64,000 nt of DNA from Alloascoidea hylecoeti (taxonomy: Eukaryota): contig BCKZ01000002.1 of the NCBI GenBank assembly GCA_001600815.1, positions 1,682,294 through 1,746,293 on the forward strand, given 5' to 3'. Within the stretch, counting starts at the first letter, position 1. Every line of letters begins with the position of its first letter. Under the pieces are notes generated by a model. It saw nothing but the letters and a program-made list of their open reading frames with translations, was not told the DNA's origin and made no database searches. Positions 1 through 64,000 of this stretch are shown here, one piece after another. Made by a program: the position numbers and the translations under genes.

Positions 1-243
1 CATACGTTTACAATAATTACAATTTAAATTCTAAATGTTCATGTGCTACAATTTAAACGTGCATGAAAATCAATATATGATCATTATAGATACCCAAATA
101 AATAAACAATTAGATCATTTTAACCAAAAAGTAGAAACAATAAGGAGTAGAAAGGAATGTGTATGATAGCATTATGTGCTAATATAAGTAGAACATAAAA
201 CTAAACGAAACGAAAAAAAAAATTACACTAAGGGTCATTGATA

Positions 244-1375
244 TCAAGTGGTCTTAGTTGTCAATTTAGTGTTTTTCTTGGCTTCAGTCTCTTCTTCTTC
301 ATCACTATCAGCAACCAAAAATGGGTCATGGTTATCAATTGAGGTAGGCTCAACAGCATTTAAAGGCTCCCATTTACTTCCGGACCCAATCTTAGTGATA
401 GGTTTAGGAGCAGGTGCAACTTCAGGTGAGGATAAAGCAGTTGGTTTAGTGGGTCTTTTTGGTTGGGAAGGAGGATCATCATCAACCAACTTAATTTGAC
501 TAAAATCAGAATTTAATTCTTCGGGATCATGATCAAAGTTATTACTTCTTCTTGGCTTATTAACATTAGTTCTATAAGATCCATGAGTTACGCTTGTGTC
601 GTTTGACTCTTCACCAAAAGCATCAAAAAGTTTTGGAGGTTGAGAAGATTTTGGTCGTTGATGCTGTTGAGATCCTTGATTAGATTGCTCGTGATATAAT
701 TGAGTATCATCATCATCTTCAAATTTTTTCCTTAAACTTGTCATCCAATTGTTAATTTTAGTGCTTGTCTCTTGTACACCTTTTTGGAATTGTTCCTTCA
801 ACTGTGGTAAATCATGTTCAAGGAAACTAGATTCTTCTTGGTTGTTTGTGTGATGGCGGTCAGTTCTTTGATTTCCATACAAATCACTGTATTGCTCTCT
901 CTCAGGTCTTTCCTGTCGAGTTTCTTGGGCATACTGCTTTGCTAAACGACGAGCTAGTCTTTCATCTTCATCTATTTGAGGATCCAAATAGTTTGATCTA
1001 GGGAGTGGTTGAGGTGGCAATATTTCTGGTTTATAGGATGGATCAGACAAAACTATAAAACGACACATGTTAATTATAAACAAATCAATACTTTTGAATC
1101 AAAATAATGAACATACACAGTAGACCATTGAAAGCAGGATCAACTTTACCTCTGCTAGCAATTAATAAGGCCTTAATATATTTCTCTTCTATGTTTGGGA
1201 ATGCCTCTTTTAGTGTTTGGGTTGATTTAGAGAGTGGAGACAATGGACGGGGTGGCTTCGGTGGCCCTTCTGGTGATGCTTCAACTTCAGGAGTCACCTC
1301 TGCCGCAATTACAGGCGATGCTGGTTCGGGCACATTTTCTGTAGATACAGGAGTCGATTTTGGTTCTTCACTCAT
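244..1375 (-). CDS. CUE5: CUE-domain ubiquitin/Atg8 adaptor (Cue5), 2 exons (1375-1117, 1052-244)
   Basis: Splicing the GTATGT...TAG intron 1116-1053 joins two ORFs into LKEAFPNIEEKYIKALLIASRGKVDPAFNGLLFLSDP (Cue5 CUE domain). Also QIDEDERLARRL and a C-terminal WEPL Atg8-interacting-type motif. Confidence 0.9.
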
Positions 1376-2684
1376 GGTTCAATGATACAATGGTACGATG
1401 ATGTGCTTAAAGCTAAAATAAGGGTTGTTTTATAAATGTGACAATGAGACCCTTGTTTACTACTCCCTTGTGTAAATTTCAGCACCGATTGTATAAAAGT
1501 TTTCAAAATTGAAACTATTTTCTTCTTCATTAATTTTATGTCTCTGAAAATTTGCTAGAACTCGTTTTTACTTTCCTCCATTAATTACGGGCGTGGACAG
1601 CAGAGCTAGAGTAAACTTCACTAATGGTGGTTGTTTAGGACCCTTCAATCCTAGATATCTATGGGTTTAGTCTTTATGGACTAGATTTCTTTAATCATTG
1701 GTGGAACACTTTAATTATTATAGTCAATTGTTATATAGAATAAATTAATGCTAATTGCACTTCTAATCAAAGTAGACATACGTTTGGTGAAAAGTTTTTG
1801 AAAATACTGTCTCACGAAAAGAAAAATCTTTTAAACTCTTATTAATATCATCAATCTGTCTTACTTCATCTTCTTCATCAATCTGATAAATTATAAATAT
1901 AACGGATTACTTTTCTCATTACAAACTTATTTACTTTATCAGACGGTACCGGCACCTTAAATATAGGCACCAGGAGGGGTATGGAACAACTTCGGGCGTC
2001 AAAAAATAAGTTTTTGAATACCGACAATTGGTAATCAGCTTGGCCTAAATTAAGTGGTATCGCTGTACTATAGCCTAATTTACGAACGAATGTTTACTCA
2101 AATATAGGCGAAGCTGTCATTAACGCAAAGTAGTGTAATAATCTTATTAGTATTACATACCGTGTTCGTCTCAATTTAAGTCACTCCAAACTGGTCCAGG
2201 AAATGTTACCGGACTGAGGAGCCAGGACCCGTATTATCCAGATTCCATACAGTACAGTACGAATGGCGAGACCTATCACTTGATCAAAATAACCGATCTT
2301 GATGATGCTCATCAGAATATGAAGTAAAGTACTCTAATTCTAATCAAGCTATATCTGGTTGCAACTGAGTTTAGTGAGTGGTTATGTATTTCACATTCCA
2401 GATAAAGTGTAAAACAGTAATTCTTTAAAGCTAGAAAGATCCTTCAATATGATGATATAATGTTTATGACATCTATAAATCACAATATTAGACCTAAATA
2501 TAATATCAAAGGGAACAGTGAAATCAGAAAACGTTTTAAAGGCTATTTTTTTATGGGATCTACTAATATAACTTATATATATCCATTACAATTAGTATTC
2601 TAATAATTTAATCTTTTTTAGAGCCCATTTAAAGTTATTTAGATACTAGAAACGAATAAAATCATAATCTTCATATTTACTATT

Positions 2685-3862
2685 TCAGGACATCGTTCGG
2701 TTTTGGTATTGGTATCCAAGCGTTTCATCATCTTCATCAATGGGTTCAACCTCAATCTTCTTATCAAGATAGGGGTTTTCTCCATTCCTTTCTTTCATTA
2801 ATCTTTCGACCATGAGATATTTAACATCGGTGCCAACATAATTTATAACTTCAGGATCCTAAAATGAAATTGTTAATTTATAACAATTGACATTCATAAA
2901 GAACATATATGTTCTAGACTTACTTCTAATCTCATAAAAGGGTTGTATTTCTTTTCATCACCAATTGTAAAATATCCAGTGGTATATTCATTTTCTTTAC
3001 TGAATTTTGCTAATTTATCAACATCAGGATTGGATAGAATTTTTTGAGCAAATGTGACATTTTTAGCGGTGTATTCATGTCCAGGCTATAACAATAAATG
3101 AGGGGTTAGATAATCAATTGCAATCTTCTAATTGATCATAATATCATTAATATCAATTTTTTAGATAGTTGCACACTTACATAAACAACAGTATCATCAG
3201 GTAAATTTCCCAAGACTTTATTTAACGCTCTATTCATGTCTTCACCGAAACCTTCATTAAGATCACCACAACCAGCTGTAAATAACGTATCACCGGTAAA
3301 GACAACCCTTTCATTTGTAATCTTATCTTCTATATAATAACACTTTGAGTCGATGGTATGACCTTGTGTGAATAAAACTGATACTGTTAAACTAGAGCCC
3401 AATGGCCATGATGTTCCATAGCATGGAAGTCTAGTTACTAAATATGAATTTTTACCAGCTATAATTGGTAAAGAGGGGTAGATTTCATGCTAAAATTAAA
3501 AAGAGAAATTGTTAAATTATGACATAAATATAAAGCAGGTGGTTAACAAGATTGTTTACTAACCAATTCTTTATTAGCACCAGAATGATCATGATGATGA
3601 TGAGTATTAACAATTCCGACCAGTTTAATATCACCGGATTCTTCTAACTCTCTTATTACTGGTACAACGCTATAAATCAAGAGCATTAGTAATGTAATTG
3701 CTATTAATAAAAAAAGAAATGGATTAATTGAATTTCAATAAATGCTTACTCGCTTGCCACTCCGGCATCAATAATATAAGAATCCCTTGTAGGTTCATCA
3801 GTAACAATATAGGCATAATTATTACCAACACCCCAACGCATTGGAATACATTTAACAATCAT
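2685..3862 (-). CDS. GLO2: Hydroxyacylglutathione hydrolase (glyoxalase II), 5 exons
   Basis: MIVKCIPMRWGVGNNYAYIVTDE start, THHHHDHSG metallo-beta-lactamase motif, VFTGDTLFTAGCG, PGHEYT, YNPFMR. Introns at about 3749-3670, 3563-3490, 3180-3086 and 2923-2859 have GT..AG ends. Confidence 0.9.
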
Positions 3863-4026
3863 TGTGAGTGCTACTAAAATATAAGGCTTTAAGGGAAGGA
3901 TTGGAAAAAAGATAATGAGGATGAAGAAGCGTTCAGCAAAAATGTAGGTTCCATTTCAATGATTTCCATTTCTTTTTAGGGATAAAGCATATAAAATTAA
4001 AGACAAGTTATGGATCTGGGCGTGTG

Positions 4027-4083
4027 CACGTGGTTATGATTATTCAAATGATTAATGGATTAGTCATACAATATTTCCACGTG
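4027..4083. promoter_or_regulatory. Two CACGTG E-boxes upstream of GLO2 (Cbf1/Pho4/Tye7-type site)
   Basis: CACGTG at 4027-4032 and 4078-4083, 165-220 bp upstream of the ATG; function not demonstrable from sequence. Confidence 0.35.
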
Positions 4084-4555
4084 ATGATGAGCCTCAGTTC
4101 CTTATGTTTTGGTAGTGTAGTAAGTTCCGGGAAAGAAGTTCTACATACTGTATCATTCTTTAACTAATATATGGGTGAATAGACTTGCTTGATCGGTGTT
4201 TCTAACAGGTTTGAGTGAGATATAAGCCTAGAGTGTCTAATTTTAGAGGCCAATTGCTTAATCCTGTTACCTATTATCAAAAATCAATCATTAAAGTGTC
4301 GTTAAGACCCTCATAAAGTCTTGTTTGACTTGGGTATTATTATGATTACCTTCACAAATCAGCACCACTCTAGTATAAATTTAGAGCATGGAAGAAATTT
4401 TATTTAAAAGTGAAATAGCAATTATTGTATTCATCTTACTTTAATCTTATAAAAAAGGCATCATTAAAATTCAATGATCGAATCTAATAAAACATTTTTT
4501 ATTACGACTTTCACTATTATGGTCTTCAGTTTTAAGGTTTATAATAGTTTAAAAT

Positions 4556-5030
4556 ATGAACCCCATGAATCAAGGAAGAATTGCAACAATGTTTCCACTC
4601 CTGTTTAAAAGATCATGCTTTTTTCATTGACACGTTTATTTCCCAGATAAGTAAACAAAACAACTAAAGGAGTTACAACTTTTGATGAATCATCTCGAAA
4701 TTTTCAATCACAACCCATTACAAATCATAAACTTTCAATATTCTAAAGTTTCAATAGTCCCCTCTTATCAGAATTGGAAATACATCAAATTTATCAAGTA
4801 TTTCAGATTTAAATTCAAATATTAATCTCTTGTAATTGAAATAGAAGAAATGCAACTACAAATATTGATTCCCATAATTATACACAAATCATAAGTATTA
4901 TGATAATAATAGACATGGCAGGCATACAAAGATAATGTTAGATTCCCAACAATATTGGTATATTTACCACTAAAAAAAAGTTTCGGATATCATTGGTGGT
5001 GCTACTCTTAGAAGACGCGATGTAATAGTA
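4556..5030 (+). pseudogene. Degenerate partial copy of SDC1/Dpy-30 (left outer arm of palindrome 1)
   Basis: 4928-5015 aaagataatgttagattcccaacaatattgg...tttcggatatcattggtggtgctactcttagaaga aligns to SDC1 52481-52570 aaagataatgttaaatttccaacaaaattacc...cttcggatttaattggtggtgctaatgttagaaga (DNVRFPT..SDIIGGATLRR vs DNVKFPT..SDLIGGANVRR). It carries frameshifts and stops. Confidence 0.8.
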
Positions 5031-5372
5031 GAAAAAGTCATTAATGAACCATTGTTCTTGGCTTTTTTAAGGNTTTGNTACATCTAATTCTCGCCGTTAA
5101 TCCGTTTAAAGTATTGATGGTTTTGAATGCAAACATACGAGGCTATTACAAGTACACATACTCTATGAATATCATATTATTATTATTATGTTAATATTTT
5201 ATTAAATTGTTATACGTGTATAAAATCATATTAATTTACTATGTTAGACTTTTATAATACTTTGCTTTTCTTGTTGTAGTCCAAATACCCCTTATTATCA
5301 TGATACCAGATACTTTTGATTACTTTGAAATTGATTCCAAAATAGATTCCAATAACAAACTCATTTGTAAAA

Positions 5373-6296
5373 TCATTGAAAACACAGATTCTTATGTGAG
5401 GTTAATTTATTAGAGGAATCAAACCTTTTGTTACAATTATGACACCAATAGTTCAATTCTCCATTATGAATGCGTTTAAAATGATTATCCAAGGCTGCTG
5501 TTCCTTTGAATGCTTTGGGACAGTTTTTGCAAAGGTATTTCCCTTCTACTGTAATTGCAGCGTAATTTACGTCTGCTCTCTTTGAGTGCAACTCGACTGG
5601 AGCAATTTTCTTATGATTAAGCTTATGGTTATGATTCTGATTCTGATTCTGATTATGATTCTGATTCTGATTATGATTATGATTATGATTCTGATTCTGA
5701 TTCTGATTCTGATTCTGATTCTGATTCTGATTCTGATTCTGATTCTGATTCTGATCCTGATTCTGATCCTGATTCTGATTCTGACTGATTAAAAGACTAC
5801 CATCATCATAACTGTAATCAAATTGTATTAAAAATTCGTTTAAATCTGGCTTAAAACTGTTAAATTTAACTCGAGGAACTTCATACTGATTATTATTATG
5901 AATCTGATTATCATCATCATTATAATTAGTTAGCAAGTGTAGATCATTTGGGATTAACTGGTCCTGAAATATTTCTTCATCATTAATATTATGATTATAA
6001 TTTGATAAATATTCATTTGGATTAAATTGAAGCAAAAGATCTTCAGAATAAATATCATTATTAATATGATTTGAATTATCATTTATTAATGTATCTAATT
6101 CACGTTCAGGAACTGTAGGTGGTAAATTTCCCCAATTTTCATCAGTAGTTGTTTCCGATGCTGGTTGTGCTGGGACGTCACATATATTATACTCAGGGTT
6201 AAGAGACTCATACTTCAGTGAGAATACCTGCTCTTTGAATTCATGAAGCATATCTTCATTATTAGAAACTAGTAACAACCCGTTTGAAGAATTCAT
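5373..6296 (-). CDS. 307-aa zinc-finger protein: acidic N-terminus, QN/HN repeat, C2H2 + C2HC fingers; copy A
   Basis: YLCKNCPKAFKGTAALDNHFKRIH and YWCHNCNKRFDSSNKLTSHKNLC; ATG in AAAA context; translation identical to 7357-8280. Confidence 0.88.
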   Translation of the reverse strand: MNSSNGLLLVSNNEDMLHEFKEQVFSLKYESLNPEYNICDVPAQPASETTTDENWGNLPPTVPERELDTLINDNSNHINNDIYSEDLLLQFNPNEYLSNYNHNINDEEIFQDQLIPNDLHLLTNYNDDDNQIHNNNQYEVPRVKFNSFKPDLNEFLIQFDYSYDDGSLLISQNQNQDQNQDQNQNQNQNQNQNQNQNQNQNQNHNHNHNQNQNHNQNQNQNHNHKLNHKKIAPVELHSKRADVNYAAITVEGKYLCKNCPKAFKGTAALDNHFKRIHNGELNYWCHNCNKRFDSSNKLTSHKNLCFQ

Positions 6297-7356
6297 TTTT
6301 ATAAGTTATGTAGTATGTGATAACCAAATTATAAAGAAATGATTATGGTGGATTGTAAAAAAAAGAGAAAAAAGTAAGAGTGTGTTAAAATAGTTGTTAA
6401 GTGAAAAAATACTCAACTTTCCTTATTCTTTCCATTTTATTCCAATGAAGAGGACTGTAGTGTTTCTTTTCGGTATCATGCAAGTATTCGATCTTTGAAA
6501 AGGATCAAGGTTTAAGCATGTTACAAATCTAGTAATAACAATCCCCCACATAGTCATAGCCTCCGTTTATAGCATATCAGAAAGAAAAAATGATTTTTTA
6601 TTGTTATGAAATTCTCTAAAGATATTAATATATTAGACATTGGAACTGTTAAAATTGTATAAAATTGTAATAGTGGATGTTCTTAGAATGATCTTTACAT
6701 TCAATATATTATAAGATATATAGATAGATTATAGGATACTAACCACTTTACACGGTGAATGTTCGGTCACTTCAGGGTCTGGATGGAAAAGTAAATAATA
6801 GACTAAAACCCTACTAAGTCTTGGAAGTAAGTATAAGGAAGCCTTGTGTGTAATTCTTATGGTATGGGTTGCAATTTGGACAGGTGGCTTTACTTCACCG
6901 TGTAAAGTGGTTAGTATCCTATAATCTATCTATATATCTTATAATATATTGAATGTAAAGATCATTCTAAGAACATCCACTATTACAATTTTATACAATT
7001 TTAACAGTTCCAATGTCTAATATATTAATATCTTTAGAGAATTTCATAACAATAAAAAATCATTTTTTCTTTCTGATATGCTATAAACGGAGGCTATGAC
7101 TATGTGGGGGATTGTTATTACTAGATTTGTAACATGCTTAAACCTTGATCCTTTTCAAAGATCGAATACTTGCATGATACCGAAAAGAAACACTACAGTC
7201 CTCTTCATTGGAATAAAATGGAAAGAATAAGGAAAGTTGAGTATTTTTTCACTTAACAACTATTTTAACACACTCTTACTTTTTTCTCTTTTTTTTACAA
7301 TCCACCATAATCATTTCTTTATAATTTGGTTATCACATACTACATAACTTATAAAA

Positions 7357-8280
7357 ATGAATTCTTCAAACGGGTTGTTACTAGTTTCTAATAATGAAGA
7401 TATGCTTCATGAATTCAAAGAGCAGGTATTCTCACTGAAGTATGAGTCTCTTAACCCTGAGTATAATATATGTGACGTCCCAGCACAACCAGCATCGGAA
7501 ACAACTACTGATGAAAATTGGGGAAATTTACCACCTACAGTTCCTGAACGTGAATTAGATACATTAATAAATGATAATTCAAATCATATTAATAATGATA
7601 TTTATTCTGAAGATCTTTTGCTTCAATTTAATCCAAATGAATATTTATCAAATTATAATCATAATATTAATGATGAAGAAATATTTCAGGACCAGTTAAT
7701 CCCAAATGATCTACACTTGCTAACTAATTATAATGATGATGATAATCAGATTCATAATAATAATCAGTATGAAGTTCCTCGAGTTAAATTTAACAGTTTT
7801 AAGCCAGATTTAAACGAATTTTTAATACAATTTGATTACAGTTATGATGATGGTAGTCTTTTAATCAGTCAGAATCAGAATCAGGATCAGAATCAGGATC
7901 AGAATCAGAATCAGAATCAGAATCAGAATCAGAATCAGAATCAGAATCAGAATCAGAATCAGAATCATAATCATAATCATAATCAGAATCAGAATCATAA
8001 TCAGAATCAGAATCAGAATCATAACCATAAGCTTAATCATAAGAAAATTGCTCCAGTCGAGTTGCACTCAAAGAGAGCAGACGTAAATTACGCTGCAATT
8101 ACAGTAGAAGGGAAATACCTTTGCAAAAACTGTCCCAAAGCATTCAAAGGAACAGCAGCCTTGGATAATCATTTTAAACGCATTCATAATGGAGAATTGA
8201 ACTATTGGTGTCATAATTGTAACAAAAGGTTTGATTCCTCTAATAAATTAACCTCACATAAGAATCTGTGTTTTCAATGA
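7357..8280 (+). CDS. 307-aa zinc-finger protein, copy B (head-to-head with copy A)
   Basis: Identical translation to 5373-6296; lies in the right palindrome arm. Confidence 0.88.
   Translation: MNSSNGLLLVSNNEDMLHEFKEQVFSLKYESLNPEYNICDVPAQPASETTTDENWGNLPPTVPERELDTLINDNSNHINNDIYSEDLLLQFNPNEYLSNYNHNINDEEIFQDQLIPNDLHLLTNYNDDDNQIHNNNQYEVPRVKFNSFKPDLNEFLIQFDYSYDDGSLLISQNQNQDQNQDQNQNQNQNQNQNQNQNQNQNQNHNHNHNQNQNHNQNQNQNHNHKLNHKKIAPVELHSKRADVNYAAITVEGKYLCKNCPKAFKGTAALDNHFKRIHNGELNYWCHNCNKRFDSSNKLTSHKNLCFQ
7870..8028 (+). repeat. (CAGAAT)n/(CATAAT)n coding hexamer microsatellite giving poly-QN/HN; mirror copy at about 5625-5783
   Basis: Directly visible tandem array with the same interruptions in both arms. 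Confidence 0.95.
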
Positions 8281-8622
8281 TTTTACAAATGAGTTTGTTA
8301 TTGGAATCTATTTTGGAATCAATTTCAAAGTAATCAAAAGTATCTGGTATCATGATAATAAGGGGTATTTGGACTACAACAAGAAAAGCAAAGTATTATA
8401 AAAGTCTAACATAGTAAATTAATATGATTTTATACACGTATAACAATTTAATAAAATATTAACATAATAATAATAATATGATATTCATAGAGTATGTGTA
8501 CTTGTAATAGCCTCGTATGTTTGCATTCAAAACCATCAATACTTTAAACGGATTAACGGCGAGAATTAGATGTANCAAANCCTTAAAAAAGCCAAGAACA
8601 ATGGTTCATTAATGACTTTTTC

Positions 8623-9143
8623 TACTATTACATCGCGTCTTCTAAGAGTAGCACCACCAATGATATCCGAAACTTTTTTTTAGTGGTAAATATACCAATA
8701 TTTTTGGGAATCTAACATTATCTTTTTCATGGGCTAGTATGATTATTATGATTATTATGATGATTTGGTGTACAATTATGGAAATTTATATTTGAGGTTG
8801 AATTTTTTGTATTTGAAATAGAAGAGTTATTTGAAGTTGGATTTGAATTGAAATTAGATTTAAATATGATACATTTGATAGCTTCGATATATTTTTCCAT
8901 GATGATATTTGATTTGATGAAAGTATTGAAACTTTATAATATAAAATAGGTTGTTTTAATTGTAAATTTGGATTTGAATCATCAGGAGTTGTACCCCCTT
9001 TTATTGTTTTGTGTATATTTGGTATTAAATAATCATTCGACTGTGCAATAAACTTGTAAATGAATTCTGTCATATGTATTCATCAGAATTGGAATTGTTG
9101 GTGAAGTTCCTTTTTGATTCCCTTCTCGATTCTTGTGATTCAT
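8623..9143 (-). pseudogene. Degenerate partial copy of SDC1/Dpy-30 (right outer arm of palindrome 1)
   Basis: ORF 8786-9073 NLQLKQPILYYKVSILSSNQISSWKNISKLSNVSYLN matches SDC1 exon 2 NLQSQQPILYSQVSIPSSNQIASVKNTSIFSNVSNLN; frameshifted on both sides. Confidence 0.85.
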
Positions 9144-9486
9144 ATTTTAAACGATTAAATGATATCGAGAGGAATAATCAAGAAAACACATAATTATAAG
9201 TAGCTTACTAATTACCACTACAATAAATAATACAAAAACCAAGGTTATAATAAATATCTAATTCCCCTATATAATTTAATTGTTCTGTTACAGCTAATGT
9301 GTTTTACAGTATCAACTTATATACTCTAGTTATTAAAGATAAAGCATGTTCCAAACCTTTAACATATTCTCATAATGTAAAAATAAAACCAACCATAAAA
9401 CCAACCATAAAACCATAAAACCATAAAACCATAAATTCATAAATCTGTGAGTGAGATTAAAACATAATAGATATAAAATCTATAGC

Positions 9487-10452
9487 TTACAGTTGTATCA
9501 CACCACTAGCATAACTAACACTATTATCCCAAATGTTTTTAGCTTTGCTTGATTGTGCATAACCCAACCATTCAATATTCCCTTTCTTATCAGGAATAAT
9601 ACCTTCATTTTTCATAGTTTCAAATAGTGCAAGGAGAATTGATAATGGTTTCCGACCACAAATTGTAACATCTGTATCATCAACATAATCATTGAATTTA
9701 TCAAATGAACCAGTAGATAAGATATCCATTGCTTTTTTATCCATATATTCAATTGATTTGTATATTGGGATATCAATCTTGCTATTTTTACCTAATGTAG
9801 ATACACTACTAACGCTCTTGTCTTTTGTATAATTGGTATAATTGAAATTACCACCCCAATGAATGAAATCAGTAGATATAACAAAGGCAGTAGTTGGATC
9901 TTTAACATAAGGAGCCAATAATGAAGCTAATTTACGTTCATAAGAATGTGAAGTATGACCTACCATAATAGGAACAATTTTCGGGAAGTCCGCAACTTGA
10001 GATTCATCATTTCCAGATGATTTTAAATGATTTTCAAAAGCTTTGTATAAAAAAGGTAAATGCATTTCGAAACTATGTTCGTCTTCTTCAACACCAAGTG
10101 ACATTTTTTTTATACCTTTCTCTTCTAATTCATTAACAAGATCGGTATCAACCTGTAATTGGCCAAAGGGTGTATCATACGCAGAAACACCACTTATCAA
10201 AGATCCGCGAAAGTAAACATGATGTGATGGACCTAACATTATTATTCTTTTAACATTTTCCGGATCCCAAGTAGTATATGTTTGTGCTAACACTTGTCCA
10301 CAAAACCGGTACCCAGCATGTGGGCCGATAAGGATTCTTGTTCCTGGCAACGGAGTACACGCTTTTGAGAAATAGGAGTCGATCTGAGTTTTGAGGAGTA
10401 TAGGATTATCGGAATACCACGATCCGGCATGAGTTGCAGCACGAAGTACCAT
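9487..10452 (-). CDS. MHO1: MEMO1 family protein
   Basis: RAATHAGSWY, PHAGY, LGPSHH, EHSFEMHLP, STDFIHWG, TICGRKP and SVSYAS motifs. Confidence 0.95.
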   Translation of the reverse strand: MVLRAATHAGSWYSDNPILLKTQIDSYFSKACTPLPGTRILIGPHAGYRFCGQVLAQTYTTWDPENVKRIIMLGPSHHVYFRGSLISGVSAYDTPFGQLQVDTDLVNELEEKGIKKMSLGVEEDEHSFEMHLPFLYKAFENHLKSSGNDESQVADFPKIVPIMVGHTSHSYERKLASLLAPYVKDPTTAFVISTDFIHWGGNFNYTNYTKDKSVSSVSTLGKNSKIDIPIYKSIEYMDKKAMDILSTGSFDKFNDYVDDTDVTICGRKPLSILLALFETMKNEGIIPDKKGNIEWLGYAQSSKAKNIWDNSVSYASGVIQL

Positions 10453-10659
10453 TTTGATGTTGTTATCTTTAAATATCTAAAATATTTAAAATATGAATAA
10501 TGATGGATCTAAATATGTGGTTAAATATGGTTCTTCAAAAGTGCGATCATGTGATCGTGAATCATAATTAAAATTAAATTATATACATTTATGTACAATG
10601 CGTAAAACTTATAAGTAAACATTTAAGAACGTATTCTCATTAGTAATTGTTTATTTATA

Positions 10660-11799
10660 TCATAATTCTGATTTTAATTCTGGAAACTCAATAGCAACTT
10701 TTACAACAAGTTCATCTTTTCCTAAACTTCCAGTTGCAATTTCAAACGCTTCTCCAACTTTTTCAATTCCTGTAACTTTATGTGAAATAATTGAAGAAAT
10801 ACTTCTATTTCCCAAGGCTTTATTTAAACCTCCACTTGCAATTAATTTGATTGAAGTTTCATAAGTATTTGCATATCTGAAAACACCTTTTAAATCAATT
10901 TCTCTTAAAGCAGCACTTGCTAAATGTAAAGTAGCAACTGGAACTCCCATACCTATTAGCATTACACAACCCCCAGGAGCAGAGGCATATATACAAGTTT
11001 GTATTGATGAAGGGAAACCAGTACATTCAAAGCATACATCAACACCATTTGGTTCGCAGAGTTGCTTTAAAATCTCTTCTGCGGCAGTAGCTGTTTCCTC
11101 TTGCCAGTTTTCTTTTGAAGCTGGTGTAACCAAGTATCCTGCATCAGCAAATCCATTTTCAATAGCAAATCCAATTTTAGAAGAGACAATATCAGCAACT
11201 ATGATTCTTGAGGCTCCATGAGCTCGGGCGACAGCACACGCTAATAAACCAACAGCACCAGCACCAAAGACCAAAACTCTATCACCAGGTTTGATACCAG
11301 ACCTATTAGCAGCATGCATTGCGACAGCCAATGGCTCGACTAATGCTCCTTCCAAGTATGAGACACTCCCAGGAAGCCTGAAACACCAATCTGCCGGATG
11401 ATTAATAACTGTTTGAAGGGTTCCTTGGGCATGGGGGAACAATTTAGCAGATGATTTGAATTGAACTTTTTTGCACAAATTATATCTTCCAATTCTGCAA
11501 TAATGACAAACAAGACAAGGAATACCAACTTCTATAGCGACCCTATCACCAACTCTTAAATTCTCAACACCTTCACCAATAGCGACGACTTTACCCGATG
11601 ATTCATGACCCAAAGTCAATGGTTCTTTAACAGCGAAATCACCGTTCCTAAAATGATTATAGTAATGGACATCTGATCCACAGATGGTGGTGGCACGAAT
11701 AGCTACTTGGACTTCTCCTTTCGCAGGAGGTGGAAGCACTTTTTCATCAACCTGTAAGTCATGGATTCCTTTTAAACTAGAAGCAAGAACTGTTTTCAT
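10660..11799 (-). CDS. Zn-dependent polyol (sorbitol/xylitol/arabinitol-type) dehydrogenase
   Basis: ICGSDVHY, LGHESSG, C-x2-C-x2-C-x7-C structural Zn site, GAGAVG, GVFRY. First in-frame ATG is at 11799 (the ORF track starts at a TTG). Confidence 0.92.
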   Translation of the reverse strand: MKTVLASSLKGIHDLQVDEKVLPPPAKGEVQVAIRATTICGSDVHYYNHFRNGDFAVKEPLTLGHESSGKVVAIGEGVENLRVGDRVAIEVGIPCLVCHYCRIGRYNLCKKVQFKSSAKLFPHAQGTLQTVINHPADWCFRLPGSVSYLEGALVEPLAVAMHAANRSGIKPGDRVLVFGAGAVGLLACAVARAHGASRIIVADIVSSKIGFAIENGFADAGYLVTPASKENWQEETATAAEEILKQLCEPNGVDVCFECTGFPSSIQTCIYASAPGGCVMLIGMGVPVATLHLASAALREIDLKGVFRYANTYETSIKLIASGGLNKALGNRSISSIISHKVTGIEKVGEAFEIATGSLGKDELVVKVAIEFPELKSEL

Positions 11800-12052
11800 A
11801 TTTGAGTCTGGCAACTACATTGTAAAAGGAGGTTTACTGGTTTATATAGATCTAAATATTCCATTACCCATATTTACACGGTTACTCCGGCCGATTACTA
11901 CCATATAAATGTACTTTGCGTGGGGGTGAAATGAATATACCCGTCCCGGAAGTTTACATTGACAACTTTATGGAAACGCCAGCAAAAATACCATTTTTTC
12001 TGCGTCATTGTCATACATAAGCCAACCTTCTAACAACTCCAAATACCCTGAA

Positions 12053-13882
12053 ATGCCAACTTCACGGTCCGATATAGCACTGGCCATTTTCGATTACTTA
12101 AATGCCTGTGTGACCGATAATATCATCCCTTTGGATGCTGCTGATATAGTAGAAAGTGCTGTCACTCATTTGGCACCTGTTTTTAATGTGGACGAAGAGA
12201 CTATTTACAATATAAGTCAGAGAGAAACAAGAGATCCTTATCGTTTGGCTTCGTCACTTAGGGCTTCTATCAATGCAGAAAATTCCAATGGTGCCAATAA
12301 TAGAAACAACGGTGTTGATCACCCTTCAACGTCGGAAGTGTCTGAAATCTTGACAAATTTACCTGAGACCTCTGAAGGGTATCAAAAATCTGGAAATGTT
12401 TTCATGTATGAACGAAAGTATCCAAAAGCTTTAGTTCAATACACTTTAGCAATAGCGTTAAACCCCAATTCTCCGAACTTATACTGTAATAGAGCAGCTG
12501 CCTATTCTCAATTAAAGGATCATCTTAATGCTATAGAAGATGCTAAAATGGCTATTTCAATAGATTCAAATTTCCCAGAAGCTTGGGCACGTCTTGGGTT
12601 TTCTCATTATTGTACAGGAGATTTAGAACATGCTGTTTACGCATATAGGAAAGCTATGGAAGCATGTAATGATAAATTAAAAAACGCTCCCGTAAATGAT
12701 GAAAACACTTTAAAGATGAGATTATTATTAAAGAAAATGAAGAAAGGTTATGAGAATTCTAGAGATTCATTAACTCGATCATCAAATAATGATCCACCTC
12801 ATAATGTTAGTGTCCTATCGGGAAATTTACGTGATATGGTAGATTTTGGAAGACAGAATCTTAATGCTGCAATAAATAACAATAATACGAACAGAGAAGG
12901 AACAGGAACAGGAACAGGAACAGGAACAGGAACAGGAACAGGAATAGGAACAGGAACAGGAACTGGAGCAGGAAATGGAAATGTAGCCGGAGCTGTAATT
13001 GGGGCCTTTGATGCCGTTGGAGGTCTTGGTAGTATCTTTAATATTGTCCATCAGGTTCGTCAAGGCTTTGGAAATAACAATAATAACAATAATAACAATA
13101 ATAACAACGATACTACTATTAATAATAACAATATCAATAATAATACACCTTCAAATGAAAGTGAAAATGAAAATTCTGATAGAGATCCAGATATGGATAT
13201 CGATGAAATTGTCATTGATATCGAAACAAATAATACCACACCTGAAGTTTTCAATACAAACAACAATTCAAATGTTAATACTCAAAATACAAATAACGCA
13301 AACAGTAATTCAAATGCTTTTACAACCCCACCAAATACAAATACAAATGCTTTTATAACTCCACAGAATCCCACTAATCCAAATGCTTTCACAACTCCAC
13401 CAAATACAAATACAAATACAAATACAAATACAAATACAAATGCAAATGCAAATACAAATACGCATACAAATACAAATACAAATGCAAATACAAATGCAAA
13501 TACAAATTCAAATACAAATACAAATCAAACCCAAAATACTTTTTTTAGCCAACATTCTGGAAATATGAGTGGATTATTATCTGATCTTTTCTCTCGTGTT
13601 ACATCTGATAATCCATATGTGAGGTTACACACAATTGTTTCAAATCTTCCTGATGGAGAACAGAATAGGGGTGGAATAAGTCAATTTTCAGTGGCAGTTT
13701 CAGAAACGAATAATTTGATACAATCTATGGAGCAATTACGACAACAACAACGACAGCAGCAACAACAACAACCATCACAACAACAACAACAACAACAACA
13801 ACAGCAACAACCTCCTCCAAGCTATAGTAATCAATCAAATGGCCAAGATGTCCTCGATGAGTTGGATGAAGATCTAGACTAG
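12053..13882 (+). CDS. Sgt2/SGTA-like TPR co-chaperone with long low-complexity C-terminus
   Basis: N-terminal IALAIFDYL...AADIVESAVTHLAPVFNVD resembles the Sgt2 dimerisation domain; three TPRs (LYCNRAAAYSQL, AWARLG). First ATG at 12053. Confidence 0.8.
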   Translation: MPTSRSDIALAIFDYLNACVTDNIIPLDAADIVESAVTHLAPVFNVDEETIYNISQRETRDPYRLASSLRASINAENSNGANNRNNGVDHPSTSEVSEILTNLPETSEGYQKSGNVFMYERKYPKALVQYTLAIALNPNSPNLYCNRAAAYSQLKDHLNAIEDAKMAISIDSNFPEAWARLGFSHYCTGDLEHAVYAYRKAMEACNDKLKNAPVNDENTLKMRLLLKKMKKGYENSRDSLTRSSNNDPPHNVSVLSGNLRDMVDFGRQNLNAAINNNNTNREGTGTGTGTGTGTGTGIGTGTGTGAGNGNVAGAVIGAFDAVGGLGSIFNIVHQVRQGFGNNNNNNNNNNNNDTTINNNNINNNTPSNESENENSDRDPDMDIDEIVIDIETNNTTPEVFNTNNNSNVNTQNTNNANSNSNAFTTPPNTNTNAFITPQNPTNPNAFTTPPNTNTNTNTNTNTNANANTNTHTNTNTNANTNANTNSNTNTNQTQNTFFSQHSGNMSGLLSDLFSRVTSDNPYVRLHTIVSNLPDGEQNRGGISQFSVAVSETNNLIQSMEQLRQQQRQQQQQQPSQQQQQQQQQQQPPPSYSNQSNGQDVLDELDEDLD

Positions 13883-15459
13883 AGGTATGATTTTAAATTA
13901 ATTTCTTTTCACTGATTTTTATCGCGTTAATGACGAGACCTTGATCTGCAATTCCAAATTGCCCTTTCATTATTTTTCTTAAGCTCTAGTTTCCCATATT
14001 GGCATTTATCCCATTGCTTCGGTAATGGTACTCCATGTTTGGATTCTTTCGCTTTGGATTTGATGATTGGATAGTATGTAGAAAAACAATCACAATTCAC
14101 ATTTATATCTGATCAAACTTGATAAGATCAAAAACCTCTTTTTGAATTTATAATTTTTTTTTGTTTTCGTATGACAATTTATAACTAACAACCGACTTTT
14201 AATTAGATATATATTTTAATCGTTGGACAATTAAGTTTAGGTGAAATTTTCAAACTTTATGAACAAGGTGTTTTGAATTTGAATATGATGAAATTAACTA
14301 CTGTTTCATTTTGCTTTATATATAGATATACGTAAATTTTTATTTGACTTTTAATTGCAATCATAACCATTTCTTTTGATTGAAATCTAATGCACATGCT
14401 TTTTTAATCACCAATATCTAATATAATTAATAACATCGATATATTTTTTATAGGGTAATCAACTTACAATTGCAATGAGTTTGGGCAATGAAGTACTTTG
14501 GACATCTTTTGAATTATCCAACTAAAAATTCACCACGATCATCAATTTTTTATTCAATTTCTTTTTTTGCACATATATCCATATTTTTACTTAACACCAT
14601 ATATCTTATTTATTACCATCATTGTGTTGTAAAGTCTATTTCTCTTAGTTGTTAAGCTTTTTTTCTGAGAGACCTTCTTTTGGAGGAGGTGTTTACCTCA
14701 CAATCTTCCAATTGCAACCTTTCCTATTCAATAGTTCAGTTGCAAGAGATGAATCGTGCGACTTTTAGATTAACCTCATCCGCCCTTCTTCAAATAATTC
14801 CCCTCAGGAAAACCGATTAGATCCTTCTAGCTTCCCTTCAATACTCTTCATTGTAACCCAGCGACTTTTTGTCTACGGCGTTTAATTTCAGGTAGCGAGT
14901 CGGGATTTTCGAGGATCCTTCACATCATACCAATGACCTTTGTCATATGAACATCCATCCCGTCTTGTGCTTGAGAATCATTACTACAAAAATCGAATTG
15001 CGCATATCCCACTCAATCGTGGTCGCTTTGATTCATCACACAGCATGAAAACTTTCTAGCTGTTAGCTATTTCACCAGATAGAACACACATTTATCAACA
15101 TTAATATTATGAATTTCAAATGATTTATGGTGATGCTCGTTGATCAGATTTTCAAGGGTGTCATACCGAGATTTGAGATCATCCTATGTATAAATAGTTA
15201 CAGAGAAACCAGGGTTGAAGTGTAATTTGTTAACAATTCAAGCCCCCTTTCTCCTTGATATTAAAGAGGCTTTAAGTTGTTTTTCCTTATTAGTATTCTC
15301 AGGGATTGTGGAGTGGAGAATCTGGAGATAGAAGATTACAAATTTACGTGTTGTGTCCAACCGTCATTATCCATACTCATTGTAAGTTACTATATATAAA
15401 ACAAAAGTAAAACTTATACTATCTAATCAAAACAATCAAAGTAATCAAAATGAATTCAA

Positions 15460-18400
15460 CTATTTTATCAAAGTTTCTTTTACCGAGCTCCTTCTGTTAT
15501 GGCTTTTTTCTTCCGTAATCTTGCTCCCATAAGTCCCCACTCCTAGGCCTTCAATTGTACCCCAGGCCGCCTGCTGAATATTTTTGAGAATGCCCTTTGA
15601 GGATTTAGTCACAGGGGGTTCAATTTGACTTTGCCTTTTACGATCCTCTTTCATCTTAGGCCGTTTAATTTCAAGACTTTTCGATTTATTATTATCAACT
15701 TCTTCTGTGTTTTCATCTTCTAAAACGGTTCCAGCCACCATTAAATTTCCAATTTCACTTTGTTTTGGTGCTTTTGGTCCTGGTATATTATCACCCCATA
15801 ATAATTTTGACATGTCTTCCATATTGACACTTTTAAACCCTTTAATCCATTGATATGCACTGATAGTTGGGCGCTGAGGTAATGTTTTATGTCCATCAAA
15901 TAACTGGTCAATAGGGAAATCACTGATTTTCACTCCATGCCCTCTTATATTAACTAGTGCCATTTCTGTTTCATTTTTCCGTATAACAACATCGCCATTT
16001 GACATAATCGAAGAATCTTTTGCATACCGAGAATCAATGATAAATGGTAATGGTAAATTGATAATTGTTCGTAACTCTGGAATAGTTTGTATTTTCAAAT
16101 GTGAAGTACTAGTCAATGAAACTAAAACAGCTCCTAATTTATCTTTCAAAACACTTAATCCACAAGCAAAAATTGAAAGATCACCACTAAAATCTCTATT
16201 TGTTGATTTTGATTTATAAGGCTTGAAAATTCGAATTTCCGTTTTAGTTGTTGTAATTACTGCGCCATGAATCACTAGCGTTCCTGGTAATTTTTCCATT
16301 ACTCTCCTCGTAGCAATTGTTGAAACACCGGTATCAATATCATATGGTATTAAATCCTTAATCGGGCGTGATCCTACGGATATATAACCAGCCAATTTGA
16401 TACGAATAGCGCCAGTTGTACCATGTCGTAAAATTTTAAAAGTACCAACATCACCAGTATTTGTCCCGACCAGCAGTATAACACTTGTGTACAATTCATC
16501 ACCTACAGTCATTATAGCAAATTCCAATGATGTTCCATATACATCTCTCTCATTAAAAGTAGAGGCTTGAGGTGAATAAAGAGTACCCGCCCGCATTGTC
16601 GAGGCACGGGTTTCCTCTCTTGGATGATTGATTGAAGACCTTTGTTGTGCTGTTGACGATGCACTAGTTGACGGTGATTGAGAATAAAGAGTGCCAACAC
16701 TATGTCGATGACCCAGCTTAAAATTTTTGGATGATGACTTTATTTTTGGGATGTTTGTATCTGAAAGATTGTTATGATATATAATCGACCGACCGCCACG
16801 ATCTATTACCATCAATTCACCATTTGAATATGCAATAGAAAGATATCCTATACTGCTATTATTTAAAGCAGTTACTTTGATTATTGGTCCACCTGATTGG
16901 ACGACAGGAGCTCTTACTAACGTTTGGGGCATAAAACCTTCTTTTATCCATAATGAAGCTTTATTTTGAATATCAACCAACATCGTGGAAGATTGGATTG
17001 AAGAGGTAATACTTTCGGCAGAAACACTGGTAGCTTTTGAATTCTTTCTTTGTGGAGTAATTAAATTCTCCTGGAACTTATATAACACGACTTCTCCTAG
17101 TTCAGTAGCTACTGCTAATTCACAGGAATCAACTGCAAAAGAAATATATGAAATACCTTTATTTTTTGCTCTTCCGATCACTTGTGATGTCTCAATATCT
17201 AACAAGCGAATACCACCATCATTTTCTGGAAATGCTTCTCTAAATCTGACAGATCCATCGGCATGACCAGTGATAGTGATTGTTTTATTTTCCCCTTTTA
17301 TTAGATTTCTTCTTATACTGGATCCACCTTTCAATAGTGTTCCAGTTTCTTCGACCGCATCGATCATATGCTTCCACACAATTTTAGGGATAGATACTGA
17401 TATTGAACATGTAATTCTAGGACAAACCGAAGAAAGGTTTAGAGGGAGTAGTGAAATCTTAGTGATTGGAGTTCCAGTTGGATATGTAAGAGTAGAAATT
17501 TCTCCAGATTCATGGAGAATAAACACAGCTGAAGGATCATGATTACCACTGGAGAAAGGAAATTCACTTGGAATCATAAGGAAATCACTAATATTTGCTT
17601 GATTCACTAAAGGCAAGACTTTTTGAAATTTAGGGTTTGCATAATGTAAACCCATTTGATCATATGAAGTTGTTAAAACATTTGGAGTCGGCCCAAAATA
17701 TAACATAGCTAACGAATAACGTCCTTCAAATGTGATATCTTTACTGAGGACCAGTAAAGAAGTATTTGATGGATCAATTCCACAGTTCAAGGCCACTTTT
17801 AGTATAGTTTTCTGTTTAATGGCCGGTGTAACTTTTGGTGAATCTTCTATAACATTTATTGTATCTGATGTATCTTTTTCAATTGGAATATTGACGTTTA
17901 TATTTGATAATGTTCGTGCTTGGAGCAATTTAGAATCCTTCGCATCCCAAAATACAAGGGTACCATCCTGATGTGCGGTTAGCACATGATTTCCTTCTGG
18001 ATGCCATACTGCTGAATTAAAGGTGGGGCATCTTGTTGATTCTCGACTCTCGTTACTAAATTCACCACCTGGTGCGTGTTCTGGAACCTCATACCGTAAT
18101 ACAGTACCAGCCTGACCTATTGCTATTGAATACACTACAGCAAGTTTTTCGTATGCTATTAGGATTGTTCCTATATCGCGTGGGTGCCATGCTATCGAGA
18201 TAACTGGTGATAATTTTTCTTTTGGCAAGATGGTTTTCTGTATATTTTCAATCTTGGTTGGTGTTAATTCGCCTCGGTCAACATCAAATACTAAAATCTC
18301 CCCACTTTCTAGCCCCAAAAGTAACCAATCCAGTGATGGGTCTGTTTCTATAGCTGTTACTTTATTAGGAATTTGATACTCGTAAAGTTGTTGGTTTGTA

Positions 18401-18814
18401 TCAAGAGCCCATGTGTGTATGATTCCTTTGGTATCGAGCCCTACTAGGTAGATGCCTTTCACGAACCTTAGATGGGTAACAATGGCCTTGTGTGCTAATT
18501 CAATTACCATCTCCACATATTGCTGCCCAAATATATGTACTTTACCCCCCATAGTAGATACCGCTAGTAAAGATTGTACTGGATCAATTGCTAGACCGAC
18601 TACTTTTCCTGAAATACCGTACTGTGCTAACTAAACCAAGGATATCCAAAAACAGTTAGTACTGGTCGCGATCGCAAATCAAAAAAATCACATATGAGAT
18701 ACTTACACAATCAAGTTTAAAAGTTCTTGAACCTATTCCAGACGATAAATCTAAGTCACCAACAACTCTCAGGGCATTTCTCACTGATCTGAACCTATGA
18801 AGGTTGGGCGCCAT
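15460..18814 (-). CDS. SRO7: Lgl/tomosyn family WD40 polarity protein, 2 exons (18814-18707, 18630-15460)
   Basis: Spliced start ...LAQYGISGKVVGLAIDPVQSLLAVST; ETDPSLDWLLLGLESG, WHPRDIGTILIAY, ITGHADGSVRF; GTAAGT..TAG phase-0 intron. Confidence 0.9.
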
Positions 18815-19632
18815 GTCTAATATGTGTGTGTATGCTGTTAGGAAGATAGGTAATGTTGGCTACGTATTAATATTAATGGTCAGAACAATGAGTCGTTCAA
18901 CATTAGCGACACCTTGGAAAAACTAATTAAATATAAGCGGAGATAAATACCTTTATATGGCGGAGTCAACCAAATCAGTAGTTGTTGAAGAAAACAATAA
19001 GCTTAAGGAGTTTGGTGCCTTTTATGTATAAATAATTAAAATACAAGTTTAAGTCTTTACTACTCTTTTCGCACATTATACACATCGCCTTCAAATTATT
19101 AAAATCTATATTAGGCCAAAAAATTCTCTCAAATGGAATATATAGCTTGTATATCTTATATAGTAGATAATAATACTCAATCTTATATTATTAATCCATA
19201 TTCAGCAACTCTTTTTGATGTAGGAATTATATATCGCTTTATAAAAAAACGGTATATGAAGCCTAAGACCATTCCATTCCAGAATCGGAGAGAAAAACTA
19301 ATTAGAAATCAATTACTTCAAAGCACATTAAATATTTCATTCTCGTAGTCACATACATTAAGACCAATGACAAAAAAGAACAAAGGAAGAAAGTAATTAG
19401 AATTAGATTTGTCACCAAATAACAAAAAGTAAAAAAATGTGGAAAAATTAGTAAAAAATGTACACATAACAGTTTTTAAAAGAGTTGAATGTAACAAAAC
19501 AGGAAGCAGTACAAAACAATATTCACACAACTGTAAAGCTAACAAATATATCATGGATGAGGATTTTAAATTTATAAATCTGCATGTTGCTACTTTCAAC
19601 TTGTCGCATCCCAAATAGGATGTTAAAATGGT

Positions 19633-22600
19633 TTAAACACCATCATCATTCAGATATGAGAATCCTCTGAACTTTTCTTGCATGTCGGCCGTCAACGTTG
19701 TCGTAACGGGGGTAAGTTTAGGAGTCTCAGTAGTGAATTCTTGATCGAAATGACTGATATCATTGCCATCTTTAATCTGTGGAACATAGGGCGGTGGGAC
19801 CTTTAGGTTAAGCATTTCATCAAAATTGACATTTCTAAAATAAGGATGTTCCATGATCTCATCAGCATCTTTTGGTCCTGAACCAACTCTTCGTTCAGGA
19901 TCTCTAGTTAATAATGCCTGTAGTATAGATACGGAATCTCTTTGCATATGTATCGGATATAATGGTTCATCTGATAGAATAGCATCAAAAATTTCATCTT
20001 CATCTTCACCACGGAAGGGTGATTGACCTAATAACATTTGATACAATAGGACACCATATGCCCACCAATCCACTGCTTTCCCATAGCCTTGTTCTTTTAA
20101 AATCTCGGGAGCCATAAATTCCGGGGTACCGCAAAATGTTCCGGTTGTATTTCCATACCACATCTCTTCTTTACATAAACCGTAATCAGCAATTTTTACA
20201 TGTCCCGTTGGGGAAAGCATTATATTGTCTAATTTCAAATCTCGGTAGATTACGCCGTTAGCATGGAAGTATTTCAATGCAAGTAAAACTTCTGCAGCAT
20301 AATATTGCGCTCTTCTGGGTGAAAATCGTTCCTTTTGAATATGCCACATTAAATCACCACCTGCAATATATTCCATAACAAAATAAATTCTGTTTTCCGT
20401 CTGGAAACAGCAACTCAAGTTAATTAAAAAGGGATGATGCTCTTGATTGGCAATCAAAAACACACGTTTTTCCGATTTAGTACTACCGACTTCATCATTT
20501 TCAATAATAAAATCCTTCTTCAATACTTTAATAGCGTAAAGATTTTTATTATGACGGGATTCTGCTAACATAACTTTACCAAAATTACCTTTACCTAGGA
20601 CAGCCAAAAATTGGAAATCATCTAAACCAACCTTTCTTTTATGTGGGCGTTTAGATCTAGAATGATGATGACTAGGTGAAGAGGCAGGATGGGTGACAGC
20701 AACAGGGGAAGTTTGGGGAGTCAGTTTAGTAGTATCCGGTGCAGGCTGTTGCGGCTCAGGAGCCAATTTTAGAGAATCAGGACGTTTAGGCTCGCTGACT
20801 TGTTGCTTATACTCAAAATCGGCATCTGAACCTCCAACAGGAGAAATAATAGGCAGTTCGGCCGCACCTCCAGATGTGCTTGGATATTGAGATTGAGATG
20901 GACTAGATGATTGATACGACTTTCTTGGTGATTGTGGAGAATAAACACTAACCGGAGATTGCTCTGATTGTTGGTAAGGTGAGTTTTCAGCAGAATTATT
21001 ATATGACGAAAGTGGAGGTGGCCGTCTTGTTTGAGGATATTGTTTTATAGGTTCTATAACTTGTGCTGGACCTGGGGTCGTAGGCAATTTCTTATCAGGA
21101 ATATCTGCAGTTGGAATTTGTTGTGAAAATTGACCAGGATATTGTTGACGAGAAGCAGGAGGTTGAGAAGGTGATTGATACGGACTTTCCTGGTATTGAG
21201 GTCTACCTTCGGGTTGGCCAATATTTTGCTGGGTAATAGATGCTTTAGGCTCGTGAGTTCTAACAGGTGGTTGCTTGCCTTTAGCAGACTTGATAGTACT
21301 CAGAATCTCATTAGCCCTTTGCATATCCATACCACAAAAATCAGGAACAAGATGAGCACAGTCCGCGTGGCACATAACTGTACATTCAGTACATCTTCTA
21401 ACGTTCTTCTTACCCCATGGCAATAAATAACCACAATGACAACACCAATTGGTACCCCTGTTATTGTATGGCTCAAATCTATGAGGGATACGATGCTTCA
21501 GTTTCTCCTCATCAGGATCGATATCCGAGCTAGATCTTGCAATACATTTGGTAACAACCTTTTGATAACATTTCTTATGACAAACAAAACGACAATCAAT
21601 ACATTGAAAACCAGTATAACGAAGGAAATCACCGCATAAAGCACAACACATAATATTGTAAAATTGTTTTTGGGCGAATCGATGGCCATGTTGTTCAAAT
21701 ACTTCTTCATTTTTCATACGAATAGCACCGTGACGATCAAGACCACCTAATCCACCTTCTTTGCGGCGTTTCTCTGGGGCAATACTCTTCGTAAATCCCA
21801 TAGATAACTGAATTTTACCCGCTGGTTCTAACACGAACCAGACTTGATTGTAAGCTCTATCGGCAACTGGTCCCTGAGGACCATCTTGATGATGATGACC
21901 GCCTTGCTCCCCGACAGCTTGTCCTATTCCCTGTGAACCCTGGGAATTCCCCTCACCAGTATTACTGTGCTGATTCATTCTATCAGCACTTACCCATCCA
22001 GAACTAAGATCTTGACGCACCTTCTGTTTTCTGATTACTTCCGTAAGATCAGATAAAGAAATCCAAGTTACAGCAACAGGGACTAATTGATCACCAATCT
22101 TATCGTAAACAGTCAATTCAACTTCGTTTCCCTTTTCTATTGGGAAATTGAACTCCTCATTCCATCGGTCGGAGCGCGTTGGTTTAGTCTTGTTTTTTTC
22201 TTGGTCATCAATTCTAATTATAATCAAGGACTCTGGACTTCTTGAGAACATTGGTGATGCTACGTGATCAACTTCATTAACGCGATGAATAGTTAAAGAA
22301 AACGTACCAGACAGAGGGCGCCTTCTTCCCTTTAAGGTGCCAAAATCGTTTGATTCCTTGTCAATGTCATCTAAGTTAATGTGGACATCTTGATATCTTC
22401 TAAGGGCCTTTTTCAGTAATTGAATCTTTTGATTGCTCTCAATCATCCCACCTCGAGCAGCAAAACTAGATTGCCTATCTCCATCAATTTGATACAGACG
22501 AGATATTTTCTCATTTGCCTCCTTGTATTGCTTTTCGACCGCTAGTTTGAACTCCAGCTGTTGAAGCATGAACTGGATTCTCTGACCCATGGAGGGCGAG

Positions 22601-23062
22601 TCATATTTGATGAGGTCTACAAACATCATTAGTGACACGTAGGAAATTGAGAGTAACAACGGATAAATTATACATACCCAAGCCCGTATATACCGTTTTA
22701 TTGTTAGATTCAGTAGCTATACAGAAAAAGTGTCAGTGTGGTGTCCTAAAATCATAAACGATTATGTGTTACTTACGTTTTTCCGACTCTTTATCCTGTT
22801 GATCTCCCGACGAATCAGGGAGCAAAGTATTCGAGGATCCTAAGGCAGAAAACCGCTTCCGCAATTTCAACTGTTGAAGTGTTTGGGTCAAATAGTCGAT
22901 ATTCTTCTGAGCTTCGCGAATATTCGAGTCACATCTCTCCTGAAGAAGAGGATTCGTGGTACCTTGACGAACATTTCGGGCGACAATGGCAATATTCTTC
23001 TCCCGTTCAAGTTTCTTGTAAATGTCCTGAACAACAGGATCATTGGCGATGGAATCGTCCAT
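19633..23062 (-). CDS. PKC1: Fungal protein kinase C, 3 exons (introns 22776-22717, 22677-22617)
   Basis: Two HR1 domains, C2, pseudosubstrate RHGAIR, two C1 domains, kinase LGKGNFGKV/YRDLKLDN/DYGLCKE and terminal FRGFSY. Confidence 0.97.
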
Positions 23063-23392
23063 GGTTGGATATTGAAAAGAGATTGGTGCTTTCGAATTAA
23101 ATGAGGTTAGAAATGAGAAAAGATGTGAGGAAGAGGTGATTTGTTGTTACCTTTCAAAAACAAAAATAAGGATTCTTATTAATATTGATGTTGGTAAAGA
23201 ATGTCCGAGTGTCTAAAATGACTTAATTTGGCAAGTTATTTTTTACTATTATATGCTGTAATCACAAAATATTTATCAGGTATTTAATTTGGAGGGAAAA
23301 CAAATAACTAAGTAGCATGATTCTATACACTAATGTATGTAGTACTATTAACTGCTGAAAGTGATGAAAAAGATAAAAAATGATCACAAGAT

Positions 23393-26300
23393 TCACAATC
23401 CATTACAACTACAATTGCAGTCAGGAACAGGGCATAAAGAATGTTTTGAGAACCATTCCTCGGCATGACCTGTGTGGGTCCCATGGTTGCATTTGACACA
23501 AAACCCGAATCTAGACATGGTCAGAAAATTTCAAACAATCAAAATCTTAAACACTAATAACATACCCTTGTCGGAATTGTGTCTCGACGTCATTACTTCT
23601 TGGTTTATGCATTCTGTCTAGTGTTGGTAGTTCCATTCCTAGACTTAACAGGCATACGGCACAACGCGGTAAAGGCGAACCACAATGAGGACAACTGGTG
23701 GTTGTCACTGTCTTCAAAAATTGACCTTTAAATCTTTGAGAGGGAAGATCCTTACCCATCCTTTTAGGTCTTGTCATCGCAATATTCTATATATTCGGGT
23801 TAGTTAGTCGGTGGGGTCACACGAACCTAATATCACTTATAAATATTAATAGTTTTACCTTATTGCATCTACTACATTGAAGATGTACCTGCTTGGGTGC
23901 TTTTCTTACTGTCATCGTTCCGTCCCATGTCTTACTCAATTTTGATCTTCCAACATCAAATCTAGCTCGTTGATTGAAAAGTTTCCAACTATTCAGCAAA
24001 TCTCGATAACTTTCTGTCCAATGATCTACTCTAGGGTCATGAAAGTAACGAGGCGACCCAAATGAAGCTATCAATGTCGCCGTTTGAACATCGCCTGTTC
24101 GATCTACGTATGCTTGCAGTAGATCAATGCCTCGAGGTGTGATTCCAGTAAGAATTATCCCTTCCAATTGTCCTTCATCAATAACTCTTTCTGCAAGAAG
24201 GTTGAGGTAAACCGTTAACTAGTAGATAAAGTTAGCTTCATTTCTTTTATTTTTATTTTTCAAAATACATACATCCTTATCAGGTAAAAATCTCAATGCA
24301 ATACCTAATCGTTCCCTTAATGGCAATGATGATTCATCTAAGACGTCCCACCAATCGTTATCCGCAATGAATGCGAAAACAGCTCTTAGATATGGATCAT
24401 CCAAATCATTAGCCATTGCACGACACCTTTCTTTCCAAGGACTATTCCCAGGAGAATCTTTATAGGCCAAATATCCCGCAACAGCAGCGGACATCAATTT
24501 CAGTCTTTCATTATTTGAATTTGCCAATATATCAACAGCTTTGGGAATATCACCATGAAACACGGCCCATCCGGCTGCTTTTTCATATTGACCAAGGTCT
24601 TGAATTTGTTTCAACTTTTCATCTAATTCGTTCAGCCCAAATGTCCACCCAGCAGAAATTAGGCATAATCTTCTTTGTGCTTCTCTTGATCCAGAACTTG
24701 AAGAATTACCTTTTTTAATGCCGGCACAAAACGGTTTCCAAGAAAATGCATCAGATATTTTAGACACCATTTTATTGTACTCTTTTTCTGTAATTTTATT
24801 AGTTTTAAAATACCGATTTTGATGTCCTAGACCAACATCCATATCCCAAATTCCCAAAACACCTTCATAACCAAGATCTATTTCATCTCGTATTATTTCA
24901 TTCGAAATTGATTTATAAGCCAACTCAACCCATTTCCAAGTATTCACAAGATGTTCATTTGATGCTGAATCATTTTGTCGTGCTATTTTCAGATTTAATT
25001 CACAATTTAATGAATAACCTTTAATAGCACGCACTCTGATTTTGGTACAAATATCATTATATAAAATATCAGAAGCGAGTAGCATTGAATCTGTATGACC
25101 ATAGTCCATTTCTGAAGATAATTCCATCATTTCTTTTGCATCGTCATCTGATGCTATTTTCCCTTCATGATCATCAGAGAATGTCAGATTTTGTTGTGGG
25201 ACATCTAATTTCCTAGGAGTTTCTATAAAAGCACCATCAGCTCCCGTAAGAAGTACTGAATTTAAAGGATCAAATGATATAGCATATTGAGATTCAGTAA
25301 CTCCCATTTTAAAAGTAGACCCAGATTGTCTCATACAAACATAATTCACTTTTCCTGGAAAATGAGGATCAGGTAAATAATCGAATGAAATGATTTTATC
25401 AAGATTTGTTTTAATATCTTCAACACTAGACACAAAAGGTTCCACTTCTGTTGTATAATTATTAACTGATTCGGTATCTAAAGAAGTAAAAGAATTTCTC
25501 GAGCCCTCGAGTGATGGTTTAAATTCTGGTGCATAACCTATTGTCCATTGTCGTATAAGTTCTCCACTGCATAATACACTAAATTCCCCTTGTCTAGATA
25601 TTGAATATCTAAAACTTAGATTATGAGTTTTTCGATTAACATCTCCTAAAAGTCTTGTAATATGAAGTAAAGGTTCTGCCCCTGAATTACCTCGAAGTTT
25701 TCTTCTATCCCACAATGAAATACTTCCATCTTCACCATAACTGGCAAAATAATCTGGTCTAAATGGATCAATGACAATTCCATGAACACATCTCGTGGCA
25801 CATTGAAAAACAGCGGTTGGTGCTCTTGTATCGATTTCTCTTAAAAACTTGTAGCTTCCAACAATTAGATTAGTAGGTGATTGAGGTAAAAAACGTATTG
25901 AGCTAACTACTTCACTTGGAAGATAAGAATATGTTGGTTTTATTATCTGTGTCGATCTTGAATCTATATACCTTGTAATATCCCAAATGTGTAAGCTTGT
26001 GTCGCTTCTTACTTTATCCAGACCAGCTGCTAAAAGACATCCAGAGTTGAACGCCACATCATTGCAAGGCCGCGAGTGTTTTGCCCTCAAGACTAAATTT
26101 GGGGCGGATGGATTGAGGATATCAAAAACAACTGTAGAACCATTTAGTAAACCAACAGCGGATAAGCCTATAAATAGGATGTTAGTTCTGAAAAGATTGT
26201 GATGATACACCAAGTATACATACCTAAATGTGATGTTGAATAATCAAGGCATTGTATCGATTCAAACACGGAGGAAAAAGAAGTCCGATCTAATGGTTCA

Positions 26301-26485
26301 TTATCGGGCTAGAATAAATAAGTGTTATTATTTTTATTTTATTGTTAGAATGAATAGTTGATGTTGCTCACCTTTGAGGCATCAATTGAATATAAAGCAA
26401 CAATATCTCGTGAAGGATTAATAGAAAGAAATTTTTGATGAGTTCCGTCTTCCCAATTAGCAGCCCGTATTATCTTCCCGCTCAT
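23393..26485 (-). CDS. SEA4: SEACAT/GATOR2 subunit Sea4 (MIOS), about 6 exons
   Basis: WD40 N-terminus (LAAGLDKVRSDTSLHIWD), DPYLRAVFAFI, GIILTGITPRGIDLLQAYVDRTGDVQTA, C-terminal LPRCAVC and CVKCNHGTHTGHAEEWF..CPVPDCNC; five GT..AG introns located. Confidence 0.93.
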
Positions 26486-26689
26486 TATAGTGGATATCGA
26501 GGATTAGTTTTAACTGTATATATATTTTTATTATTCAGCTTTGTGCAACACCTGCAGAATATATGGTGTTAAGATGTTACAGGTTGATAAAAATTAACAT
26601 GATAAATTGTCGACCTTTAATTTATATTAAATCATTACACTTTTTTTTTTTACTATACAGAGTTTTAATTAATTAGATAAAATATACTA

Positions 26690-29047
26690 TTATTCTTCAT
26701 CACTGAATGGACTCATAGCCCGTAATAATCGAGCCCCAATCCATTCCTTTTCCTCCAGTTCCATTCCATTAATATTAATATTTCTGTTTTCTATTTCTAT
26801 CAATCGATTCTTTTTATCGATCATTGTATCTGACGACGACGGTTCCAACATATTATGATCAAACCTTTTTAATAAATCCTTTTTCAAACGGGTTATTGTT
26901 TTATTTGATTGAGAGTTCAATTCGAATGATTCTAATGATTTGTCAAAATAAGTGATGACATCTTTTTTGAACTCATCTAACGTTTCGTATTTATAATTAC
27001 AAACATTAGTGTATAGATCAGTGGCAGTTAACCTCTCTTCGCTGGCTGGGGTTTCATCATTTGAATGCTCAAATAACTCAGCATTATCAATAGTCAAATT
27101 CATAATTCGTATAATTATTGGCCAGATTTTATGATATGAGGGAAAGTATAATGCTTCCATTTGTTGTCTTTGTAACTCAATAATATTCATTCTAGTTTCC
27201 TCTCTATTATGTACTAAAGTCGCCATATCCCTCAACTTTTGTAAATCTTGTAAAAGATATTTTGCAAATTCCAAAATCTCCTCACTATCTTCACCGTCAG
27301 GGAATGTTCTTTGATTAAAACTATCAAGTCTTTTAATAAGCGCTGCACCCCTTTTCATTTCTTTCTTTAAAACCCAATATCGACATAATTCAGAGGCCAA
27401 TTCTTTACTACGAAGAATAGAATGTTTATAAAGAAAAACCGAAATTGATTCATAAATAATCTCAGGAAGGATAGGAATTCCTGCACTTGTTCGCCATTTC
27501 TTAGTATCCTTTTGAAGATTTTTTCGTGGTTTTAGCTTAAATCTTATTTTTAATGAAGGTTTTCCAGATGTACCTATGGATTTTTCAATTTCAACATAGG
27601 GATTGATATGTTTTTGTTTATTAGAAAGTGACCGATGATGATTTGTATGATGTTGGTGTAACTCTTCCAATCTATTGATGGTGTTGTTCGCTTCTAGCCA
27701 TTCTTTACTACAATGTTTATCACAGTATGAAGATATTTGACCAGTTCGATTTAGTATGGCTTGAATTCCATGCTCCATTTGTAAACAAAGACCAGCTTTC
27801 TGAGCACAAGTAACATGGAAAGCCCTGAAACAATTTTTATAACTGCATTGAATGCATGCTCCCATTTTTTTCTTACAAATATAACAGATCAATTTCCATC
27901 TACCTTTAGGTATCAAATCTAAACCATCTATTGGCTCCATATAAAATTGGTTAGCAAAGGACACTTCTGGAATCCATAGACCACATGAAACATGGGCCCA
28001 TCTATTATCGGAAGTTTGTTTAAAAGCACCAGTTGTAGTAGGACAGAATATACACTTAAGTTTCTTCTTCCTAGAAACCATACATTTTCGGCATAACCAT
28101 TGTCCTTCGGGGATAAAAGGCACACCATAACATTCTTGATGAACAGCTAAATTACAGCCATCACAGAACAAGATTGCATTACTATTATCACATTCACTCT
28201 CATCACAAATCTCACATTTTTGATCATCTGGATTTTCAGTACCATTTGGAGTTTTTTTCGTTTTATGGAAAAGTAATTTTTGTTCAATTGAAAACCACTC
28301 TTTTTCAAGTAATGTCATTAAAATTTCAAATATTTGTGGAGATATTGGTGGTATAGATTGTTCATTTATTCTTCGATCATTTAAGTCTTCCAAAAAAAAA
28401 TTATCTTGTTCATCCATATCATATTCAACTCTTATGTTTTTATCTGTTTTCATTTCAAATAAAGTTCCATTATTATTCCGAGGATTGAAAACTAATTCAA
28501 CATCATTATGTAATGGGGCATCAGTCATATCCGATCGAATATAAACTTTTGGTAATACATAAGTATCTGTTTCTAAAAACCCAGCTGATACCAATGATTT
28601 ATCCAGTTTAGTTTCCTTTTGAGTAGTAACTGGAAGCTTTGTGAATGTGGGTTTCTTGTTTATTTTATCTCGTACCACGGCATCTGTCGGATTATACACA
28701 TCTGCGGTAAATGGTGTCTTTGTGAATTTGGTTGTAACAAACGTCTTTGATAATGAGGAGTTATTCTTTGAAACGCCACAACTGTCGGTGATAATATGAC
28801 CATTTATCTCAGGAGCAGTACCATTCCCATTCCCATTCCCATTTGTTATTTGTTTTCCCGGTTGGGCAGCGCCTTCACCCTTGTTTATCTCTCTCCCAGT
28901 AATAAATACTTTTAACGGTGGTTCTGTGTCAAGATCGGGATAAAACTCATCATATGTGATTTCTTCTCGCGGTTTTGCCGGATCTGGAACCGGAACCAAA
29001 GGCAAAGATCTGTTTTTCTGATGGCGTCGCCGTATTCGAGATCGCAT
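26690..29047 (-). CDS. NTO1: NuA3 HAT scaffold (EPC-N + PHD-Zn knuckle-PHD)
   Basis: VEYDMDEQD, FEILMTLLEKEW, CEICDESECDNSNAILFCDGCNLAVHQECYGVPFIPEGQWLCRKC, CRYWVLKK. Confidence 0.92.
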   Translation of the reverse strand: MRSRIRRRHQKNRSLPLVPVPDPAKPREEITYDEFYPDLDTEPPLKVFITGREINKGEGAAQPGKQITNGNGNGNGTAPEINGHIITDSCGVSKNNSSLSKTFVTTKFTKTPFTADVYNPTDAVVRDKINKKPTFTKLPVTTQKETKLDKSLVSAGFLETDTYVLPKVYIRSDMTDAPLHNDVELVFNPRNNNGTLFEMKTDKNIRVEYDMDEQDNFFLEDLNDRRINEQSIPPISPQIFEILMTLLEKEWFSIEQKLLFHKTKKTPNGTENPDDQKCEICDESECDNSNAILFCDGCNLAVHQECYGVPFIPEGQWLCRKCMVSRKKKLKCIFCPTTTGAFKQTSDNRWAHVSCGLWIPEVSFANQFYMEPIDGLDLIPKGRWKLICYICKKKMGACIQCSYKNCFRAFHVTCAQKAGLCLQMEHGIQAILNRTGQISSYCDKHCSKEWLEANNTINRLEELHQHHTNHHRSLSNKQKHINPYVEIEKSIGTSGKPSLKIRFKLKPRKNLQKDTKKWRTSAGIPILPEIIYESISVFLYKHSILRSKELASELCRYWVLKKEMKRGAALIKRLDSFNQRTFPDGEDSEEILEFAKYLLQDLQKLRDMATLVHNREETRMNIIELQRQQMEALYFPSYHKIWPIIIRIMNLTIDNAELFEHSNDETPASEERLTATDLYTNVCNYKYETLDEFKKDVITYFDKSLESFELNSQSNKTITRLKKDLLKRFDHNMLEPSSSDTMIDKKNRLIEIENRNININGMELEEKEWIGARLLRAMSPFSDEE

Positions 29048-29957
29048 TGTATAGAACTAGCATTTATGTGATTCCTATAATGCCTTTGACTCTTTTTCCC
29101 CTACTGTGTAAACAACGAGTACCGTAGATAAAATTAACCTTCCAAATCACGGGGTCGGATTATGTAACATCAAAGTTTAAAATAAAACCATAATTAAGAT
29201 GGCGTATGGAAACGAAAACAGGGTACAGGTTAACGTTATAATCATGATGCCGGTTGCTCCTTTTTGATATAAGATTATAAAATGATTTCATTATTTTAAG
29301 GAGAGGCATTAATAATGCTGTAAGTTAATTTCAGCAAGTTAAACCACAATTATTTCGTTTCAGTTGAGACAAATTATCGATAAAAGATATTGAAAACGTA
29401 TCGGTAAATGATACAAATACCTGTGGAAGGATTTGCTTTTAGTATATTAGTGAGTTATTATCATCGATAGGCAGATTTTTATTAAATCACAGTTATGTAT
29501 TTGAAAATGGCATACTCAAAGTCTATATTTTCTCAACATATAAATTGATCTTAGAGGGGACGCAGGGGAATAAGCGAAATATAAACACACTAGTATCTCT
29601 CATTCTAGATCTAACATTTTATAGTTGTGATTTTTCATTTTCTTTAGTTGTAACTGCAGCTATCCATTTTTCACATCGTCTTATACATTTAATTGTAGTA
29701 TCAAATTTGAAACTTATGTTTGGGATCTTATAATTAATTATAGTATAAATTTAACGAGAGGTAAGCTTAAGAAATACCAATTGTGTAGAGGAAGATCCAT
29801 GATCTGAAATTAGAAGTTGTATGATAAATCTCACACCCTTAAGAATGATATCCTGATTGCAATTGATATCATATAACAAGATCGTTAATAAATTATAGAA
29901 ATAACTAGCTAGCTATTATTTATATTCAACTGTAGTCATAATTGTTATATAAATAAA

Positions 29958-30996
29958 TCAAAGAAGCCCTTTCGGAGGCTGTGGAACATAAGGCTCCTCC
30001 AAATATTTAATCTCTTCATCTGTTAACTTAATTTTCAAAGCAGCAACCGCATCATCAACTCTTGATTCCTTGTTGAATCCAACGATTGGTGAAGCTCCTT
30101 TATAAATAACCCATGCAAGAGCAATTTGTGACATCGGTACATTCCTCTTTTTGGAGATATCTTCTACTCTACTAATAATTGTGTCCCTTGGTTTTGATTC
30201 GTTACCATAAAACATCGAGGTTAATTCACCTTCACCTCTTGTTGTGGATAATTTTTCTGATACTGGACGCGCTAAAATACCGCCTGATAATGGAGACCAA
30301 GGGATTAGGCCAACTCCGGTGTCTTTACAAAATGGAATCATTTCTCTTTCCTCTTCTCGATCTACTAAATTATATAAATTTTGCATAGATATAAATTTAG
30401 TCCATCCATTTTTTTCTGCAATAAATTGTAATTGAGCAAATTGATAAGTCCACATTGAAGAAGCTCCAATATATCTAACCTTTCCACTTCTAACGACATC
30501 ATCAAGGGCTTTCATTGTTTCTTCTTTTGGTGTTGAAGGATCAAACCCTATGAATTTGAAGAACATCAATATATGTTCCTAATCTTGTAACAGAATCATC
30601 AACAGCATCCATAATATGTTTCCTTGATAATCCATGTTGATTTAAGTACTTCCCATCCAATTTCCCTTGTTGTTTTAATTCAAACCATCGAAGCATATAA
30701 GGTTTTTCTTCTGGATCACAAGGAAGGAAAACCTTTGTTAAAATAACAACACTCGATCTTTTAATATTATATTTCTTTAAGAATTTTCCTAAAATAATTT
30801 CAGATTGCCCGTTACTATAAGCATCAGCAGTATCAAAAGTTCTAATACCAAGATCATATGCTTTCTTTAAAATTGAAAATGCTTTTTCTTCATCTTCAAT
30901 AACCCAATCACTCCATGATTTGGTACCAAAAGACATACATCCCACAATAATCTTTGAGATTTTGAGACCTGAGTTACCAAGATTCGTATACTCCAT
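29958..30996 (-). pseudogene. Aldo-keto reductase (aryl-alcohol dehydrogenase-like) split by a 1-nt insertion; pseudogene or sequencing error
   Basis: LGNSGLKISKIIVGCMSFG, FDTADAYSNG, YIDVLQIHR / FDPSTP, SGKVRYIGASSM, PWSPL. CAT AGG G TTT GAT shows one extra G at 30546-30548. Confidence 0.85.
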
Positions 30997-31210
30997 TGCT
31001 ATTGTTTAGATATAATTAAATTGATTGTTGGGTAAAGACTTTTTTAGTAATAAACCAACCTTCTATTTTAAAAAGGAGGAATCTATGATAGGAAAGTGAT
31101 TCTTATATACCTCATAATATTTAGAAATTGATTATATTTAAGCATAGTATTCCAATGATTATGGATACAGATTTCACTGGTTATTTCCGTTAAAACCATG
31201 TTGCTCTCTT

Positions 31211-31250
31211 CCCTTATTCCCTTATTCCCTTATTCCCTTATTCCCTTATT
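31211..31250. repeat. (CCCTTATT)5 perfect octamer tandem repeat
   Basis: Directly visible; about 215 bp upstream of the aldo-keto reductase ATG. Confidence 0.95.
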
Positions 31251-31599
31251 ATATAGTAAGATTAGTTTGTCAATGTTGAATAATCGGCATGTGCTGACTA
31301 AACAATCAGCTATACTTTTAGTCGTAAGTTGTGATAATATAACCTACGTACACTAGTAGCTTATACGTAGTAAAGATGGAGGAAACAAATGAATTGTTAG
31401 TACCGAACCGAGTACCGATTGAGCTGAGCAATGTGAAGGTAAACTTTATAATCGCACAACTTTAGTAATTAAAGCAATTAGACTTGGAGATTTTATTATC
31501 TATTAAAATTCATTCCCATCGAGTTTCTCAGTTTATAAATATTTGTCCATGTAAACTTACTCCCACTGGCCAATTTATAATGTAAATTAAACTTCTATT

Positions 31600-32163
31600 C
31601 TATAATAAGCTATCCAAAAGACCTTCCTTTTTGAGCTTTTCAAGGGCCTGTTTATGAATAATTTCAAGTTGTTCTTTATTAACATCAACTTGAGGCCATC
31701 CAACACCTAATCCAGATTCACCATCTCTTTTTGGTATAAGATGGAAATGAACATGATCAACTTCTTGATGAGCAATTCTACCATTGTTTTGTAAAATATT
31801 ATAACCTGTTCCTAATGGACTATTTAAATTTAAATCCAAAGCGATTGAAATTTTCTTAGCAATTGGTAAGATTTCTGAAAGATAATCATCTGGAATATTA
31901 TGTAGTTTTGCTCCATGATATTTTGGAATTATTAAAGTATGTCCTATGGCTGTTGGTCCAATGTCAAGAAAAGCAAATGTTTTTGCTGTCTCTATCAATT
32001 TATATGAAGGGATCTCGCCTAATTGAATTTTATTAATTAATATTTGTTAAAGGACTTTATTCAATTTATTTCTACAATTACAATCACCATTAAAAGTACA
32101 GATAATTTGAATATATTTACCTTTAACAATCCGACAGAAAATACAAGAAGCATGACTGGACAT
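31600..32163 (-). CDS. HNT1: HIT family adenosine monophosphoramidase, 2 exons (intron 32120-32019)
   Basis: MSSHASCIFCRIVKG|EIPSYKLIET, AFLDIGP, YNILQNNGRIAHQEVDHVHFHLIPK histidine triad. Confidence 0.95.
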
Positions 32164-32719
32164 TATTGCAATTGTGATTCTGTTTTTAATTTAAATTTAA
32201 AGGTGTTGACTGATAGACAAATTTCAATTTGTGCCTTGCACGTGCACATAAATCGATCGATACTAGTATATGCGTGTGATGGGTTGGCACGTTGCGAGGT
32301 TGACACCCGTAGATTCTTTCACTCCTCCACAACCACTAACAGTAGTAAAATCAAAAGTAAACCTCAAAATTCTTGCATCAAGAGACAATTAAATGATAAT
32401 ACTAAAATTAGCAGCAAGAAGTTATCATGACCTTAATATATCAACCACACAGTTTTCAAGTAATACCGGGTTGACCGGTTACACTCTTGTAGATAGAAGT
32501 TGAGGTGGATGTTTAGCATCAGCAGCTAAAGAAATATACCAAACTATTACAGATTATTAAGAGAATCGGCCAGCTAATATGGTACTTTGTTATATAAAAA
32601 GAGGTGTTGTGGCTGACAAAGAACTGCTTTTTGTTCCTTAAATATGTGTATTGACCGACAATATTCCGCGTATGATGTACACCTGCATCCGCCATCAGAA
32701 ATCCAACTAAAAACACCAT

Positions 32720-34000
32720 TACTGACAATTATGTGGTAGATGGCATTTGCAAGAGGATATCGAGGACTTTTATTAAAAAAAGAAAATGATTTGGACACAT
32801 ATCGGAGTAATAAAGAGAACTTTGAGCAGTGGTCAAGCATTGATTGGCTTAATGACCGAATATCATTACCAGCTGGAGTATATTCATAATTTCGATAAAA
32901 CTGACTTTCAAATCTGTGAAATAGCGGATAGCTGGTTCTATTTGCATACACAGAGGAGCCTTATTGGAGTATATATATGGCCAAACTCTTTACCTCGGAG
33001 ATTCAACATAAAGATCCTCTACGCATCGAAATCAATTCACCTGTCGAAAAAAAGGAACTTGATACGGGCGATTTATGCAAGGAGTAAAGGATTAACGTAT
33101 TCTACAATCATCTAATGGCTCAGGAAGACTTGTTGGTCTTTTAATACGATTGTATTGGTGCACTATGTTAATATCACCTCTGGATTTAGATATACCCATA
33201 AGCAGTTATCCTAAATAAGCTACATGATAAGAAAAACATTCCCTGAAATATATGATATCGATTTTTTTATAAAACTCATGAGTTGCATCATTTAAACATC
33301 GTTTTAATATATAGAATCCAAAAAACTGAACCTGTGATACCGCTGGTGTATGTGCTGAAAGAGCACAAAAGCCTTATGGGATAATGGACATTTTGTTCAT
33401 TTTCGATAACAATCATGAGTCTTTCCCAAATATCTAAAATATCATCGCAGAAGAATCTAATGCAGAACATTTGAAGGGAAATCTGGTATGAACCCATTTT
33501 AATAGAAAAAACAGGTGGGGAATCGGGGGATACATATTTGATAAAGCAAGGGTACTTTTATAGAATAGCAATCCATTATAACAGTAGCTGTTTTTCATAC
33601 ATACATGTTGATTGTCCCTTATTTATTTATTATTGGATTGTTATTTACTTCAAACCAATCTTGATATGCTGGTACTTCAAGATTTACCATAAGATGTAAA
33701 GTGTATTTTGGTTAGAAGTTCACTAGCGTTGCAGTTCACATGTAAGGAGTTTAGCTGAATTAATAATGATATTTTTAAAACAAGAGTGATACAATGTTTA
33801 GGATTAGATATTATTAATGAATTTTATAAATCAAAATTTGGAAAATTTATACGATATTATTTAACTTCAAAAGGTATTTATACAGAAGTTGATTTACAAA
33901 CAAGTACAATTAAAGAATTAATTGATGATACATGGAGTTATTTATGTAAGAGATTACAATTCCGTTTTTTATTACCTGATGGGAAAATTTTTTCAAGATA
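32720..34000 (+). mobile_element. Highly degenerate pogo/Tigger/Fot1-type (DDE_1) transposase relic
   Basis: Colinear fragments in different frames: W*MAFARGY (cf. WxxxFxxR), EYIHNFDKTDFQI at about 32877-32914 (cf. IYNxDETGF), IQCLGLDIINEFYKSKF at 33789 (cf. IQPLDxGIIxxFK), IKELIDDTW (cf. IxxAW). No TIRs found. Confidence 0.5.
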
Positions 34001-35859
34001 GGTCAAGATGTTTATGAATTTTATAATGATGGCGATAATGAATCAATTGAAAAGCGATTAATTACCATTTATAAGGTGACTTCGTTTTAGTCGGAAAATA
34101 CACATTCCTTCTGAACGAACTAACCAAATATTTCATCAATTATTATTCTTCTTGTAGGAAAACGGATTAGAATTCGAAGTGTCTGGTTCCTGTACTCTTT
34201 GATTGTAGTCAGCGCCAAATTTCAAGCAGAAAATCAGGTTCTCTGCAGATTTCCAATACATATGAACATCTCAAGTGAATATCCATTTCTTCATAGAACT
34301 TGAGAGTTCGTTCTATGTAAATTATGCCCAAAACATTCTAATGATGTTTGATCAGCCAAACAGCCTGATCAACACGGGATAGAATAGATGGTCTGGACTC
34401 TGTTGTTCAAATAGATATATCTTATGTATTTATTGAATCCCAGATATTTCCATTTTTTTGATGAAAGTATTGTAAATCATGCCAGACTTTTAAAAAAATA
34501 TTAAAGACCATGTTGCAATTGAACTAGTTACGCCAAAAAGTCCCACTGCCTCTTGTTTACTGTTCAAGCTTATGCTAATTAAAAGTAGATATCCGACAAA
34601 TATCAATTGGATTCTCTAGACTTACTATAATCTCTCTCGCATCGCTTTAACCAATCAAACAGATATTTTTCAAGCAGTATTGTTGGCCTTTAGTACAACA
34701 GTACTGTAATCCATCTATCAAACAATCGATATCATCTTCAGATTACACACTGTATGAGAAAAAATCTCCTTAGTTCTAGTCTCAAATCATTAATAATATC
34801 AACATGATCAATCACCATAAATTAATGAGATCATAATTTAATTTATTTTAATTTTATGATTAAACATACCAATTACAAGTTTATGAGAATATATAATTAA
34901 TGATAAAATTAAAGTTTAAAGCAATTGCAATGTTTCAATTATTAGATTTTGAATACACCAAAAAGAGGAATAATAATGATGATATAATTATATAAAAAAT
35001 ATTAATCGGTAAAACTGATAGAGTAAAAAAGATAAAGTAAATAGTATATTAAATAGGAATAAGAAAAAGTAGAGAGTTAAATCCAATGGATTTAACTGTC
35101 TTATATATGTAACTATATAGGCTAAATAATAATAAGGAGGTGGCAATAATATTAAGGGGCTTGCTGTAGTATATGAATGACCACGTAACCCCTGCATATC
35201 TAATATGCAAGGCATGTAGTTTAATATAAATCTGAAACATATGTAGATCATTTGATGATTGATCTGCACTGCATATCGGATATGTAAGCATGAAATAAGT
35301 TAATTAAAATTGAAATAACAACAAAAAATGATATGTATAAGATAATATAAGATAAGATAAAAAAATAAAAACTCTATAGATATTAGATAGTGAAATAAAA
35401 AAGCGCTAGCTTTTACGTTTTTAAAAGGATAAGTTAAATAAATAGCTTTTGAATTATAATATAAATTATTTTTATAATTATGTTTGTTTATGATTATGAT
35501 TATGATTATGAATATATGCGAGTTTTTTATTTTATTCTCCGTTTTCAATTGATTAATTTCATGATTTATTAAAAAAAAAAAAAAAAATAATGTTGTNTTA
35601 TTGGTTGGAAAAAAAAAACTTCAAATTTTTTTTTAATATTTATTCTAGGAGTTTCAACGGCAAAGTAGATCTTGAATTTTCAATTTTTTTTCTTTTTTTT
35701 TTTTTTTTATTCCTAATCAAAAAAAGAGAATGTTTCACATATAGTATATTTAATAAAAAAAAATTGACACAAACGTTATAATTACGTATAAGCTAGGACC
35801 AGAAACCAAATGACTCATATTATATGAGATCTAATAAGACAGGTTCTTTAAAAACAAAT

Positions 35860-36060
35860 TTAAGAATGTAAAATATGAACTTGTAATGTAATTGTAAGGA
35901 TTGTAAAGAATGTATGACATTTAAAGAATGTGTGATAGTAAGATTTTATGATTGTAAGAATGTAAAGTAAGGATTTTAAGGATTGTAAATTGTAAAGTAA
36001 AGAATGTAAGGATTTTAAGGATTGTAGATTTTAAAATAAAGAAGATATCGATTGTAAAAT
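35860..36060. repeat. Degenerate 8-9-bp tandem array (AAGGATTGT/AAGAATGT/AAGGATTTT variants)
   Basis: Visible periodic array, almost C-free on the + strand, about 480-680 bp past the PCL stop codon. Confidence 0.7.
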
Positions 36061-36537
36061 TCTAGAATAAAAACAATTAATGTTAAAAAGAAAAACAAGA
36101 AATCAAATGCATTTTAAATTTCATAATAAAATGAAAGTTATAAAAACAAAATGGTTGAAAAGAAAATGCAAATGTAATACTGGAATGATATAAATATAAC
36201 CCAAGTAACCGAATTTTAAGGGGTAAAATAAATTGTAATTAAGGGGGTGTTTGGTAAAAACGCTCACGTTCACCTTCACCTAAAGTTAACGATAACGATA
36301 ACGTTAACAATTGTAAATTTGTTATTGTTTAATTTGATTGCAATTGAAAAGTAATTGATTGAATGATATAAGTTTGATATGTTATTATTGTAGTGGTAGT
36401 TAATGTGTAGTAAAAAGTCATAAAAAATCATCATGAAAATGCTAAGCTTATATTTATAAATATAAAGTGTTTTTTTAAAAAAAAAGGAATCCCAAAAAGA
36501 TAATGAAAAAAGAAAAGATAAGGATGATGATGATGAA

Positions 36538-36713
36538 TTAATAACCTTTAGCCGTAAGAGTTTGTCTTCTTTCTAAATCATATCTATAACCACCAACATC
36601 ATTCATTGAATCTAAATCTTTCCTTAAACCAATATCAGTATATGAAGATAATTGAAATCTATAACCATTTCTTGAATTTGAACTATTTACATCTCCATTT
36701 CCATTTCCATTTC

Positions 36714-36756
<43 letters not shown>

Positions 36757-38127
36757 TGAATTTGTATTTGTATTTGTAATACTTGAACTTCTATAATGTT
36801 TTAATAAACTTGAAGATTTTCTAAATGGAGATAATTCAGGTAAATCAGCAACAGTTGTATTAATCCGTTGTGAATATAATGATGAACCAATACTACTTTG
36901 CATTGATGATTTTGAAGTTGAATTAGATAATGATAATGATGGAACAGATTGTGTAATTTGATCATTATTTGATGATTGTTGTTGTAATTTATTTAAATAT
37001 TGACTTATGAATTGTGGTGGATGAGTATAAATTTGTGTATTTTTATTTGTTGTCGTTGTTGTAGTTGTTGTTGATGAAGAATTAGATGTTGTTGATGAAT
37101 TTGTAGATGATAAATTTTTAAATTTTGAATATGGAGATTGTGGAATTTGTATTTGATGGGTATCAATATTTATATAAGAATTTGAATTTGACATTGATAA
37201 TGATGAGTTTGAATTTAAGTTTAAGTTTGAATTATTATTAAACTTTTTATTATTAACTTTTTTAATACTTGTAGTTGATCTTGGTTGTAATATTTCATTA
37301 GTATTACTACTATTATTATTATTATTATTATCTTGTTGAGAAAAAGAAACAGATTTTTGATGAGAATATTGTAAGTTTGATTTTCTTCTTGGAGAACAAT
37401 TTGAAATTGATCTTGATAAATTAACTCTATTCTGAGAAGTATTATTCATATTAATATTCATGTTTGATGATGAAGTTGAATTTGTCGAAATTCTAGAAGA
37501 TTTATATTTTATTGAAGAAGTTCTTGTTATAGCCGAATTAATCTTACAAAAATTATGTTCGGATTCTAATTTTAGTTGATTTTTAATCGGTAATAAAAAA
37601 GTTGATAAACAATTATACAATTCATCCAGTTCGATTCTCAAATTCCAGTCAAGCAGTTGTAGTAACTGCCTTTCCATCAGGTTAACCTCGGATATCGAGA
37701 ACAGACCATTTGTATAAGAAGACCAATGTTTATTAATTGGGGAGGAATCGTTTAATTCTTTGGCAGACAGTATTAAACAGGCAAGGAAGATTCTGTGCAA
37801 AGAGCACGGGATTCCCCTCGCATGGGAGGGTAATTTGGATCTCAGACGGACCAGGTACACGACTGTGGACATGAGGGTGGGTGTTTGCACGTGCGACTGT
37901 CTGACCAGCCCGGCGACGAAGTCCGACAGGGACGGGATCTGGGGGAGGTTGCTGGGGGACTGTGGGGGCGACGGGTAGTCCGTGGGCAGGCTCACGCCCA
38001 GGGTGGTGGTGGAGTCCGGGCAGCTGAGGACGGTGTGGCAAGTGGACACAATGGCGTCCAGCATTTCTGTGGAAACGGGCGATTTGATGAAAACGTCCAG
38101 CGCAGCCTCGTCTGTTACTAAAACCAT
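36538..38127 (-). CDS. Pho85 cyclin, Pcl1/Pcl2 subfamily, with long S/N-rich tail
   Basis: SHVQTPTLMSTVVYLVRLRSKLP, HRIFLACLILSAKELNDSSPINKHW, EVNLMERQLLQLLDWNLRI. Confidence 0.92.
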
Positions 38128-38468
38128 TTTGGTGCTGTTGTGTTGACTAATAAATATAGAGAAGGTAAAAGGAAAAGGAAAACGAAAAAAAGAAATTTAA
38201 GTGGCTTCAAACGAAAATTAAACGAAAATTAAACAAAAATTAAACAAAAACCCCCTAATTGTGGAATTATAATATCCTCCGGCTCCGTTTATGCATGCGG
38301 TCACCTTTCGGTCACCTTTTTCCGCTTTGGTGTTCCGAGGTCTGGATCCGTCGATGCAAATGCACTCCATTACCGCTTTCGTCACAACACATCACTGAAT
38401 GATCTACTTTTTCGGATGATTCCATTCAATTTTAAAACATTTTAAACAAGCTCCCTAAATACTCTAAA

Positions 38469-40091
38469 CTACAACAAAAATACTAAAATCATACCAATCA
38501 AATAACCAACTATTCCAAATAAAATACTAGAAATATAAAACTTTTTCCAGTTTTTAAAATTCAAAAATAGGCCCAATAAAATTCTTCTAAAACATTTAAT
38601 TATAATAATAATTGAAAAAACTGTAAAATTTAAACAAATGATTTTCAAGTCATCATCACTATCTCCTTCGTCTTCCTCATCGCCATCATTTCTATTTTTA
38701 TTATATTTGGTTGTATAACTGATAAAATATAACGATAACAGCAAAGATGTTCCAATGTTTGAGAGTATTAATGATAAAAGATGTAATATCGGTAACAATG
38801 GGTTAATTCTTGAATATTTTAATGAATTAATTCCAAAATATACTCGATTATATTCTTGTTCATGATCATGATCATGATCATAATCATCCGATCTTGATTT
38901 GAAACTTGATGTTTGCGATAAAACTGGTATTAATGGATCCATTGTTGTTCCTGATTGTAATGAATTATTCTTCATATGTGTTTTTGATGTTGATAATAGA
39001 CGATTATTACTTGATATTGATCCATATCTCATACTATATAAAGAATCTGATTTGTAATTATATCTTACTGGTTCATGTTCATCTTCTTTGTGTTTATAAT
39101 GCTTATAATTATTATCATTATTAGATATTGATAATCCACTATAATAATCAAATGAATGAGAATTTTGAAATGTATCTTCTGTTGATACATATTCAATCAT
39201 TTTATACCAATCCCAACCAATTGACCATGGTATACTTGATCTTAATGATTTACTTGAACATATTTTTCTTAAATTTGGTCGTGGTTCTTCTTTATATGTT
39301 ATATAAATGATATTATTATTAATATAACATTCATTTTGATAAAATTCTTCAATATCATCATCATCATCTTCATCTTCATCTTCTATAATTTCATTAATAA
39401 TATTAGTTCCATCATTTGTATGAATTGTATCATTAGAATTGATACTCATTGATAATGAAACTTTTCTATGATTTTTGGAATTTTTAGAATTTGTTGGTAA
39501 AAATTGTAATAAAACAATTATTGATTCTGGTAAATACCATGATAAACCAAATAAATATGATATTTTCCAAACAAGCCACCAATTTGGAATTGGATCTTTA
39601 AATTCTCCAATTTGTGGATATGATACATTTAATATAACTGAAAATTTTAATGTTTCTTCAATTATAACAAATATTATAAATAAGGATTGTATTGAAATTA
39701 ATCCACCATTTTGATTACTATTTGAATTTGAATTTGAATTTGAATTTGAACTTGAACCTGTTGAATCATTACCATTTGAATTTGTATTGGAAGCAATCCC
39801 AACCGGTGTAAAAGAATTAAACGTAAAAACAATCAACGGTTTTAATAAGATATGAAATATTAAACTCCCAGAAATCGCCAGGATTAATACTCTATAAATT
39901 TCATCATTAAAAATATATTTATTATCATTATCATTATCATTATCATCATCTCTATCCCCATTATTTTGTATTGTACTTGTTAAATTATTAAAATTAAAAT
40001 CATTTGGTATTGTAAATAATGGAATTATAAATATAAAAATTATAAAAAACCATGATGGTAATAAATAATGAAAAAATTGATAATTCCTCAT
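38469..40091 (-). CDS. Uncharacterised multi-pass membrane protein
   Basis: 540-aa ORF with about 7 hydrophobic segments in N- and C-terminal clusters around a long hydrophilic loop; contains IIEETLKF. Confidence 0.7.
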   Translation of the reverse strand: MRNYQFFHYLLPSWFFIIFIFIIPLFTIPNDFNFNNLTSTIQNNGDRDDDNDNDNDNKYIFNDEIYRVLILAISGSLIFHILLKPLIVFTFNSFTPVGIASNTNSNGNDSTGSSSNSNSNSNSNSNQNGGLISIQSLFIIFVIIEETLKFSVILNVSYPQIGEFKDPIPNWWLVWKISYLFGLSWYLPESIIVLLQFLPTNSKNSKNHRKVSLSMSINSNDTIHTNDGTNIINEIIEDEDEDDDDDIEEFYQNECYINNNIIYITYKEEPRPNLRKICSSKSLRSSIPWSIGWDWYKMIEYVSTEDTFQNSHSFDYYSGLSISNNDNNYKHYKHKEDEHEPVRYNYKSDSLYSMRYGSISSNNRLLSTSKTHMKNNSLQSGTTMDPLIPVLSQTSSFKSRSDDYDHDHDHEQEYNRVYFGINSLKYSRINPLLPILHLLSLILSNIGTSLLLSLYFISYTTKYNKNRNDGDEEDEGDSDDDLKIICLNFTVFSIIIIIKCFRRILLGLFLNFKNWKKFYISSILFGIVGYLIGMILVFLL

Positions 40092-43000
40092 TTGCTTTTA
40101 TATAATTAATGATGTATAATGAATTGTTGATGATTAATGGGAATCATTAAACGTCAATGGTAAATGAGCAATAAACAAAAACAATAAGCAATTTTAAATA
40201 ACAACAAAAGAGCAAACAATGAACGGTGTATAGTTGAAATTGAAATTTAAATTGAGATTAAGATTGAGATTGAAAATAATATCAAATATCAAATTTCAAA
40301 TATTGTTGATTGTTAAAAAGATGAAAGAGGCAAATTTTTTACTTTTAAACAATTTATTAATATTGGTAGAAGTTTTTCCATTTATATAACCATCATTGTT
40401 TTTTAAATTATAATTAAGTTAACAGTAGCAATAATCAAAAATTAATCAAAACATTTCCTAAAATTGATGGAAAACTCAATTGCACGTGGTGTTTTTAATT
40501 ATGCCCTAGATTTTGTAATATTGTAATCCAATAACGTTTTTTAAATCATGTTTATTCCCAATTAATTTCAAGTCTAGAATGAAAAATGTCCTTTATTAGT
40601 TAAATAATTTAAATCTATGGCGCAGATTTTTATTTTTTTTTATTTTTATTTGTTATTAATACATTGTATATTATTAATGTTGGGGTAAAAAGGTACCGGT
40701 GGGTTGCCAATTGGGGTTGTGATTGAACTAAAAGCAATGTTAATCCATAAACTATATTTAAAATTAAAAACATTACACCATTTTGCTTGCGAATTATTTA
40801 TATTTTAATTATACAAACATGTGTATTTAGACCATAATTATACTATTATAAAATCATATAAACGTGTTGAAGCACTTGTAAATGAAATAGATATATCAGT
40901 TCTGTATTTGTATTTCAATTGCAAGTTAATTAAAGTTTATAAGTTCATTGGAGGGATTTTTCTAAAATGTTATGTCATTAATATATGTATGCGCGCACTT
41001 ATTATATTACTTTACAATTGTCGATTTTTAATATTATACATGGCCATGAATCATGAATGATCATGAGTTGATTTTTGATTTTTGATCTATAGTTTTTTAA
41101 CCCAATTTTTAAATGCCTCTCTGGGTTAATATTCTCTTTTTCTCATATAAGGTAAAGTTTCAGTATACTTGAACTTCACTAAGGTAAATTGTAAAATATT
41201 TGATATTTATTCAAACTTTCAAAGTCCATGAATGAGTGAAATAAAATATTGCATTTAAATATTCACATGAAAACAAACTGGAAATAATACTGTATTATTA
41301 ATTATAACCTTTGAGGTTGAAATTGGATGTGATGAAGTCACTATAGTCCAATGATGGTACACTTGATTTCATTATATTCGAAGACATTTATTCAGCCCAC
41401 AAATAACTAATCTAAATGAATGTTCTTATACCCATATAGTAGTTAGCAGCAAAAATTGTGTGGTTGTGATAATGTAGCCTATAAATCAATCATAGCTGTG
41501 GTGTTGCTTGAATTTGGTTTGATTATTATTGGTATCTACTCTCTATCTACTGTCGGCTACAATAGAAGCTATACCGGTAAATTATTTATTTTTACTATTA
41601 ATTATAAATGCGTTTATACTAGAACAGTTTTATGTGATTCGACCTGAGCACCATACCAATTTAATCATTTAATGGAAACTTTTGGAAAAATACAAAAGTG
41701 AAGCCAGAAACAATTCTTGTGTTCTTAGTATTCTTACAACATGATGATTGACATTTGTACAAGGCTACCAATGTACCTTAGGTTTGTGAGCTATTAACAT
41801 TAACAATAAACAATTTTAGTGGTGAATTTATATTATAGTTATAGAGCTACAAGTTTAAATTTTGTATATTTGCTTATCATTGGGTATTTAATTACAATCA
41901 TAATTGATTAATTAATGGACATGGTCCAGTCAACTTTTATAATTAAGGGAAAAAATATTTAACGATATCGTTAATTGTCAATTTAGATTCTAGAATAGTT
42001 TGAATAGAATGGAAAATATATATATGTCAGATAAAAAATATTTCATTGATAGATATGAAAGAATCATAGAAGATTAGGTGTAGATAATTATCATTGACAG
42101 TGTCAAAAACAATCAAGAACTCATATATAATTAAAAATTGAATTCAACCATACATGTATTTGATATTTATAAAATAATCCACAATTATTGCAGTATCTTA
42201 CACTATAACCTAATAACTGTAGTATAATTGAATCTGATATATAATTCCATTTAACATTACAATTTCAAAAAATTGCACAATTTGAACCAGAATAATAGTT
42301 TTTAATTGTTTATTATAATAAATATAAATCATAACAATTGCAATTGGTAAAGTAACTAATTATAATGTTTATTCTTAAACTTATGGAAATTAAATATTTA
42401 TATTAAAAACTAGAATTATGTGAGCTGAAAAAAGAAATGAAGATATCAATGGACCCTCAAAAGCATCTAATCTCATGCTAGCTAGGTAATTATATCATAA
42501 TTCCTAAAGAATCCTCAAAGACTCAAATCTCAATGATTTTAATGCATGATTTAGTGTTTAAAAAACTACATAACATTAAAGCTTTCTATTTTGGTTGAGA
42601 GATTATAAAGGTTGAGAGATTTTAATGAAATTTAAAAAAATATATGCATGGGCTTAAATATAACTAAATCTGGAAGCTACATGAGATAAATTTATTGGGA
42701 AAAGCGATGCCGTAAAAGAATCACTGTTATGAAAAATCCAAATCCCTTCAAGATAAAATTTTCATATACAAATATCATACTGTAGCTATAGCTAAACATC
42801 ATCAGCTGGCCGACCATCAGGTTATCATAGGGTTATTTTGGATCAAGTGGCTGACTTTTTTTTTTTTATTTAGTTTAATATATGGGAAGAATCATGTGGC
42901 CGGCCAATGGAATTACGTTATATAAGATATGGCTATTCTAACAAATTATCTCTACTAAATTTAAACAACATCAAATGCTTTAAAAACAATTATTAGATTC

Positions 43001-43141
43001 TCCAATGTCTCACCTTAGATGATACTTTTTATATAAGCAAGAAATAAATTCGTTAAATTTTAAAAGATGTTTTAAAGTTATATACTCGTGGTTGCTTGAT
43101 ACTCTCGCATGTTATTACACAACTTACCATACAGTCTGAAT

Positions 43142-44905
43142 TCAAAGTAACCTCATTTCAAACGGCGAATTGCTTAAATTTTGGGTATCTGAATGTAAAA
43201 AAGATTTTAGATTCCTTAAATATTTTGTAGATTTTGTCTTGACTGGAATTTTAGGTGGTATTTCGGTTTCTTCGTACCCGCCTTTATGCATATGATCAAC
43301 AAGATGATAGAAATATCTATTTGTAACACATCTGACATTGAATTCATCATCTAGATACCAACTATCAATTTCTTTATCATCTGATGTTGGGATTGGTGCA
43401 TTATGACATTGAATGGTTTCATTTTGTAAATCAATTAAAATGTTAAATGAAAACTTTGAAACATAGTATTCATAAACAGCCATAATAAACCTTCCATTGT
43501 GTAATTCAGATACTTTGCACATTTTACACTCAACATTAGGTATTCCATAATCTGAGAACTTAACGAGTTGTATCCAGCTATTATTACCTTGAAAATGGGG
43601 CTTAAAGTTTTTTTGATTATCAACTTTGTAANTTAAATATTTGGATTTTATAGATGGGAAACGGGACACTATATCCACAATATTTTGGATCCATATTCCA
43701 TTAACAGCAAATAGAAAGATATGTGATTCATTAACAGCGATTTCAGCACCATTATATTCACAATCAGAGGATGTTAAAATTGGTTGCAATTTTAGAGATC
43801 CTAATTTAGTTCCATCAGATTTATTCAATACAACAAGTTGTATGTTATACGATATAAAAATAAAGCTATTATTGATTGCAGCAGAAATTTTAGTTTTCTT
43901 TCGTACTTGATCGAATTCCCAGCTCCATTTAGATTTGAAAAATTTATCAAATTTATAACAAGTTAGGCAAATATTTGAAATTACATAACAATAAGCTTCA
44001 TCAATTATAACTGGGAATCTGAATTTCAAATACCTTTCTCGCTGAAACCCATAATATTGATAGTACATGCGTGTAATGTCTGCATAAGCCATATTTTGTG
44101 CTTCCCTAGTTTGTATCTTTGTTGCACCTTTAACATTAAACTTCTTCCAGATCCTACGAACAGCGTAACTAATAGACCAAAGATCATCATATTCATAATA
44201 AGAACCAACGTGTATTCTGACCTTGCCATCTGAAAAATGTTTAAAAGATTCTCTATTCAATGCCAATACTATCTCATTTCTCAATGGATTTTCTATACCT
44301 AATGTTGATTGATCTAATATATAATAATTAAGAAAATAATGACATTGAGTATAATCCAAATTTTCTTCATCATAGACACTTCTGTGTAGAGTTATAAAAG
44401 ATTTAGGTTTGAAATTAAAAATTAAAGAAAACTTTGAACTCAAAGAAAAACAAGAATTTGGAATTTTGAATTGTTTCCTATTTGTATCCTTATTATAAAT
44501 CAATTCTGGTTCATTAACTATATTAGAATCAATGACGGGATTAATTGAAAATGTGAAAGAACCCTTAATCAATTTTCGTTCAATGATTCTTGCAACTTGG
44601 ACCTTATCTTGATAATATTTTAAGCTATCCGAATGATCAATTGAAGATTGCCCAAAAGGATAGGAAGCTGAGTCAAAAGATGAGTTAAATGTTAAATAGA
44701 GAGTTTTACAAGTCCTTGATAATATTGAATATTGGTGAAGTTCATAATTACGACCATAAACACAACCATTAATACCAACGATTATTAGTAAAATTTCAAG
44801 TGGGAGTGATGTTAAAGATTTCCCTTCTATGATACATGGTAATTCAGTTTGAAGACTACTACCGAAGTTGCTAGAGTTTTCATTACTATTATCAATATTT
44901 GACAT
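43142..44905 (-). CDS. Lineage-specific F-box protein
   Basis: SLTSLPLEILLIIV...LSRTCKTLY is F-box-like near the N-terminus. First ATG at 44905; one N at 43632. Confidence 0.7.
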   Translation of the reverse strand: MSNIDNSNENSSNFGSSLQTELPCIIEGKSLTSLPLEILLIIVGINGCVYGRNYELHQYSILSRTCKTLYLTFNSSFDSASYPFGQSSIDHSDSLKYYQDKVQVARIIERKLIKGSFTFSINPVIDSNIVNEPELIYNKDTNRKQFKIPNSCFSLSSKFSLIFNFKPKSFITLHRSVYDEENLDYTQCHYFLNYYILDQSTLGIENPLRNEIVLALNRESFKHFSDGKVRIHVGSYYEYDDLWSISYAVRRIWKKFNVKGATKIQTREAQNMAYADITRMYYQYYGFQRERYLKFRFPVIIDEAYCYVISNICLTCYKFDKFFKSKWSWEFDQVRKKTKISAAINNSFIFISYNIQLVVLNKSDGTKLGSLKLQPILTSSDCEYNGAEIAVNESHIFLFAVNGIWIQNIVDIVSRFPSIKSKYLXYKVDNQKNFKPHFQGNNSWIQLVKFSDYGIPNVECKMCKVSELHNGRFIMAVYEYYVSKFSFNILIDLQNETIQCHNAPIPTSDDKEIDSWYLDDEFNVRCVTNRYFYHLVDHMHKGGYEETEIPPKIPVKTKSTKYLRNLKSFLHSDTQNLSNSPFEMRLL

Positions 44906-46112
44906 TTTGGATGGCAATTGATATCTGGATTAGTTATAGTCAAAAAACAAAATATTGAATAAGGTCACCCCACACCTCATTGCATAATCTGTAATATTCT
45001 TTCAAATAAAACAGCTTCAAATTTAATTGGTTACAACCGGGTCGAGATATTCCTACGCTTTTCTTCGGGCATAACTCCAAAAAAAGTTGCAAGATCAAGA
45101 TCATAACATAACCAGCTACTGATGTTCTTAAAAACATTGCATCAGGTCACATAAATTCTAGTGATTATTATTCTATATGAAACTGCATCTTAAGTTTAGC
45201 ATCTAGTATTGGCGCCCTAAACGCCATAATTACAAAGGGCTGCTACTCTATGAAGCATTTAGTATTATGAACCCCAACCACTATATAGTATAGAGAAACC
45301 TACAAACAACTAGAGCTCTTTATGTTATAAGCATTTTAAAGTTCAAAGGGCCGAGCCCTGACTGTTGTCAAGCATATAATATGAATTCTCCGGATCCTCT
45401 AACATAGCTAACATTCGTTACTGGATAAAACACAAATTCAAAACTTATTAGATTAGTCCAGTTTATCTTTAGATTATTCTATTCTGTTCTTTTGGTTCTT
45501 ACTATTCATAAATGGACTTTTGATCTCTAGCATATTCAATATTCAAAACATTTTCAGAAGAATTAATTATAAAGTTCTCAAGGTGAATCAAAAGAAAAGT
45601 GTAAGTTTAATCTTGACCCAGCCTGTAACTTTCTCATTTGGTGAAACATCATGTAATATTGTTCGAAATTCAAAATTATCTTTTTTTATCAGAAGTATGG
45701 TTATATTAGTAGTAGACTATAGTAGTATTAATATAGTTTTATTTTAGAACTCTTGATACTAGCATTGACGTTATTCGTTTTTTGTTATTACAGCATTTCA
45801 CTCTTAACATAAATATTATTTTAAAGTATTAATCTTTAAGAGTTTAATTCAAAAAAGTAAAATAAGGGTAACTAGAATTCAGCAGGTATAGCTTCATTTT
45901 GACAGACTATTAGAAAACAAAGTTCAAATTGACATCTTTAATAATCTGAAAGGGATTTTCGTTTTCAATCGGTAATATGATCGCGGTGTGTGGGTTTTAT
46001 TATTCAAATGTGCTGTATGAAGGAAAATATGTTGTTCCTGTGTTAATGTGAATTTATAGTCGTCGTGCATAGATAATCTCAGATCAAACCATAATCATCA
46101 TTCTTTTTTTCC

Positions 46113-47605
46113 GATTACAGTTAATTCAGATATCAATTTCCATAATTATGAACTTCACCAATATTCAATATTATCAAGGACTTGTAAAACTCTCTATTTA
46201 ACATTTAACTCATCTTTTGACTCAGCTTCCTATCCTTTTGGGCAATCTTCAATTGATCATTCGGATAGCTTAAAATATTATCAAGATAAGGTCCAAGTTG
46301 CAAGAATCATTGAACGAAAATTGATTAAGGGTTCTTTCACATTTTCAATTAATCCCGTCATTGATTCTAATATAGTTAATGAACCAGAATTGATTTATAA
46401 TAAGGATACAAATAGGAAACAATTCAAAATTCCAAATTCTTGTTTTTCTTTGAGTTCAAAGTTTTCTTTAATTTTTAATTTCAAACCTAAATCTTTTATA
46501 ACTCTACACAGAAGTGTCTATGATGAAGAAAATTTGGATTATACTCAATGTCATTATTTTCTTAATTATTATATATTAGATCAATCAACATTAGGTATAG
46601 AAAATTCGTTGGGAAATGAGATAGTATTGTAATTGAATAGGAATTGGTGTCCTAAACCTTCAGATGGTATGGGAATAAGACACGCTAGAATCTATGATGA
46701 TTATGACGAATATTATGATGAATTGTAGATTAGTGATACTGCTCGTAAGATTTTGAATATGTTTATTGTTGCAATAAGGATCCCAGCCAAAGAAGCACAA
46801 AATATCTTTTATGTAGATCTTACACAGGTTCAATATTCTGGGGTCTCTCTGTTACAACAACTGAAAGTCGTCTTCTTAACAATAACAGATGATTATTGCT
46901 ATTTAATTTCAGATACCTGCATAACTTATTGTTATAGATTTGATAATTCTTGAAGATAAATGGACTTGGAATTTCGATTTTGTTAGATATCAACCAATTT
47001 CTGTTGCAATTAAAACTAACTTTATTTTTATAACATATGATATTCAACTTATTGTATTGAATAAATTTGTTGGAACTAAATTAGGATCTCTAAAATTGCA
47101 ATCAATTTTAACATCCTCTGATTGTGAATATAATGGTGCTGAAATCGCTGTTAATGAATCACATATCTTTCTATTTGCTGTTAATGGAATATGGATCCAA
47201 AATATTGTGGATATAGTGTCCCGTTTCCCATCTATAAAATCCAAATATTTAANTTACAAAGTTGATAATCAAAAAAACTTTAAGCCCCATTTTCAAGGTA
47301 ATAATAGCTGGATACAACTCGTTAAGTTCTCAGATTATGGAATACCTAATGTTGAGTGTAAAATGTGCAAAGTATCTGAATTACACAATGGAAGGTTTAT
47401 TATGGCTGTTTATGAATACTATGTTTCAAAGTTTTCATTTAACATTTTAATTGATTTACAAGATGAAACCATTCATAATGCACCAATCCCAACATCAGAT
47501 GATAGAAAAACTGATAGTTGGTATCTAGATGATGAATTCAATGTCAGATGTGTCACAAATAGATATTTCTATCATCTTGTTGATCATATGCATAAAGGCG
47601 GGTAA
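46113..47605 (+). pseudogene. Inverted pseudogene copy of the 43142-44905 F-box gene
   Basis: 46143-46605 mirrors 44750-44288 and about 47045-47604 mirrors 43840-43275, with a diverged middle. About 160 bp including the ATG and F-box start is deleted; stop at 46630-46632, further stops and a frameshift, truncated 3' end. Confidence 0.92.
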
Positions 47606-48724
47606 ACCATTATTTAAAATTTAACAAATATATTGCTTAGCTATGTGAGAGGTACGCATCTTAAATGAAACATAGGGCTAGGAGGATCTGGAAAAAAGAT
47701 TGTACAACAATTTGAAGCCGTTCAGCAGAGGTGATTTTCTGAATTCACGGTTGTTAGCGCAGTCACGGTACTGATTGCTAGGATGCATATATCAGATGTC
47801 AGTTCTAGATTTAAATTTCAATCGATAATATTTGATTTGGCAGTAAAATAGAGGTTTTATTTCATAAAATCTGACATTATGGCGTTTGGAAGGCGCCTCA
47901 CTGTTTTTATTTCCCACTTAGTTTTATAAAGAGAAGTATATACCGTATAAGAGACTCACTCGTTCGTATGGCACAAGCAACACAAGCGATGTTGTAAGCT
48001 AATTAGAGACATAGGAGCACAAGAAAGAATAAATTGAGGCTTTAAAGGTCTCTACAAGATCAGAGGAATTAAATTAACAGATAAACATCTACATTTCCTG
48101 TTAAAGTATGTAAAATCGTTGCTTTAAACACAAGAAAAGTATCTCCTAATAATATCCATTAATATTTGACAATCAATTATAATAAGTCAACGTTATGGAG
48201 ATCTTAGATGATTTGGAATTCGGAAAACCCGGATATTCCCTTGTGTATTAATCTATTAGACCAAATAATTCTTGGATAGAAACAAGGGGAAATTTGGGAG
48301 AAAACCAGTACTCTCAAAAGCGGTTTTTACAGATCCCCTAGGATAAGCGCTTAGTCTTATATAATTTTTTTTAACCGTTCATGCACGATAGGATTGCTGG
48401 TATCAAATCAAATTGAAATCGGATGAGTTTAAAAATCGATATATGCCTATTTTGATAAAAAGATATACTTCATCCATTATTTACATTCATATTACAAAAA
48501 TTATCCAGAATAGCCACTATAACTCCTCAGATAACAAATTATGATGCCTAGAACATTGTTTAAGAGCGCTTATTGATCAAATTATTATTAAAGACCTTGT
48601 TGAACCAGTTACCCGAAAAGTCGCACGTTCTCTTGTCCACTTTTCAAGACTCAAAATTGCACATTCAACGTTGATGCGCATCCACATTACAATGAACATT
48701 GTATTAAATAAAATAAAAAAAACA

Positions 48725-48734
48725 GTCACGTGAC
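48725..48734. promoter_or_regulatory. GTCACGTGAC palindrome (Cbf1/CDEI-type consensus) just downstream of tRNA-His
   Basis: Perfect 10-bp palindrome matching RTCACRTG on both strands. Confidence 0.35.
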
Positions 48735-48763
48735 AGCAAGAGTTGCTTTAAAAAAAGAAAAAA

Positions 48764-48835
48764 TGCCGTTGCCCAGAATCGAACTGAGGTTTCATCGGCC
48801 ACAACGATGTGTACTGACCACTATACTACAACGGC
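48764..48835 (-). tRNA. tRNA-His(GTG)
   Basis: GCCGTTGTAGTATAGTGGTCAGTACACATCGTTGTGGCCGATGAAACCTCAGTTCGATTCTGGGCAACGGCA folds as a cloverleaf with GTG anticodon and A/B boxes, followed by a T-run terminator. Confidence 0.97.
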
Positions 48836-49453
48836 CAATTTACGGTTTAGAAAAAACGTCGATTGGAATCCGATCCCGGACCGAAGTAAAAACCTTAAAG
48901 TGAAAAATTGTTAAGATCGGGTTGCATGTTCTATACTAAAGAATCGGGTTAAATTATTGTAAAAGAAGTCATACAGATTGTTAAAATCAGACCATATTAT
49001 GTATTTATGCATATGTAGCAACAGTAAATTTATCATATGATTTAAACCAGTATATAAAACCACTATTCCTTATAATTAATATTACACTATTTAGACTTTT
49101 TTATTTTAAATTTTGAATTGCTTTTAAATATGAATTGTTAATAATGATATATAGAAGATGATAGAACAGACAATTGTATGAAGAAATGAATAGTGCTGAA
49201 AATTAAGATCAAGACAAATGAAGTATTTAATGAATGAGATGATTAGTCATGAATGAAAGAGTAAATAATAATATAATAATATCAATCATAATTGTATGTG
49301 TATATTTTTAAATCCAATTGTAATTGTAAAAGTAATCAATCAATCATACTGATTTCTCTCTATATATTTTTTAAATACTTCCTTTTTATAGTTTGTTGTT
49401 GGTGAAAAATTCGTAAGATTATTATGAAACCATTAATTATACAACTAATAGTG

Positions 49454-50864
49454 TTAAAAATTAACACTAGCATCGAAATATAATTCCGGATCTAATAAAC
49501 TAATATCAGCACTTGTTGCTTCACCATCTAATATTAATTCAGCCATAACTTTACCAGTACCAGGAGCATTATTTATTCCCCAACAACTATGGCCACTTGC
49601 AAGATATAAATTTTCAACATTTGTTTTACCAATCAATGGACCAGAAGCTGAAGGAACATCTAATACTGGTAAATAACAAGCTTGTCTTTTTAAAACTGTA
49701 CCAGATTCTAATTCTTTTGAAATCTTTTTTGCATAATTAAATAATTCATCACATTTTTCATGGATTACTTCAACATCATCAGTTGTTTCAGGGACACCAA
49801 CCAATGTATCACCTTCACCACAAACATAAACTTCATCAGGTCTTGAATAAATTTCTGGAGAAACATATTGACCTCTACTTATTTTTAATTCGGTGAAAAT
49901 AGCGTAAGGACTAACATTATGAGGAGTTGAAATTGTAATTGAATGAGCTCTTAATCCACTTATTGGACAATCAGGTAAGATTTTAGAAGTCCATGGACCA
50001 ACAGTCATTATAAATTTTGAAGCATTTAAAGTTTTAAAATTAAAAGATGAAGAATTTAAAACTTCCTTTGAAGTTGATGGTATATAAGTAACTGATTCTG
50101 CTGAACCATTATCATTATTATAATTAATTGTTAAAACTTTACCAATTATTAAATCTACAGAACCAGTTTCCATTGCTTTTTTCAATAAAAAATTCGTAAA
50201 TTTATAAGGATGAACTTGAGCAGTACTATCAGTACCTCCTAAACTTGAACAACCTTCAATGATATCATTTTTAATCCAATTTAAATCAGGAGGTAATTGT
50301 GGACCTTTTGGTATTCTTGTTGAACCAGTTGATTTTTTAGTTTTTCCCTTTTTATTATTTATATTATTGTTGTTGTTATTCATTGATTCAACATGATGTT
50401 GGAAACTGGAATCATAAGAATCACTACTATAATCAGTATCTAGTTCTTCATGTGTATAATGATGTAAATGATGACGATGATTATGGTGATTAGAATCAAT
50501 ATTGGCTTCAATAGAAACAGTTGTTAATCTTCTATAGCCCCATTCTTTTTCGCCATTGTATTCATCCGCTAGATCTTGATGTAATTGAAAAGACATTGGG
50601 ACTAATTGTTGAGGGAAAGCCCACAAAGCTAACAAACCACCAGCTTTACCACTGGCACCGCCAGCGACTCTTTTTGATTCCAGGATCGTTATATGATGAG
50701 TACTTGGGGAGAATTTGGGATGACGGGTTAGATAATAAGCGGTAGAAACGCCGATGATTCCAGCACCTTTAAAATATGCAATAGTTAGTATTATAAATAT
50801 ATATTTGTACTTAAAATGGTATAAACTTACCAACTATTACTATATGCTGTTTCTCCGAGGGCAT
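49454..50864 (-). CDS. TDA3: FAD-dependent oxidoreductase Tda3/Btn3, 2 exons (intron 50830-50767)
   Basis: Spliced HIVIVG|AGIIGVSTAYYL, GGASGKAGGLLA, TAQVHPYKFT, ASGHSCWGINNAPGTGKVMAE. Confidence 0.9.
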
Positions 50865-51130
50865 ATTTATAAAGGATTACACTGATATATTAATATTATG
50901 AGATGCCGCAACGAATAAACCAAATAAATAAATAAAACTGCGTTGAGCACAAATCGAAAGATTTAACTTGGCAGGTGCAAAAGAAAAAAAGATGAATTTG
51001 AATTTTTTGAATATTAGAAAAGTAAAAAAGCAAAATAAATCAATAAATCAGAATAGAATAATCCCGGACCCGGGCGTCAGCTGTTCTGCAGGCTATCACC
51101 GGAACAGGAAGGCCCGGTGGTTAGTGTCGG

Positions 51131-51799
51131 TCAGACCAGCAGGAGAAGCACCAAAAGCACACAGAGCGCAATTATCAGTAGCGCAATGCAACAACTTCCT
51201 AAAGTGTCCTGGTTCTTGCGCAAGACAGTCTCCACCCGTTTGACCCCACGGCCCAACTTGTCCTGCACTCGGTCCATATCTCTTCCCAAGTCGTCAACTA
51301 AAACAGCTTGCTCCTCTAATTCGTCGTTCATTTCGAATGCTTGCTGGCGCAGATTCTGCACGGTTGAATAGACCTGGTCCAAATGTCCGTCCTGCTCCTG
51401 GAGCATCTGCTGCTGTGCAAATTCATTGTAATTGTCGTAATCCGGTTCATCCGGCCCTCCATCAGTGCTGATCCGGTTCCTAACATCCGTACTGTTCGTA
51501 CTATTACTATTATTAAACAGAGAAACCGTTTTATTCATCTCGTTCTCCAAATCCCCTACTATTCGTTTCCGGCTCAGTATCTCATTTGCATCCAATCCGA
51601 ACTCCTCGGGTCGAACTCCGGAGATTTTGATCGAGGATTTCATATCGCCAATGGTTTCCTCCAGTTCCTCTAATATATTGTTGAAATCTTGTCTTCGTTC
51701 TTCCGGTGTTTGTTGTGTTGGTTGAAACGGGGTCAACATGTTTCGTAGGTTTCCAAGACGTTCTTTGGCATCCTGATATACTTGTGGGAATGGATCCAT
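51131..51799 (-). CDS. TLG1: Qc-SNARE, syntaxin-6/Tlg1 family
   Basis: MDPFPQVYQDA start, PEEFGL, EQDGHLDQV..NLRQQAFEMNDELEEQ SNARE motif, CCIALLIIAL tail anchor. Confidence 0.9.
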   Translation of the reverse strand: MDPFPQVYQDAKERLGNLRNMLTPFQPTQQTPEERRQDFNNILEELEETIGDMKSSIKISGVRPEEFGLDANEILSRKRIVGDLENEMNKTVSLFNNSNSTNSTDVRNRISTDGGPDEPDYDNYNEFAQQQMLQEQDGHLDQVYSTVQNLRQQAFEMNDELEEQAVLVDDLGRDMDRVQDKLGRGVKRVETVLRKNQDTLGSCCIALLIIALCVLLVLLLLV

Positions 51800-51872
51800 T
51801 GTGTGCTTTCTATTTCGTTTTCTATCTATGTCTGTTTGTGTGGTTCTGCTTGTTGGGTGTAATTATAAATGG

Positions 51873-51880
51873 CCGGGTAA
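51873..51880. promoter_or_regulatory. CCGGGTAA (Reb1-type site) in the 143-bp TLG1/SDC1 divergent promoter
   Basis: Exact match to the TTACCCGG consensus, midway between the two ATGs; adjacent (GACATT)n at 51898-51920. Confidence 0.45.
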
Positions 51881-51942
51881 CTTGTATTTTTCACGTTGAC
51901 ATTGACATTGACATTGACATCGACACGATTCTCCAAAAAAAA

Positions 51943-52814
51943 ATGTCAAGTATTCGTGATTTAATAAACAATCCTGAGGTATTTATTAATAAATTTTCAT
52001 CTTTTTATAGTAGTATATAACTAATTTGCCTTGTTTTGATATTAGGATTCTATTCCAACTAATACTGATATTCATAATGATTCCTCCATTCAAATCTCAA
52101 ATATATCATTACATCCTGAATCACAGGATATAAATGTTCAGTCTAATAATACTATCAATTCGGAACCTCAATCTCAATTACAACCTAATGACTTTCAAAA
52201 TCAAAATATAATAACACCAACACCTGTTACACCTGCTGATGATCTAGGTATAAATTTACAATCACAACAACCTATTTTATATTCTCAAGTTTCAATACCT
52301 TCATCGAATCAGATAGCATCTGTAAAAAACACGTCAATATTCTCAAATGTATCAAACTTAAATTCAAATCCAACTTCAAATCCAACTTCAAATAATTCTT
52401 CAAGAAATTCAACACCAAATATAGAATCCCATAATCATACACCAAATCCTCATCAACATCATAATCATGGTAATCATACAAAAGATAATGTTAAATTTCC
52501 AACAAAATTACCTGATGTCCCACCAAATGAAAAAGCTTCGGATTTAATTGGTGGTGCTAATGTTAGAAGATGGTTAAATGAAAAAGTAACTCCTTCGTTA
52601 TTAGAAGGAATGAGAATGATTGCAAAAGAAAAGTATGTTCATTTATTTATTTATTTATTTATTTAAATCATAAGTATTAACCTTTTGTTTTAGACCTGAC
52701 AAACCTTTAGAAATGCTTGGGAAATTCTTTATGGAAAAAAGTAAACTTCTAGAAAGTGAGAATGAAAATGACATACAAATGAATGAAAATGAAAATGAAG
52801 AGGAAAATAATTAA
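51943..52814 (+). CDS. SDC1: COMPASS subunit Sdc1/Dpy-30, 3 exons (51943-51978, 52046-52632, 52694-52814); not called by the ORF track
   Basis: Spliced frame is open; IGGANVRRWLNEKVTPSLLEGMRMIAKEK|PDKPLEMLGKFFME is the Dpy-30 motif; GTATTT..TAG and GTATGT..TAG introns. Confidence 0.93.
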
Positions 52815-54102
52815 AAATAAAATTATTAGAAAGTAATTTGACTCTGACTCAAATTTAAAATCATAATTTATTAATATAGCATACCTTTACATCTTTCTTA
52901 ATACTGATTCAAATCGATAGCATTCAAATTCAAAATATTTGTAATTGATTGTCATTGTACAGCTAGAGGTATAATAACCATCAATTCCTAATTTAAGATG
53001 TAAATAAAAAAAACTCACTAAATCAATTGTAGGAATTATTAATGATTTTGCTTTGGATTTAACATTTAATTCATTTGTATCAATTTTAAATATCTTGAAT
53101 TTTCATTTTCTGTATAATTTGCATAATTACTGTATTATGACGAAAATATCCCAAGGACTTGAAGGGAAGTAGAATGCTTTATGTAGTTTTCTAAGGACAT
53201 TTATCCCCAGCCTGAATTCGTCATATTGTAGAAACATTTTCGTCGTTTTCGTATGTGTATTTGAAATTTCATAATTACGTCACAATACTCGACATTCACT
53301 GAAGCCAAATAACGAAAACTAGGTCACTCCGTAAACTAAATATGAGTTTCAATGTACCAAAAATACACAAAAGTGATAAAACTGTCTTTCCAATGTGGCA
53401 AATTCAATCTCGTGAAACTGTAATGCTTTAATATAAAAGTTTATGCTTTGAAATTGGTAATATTGTATAAAATTATAGTATTGAATATTATGAGAGTGAA
53501 CTTATGTGTATATTACGATTCATAGTTAAATATAAGATACTACCGTATACGTAATTATAGGTTATCCAAACATTCAAAATGGGAATGACTTAAAGTACAT
53601 AAGTTAGTACTCTCATAAATCTAATTAAAGGCCTCTTACAAAGGTTGTATGTGTGGAAACGTGGGATGGCTCCTTTTTTCTACAATTAGGATCTCCAATC
53701 ACCATATACAATGAATTACGTCCTTCTTTCCAAATTTTAATCCATACCATAAGACTCACAGACCAATAATTCCCTATACTATAAATAGTTTTCGATTCAA
53801 AGGCTTAGTGTTACGGTTGTGGACCATACAATTTTCCAGATTCTGATGATCCCGACCTAACATTCGCCACTATATAAAACACCATCCAGATCCCAAATGC
53901 TATTAGATCACTCCAATATATATTTATGCAATACCATTCTATTCATTTGGTTCTTCTCACTTAGGTAAGACCAATTACCCGACGGAAATATTACATATTC
54001 ATGTATTTACAGAAGGAATCTTAGGTGGTATTTGATATTCGAATGCTGAAGTTTGAAGCCATATATATACGCACAGATCAAATATTTCAATCCACTTAGT
54101 TG

Positions 54103-54210
54103 GTTGCAATTACTTTCTAGAAGTGGAATTGTCTGAAATACTGCTTAAGGGTCTACTTTAAATAGCTATATTACTTCAATTATAATATATTTAATCGTAT
54201 AATGGAGGTA
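54103..54210 (+). pseudogene. Probable relic of the same zinc-finger family
   Basis: Translates VAITF*KWNCLKYCLRVYFK* then YNIFNR..NG, versus AAITVEGKYLCKNCPKAFKG..DNHFKRIHNG and FLITSEEKFNCERCERQFKG. Confidence 0.5.
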
Positions 54211-54489
54211 TACATTCACATTAGACACAATATCTACGTACAGAATATGAAGGAAATATTTACAACTTTTCAATTAATATATATATAGAACCATGATCTA
54301 TCATCATTATAGCTTCACCTATCTACAATTTTATATCATATCAATATCAATTTATAAGTGATAATAATAATATTCACAAATGCATATTCATACACTGTGT
54401 GAACTTATTAATCATGATTTGGAGAACAACTACATTTGCAATCGTAATTGTATTTTATTAATTTATTAAATATATATTAATATTGAAAT

Positions 54490-55044
54490 CTAATTATATA
54501 ATTTTAAACCACTCTTGCACGGCTGGTTATTGATACAATCCCGTTTATGTTTCGTTAACATGTGTGATGTCGCATATGTAAAACCACACCGTGAACAACT
54601 GTAAGGTAACAGTCCAAGATGTATACTNTGGAAGTGATTCCGTAATGATTTTTGGCCCTTGAATTGTCTCTCACATCTCTCACAATTAAATTTTTCTTCT
54701 GAAGTAATCAAAAAAGAATTATCTTTTGAAACCGGTTTGGGTCCAACTGGAGCAGTTTCATTATCACTATCAATATGAACTGGGGTCTGACTATTATTAT
54801 CTACATCCTCACTGTTGATATTGTGAATACTGTATGTTTCTTTAACTACAGTTCCTGGATCTTTTGGTTCCTCTAGTTCCTCTGGCTCATCTGTCGTTTC
54901 TGACTCTTCTAGATCGTCTAACTTCTCTGGCTCTTCTGGTGCTGGAAGATCACCTCTATAAGCAGCAAGGAATTCTTCTAAATGCTCTCTAGCGTAAATG
55001 CTTTGTTCGTATGGGAGTCCCCCAAGTGGTCTATTATCATTCAT
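54490..55044 (-). CDS. 184-aa zinc-finger protein (acidic N-terminus, C2H2 + C2HC), copy A
   Basis: FNCERCERQFKGQKSLRNHFxSIH and YSCSRCGFTYATSHMLTKHKRDC. Confidence 0.85.
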   Translation of the reverse strand: MNDNRPLGGLPYEQSIYAREHLEEFLAAYRGDLPAPEEPEKLDDLEESETTDEPEELEEPKDPGTVVKETYSIHNINSEDVDNNSQTPVHIDSDNETAPVGPKPVSKDNSFLITSEEKFNCERCERQFKGQKSLRNHFXSIHLGLLPYSCSRCGFTYATSHMLTKHKRDCINNQPCKSGLKLYN

Positions 55045-55482
55045 TTTATATAGTGTTGGTAATAAAATTAATTATAGTGAGCGATGAGGAAAAGAGAAAA
55101 AGAGCAGATGGCCCTTTAAGTCGGAAAACTTTCATGTCCCTTCCTTATTAGTCTGATGCTGATACTCCAAATTACTTATAACATCACCATTTNGGTAATT
55201 ACAGTGGAAAGAGCTAGTGTTTAATAAAGAAATAAAAACACACAAATATATGCATATGCATGTACACACTTACTAGATGTGGAAACTGCTTTTATTTCTT
55301 TATTAAACACTAGCTCTTTCCACTGTAATTACCNAAATGGTGATGTTATAAGTAATTTGGAGTATCAGCATCAGACTAATAAGGAAGGGACATGAAAGTT
55401 TTCCGACTTAAAGGGCCATCTGCTCTTTTTCTCTTTTCCTCATCGCTCACTATAATTAATTTTATTACCAACACTATATAAA

Positions 55483-56037
55483 ATGAATGATAATAGACCA
55501 CTTGGGGGACTCCCATACGAACAAAGCATTTACGCTAGAGAGCATTTAGAAGAATTCCTTGCTGCTTATAGAGGTGATCTTCCAGCACCAGAAGAGCCAG
55601 AGAAGTTAGACGATCTAGAAGAGTCAGAAACGACAGATGAGCCAGAGGAACTAGAGGAACCAAAAGATCCAGGAACTGTAGTTAAAGAAACATACAGTAT
55701 TCACAATATCAACAGTGAGGATGTAGATAATAATAGTCAGACCCCAGTTCATATTGATAGTGATAATGAAACTGCTCCAGTTGGACCCAAACCGGTTTCA
55801 AAAGATAATTCTTTTTTGATTACTTCAGAAGAAAAATTTAATTGTGAGAGATGTGAGAGACAATTCAAGGGCCAAAAATCATTACGGAATCACTTCCAAA
55901 GTATACATCTTGGACTGTTACCTTACAGTTGTTCACGGTGTGGTTTTACATATGCGACATCACACATGTTAACGAAACATAAACGGGATTGTATCAATAA
56001 CCAGCCGTGCAAGAGTGGTTTAAAATTATATAATTAG
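55483..56037 (+). CDS. 184-aa zinc-finger protein, copy B (head-to-head)
   Basis: Identical to copy A apart from the N-containing codon. Confidence 0.85.
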   Translation: MNDNRPLGGLPYEQSIYAREHLEEFLAAYRGDLPAPEEPEKLDDLEESETTDEPEELEEPKDPGTVVKETYSIHNINSEDVDNNSQTPVHIDSDNETAPVGPKPVSKDNSFLITSEEKFNCERCERQFKGQKSLRNHFQSIHLGLLPYSCSRCGFTYATSHMLTKHKRDCINNQPCKSGLKLYN

Positions 56038-56950
56038 ATTTCAATATTAATATATATTTAATAAATTAATAAAATACAAATACTAACATTTCTTTTATCC
56101 ATTATGCCATTAATTGGCGCTTGTTGGATACAACATCTTCCACCATAAATCTGGAACCCGAAGATTGAAAATGAATCTACAAGTACTAGTGAGGGTACTC
56201 AACCACAATGATCTCCTGCGAAAGAGGAATAATTCATCGCTGATGATGATATTGAAAAACAATTACAAAATTCATAAGTTGCATGCAGTTGTTTAACATG
56301 TAAAAGATTGTGATCATGATATTGATGGAAGTTTTACTCATAAATAACGGGAAATTTTGCTCAAAGAATAATTTCTGAAAGAATATAGACGTGTCAGAAA
56401 ATGGCAGATATTTAATTTGATTTGCTATGCTTAAATAAATCCATTTCTTTGATATGTTACTTAAAATATCTTCCATATTTATACGTTTATTTATGGCTTA
56501 CATAGTACAAGTTGGGAATCTTAAAATTGAAGCAGAAGATATCTAGAAATATTAGAAAAAATTAACATGTTGTAATAAATCATTTAATATATGGCAAATA
56601 ATTGTGCTATACCATTAGCAAGGACTATAATCTCATCCAATTGTTGAAAACGTAGTGTACCGGTACGCGTTGCTTCCTTTTTGCTGATTGAATATAAATG
56701 GTTGTAATTATGCAAAACTAAGATGGTACAACGGTGCTAGCAGCGAAAAAATATTGGCGGAGAAAGAGGGAGTATGGTGGAACAACATATGCTACATCTC
56801 GTCCTTAAAGCCTCTTATCAGATAAATAGATTAAGACAAATAGATAAACTTCCATTTACTAACCTTATCTCACTTTCTCATATTAATCTATCAACTCACA
56901 TATAAACTACACATAAGTAACTTACATTAAAAACTTTTGAGCATTAAAGA

Positions 56951-58981
56951 TTAACTATAAATTGGAACACTAATGGAATCTTTACCAAGTACAATAAGGT
57001 TCAATTTGTTATCAATGATTAAAGTTTGAAAATATTTAGGATTATAGTCCACTAATGGATTATTTAAACTAATAAATTTCCATTTTTTAGCTTCAATGTC
57101 ATAAAGCATCAAATATTTAAAGCTTTTCCTATCCAATATTTGAATATTTGGATCAAAGATAGCTTCAAGGTAAAATTGAACTTTTATTGCTACATTATTA
57201 TTATTCCAGAAATATGGATCAACTGTCATTTCGATTATATCAAAATTAGGATACTTAATGTTTATTATAGATTGAAGAATATCAATTGTAGGAGTTTCAA
57301 CTATGGCCTTCCAAGCACAATGATCGTGATTATTACCATAATAACCATTGGAATCTATTTTATTTGAAGTGATATATCTTGAAGTATCAACGTCAACTTT
57401 TAAATGTTGATCATTATCAATGTTATTATCAATCATATTTAGGAAATTTATCACTGAAGTCCATAATAGTTGAAAGTCATCAATACGACAAACATTATTA
57501 AAGAATTCGTCATCTAAAATTTTCCAGTTATAATGGATTTTGAACAAATTTGATCCAATCATGATAATCTGGGGGGTAAGGAGATGAGTATTCATTTGAT
57601 GCCTTTCATACCAGGACATCCGAAATGTTCGTATCCTATATTCTGATACTCTTTGGTCGTAGTTGATTTTATATTTACCCATGTATTCTCCATTGGGAGT
57701 TTTAAACACTAACCAATAGTAAATGTCCACAGTTTGAATATCATAAACATTAAAAGAGTGCACTCTGACTGGTACTAGAGTATAAAAATCGGATATTTGG
57801 ATTTTAAAAAAAGTGGGAATTGATAAACTGTCAAAAATAAGTAGATTTAGATTCTCTTCAATATTGTATCGCAATTGTATTGTAGCTTTCCACACCATCG
57901 ATGATTGTAATTGATCATGAGATACATGAACGTCAGCGATACTGGTCTTCTTATAGCACTTTATAACTATAGGCATATATTTTCCACTATTATCCCCTAG
58001 ATGATCGATTGAGATTAAATACTTTCCTGAAGTGATATCATTAATTTTTAAGAATTTTTCAGGTGTGAATAAGTTACTACGTCTGATTGCACAATCCCTC
58101 ATTGTTTTTCTTTTTCTTCTTTTATAAAGTAAGTTAAATAATATAGGATCATAAAACTTTTTATCAAAATTCTTAGGTATATTTAAATATAACTGTTCAG
58201 AAAAATTGACAGGCAATATCCAATTGCTAGTTCTAGAACTATCTTTAACTTCAGTTGAAATAACATTTTCCCAATTGAATTGATGTAATGGTTTATTAAT
58301 TATTGCTGACGTTTGGGGGTATTTTGTACATAAGTTATTGACCAATTTTTTCGATTTTAAAATTGATTTTGTGTCTTGCTGAAAATAAATATTTGACTGA
58401 TTCTTGCAAACTGGTGAACACAATGGAATTATTTGAACCACACATTCATCATCAGGATGACGATCTTGTTCTATAATAGTTGTATCAGTAATTGTATTTT
58501 CAACTGAAGAAAATTTTAAAAGTCCAACAGGTGCAAAGTCTAGAAGAAATAAATCATTATATTCTACTTCATTTAGCAGAGTAAAAAAGTTCAGATACCT
58601 ATTTTCGAAATCACTATCAAAGTCACTATATTCATGAACAATCTGATTTTGCCATAGCGAGAAAGCTGCCTTGCCATTTTCAATTATTTTAAAGCTTGGT
58701 TCTTCAAGTAAATCACAATTAAACAGATTCACAGTTTTAACAGGTTCATTGATCAAACTCTGGATCATTTTGTTTTGTTTGTATTTTAATGATTTGATGC
58801 TCTTTCTTTGATTCCCTTTTGTGAGTGAATCCATTATAACAGCTGCATATTGCTCATTATAGTTCTGATTATAATAGGTGAAGAACAAATTACATGTCTT
58901 GAACAATCTGAGGGCATCGACCGGAGAAAGATGCTCTGCGATGAGAATAATGACATCTCGAGGAAGGTCTACCAATTTCAT
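56951..58981 (-). CDS. Lineage-specific F-box protein
   Basis: N-terminal MKLVDLPRDVIILIAEHLSPVDALRLFKTCNLF is a typical F-box; 676-aa intronless ORF. Confidence 0.82.
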   Translation of the reverse strand: MKLVDLPRDVIILIAEHLSPVDALRLFKTCNLFFTYYNQNYNEQYAAVIMDSLTKGNQRKSIKSLKYKQNKMIQSLINEPVKTVNLFNCDLLEEPSFKIIENGKAAFSLWQNQIVHEYSDFDSDFENRYLNFFTLLNEVEYNDLFLLDFAPVGLLKFSSVENTITDTTIIEQDRHPDDECVVQIIPLCSPVCKNQSNIYFQQDTKSILKSKKLVNNLCTKYPQTSAIINKPLHQFNWENVISTEVKDSSRTSNWILPVNFSEQLYLNIPKNFDKKFYDPILFNLLYKRRKRKTMRDCAIRRSNLFTPEKFLKINDITSGKYLISIDHLGDNSGKYMPIVIKCYKKTSIADVHVSHDQLQSSMVWKATIQLRYNIEENLNLLIFDSLSIPTFFKIQISDFYTLVPVRVHSFNVYDIQTVDIYYWLVFKTPNGEYMGKYKINYDQRVSEYRIRTFRMSWYERHQMNTHLLTPQIIMIGSNLFKIHYNWKILDDEFFNNVCRIDDFQLLWTSVINFLNMIDNNIDNDQHLKVDVDTSRYITSNKIDSNGYYGNNHDHCAWKAIVETPTIDILQSIINIKYPNFDIIEMTVDPYFWNNNNVAIKVQFYLEAIFDPNIQILDRKSFKYLMLYDIEAKKWKFISLNNPLVDYNPKYFQTLIIDNKLNLIVLGKDSISVPIYS

Positions 58982-61670
58982 AATGGCAAAGTAGAGAAAA
59001 TGGTGCTTTCATCTAGTCAGTATTAATATATATTATTTTGTACCGTAGATCCTACATACAACAGGATGTTGCATATAGCACCTAATAATTATACGATTTC
59101 TGGGCATTGCCTCAAATCCGGATCCTCGGTCTTAATTATAAACTCCTGATGTTTGTAATTATCATTAAAGAAAATCTTCATATCAATGTATAATATTGGA
59201 TTATGTATGATAAGCTTTAAATTCTTGAATAAGATTTTTTCAGGGGGCTCCTTAAAAGCATACATTGATTTCTTTGGTGTAGTGGTTTTTAACGTTGTCT
59301 GGAGCGATAAGAACCACCAACCCATATTCACTTCATTTTCTATTTTCATTAAAACTTTTCACTAAAACTCTTGTAGTGAATTATCTTTACTGATTTCATT
59401 GATTGGGGCGATAATTTCATGATCAACTATACTAATTATACAAATTATAAGAATGTTAATAGTACTTCTAAACTAGGTAAACATAGCAAAGATCAATATC
59501 CAAACATATAATCAATTGAATATCGAATATCTTCCAAAAACGGGAATGGATATGCTATTTACTGGATCATTTCATAGATTCAAATTCCCCCTTTAATCAG
59601 ATATCATCATTCAAAATACATCAAATTTTCCAAATGTTCCAAATCTAAATTTGAATATTAATTTCTTCTAATGAAATGGAAGAAATTCAACTTCAAATAC
59701 ACATTTACATAATTATTACTATGCATAGTATCTTAATTCTAATAATTTTTATTTGTGTAAAAGCTGAGCGTTCTTCTACAATTTAGCGTATTGATCTCAG
59801 AGTTAACGTCCACCAACTCCATTGAACGATTTTGCCGTTTTATTTCTTAATACTACTTAAGGGGTCTCTTTTTGTTCTGCTTTTAAGTTCACTTATAAAG
59901 CACTCAATTTGCTTACAGTTCAGTATGATCACCTTTTCAAATTCCATTTGATTCAATAAAGCTTACCCACACCTCATTAGAGTAAATTATTTAAGGGTCA
60001 AGTGCCTGGAATGACTTTTATCAAACATATCCTCTTTGTGATAGTCGAATATCTTACCGTTTCCGGCACGACATGGGAACACTTTAATCTATATTTAGTT
60101 AGTATCCATCATCTAGATTCTTCTCAATTACGTAACAGTCGTTATATGTCGATAATGCTCCATATTCACGTTTTGCATAATTCATCTTTTGGGTGGTATG
60201 CTGGTGAATATAATTACACTTTCAGCTGATTGATATCAATTCTATTCAAGATTAAGGGTAAACTTTTACATTTGATTTTGATTTCCTGCCTTTCCTGCTA
60301 CTCAGACCGGATTAAGATATTCTGATAATCCTTAACTTTTTAATAGTTAGATTGGCTACTATTTCTCGAAAGTAGGCCCTTTGGTTCATTACAAATTGAT
60401 TTTGTTAATAGGCGGGAAACTATTTAAAAGAATGTCAATTGGCGTTGAAGAAGATGAATCTTTATAAGTATTTATTGATAATTAATCGTATTTATCAGTT
60501 CAAACCACGGTCTTTACACACCATATACAAGACCTTGAACTTTTCTTAAGATATACTAGATGTTATATTTCTTTTGTTTGGTACTACTTATTTTTTACTT
60601 TCTAAGCCAATAAAATGCAGGTTTTGAAATAAGCTTTTAGTTTCGAATTTTAACCCACCAAAAACATTACCAAATATATATTTAACTTTACACTCAAAAA
60701 GTTTTAAAGTTATAATATAAGCTTATACTTCAAAGATATGTCCGAATTCTGCAAAAGCAAAAAACAAACCAATTCGGTAGATCTTTTCCTCGTCATTATA
60801 CCGAATCACAGAGAATAAGATGATAAAATCCCGTAGATTTTGTTATAGAAACTAAAAAATGAATGAAAAAATTAAAATCATTACTCTCGAATTTTAAAGA
60901 ATTCTTTCCGAATTAGTCTGATGATTTATTACCAGAATAAAATGAATTAGATAAATGAAGAGCTAACGGTGATGTAACCCAAACGGAGTAGTTAAGAAAA
61001 AACAAAGAAATAGAGAATCAAAACATTTAAGCCCAGTAGTTAATGATCTGGTTTAAGTTTTCATTCAAATAATCCTCATTTAAATAATGGTCAATCAAGT
61101 TAGTTCTGCAGAGTAGCTGTTAACTATAGTAAATCCTGGAATGGTATTCCGGGTCACTGCCATTTGATCGTATGAAAAGTACCGGTTATTTTTATCGGGG
61201 TCATAAACGGCTCGTCGTATAATTAGGCATGACCCGACCAAAAATTTTCCCATAGTAAATAAGCGGGCTGCACAAAATGCGTGCACAAAATGGCAAAATG
61301 GTACGGGTCATATTGTCAATCTTATACCGGTACACTTTAAAATAATATAATAATCTATATAACTTCTATAAAGATATAATTTAAAAGAAGAATTAATCTT
61401 TGATTGCTGAAAGCTTATGTTCAATCTAAATTATGATCTTAGAAAATGGCATGCAATTAAAGGATAAAGTATTTTCAGCACACATAGATTCTTACCATAT
61501 ATTTCAATTGTGTGGAACGTTTATGAGTCAAGAAGATCAAATCCTACAGAATAATTAAATAATTAGATTTAAATTTATACCACTCAAATAAATATCTTTA
61601 GTGTATAGTTATTTAATTATACAGAAGCCAATATTTTTACTCATAAGTTCCACCTCAAAGGCTCCCAATT

Positions 61671-64000
61671 TCAAAAGTTATTTTTCAACATTCTTTCTAT
61701 AGAAGGAGTACCAAAGTCAATAACTGTCAGATCTTCCCGTAGTATAAATTCTTTATTACGGACGCTGAAATCCACAACGGTCTCTAACTTACGCGTCCTC
61801 AAAGGAATCATATAAATCATATCCTTATAAACCTTTAGTAATTCAGATGTAGACCAATAAATATAAGCACATTTACCTGGTGCTCTAGGCCTGTAGACTG
61901 GTAAGTATGGGTGGGTGAACCTTTTTAAAAGCTTACCAGTAGTGATTCTATAGACCATTAATCTATTTGTATAGACCATTAATCGATAATCATAGCTTGT
62001 GATTCCGACCACCATCATATCATCGTTAAAATTCAATGATTGAATATAATAAAATATTGGCTCAATACGATTTTCTCTATTATAGTCTTTAATTTCAGAA
62101 AGAGATATAGACCAATGATAAAATAACTTTGCCCCAGAAGAATATAGTTTCCAAATACACATACTTATGTTCTTGTGAAATCCATTATGATCACGATGAA
62201 TCTTCTCTCTCAATTCGTAGAGTTTTCCTTTAAACGATTTAAAAGCCAAAATTTGACCAGCGGATTTAAACTTCAAATAAGAAATAGGATAGTTAGCTGG
62301 AAATTGAGGGACAATGTTTAAGTTTAAAAATTGATCCGGACAATTAGTTGATCTTTCTGATGTATCAAAATTATAACTTTCATCATAATTATAAAGATGT
62401 CTAAACTCTAATTGTTCACGGGCCCGTAATTTATTATTAGTTTCAAGTACCACCGGTATCTCTGTTGGAATTCCTGCCTTTAGGGTCCGGGGATTTAATT
62501 CTATGGCCACTCTTCTATCATACCAGATAATATCATATTTTCTTACTCGAAGGATGATTGCTAGAACTACATTTTCTAATTCGAAACAATCTTGATAATA
62601 ATTGTTCGTTTCTTCAATTTCAACATTAAGAATGGTCTCGCTACATTCAGGGGGGACAGAAATTAATTCCTTAAAATCATAAAGAGTTGTCGTGACTTCT
62701 CCTGTTGGTAAATGTATAATTTTAAAATCTGTTTCATGGCCATCTAATAATGCAAAGTCGGAGTTTTTACTTAATCGCCGTAATCTGTATGATGCTAGAT
62801 CCGAAGTTGTATAATGAGGTATTCCTGGGTAATAATTTTTCCTCTGCAACACCACATTATTATCATCATCATAATAACCATTATCATAATCATAGTCATT
62901 ACCAAAGTCATTTCCATTTCCATTTCCATTATTATCATTATTATTACCATTGTCATTGCCGTTATTATCATTATCATCATCGCTTTCTTCGTATGCATCA
63001 TAAAAAGGTGTTTCGGGAGTGTAACATGTATTCTGATATATAATGTCCCTTAAATTTCCAGGAATGTTAGATATATCACTATGCTTGACATATTCAAATC
63101 TAAGTTGTTCAACTTTCTCATCGGAGTGAACAAATGTGATTTTTCGATTACTAGGGTCCAGTAAACAATCCTCAATATGAACATGGCTATTAAGAATCCA
63201 ATAATCAACCGATTCTAATTTATCAGGATTTGTGATCTTCCATTGTTGAAGAAAGTCGACCATATATGGAGATATTATTGTACTCATATATGTGATATCG
63301 ATTGGAGTTTTCAATTCATCATCAATATTTCTCGACTTCAATCGATCATGAATATCATAACTTATCTCAACTTTAATTAAGGAAACTGCTATTGAATGGA
63401 ATAATATGATATAGTCTCCTTTTGCACGGATATTAAATAGGAACCAGTCTGCTTCTGTCATTTTAGTTGAAAATCTTTCCACTGGATCGGTCTCATTATT
63501 GTCACCTAAGCCATTCACTTTTTCTATTTTTTTTTTGTAGAATTCTGTATTATTCAAATTAAATTCTTTAATTATATTAAAACTACCAGAGAATTGTAAA
63601 GTATTATCAAATATAATAACTTCCGTCGTCTCATTATTATATCTTAAAATAAATTCTCCACAATCCAGGGTTACGAACCTATAAGTCCAATACTCTTTGA
63701 TATTCTTATCTTGCTTCTGTAAGGAAACGATATTGGAAACCGTAGCAGTAGGATTAGCTAAATTTAAAGTTAATAGTCTTTTAGATAATTTTTTATAGCT
63801 CATATTATACTTATAATCATCGAATACTTTGGTGATGAGAAAAGAATTTTGATATAACTGTACATATTCTTGTGTTTTATTATTGACAATTCTATTATAT
63901 TCCAAGAATAATTTGTAACCGAAGCCATTTTTAATGAGACAAACGATTTTGTCATAAGCGTTTTTCAAGCGTCTACGCTTTCCAATTACACCATTTAAAT
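61671..64000 (-). CDS. Large uncharacterised protein, 5' end outside the window
   Basis: Frame stays open to the window edge (more than 775 codons); internal D/N/G-rich tract; composition resembles the neighbouring F-box ORFs, but no domain recognised. Confidence 0.75.
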   Translation of the reverse strand, partial: LNGVIGKRRRLKNAYDKIVCLIKNGFGYKLFLEYNRIVNNKTQEYVQLYQNSFLITKVFDDYKYNMSYKKLSKRLLTLNLANPTATVSNIVSLQKQDKNIKEYWTYRFVTLDCGEFILRYNNETTEVIIFDNTLQFSGSFNIIKEFNLNNTEFYKKKIEKVNGLGDNNETDPVERFSTKMTEADWFLFNIRAKGDYIILFHSIAVSLIKVEISYDIHDRLKSRNIDDELKTPIDITYMSTIISPYMVDFLQQWKITNPDKLESVDYWILNSHVHIEDCLLDPSNRKITFVHSDEKVEQLRFEYVKHSDISNIPGNLRDIIYQNTCYTPETPFYDAYEESDDDNDNNGNDNGNNNDNNGNGNGNDFGNDYDYDNGYYDDDNNVVLQRKNYYPGIPHYTTSDLASYRLRRLSKNSDFALLDGHETDFKIIHLPTGEVTTTLYDFKELISVPPECSETILNVEIEETNNYYQDCFELENVVLAIILRVRKYDIIWYDRRVAIELNPRTLKAGIPTEIPVVLETNNKLRAREQLEFRHLYNYDESYNFDTSERSTNCPDQFLNLNIVPQFPANYPISYLKFKSAGQILAFKSFKGKLYELREKIHRDHNGFHKNISMCIWKLYSSGAKLFYHWSISLSEIKDYNRENRIEPIFYYIQSLNFNDDMMVVGITSYDYRLMVYTNRLMVYRITTGKLLKRFTHPYLPVYRPRAPGKCAYIYWSTSELLKVYKDMIYMIPLRTRKLETVVDFSVRNKEFILREDLTVIDFGTPSIERMLKNNF

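Follow-up and report, generated by a model that had tools for sequence, protein, structure and literature searches.

Three head-to-head inverted duplications lie within 64,000 nt of the Alloascoidea hylecoeti genome (assembly GCA_001600815.1, contig BCKZ01000002.1, positions 1,682,294 to 1,746,293, forward strand), the stretch of DNA analysed here and referred to as the window. This part of the chromosome is rich in duplications, and the three are probably adjacent inverted duplications of single genes, with arms kept alike by intrachromosomal arm-to-arm gene conversion. Two of them, the palindromes P1 and P2, each carry a divergent, outward-pointing pair of one C2H2 zinc-finger gene (ZF1 and ZF2, respectively) with both open reading frames (ORFs) intact. 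The paralogous coding sequences are adjacent, on opposite strands and without an intervening gene, and so constitute an opposite-orientation tandem array. The third duplication, P3, contains a gene unrelated to the zinc-finger family.

P1 consists of two 1832-nt arms (4928–6759 and 6894–8725) separated by a unique spacer of 134 nt (6760–6893); the repeat finder scored the arms as 100% complementary. ZF1 copy A, a 307-residue ORF, occupies 5373–6296 on the reverse strand, and copy B, encoding the same protein, 7357–8280 on the forward strand. The arms differ at a single mismatch (4950/8703) and at two mirrored pairs of Ns, those of the left arm being at 5073 and 5078. P2 has 797-nt arms, at 54444–55240 and, from the repeat finder and sequencing-run contigs, at 55287–56083, with a 46-nt unique spacer (55241–55286) and again a score of 100% complementarity. 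Its ZF2 ORFs code for 184 residues, copy A at 54490–55044 on the reverse strand, with one X arising from the N at 54628, and copy B at 55483–56037 on the forward strand. Two mismatches (54447/56080 and 55238/55289) and one mirrored N pair distinguish these arms. In both palindromes the residual differences are mostly close to the arm edges. A preliminary description of the region had recognised two palindromes, each with a spacer and an outward gene pair; this is confirmed, with the limits of P2 now placed at 54444–56083. It also held that the copies within a palindrome are identical, which is true of the ZF1 proteins, whereas the DNA arms are near-identical, with one or two mismatches each plus Ns. 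A search of Rfam gave no match in the spacers, the sole match being a tRNA-His, and inspection by eye for residual symmetry within the spacers or short priming repeats at the inner junctions revealed nothing convincing.

The homology of P1 does not end with the perfect arms. It extends collinearly, at approximately 69% identity and with indels, to 4542–9157. The left extension (4542–4927, forward strand; local alignment and blastn) and the right extension (8726–9157, reverse strand; tblastn and alignment) are diverged and each carries a fragment of a Dpy-30/SDC1-like pseudogene. Alignment of 4542–4910 with 9157–8742 gives a score of 137 against a shuffle maximum of 40 (n = 30), and blastn reports 68.7% identity over 284 nt, although the AT-rich, low-complexity composition of these flanks raises the level of chance similarity. 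The outer collinear parts start 16–17 nt from the identity step. An intact Dpy-30/SDC1-like gene with one intron (about 52634–52692) is evident from the reading frames at 52046–52811 on the forward strand, and represents the family from which the pseudogene fragments on either side of P1 derive. Its Dpy-30 motif, half of which is in this exon, is matched with an E-value of 2e-4 and 21.4 bits, against a cut-off of 22. The left pseudogene has nucleotide homology to this copy over 4659–5015 and protein homology over 4911–5015. On the right, the SDC1-like exon matches 8992–8858 with 64% amino-acid identity (tblastn, E 5e-9), in a fragment that includes a 95-residue ORF (8786–9073). One SDC1-like pseudogene spans the sharp step in P1 from about 100% to about 69% identity. 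The extension, together with a pseudogene that runs across the step, therefore indicates an old inverted duplication of which the inner part has been homogenised; it is old because the outer part has diverged to approximately 69% while the 1.83-kb core is approximately 99.9% identical. The right flank, we note, resembles the 52-kb copy (76% over 253 nt) more than it does the left flank (69%), and the flank copies may derive from separate events.

P3 spans 43275–47604. Its left arm (43275–44750; repeat finder and alignment) is a mosaic in which identity, calculated per 100 columns, is 87–100% over 43276–43875, falls to 60–69% over 43876–44256 and returns to 95–100% over 44257–44756. An intact ORF of 587 residues (43142–44905, reverse strand) is present on this side. 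On the other, tblastn identifies a truncated and frameshifted copy of the same gene (46114–47602, forward strand), with residues 43–320 matched at 73% identity (46114–46944) and residues 324–543 at 89% (46952–47602) in another frame. The 587-residue ORF matches no Pfam family; F-box clusters of the Atlas score 0.90, and an F-box assignment is a lead only. An F-box family shared by three large ORFs near the repeats was considered and rejected (BLASTP E 0.2 to 1).

Are the palindromes genuine features of the genome? Such structures might be generated by fold-back chimeras in the library or by an assembler that collapses a repeat and mirrors it. Perfect palindromes are poorly handled by short-read assemblies, and of the ten Ns in the window eight make up four mirrored pairs within the three repeats, as expected of an assembler unable to assign variants to arms. 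The N at 54628 in P2 is not part of such a pair; its mirror base (55899) reads A in the window but G in both X1 and X2. The sequences were compared with contigs of four short-read runs, X1–X4, from three samples and three studies, one of them a wood-decay metagenome; the samples and studies of X3 and X4 are distinct from the possible source sample. In all four runs the P2 arm is a single contig (55290–56079, to 56083 in X4) with a word depth approximately double that of either flank contig: 111 against 62.2 and 63.2, 46.6 against 21.4 and 20.9, 13.6 against 6.7 and 7.59, and 19.1 against 10.9 and 7.54, with the caution that word depth is not copy number. The left flank contig ends at 54477 in X1–X3 and 54473 in X4. 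The flank contigs run 30 nt beyond the first arm-distinguishing base and then stop; the breaks coincide with the arm edges and the arm-distinguishing bases, and both of the different flank junctions are present in every run. For the P2 spacer, bin depth is what points to a contig of its own. Neither half-depth arms nor a single flank junction, the signs of an artefact at P2, were seen in the independent data. The arms of P3 differ enough for direct resolution, with the spacer and the diverged middle tract appearing as separate contigs at single depth. As judged from the depth and junctions of short-read contigs, P2 and P3 are real DNA, and the artefact reading is largely refuted for both. The depth and junction check covers these two; for P1 the support is a word share, 95–99% of the sampled words in 3800–9700 being present in the four runs. 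Overall an artefact is very improbable. In X4 a contig joins 45573 with 51980 and another 47871 with 52808; these joints, with sides of just 20–22 nt, were discarded as probable repeat or foreign matches. No RNA run was among the matches listed for the stretch.

The similarity of the P1 arms (approximately 99.9% against 69%) exceeds what the age of the duplication would permit, and the same is true of the P3 mosaic. The identity step inside one pseudogene and the mosaic therefore support arm-to-arm conversion, as had been proposed, and homogenisation between arms is the best explanation of the patterns in the alignments. Each structure would have started as an inverted tandem duplication of a gene plus its promoter, the usual routes for such a first step being template switching when a fork stalls and break repair by fold-back. 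Intrachromosomal conversion would then overwrite one arm with the other, repeatedly, so that the gene-bearing core stays near-identical while sequence outside the conversion tract drifts apart. P3 would represent an intermediate stage of this process, one of its two copies having become a pseudogene.

A different reading dispenses with conversion. The repeats might be recent, independent inverted duplications, generated by fold-back or template switching shortly before the sampled strains split, with arms that are alike because they are young. This suits P2, which lacks a diverged extension beyond its arms (score 27 against a shuffle maximum of 32) and occurs in all three samples, as an origin just before their split would predict. 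P2 is either young or fully homogenised, and for this palindrome taken singly a recent, conversion-free duplication accounts for the data just as well. The arms, moreover, differ from each other about as much as strains do. Counting Ns as possible differences, arm-to-arm difference is 0.05–0.16% for P1 and 0.25–0.5% for P2, set against about 0.1–0.2% between the window and X4 (17 substitutions and 4 indels within at most 14.5 kb), a comparison of few sites. It follows that conversion faster than strain divergence is not established; the suggestion of very frequent, ongoing renewal is not borne out, arm-to-arm differences of 0.05–0.5% being no lower than those between strains. P1 and P3 tell against recent duplication as the general explanation. 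A new duplication would leave unrelated flanks, but in P1 the step lies inside a pseudogene that is continuous in both arms and the outer parts are collinear, and the P3 mosaic is impossible from a single event. We regard recent duplication without conversion as unlikely for the set.

The putative products of the palindromic genes are presumably transcription factors. ZF1 has two C-terminal fingers, a C2H2 with H-x4-H spacing followed by a C2HC; the alignment with ZF2 gives C-x2-C-x12-H-x4-H for the first and C-x2-C-x12-H-x3-C for the second. The Pfam zf-C2H2 family (PF00096, cut-off 25.2 bits) is matched by ZF2 at 26.8 bits (E 6.4e-6), and by ZF1 at 24 bits, slightly under the cut-off. The protein motif that the preliminary description saw in both is real, with 31 of 94 columns invariant, and is mostly generic Krueppel-type C2H2 consensus; a profile of the two matches 167 solved C2H2 chains. 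The same two-sequence profile in HMMER returned 92,952 matches, swamped by generic poly-zinc-finger proteins (607–5807 residues with 8–55 matched stretches among the 150 listed) and uninformative on orthology, and the ESM Atlas gave generic C2H2 clusters only. More specific searches were sparing. ZF1 drew four proteins among 8000 scored, of which only P0152 is a relative. ZF2 found only itself (one of 48 candidates), and a C-terminal profile run against longer proteins found only P0152 (one of 146 candidates). The cluster of P0152 has a single member, located on a contig of 10,573 nt; metagenome contigs, scanned twice, gave 346 and 144 pattern matches, none a confirmed relative. The treatment of ZF1 and ZF2 as one family is upheld, and with P0152 they form a small, lineage-restricted C2H2 family.

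Is the palindromic state a property of this family, as first suggested? It might be a selected architecture, providing balanced double dosage or co-regulation of fast-evolving transcription factors, or the family might have a duplication route of its own. Both members in the window are palindromic, both ORFs of each pair are intact, and in P1 the gene core has been kept alike while the outer pseudogene part decayed. However, only three members of the family are known, and the P1 conversion tract also covers non-coding and pseudogene sequence (4928–5372), so arm identity need not reflect selection on the gene. P3, too, repeats this design, but around an unrelated gene of which one copy is dead. 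A link of the palindromic state to the zinc-finger family is therefore unsupported; the boundaries of P1 and P2 also differ from each other. The arrangement is probably a property of the region or genome, and selection for it is improbable. Foldback-type or long-TIR mobile elements carrying a zinc-finger gene would share the shape, long inverted arms with a short loop, but the P1 and P2 arms have no DNA similarity outside the finger domain, no direct repeat or target-site duplication is seen in the sequence at the P2 edges, the Pfam search revealed no transposase-like ORF and the arms contain an ordinary host pseudogene fragment. Such elements are the least credible of the origins considered, with next to no chance of being correct. 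Reassignment of CTG codons was also considered and rejected, since eight of the 13 CTG codons of a cyclin ORF lie in an aligned stretch and face L, L, L, L, L, I, I and E in cyclin-Y.

Rozen et al. reportedly described, in 2003, gene conversion between the arms of palindromes on mammalian sex chromosomes. The A. hylecoeti repeats resemble those palindromes in their inverted arms, unique spacer, genes within the arms and identity kept by conversion. Such conversion is also discussed in PMC6790999 and PMC4233959. The mammalian arms are one to three orders of magnitude longer, and their genes are testis-expressed, multi-copy and located on a chromosome that does not recombine, as opposed to the single small genes of a compact yeast genome. 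A closer parallel in scale is the hsp16-1/hsp16-48 locus of Caenorhabditis elegans (Russnak and Candido 1985, as related in PMC3966223), a 3.8-kb inverted repeat of 100% identity. The relevant text of PMC3966223 gives modules of about 1.9 kb, a unique spacer of 416 bp and fully diverged flanks, and prefers gene conversion over recent duplication. P1 is almost the same size (3.8 kb, 1.83-kb arms). The organism and gene family are different, however, each worm module has two genes, the spacers of P1 and P2 are shorter (134 and 46 nt) and P1 retains a diverged outer extension that dates the duplication.

Among budding yeasts, the survey of tandem arrays by Despons et al. 2010 (PMC2822764) records, in the sections drawn on here, that opposite-orientation pairs make up 19.0% of 469 yeast arrays, that arrays include those of one coding sequence plus a relic, and that tandem paralogues are less diverged than dispersed ones, with conversion offered as a cause. 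P1 and P2 are like these opposite-orientation arrays in their adjacent paralogous coding sequences, and P3 is of the coding sequence plus relic type. The survey works at the protein level, and the features reported in those sections do not include DNA palindromes that are near-perfect over kilobases and have spacers under 150 nt. LYP1/ALP1 is likewise described, in an extract of PMC5499181, as an old inverted tandem duplication. ORF-bearing long inverted repeats of 1–3 kb, 91–99.5% identical and usually in two copies, are reported from Candida albicans in the pertinent part of Todd et al. 2019 (PMC6591007), where the interest is in their role as breakpoints in copy-number change, loss of heterozygosity and inversion; those at the breakpoints described lie approximately 3 kb to 1.6 Mb apart, as opposed to tens of bases. 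Perfect inverted repeats with spacers below 77 bp have arms of at most 30 bp in the Saccharomyces cerevisiae reference (PMC2908449), and engineered repeats as large as those described here act as strong hot spots of recombination (Lobachev 1998, cited in the same part of PMC6591007). The kind of structure is known, as opposite-orientation tandem duplicates and concerted evolution; the short spacers combined with high identity are uncommon for a budding yeast. The preliminary view of an undescribed system does not stand, inverted adjacent duplicates with concerted evolution having been described already in the cited portions of PMC2822764 and PMC3966223.

As it stands, the region is a clean case of concerted evolution of adjacent inverted duplicates and calls for no new mechanism. 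It offers natural, population-level examples of short-spacer palindromes with kb-scale arms persisting in a budding yeast, and P1 has an internal clock, the decayed outer extension, which indicates that the core was homogenised long after duplication. A bolder proposal, which we consider rather unlikely, is that this yeast lineage tolerates and repeatedly makes kb-scale, near-perfect palindromes with spacers below 150 nt. The three duplications in 64 kb would then mark a route of duplication specific to the lineage, or a change in how hairpins and cruciforms are dealt with, and conversion would preserve young transcription-factor genes as matched pairs. If the pattern were genome-wide, the species would be a natural system for palindrome formation, tolerance and homogenisation outside sex chromosomes.

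A repeat finder detects two inverted repeats in the window, both scored as 100% complementary. Palindrome P1 (4928-6759/6894-8725) has arms of 1832 nt about a spacer of 134 nt; in P2 (54444-55240/55287-56083) the arms are 797 nt and the spacer 46 nt. Each arm carries one intronless ORF pointing outward, of 307 amino acids in P1 (ZF1) and 184 in P2 (ZF2), and the design set out in the preliminary description, a spacer flanked by outward, intronless gene pairs, is thereby borne out. The strict identity of the arms that it also claimed does not hold. Comparison by column gives one mismatch in P1 (4950/8703) and two in P2 (54447/56080 and 55238/55289), in addition to ambiguous bases, and the arms are better termed near-identical. 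The window contains ten Ns, all single, and eight of these form four mirrored pairs, two in P1 (5073/8580 and 5078/8575), one in P2 (55193/55334) and one in a third inverted duplication, P3 (43632 and 47253). The others are at 35597 and, within P2, at 54628, where the mirror base 55899 is A. We infer that at a mirrored N the assembler saw two bases that it could not assign to an arm, and that such Ns would conceal differences between arms or alleles. In keeping with this, base 55899 is G in contigs of the public sequencing runs X1 and X2 but A in the window and in runs X3 and X4, a synonymous change of CAA to CAG.

These four runs also inform on whether the palindromes are real. X1 and X2 derive from one sample, possibly the source of the assembly, X3 from a different sample and study of the same organism, and X4 from a wood-decay metagenome. 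Their contigs, all short-read and with one depth figure each, were placed on 42500-57000; the word depth of a contig is not a copy number. In all four the P2 arm is a single contig, 55290-56079 (to 56083 in X4), at about twice the depth of both flank contigs: 111 against 62.2 and 63.2 in X1, 46.6 against 21.4 and 20.9 in X2, 13.6 against 6.7 and 7.59 in X3, and 19.1 against 10.9 and 7.54 in X4. In X1-X3 the left flank contig stops at 54477 and the right begins at 56050, each 30 nt past an arm-distinguishing base (54447 and 56080), which fits the use of 31-letter words. The breaks in X4 are at 54473 and 56054, 30 nt past the true arm ends, and its arm contig has one other letter, so that both arms seem to agree at 54447/56080 in this sample while differing there in X1-X3. 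In every run, by arithmetic, the depth of bin 55084-55567 equals the share of the arm contig together with some 110 nt at single depth, which implies a spacer contig that links the inner arm ends and is not itself among the contigs listed. The depth and break pattern is that of a true two-copy repeat in all four runs, and since the doubled depth and the breaks at the arm edges recur in each, P2 is real DNA common to three samples. For P1 the basis is different: 95-99% of sampled words of 3800-9700 are present in X1-X4, and these shares, with analogy, would favour its reality.

Contigs of all four runs also break or show loose ends, with raised depth nearby, at 48758/48835 and 52782-52801. The only RNA gene found in the window, a tRNA-His(GTG), occupies 48764-48835 (-), and the positions suggest that the tRNA gene and an A-rich tract are dispersed repeats.

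The flanks of P1 record an older history. Beyond the near-perfect arms they are collinear inverted copies of each other (4542-4910 versus 9157-8742), the alignment beginning 16-17 nt from the arm ends with approximately 69% identity and indels. Its score of 137 compares with at most 40 among 30 shuffles, and blastn joins 4542-6759 to 9157-6894. A decayed fragment of a Dpy-30/SDC1-like gene makes up this outer part; an intact copy of the gene with one intron was identified from reading frames at 52046-52811 (+). The Dpy-30 motif in the intact gene reaches 21.4 bits (E 2e-4; cut-off 22), half of it lying in the exon scored. The intron has a 5′ splice site GTATGT near 52634, a branch-like TATTAAC and a 3′ AG near 52692. 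Since no ATG opens the long exon, translation may begin in another exon upstream.

Translation of the right flank of P1 still gives 45 residues with 64% identity to the intact copy (E 5e-9). Homology on the left extends over 4659-5015 and spans the step at 4927/4928, where arm identity rises from approximately 69% to approximately 100%. A freshly made duplication would have unrelated flanks; here the pseudogene is found in both arms and the identity step passes through it, which argues against a fresh duplication. We propose that the whole of 4542-9157 would originally have been one inverted duplication, the inner 1.83 kb of which was later overwritten, one arm by the other. The flank sequence, however, is AT-rich and repetitive, and the right flank resembles the 52-kb copy (76%) more than it does the left flank (69%), so that these fragments may have a more complex history.

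Other matches represent further duplication debris: a fourth SDC1-like fragment at 59569-59744 (+), 72-79% identical to the P1 left flank, a weak SDC1-like match within the P3 spacer at 45615-45683 (-, E 0.017), and a 75-nt stretch left of P1 (4459-4532 versus 62021-62095) with 81% identity to part of a 710-aa ORF at 62 kb. Within the arms a hexanucleotide repeat of about 170 nt (CAGAAT/CATAAT; 5611-5784 and 7869-8043) encodes the N/Q/H-rich tract of ZF1 and is the same in each arm of the assembled sequence. Because tracts of this type change quickly, this identity would favour homogenisation in the very recent past, provided that the tract was correctly resolved from short reads.

The third inverted duplication, P3 (43275-47604, from the repeat finder), is also head-to-head, with a spacer of 1392 nt. 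It adjoins the stretch of lowest G+C in the window (34000-44000, 25-29%). Its left arm lies inside an intact 587-aa ORF, for which a Pfam search returned no family; assignment as an F-box protein is only a lead. The copy in the right arm is truncated and frameshifted and matches residues 43-320 at 73% and 324-543 at 89%. Per 100 columns, identity is 96, 93, 100, 100, 100 and 87% in a first tract, 69, 62, 69 and 60% in the middle, and 95, 100, 100, 100 and 96% in a last tract before falling to background, and contigs of the independent runs break where the tracts change. A mosaic of this kind is what patchy conversion between old inverted paralogues classically leaves behind. The arm-to-arm conversion proposed in the preliminary description thus gains support from P1, through the identity step in the pseudogene, and from P3, through its mosaic; P2 lies outside that support. 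The proposal that the palindromic state is tied to the zinc-finger family is not supported. P3 carries another gene in the same design, with genes pointing outward, upstream sequence in mirror image and unique DNA between, and the design is therefore not bound to that family.

ZF1 and ZF2 share 28% identity over 156 residues (E 1e-15), rising to 44% over 59-62 residues in the finger region. Both have two C-terminal fingers, C-x2-C-x12-H-x4-H and C-x2-C-x12-H-x3-C. The shared motif noted earlier is real but mostly generic Krueppel-type consensus, since a profile of the two domains matches ZNF568, PRDM9, CTCF and 164 other solved chains, and 92,952 library proteins. Specific to the family, and invariant across ZF1, ZF2 and a third member found by search (P0152), are a P-V motif before the fingers, I-T-x-[EK]-x-K, F-K-G, N-H-F and a final H-K-x-x-C. 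P0152 has 196 residues and is 72% identical to ZF1 in the domain; it too begins with MNSSN and ends with CFQ. This is a small, lineage-restricted family whose function is presumably DNA binding, judged from the fold family. The SDC1-like gene or its fragments adjoin both zinc-finger loci, so ZF1 and ZF2 may derive from one duplicated block. The palindromes themselves probably formed separately, as their boundaries differ.

The window as a whole is AT-rich (G+C 26-41% in 2-kb windows) and carries budding-yeast genes for Memo, a zinc alcohol dehydrogenase, an SGT2-like TPR protein, Lgl/Sro7, a PKC1-type kinase, MIOS, an EPL1-PHD protein, a cyclin and a syntaxin-6-like SNARE. The cyclin ORF has 13 CTG codons, eight of them inside the part aligned with human cyclin-Y, opposite L, L, L, L, L, I, I and E. 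On this alignment CTG appears to encode leucine, in which case standard translation of the zinc-finger genes holds. An aldo/keto reductase at 29958-30996 (-) appears split over two neighbouring ORFs of 202 and 151 residues; the locus may contain a frameshift or an intron, or be a pseudogene.

Is the arrangement new? The literature searched, with most subscription journals outside its coverage, gave no account of such gene-bearing palindromes in budding yeasts. The suggestion of an undescribed system is nevertheless not supported, as related cases have been published. Very close in scale is the hsp16 locus of Caenorhabditis elegans, where two 1.9-kb modules form a 3.8-kb inverted repeat, 416 bp apart; the modules are 100% identical, the flanks have diverged, and gene conversion is named as the cause (PMC3966223). 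Among nine yeasts, 19.0% of 469 tandem gene arrays consist of two oppositely oriented CDSs, and about 10% of arrays of a CDS and a relic (PMC2822764). ORF-bearing inverted repeats in Candida albicans are 1-3 kb, with spacers of at least kilobases at the breakpoints studied (PMC6591007). Among perfect inverted repeats of the Saccharomyces cerevisiae reference whose spacer is below 77 bp, the longest has 30-bp arms, and the longest imperfect one is a Ty pair (PMC2908449). The less usual feature is the combination of kilobase arms, approximately 99.9% identity and spacers of 46-134 nt. We consider the finding to be of moderate to low interest unless this lineage proves, across its genome, to make or tolerate palindromes of this type with unusual frequency.

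Follow-up and report, generated by a model that had tools for sequence, protein, structure and literature searches.

The window, a 64,000-nt stretch of the Alloascoidea hylecoeti contig BCKZ01000002.1, contains a gene-bearing palindrome. Two arms of 1832 nt (4928-6759 and 6894-8725) flank a unique 134-nt spacer (6760-6893). Compared position by position, the arms match at 1829 of 1832 positions (~99.8%), and the match extends from the spacer out to 4928/8725, as a preliminary description of this DNA had stated. The inner identity claimed there is near-identity rather than perfect identity, since three differences are present. The interrupted microsatellite (~160 bp) and the A8 run that it reported within the matching arms lie at 5611-5784 (mirrored at 7869-8042) and 4972-4979, respectively. 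The spacer is not self-complementary, and a decayed palindrome within it was ruled out (score 12 versus 11.9). Its right part is homologous to ~53727-53781, downstream of the SDC1 gene described below.

Each arm carries an open reading frame (ORF) encoding an identical 307-aa putative C2H2 zinc-finger protein, the left copy at 5373-6296 on the minus strand and the right copy at 7357-8280 on the plus strand. The two ORFs are arranged head-to-head, each with 463 nt of upstream arm, so that whole genes with their putative promoters lie within the arms. The predicted protein has an acidic N-terminus, a QN/HN repeat encoded by the microsatellite, which is a hexamer repeat, and two C-terminal C2H2-type zinc fingers. 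The Pfam family zf-C2H2 (PF00096) matches the right copy at 24.0 bits (E 4.8e-5), just below the cut-off of 25.2, while a paralogue elsewhere in the window scores 26.8 bits, above that cut-off. In the Atlas, the look-alikes of the protein (0.96; recognition value low) are C2H2 clusters. Against two paralogues, dN/dS is 0.27 and 0.40 in the C-terminal part and 1.06 in the N-terminal part. A protein search returned four matches, of which the one close match is a paralogue on contig C38 of the same genome. Neither a search of metagenome contigs with the protein nor a junction-pattern search for a related locus returned a locus, in searches from which near-identical records may be excluded. The arms likely hold a pair of identical copies, transcribed divergently, of a gene that is lineage-specific and predicted to be transcription-factor-like. 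The right-hand neighbour is an ordinary MEMO1/MHO1 gene (9487-10452, minus strand; Pfam Memo E 1e-68), whose nearest relatives are ~50% identical, with none above 50% and with budding yeasts as the named matches.

Inverted homology does not stop at the ends of the near-identical arms. Just beyond them, 4542-4927 and 9157-8726 form a gap-rich alignment with identity in 261 of 371 columns (70%). Its local score is 137; 500 shuffles give 26.9 +- 3.4, and 420 real segments of the window have a median score of 25. The score lies far above the shuffle maximum of 42, the kind of control against which the preliminary description had proposed to check the outer similarity. The abrupt drop to diverged, alignable inverted homology for ~400 bp that it reported is thus borne out, and both of its example pairs (4545-4562 with 9137-9155, and 4655-4680 with 8987-9012) align. 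No homology was detected beyond 4542/9157 (local score 24 versus a mean of 23). The outermost part is a 105-nt distal block (left copy 4542-4646, plus strand; right copy 9041-9157, minus strand), which delimits the old duplicated unit on its outer side; its two copies align with a local score of 45, against a shuffle maximum of 30. The block gives only background scores against SDC1 (17 and 19) and is hence absent from that gene. A genome search with the block found only the query itself and also missed the known right copy, so it is no proof of the block's absence elsewhere. With ~30% outer divergence, a common distal block and homology that ends at 4542/9157, the inverted pair is old, as had been proposed.

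Between the distal blocks and the near-identical arms lie relics of a gene for which an intact copy is present in the window. The intact gene (51943-52814, plus strand) is SDC1/Dpy-30-like, SDC1 being the name of the yeast Dpy-30 protein. A three-exon model (51943-51978, 52046-52632, 52694-52814) was inferred from splice signals. The end of exon 2 alone carries the Dpy-30 motif (Pfam 22.3 bits versus a cut-off of 22), and exon 3 alone has no Pfam match. The left relic (4655-5015, plus strand) is 5'-truncated and frameshifted, with a BLAST match of 4659-5015 to 52213-52570 at 68% identity. It is split by the arm edge into an outer part (4655-4927) and a part inside the near-identical arm (4928-5015). 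The right relic (8638-9044, minus strand) was found by BLAST against 52570-52180 (73%, E 3e-69) and by tblastn with SDC1 exon 2; its part at 8726-9044 lies outside the arm. Further members of this SDC1-derived relic family are present at 45629-45704, at 59569-59760 (plus strand; BLAST and tree) and on contig C38. The preliminary description did not recognise the outer arms as an SDC1 pseudogene or as members of a dispersed relic family, nor did it note the closeness of the right copy to the intact gene that is described below. The tail-to-tail pairing of a zinc-finger gene with an SDC1 relic recurs on C38 at 71-77% identity and, judged from this recurrence, is old.

The outer copies have diverged unevenly, since within 4655-4927 the right copy is nearer to the intact gene (207/269, 77%) than to the left copy (184/258, 71%), and site patterns include 36 left-specific versus 18 right-specific sites. 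These patterns may reflect separate origins or later exchanges. In an unrooted quartet tree the left relic groups with the relic at 59.6 kb (support 97.9/99; 10 versus 3 versus 2 sites), which is its sister. A reading of this tree as unrelated origins of the outer copies was dropped, since a root at SDC1 yields the same unrooted tree.

The edge of the near-identical arm lies inside the SDC1 relic. The alignment with SDC1 stays in register across 4928, and both flanks carry the relic on. The boundary is therefore a recombination endpoint rather than a breakpoint. Relative to SDC1, both arms share a 2-nt deletion, at the A8 run, and other relic changes. The three arm differences are 4950/8703 (C versus A) and Ns at the two mirror pairs 5073/8580 and 5078/8575. 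All three sit in the outer 151 of 1832 nt (4928-5078), a clustering with P 0.0006 for three events, or P 0.007 if the two Ns are counted as one event, both calculated post hoc. The clustering argument is weaker for 4950, because an assembler resolves differences most easily close to the end of an arm. The sharp edge in the preliminary description stands as a drop at 4928/8725, although identity rises inward in two steps (70% to 98% to 100%), and from the positions of the differences the segment 4928-5078 is a probable older conversion tract.

The mirror-image Ns are unphased arm differences. The arms are hence unphased in the assembly, and the microsatellite or other sites could hide further differences; the earlier caution that a consensus may inflate the inner identity was right in kind. 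Ns of the C3 palindrome reproduce a merge of both spacer orientations. Heterozygosity as the origin of the Ns was ruled out, as 69 of 73 other stretches of the genome have none.

Contigs from four sequencing runs (at most three samples) were compared over 5790-6930. A 194-nt contig (6730-6923), consisting of the spacer with 30 nt of arm at each end, is present in X1, X2 and X4, the last from a different sample and study. The arm contig ends exactly at 6759 in the same three runs. The spacer contig is thus joined to arm at both ends in three of four runs, and contigs break at both arm ends. Arm to spacer contig depths in three runs are 121.9:53.8, 47:33.8 and 14.2:4.0, depth here not being copy number. 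In X3, one contig runs from arm into spacer, unbroken at 6759, and cover is absent from 6854 onward, a gap that carries no evidential weight. The reference path from 5800 to 6759 is covered without difference in all four runs. The spacer joins and the mirror Ns together indicate that both inverted copies genuinely exist in the genome. Because contigs of the second sample connect the spacer with arm on both sides, a fold-back artefact is unlikely, in agreement with the preliminary description. No arm substitution or indel was seen across samples over 970 nt of arm in the four runs; because contigs drop variants, this lack of cross-strain differences neither supports nor refutes homogenisation. 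With no fixed arm substitution in another sample, concerted evolution between lineages is not seen.

Two further near-perfect inverted repeats are present in the window, giving three within 52 kb. IR3 (43275-47604) pairs an intact 587-aa gene with a pseudogene. It is a patchwork, with ~100% blocks either side of a 65-73% block (~67%) that contains all four stops of the pseudogene. Homology inward of its inner block was rejected on local score (39 versus a shuffle maximum of 43); BLAST gives a weak 56-nt match there. IR2 (54444-56083) is a palindrome with 797-nt arms and a 46-nt spacer, and each arm carries a 184-aa zinc-finger paralogue, the one that exceeds the PF00096 cut-off. Scores just outside IR2 (22) and the C3 palindrome (28) stay within the shuffle range and give no diverged outer homology, so that only two of the four near-perfect kilobase repeats tested have it, one of them weakly. 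The four near-perfect repeats have either 3-4 differences per arm or block-wise identity.

We propose, at a probability of roughly 0.6, that an inverted duplication of old date underlies the palindrome and that gene conversion between its arms now keeps part of it identical. Long ago, a cassette of ~2.2 kb comprising the distal block, a truncated SDC1 copy and the zinc-finger gene with its promoter would have come to lie as two inverted copies around the 134-nt spacer. The homology, its depth and the common outer end are observed; the zinc-finger gene would have been in both copies from the start. One arm would then have served as repair template for the other, giving 1.83 kb at ~99.8%. This identity and the in-register endpoint are likewise observed, and the repair route may have been intrachromatid or sister-chromatid conversion, or fold-back template switching. 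A non-homologous breakpoint would not give an in-register relic on both flanks, which supports conversion. From where the three arm differences lie, we infer that conversion occurred at least twice, an older tract reaching 4928/8725 and a younger one ending at or inside 5079/8574. The inner 1.83 kb was thus probably overwritten repeatedly. The outer 390-430 nt would have escaped conversion and now decays as a pseudogene, with an indel-rich low-complexity stretch just outside the boundary as a likely barrier to heteroduplex extension. The spread of identities among inverted repeats also fits this reading: of 15 rows of inverted matches in 600 kb sampled, 13 lie at 66-93% and two, both from one palindrome, at 99.8-100%, with none between, although rapid loss of young palindromes would leave such a gap too. 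Provided that inner and outer parts were duplicated together, as appears to be the case, the arm identity is far above that predicted from the age of the duplication (99.8% versus 70%). Of the preliminary claim that the inner 1.8 kb is being homogenised, it stands that the arms were made identical recently, with an edge inside homologous sequence on both sides. The copying may be ongoing, or it may have consisted of one or two late events. Continual homogenisation is not proven, as the other samples show no substitutions in their arms and the searches yielded no close relative.

A tentative alternative is one late event: between old inverted SDC1-relic cassettes, the left arm would have been rewritten from the right in one recent fold-back or long template switch, with rejoining in the 70%-identical relic. 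On this view the palindrome is young and unmaintained, and the interior between the cassettes is assumed to have been diverged or unrelated. Segments 6912-7046 and 6830-6921 are collinear with 53413-53780 downstream of SDC1; with its inner end and part of the spacer collinear in this way, the right arm resembles the original and the left arm a copy of it. The outer relic on the right is also closer to SDC1 than to the left relic, which groups with the 59.6-kb relic, although the quartet tree equally fits a root at SDC1, with the right relic branching first, followed by the left and by the daughter copy of the left. Fold-back inverted duplications stabilised by repeats are a known yeast pathway, as described in PMC10622511, whereas heterology above 25% suppressed repeat pairing in the yeast ssDNA assay of PMC10164571. 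The common distal block and outer end instead point to one ancestor of left and right. Single copying further predicts an even spread of differences, as opposed to three of three in the outer 8%, and IR3 requires at least two separate tracts.

An assembly artefact, with one real arm placed twice or a hairpin chimera, and with the identity and sharp edge created by the assembler, is very improbable. The mirror-image Ns do mean that the arms are unphased, the X3 contig passes 6759 without a break, and such repeats are reported to be merged by short-read assemblies (PMC9731477). Against this stand the two-sided spacer contig of three runs, X4 among them being a separate sample, and the reference path free of differences in all four runs. 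The Ns themselves mark copy differences, of which a single-copy arm would show none, and the SDC1 relic continues across both outer junctions. It is similarly hard to credit that the locus is an inverted-repeat centromere of Komagataella type, its arms homogenised for centromere function. The 1.8-kb arms are near the 2.0-2.7 kb given for K. phaffii (PMC5010909), but the core is 134 nt rather than ~1 kb. Each arm also carries an intact ORF whose zinc-finger part has a dN/dS below 1, and three such repeats lie in 52 kb as opposed to one per chromosome, though one of the three could still be a centromere.

The locus probably belongs to a known type, the self-correcting gene palindromes, exemplified by Caenorhabditis gene palindromes and Saccharomyces flip/flop repeats. 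As described by Zhao et al. 2007 (PMC1803023), the Caenorhabditis F44E5.4/F44E5.5 head-to-head palindromes likewise have divergent identical paralogues and a short spacer (126 bp versus 134 here), and their arm identity is ascribed to gene conversion, with the structure decaying in some lineages. Age is judged there from three species and here from diverged outer remnants in the same genome; a further difference is that the boundary at this locus falls within a pseudogene. The flip/flop repeats IRL/IRR of Saccharomyces chromosome XIV, with their Centroid genes, are reported by Salzberg et al. 2022 (PMC9731477) as kilobase budding-yeast repeats that contain entire genes, promoters included, from a lineage-restricted family that evolves rapidly. 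They are homogenised by non-allelic gene conversion and collapsed by short-read assemblies. They are longer, less identical and more distant (4.2 kb, 97.6%, 24 kb apart, versus 1.8 kb, 99.8% and 134 nt here), their gene family is another one, their concerted evolution was demonstrated with long reads, and conserved boundaries are described in place of the decayed outer arms seen here. The S. cerevisiae fold-back inverted duplications of Al-Zain et al. 2023 (PMC10622511) arise in one step as repeat-stabilised, short-spacer palindromes, according to that account mainly in Sae2/Mre11-deficient cells and as gross rearrangements. Such an event would leave diverged outer arms only if an older inverted pair pre-existed.

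Human Y palindromes have far larger arms and lie on a non-recombining sex chromosome. Those such as P6 are described as having >99% arm identity ascribed to conversion of gene-bearing arms, as proposed here, though there conversion has been measured in populations (PMC3723533). The centromeres of Komagataella phaffii, another budding yeast, have ~2-kb virtually identical arms and a unique core, which Coughlan et al. 2016 (PMC5010909) describe as a ~1-kb Cse4-bound core, one per chromosome, in contrast to the locus described here, whose core is 134 nt, whose arms are coding and which is one of three repeats within 52 kb. In the part of the literature covered, we found no report of decayed outer arms on a homogenised yeast palindrome. 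Long, short-spacer inverted repeats are held to be fragile in budding yeast (PMC10164571, PMC7999016), and this palindrome appears long-lived despite that presumed fragility, its edges ~30% apart and its core 99.8% identical. From the diverged edge, age can be estimated within a single genome, and the conversion endpoint mapped inside a pseudogene offers a way to study what brings a conversion tract to a halt. Taken singly, the locus is a neat but expected example of arm-to-arm conversion.

It is doubtful, though conceivable, that numerous kilobase gene palindromes with short spacers are tolerated in this lineage and continually homogenised genome-wide. This would keep identical gene pairs in the manner of the Y chromosome, perhaps through lost or altered hairpin cleavage (Sae2 with Mre11). 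A profile search of the genome for SAE2, run with no positive control, gave no candidate and is only a lead; homologues of Mre11 and MutS were found. If genome-wide maintenance is real, the palindrome would record ~30% divergence worth of stable maintenance, and if the genome's many palindromes behave alike, they would provide a tractable yeast model for palindrome maintenance.

Palindrome 1 is a real feature: a near-perfect inverted repeat in which a left arm (4928-6759, 1832 nt) and a right arm (6894-8725, 1832 nt) flank a 134-nt spacer. Base-by-base comparison of the arms finds 1829 of 1832 positions equal, leaving a difference at 4950/8703 and N at the mirror pairs 5073/8580 and 5078/8575. 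The preliminary description had proposed arms that match out to 4928/8725 and end sharply there, and this is borne out; the microsatellite (5611-5784), the A8 run and both example alignments all match what it reported. Outer homology continues past the arm ends: 4542-4927 and the reverse complement of 8726-9157 agree in 261 of 371 aligned columns (70%), the alignment being broken by many gaps. This diverged outer homology, also claimed earlier, is significant against shuffled controls: its local score is 137, whereas 500 shuffles average 26.9 ± 3.4 and reach at most 42, and 420 real segments of the window have a median of 25.

The diverged outer part is mostly a decayed gene copy, 5'-truncated on the left. 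In BLAST, 4659-5015 (68%) and 8638-9044 (73%) match 52180-52570. This is the second of three predicted exons in an intact gene (51943-52814) with a Dpy-30 motif; the yeast gene of this type is named SDC1. The boundary at 4928/8725 falls within this pseudogene and, in the alignment, both flanks carry the pseudogene on in register across it, so the edge is a recombination endpoint in homologous DNA. This continuity is the main support for the earlier proposal of a homogenisation boundary within older homology. Compared with SDC1, both arms lack 2 nt at the A8 run. A distal block further out, 4542-4646 on the left and 9041-9157 on the right, is common to the two sides (score 45, shuffle maximum 30) and has no detectable match to SDC1 (scores 17 and 19, background level); similarity stops at its outer ends. 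The shared block and common outer stop indicate a single ancestral cassette, with a single outer end, for the left and right copies. The pairing of zinc-finger gene and SDC1 relic recurs on another contig, C38, at 71-77% identity, and is therefore old.

SDC1 relics form a dispersed family, with other copies at 45629-45704, at 59569-59760 and on C38, plus a 35-nt match on contig C4. Over the 4655-4927 region, the right outer copy agrees with SDC1 in 207 of 269 columns and with the left copy in 184 of 258; 36 site patterns are left-specific, 18 right-specific and 24 common to both, giving a relative-rate chi-square of 6.0 (calculated by hand). A tree groups the left copy with the 59.6-kb relic (support 97.9/99; over 148 columns the informative sites split 10, 3 and 2). 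With the root on SDC1, the tree is consistent with that relic having been copied from the left one. The outer copies may also have had separate origins or undergone later exchanges. Collinearity with DNA downstream of SDC1, seen at the inner end of the right arm and in some of the spacer, suggests the right side as the original. Around the 59.6-kb relic, 59380-60460 is a scrambled mosaic of MEMO1 fragments, the relic and a piece matching 53906-54031, and many old fragments are common to the 4.4-10.5 kb and 43-62 kb regions.

Both arms carry the same 307-aa ORF, head-to-head (left copy 5373-6296, minus strand; right copy 7357-8280, plus strand). Its protein has an acidic N-terminus, a QN/HN tract encoded by the microsatellite and, towards the C-terminus, two fingers of C2H2 type, which score 24.0 bits against a Pfam cut-off of 25.2. 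Besides two paralogues on C38, the family has members on contig C37 and in the window's second palindrome. Comparison with both C38 copies yields dN/dS of 0.27 and 0.40 over the C-terminal 80 codons, and with one of them 1.06 over the N-terminal 151 codons; a protein search returned four matches, the sole close one being the C38 copy from the same genome. On these values and matches, the family is small and lineage-specific, its fingers being under some constraint. An element family with ~90-nt terminal inverted repeats (89-97% alike) adjoins the C37 and C38 paralogues (stretches L027, 1921-4189; L028, 9629-9719; L031, 1159-4723), and may have a role in cassette movement. Near the C38 copy, a 305-aa ORF (L028, 5471-6385) resembles a reverse-transcriptase fragment by eye. 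Short decayed palindromes (60-84%) are common near these loci (window 52729-53117; L026, 36-301; L030, 9321-9641; L035, 263-618).

Contigs from four sequencing runs were aligned over 5790-6930: X1 and X2, possibly from the source sample; X4, from another sample and study; and X3, a wood-decay metagenome. In X1, X2 and X4 the arm contig stops at precisely 6759. The spacer, with 30 nt of arm on either side, sits on a contig of its own (194 nt, 6730-6923), as expected for a two-copy arm joined through the spacer. Arm:spacer depths are 121.9:53.8, 47:33.8 and 14.2:4.0, these being contig depths and not copy numbers. In X3 a single contig runs from arm into spacer to 6853, unbroken at 6759, with the second junction unconfirmed in that run. 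Sampled words of 6760-10500 are present at 0.95 in X3 and 0.94 in X4. Nine of the ten Ns in the window sit in the arms of its three inverted repeats, and 69 of 73 other genome stretches (713 kb) have none; the four with Ns are the palindrome on contig C3 (two), a scaffold gap, and a stretch end with a 97% copy beside that gap. The 25-nt spacer of the C3 palindrome is written as a self-reverse-complementary base/N pattern, a merge of two orientations. Together these indicate that the assembly writes N where alternative copies disagree, and the mirror Ns of palindrome 1 are best read as true unphased arm differences, giving an arm identity of ~99.8%; the microsatellite could hide length differences. 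That the palindrome itself is an assembly artefact is very improbable. One X4 contig of 2165 nt shares 30 nt with the arm (5800-5829) and then runs into other sequence, matching a gene on contig C16 in 29 of 30 letters (L039, C16:90372-90401, minus strand). The assembly lacks this junction and X1-X3 are unbroken through 5800; it may be a low-depth chimeric contig or a rearrangement in that sample.

The reading we favour, at a probability of about 0.6, starts from an old inverted duplication of 2.2 kb. Copying from one arm to the other would repeatedly have overwritten its inner 1.83 kb, and the pseudogene part outside would have escaped. The homology, arm identity, endpoint and shared outer end are observed, and to that extent the earlier claim of an old duplication with a homogenised interior stands; that overwriting recurred, and by which repair pathway, we infer. 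The indel-rich outer sequence next to the boundary may have acted as the barrier, and selection for double gene dose may have contributed. All three arm differences lie in the outer 151 nt and none in the inner 1681, a clustering that suggests nested conversion tracts (P = 0.0006 if they are three events and 0.007 if two, both calculated post hoc, with edge sites easier to resolve). One late copying step on an inverted scaffold that was already old, for which fold-back duplication (parts of PMC10622511) provides a basis, is possible though less probable; the 25% heterology limit on repeat pairing (parts of PMC10164571) counts against it. In the third inverted repeat of the window, IR3 (43275-47604), one copy is an intact 587-aa gene and the other a pseudogene; identity is ~100% at 43451-43750 and 44331-44730 and 65-73% in between (about 67% for the block), and all four stops of the pseudogene lie within the diverged block. 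IR3 requires at least two tracts and cannot be the product of a single fold-back. A repeat on contig C3, at 397.8-400.3 kb, is likewise patchy (93%, 88% and 71%). The 587-aa gene has an F-box-like start by eye, no match in a Pfam scan, and a family with 16 genome matches, many with stops. Mre11 and several MutS homologues are found in the genome; a whole-genome SAE2 Pfam profile search, run without a positive control, gave no candidate.

That the lineage maintains short-spacer gene palindromes genome-wide is doubtful. A diverged outer arm was seen in two of four repeats tested, which counts against generality: IR3 has weak outer homology (45, shuffle maximum 34), and none was found at IR2 (54444-56083) or the C3 palindrome. 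IR2, a second zinc-finger palindrome, lies 1.6 kb from intact SDC1; its arms, each with a 184-aa ORF, flank a 46-nt spacer. The near-perfect C3 palindrome (C3:408727-410575; L070/L071) has 912-nt arms, a 238-aa ORF starting identically in each, and a 66% copy ~8 kb upstream. Among 15 inverted matches (at least 80 nt, within 20 kb) in 600 kb, sampled as three hand-chosen 200-kb blocks, one placed to take in a known paralogue, 13 are at 66-93%, two (one palindrome) at 99.8-100%, and none between. This gap fits maintenance followed by escape and also fast loss of young palindromes.

In working and structural features, palindrome 1 resembles Caenorhabditis head-to-head gene palindromes (parts of PMC1803023) and Saccharomyces flip/flop repeats (parts of PMC9731477), and by analogy would belong to this known kind. 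The defining trait of both is that arms cluster by lineage; palindrome 1 shows zero differences over 970 nt of arm in all four runs, and hence no variation by which to compare lineages. A centromere is highly unlikely, as palindrome 1 does not fit those of K. phaffii as described in parts of PMC5010909. A literature search of partial coverage turned up no paper describing a homogenised yeast palindrome with outer arms in decay, and no related locus was found among metagenome contigs searched with the zinc-finger protein or by junction pattern. Host genes are of AT-rich budding-yeast type; the closest relatives of the neighbouring MEMO1 are ~50% identical, and the named matches are budding yeasts. 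The window (C2:1682294-1746293) ends 3.3 kb from the contig end, in an assembly of 24.8 Mb and 136 contigs. The ends of C2 and C38 share a decayed copy of one long orphan ORF (window 61671-64000 and L037 against L028, 3947-5079; 71-80%).
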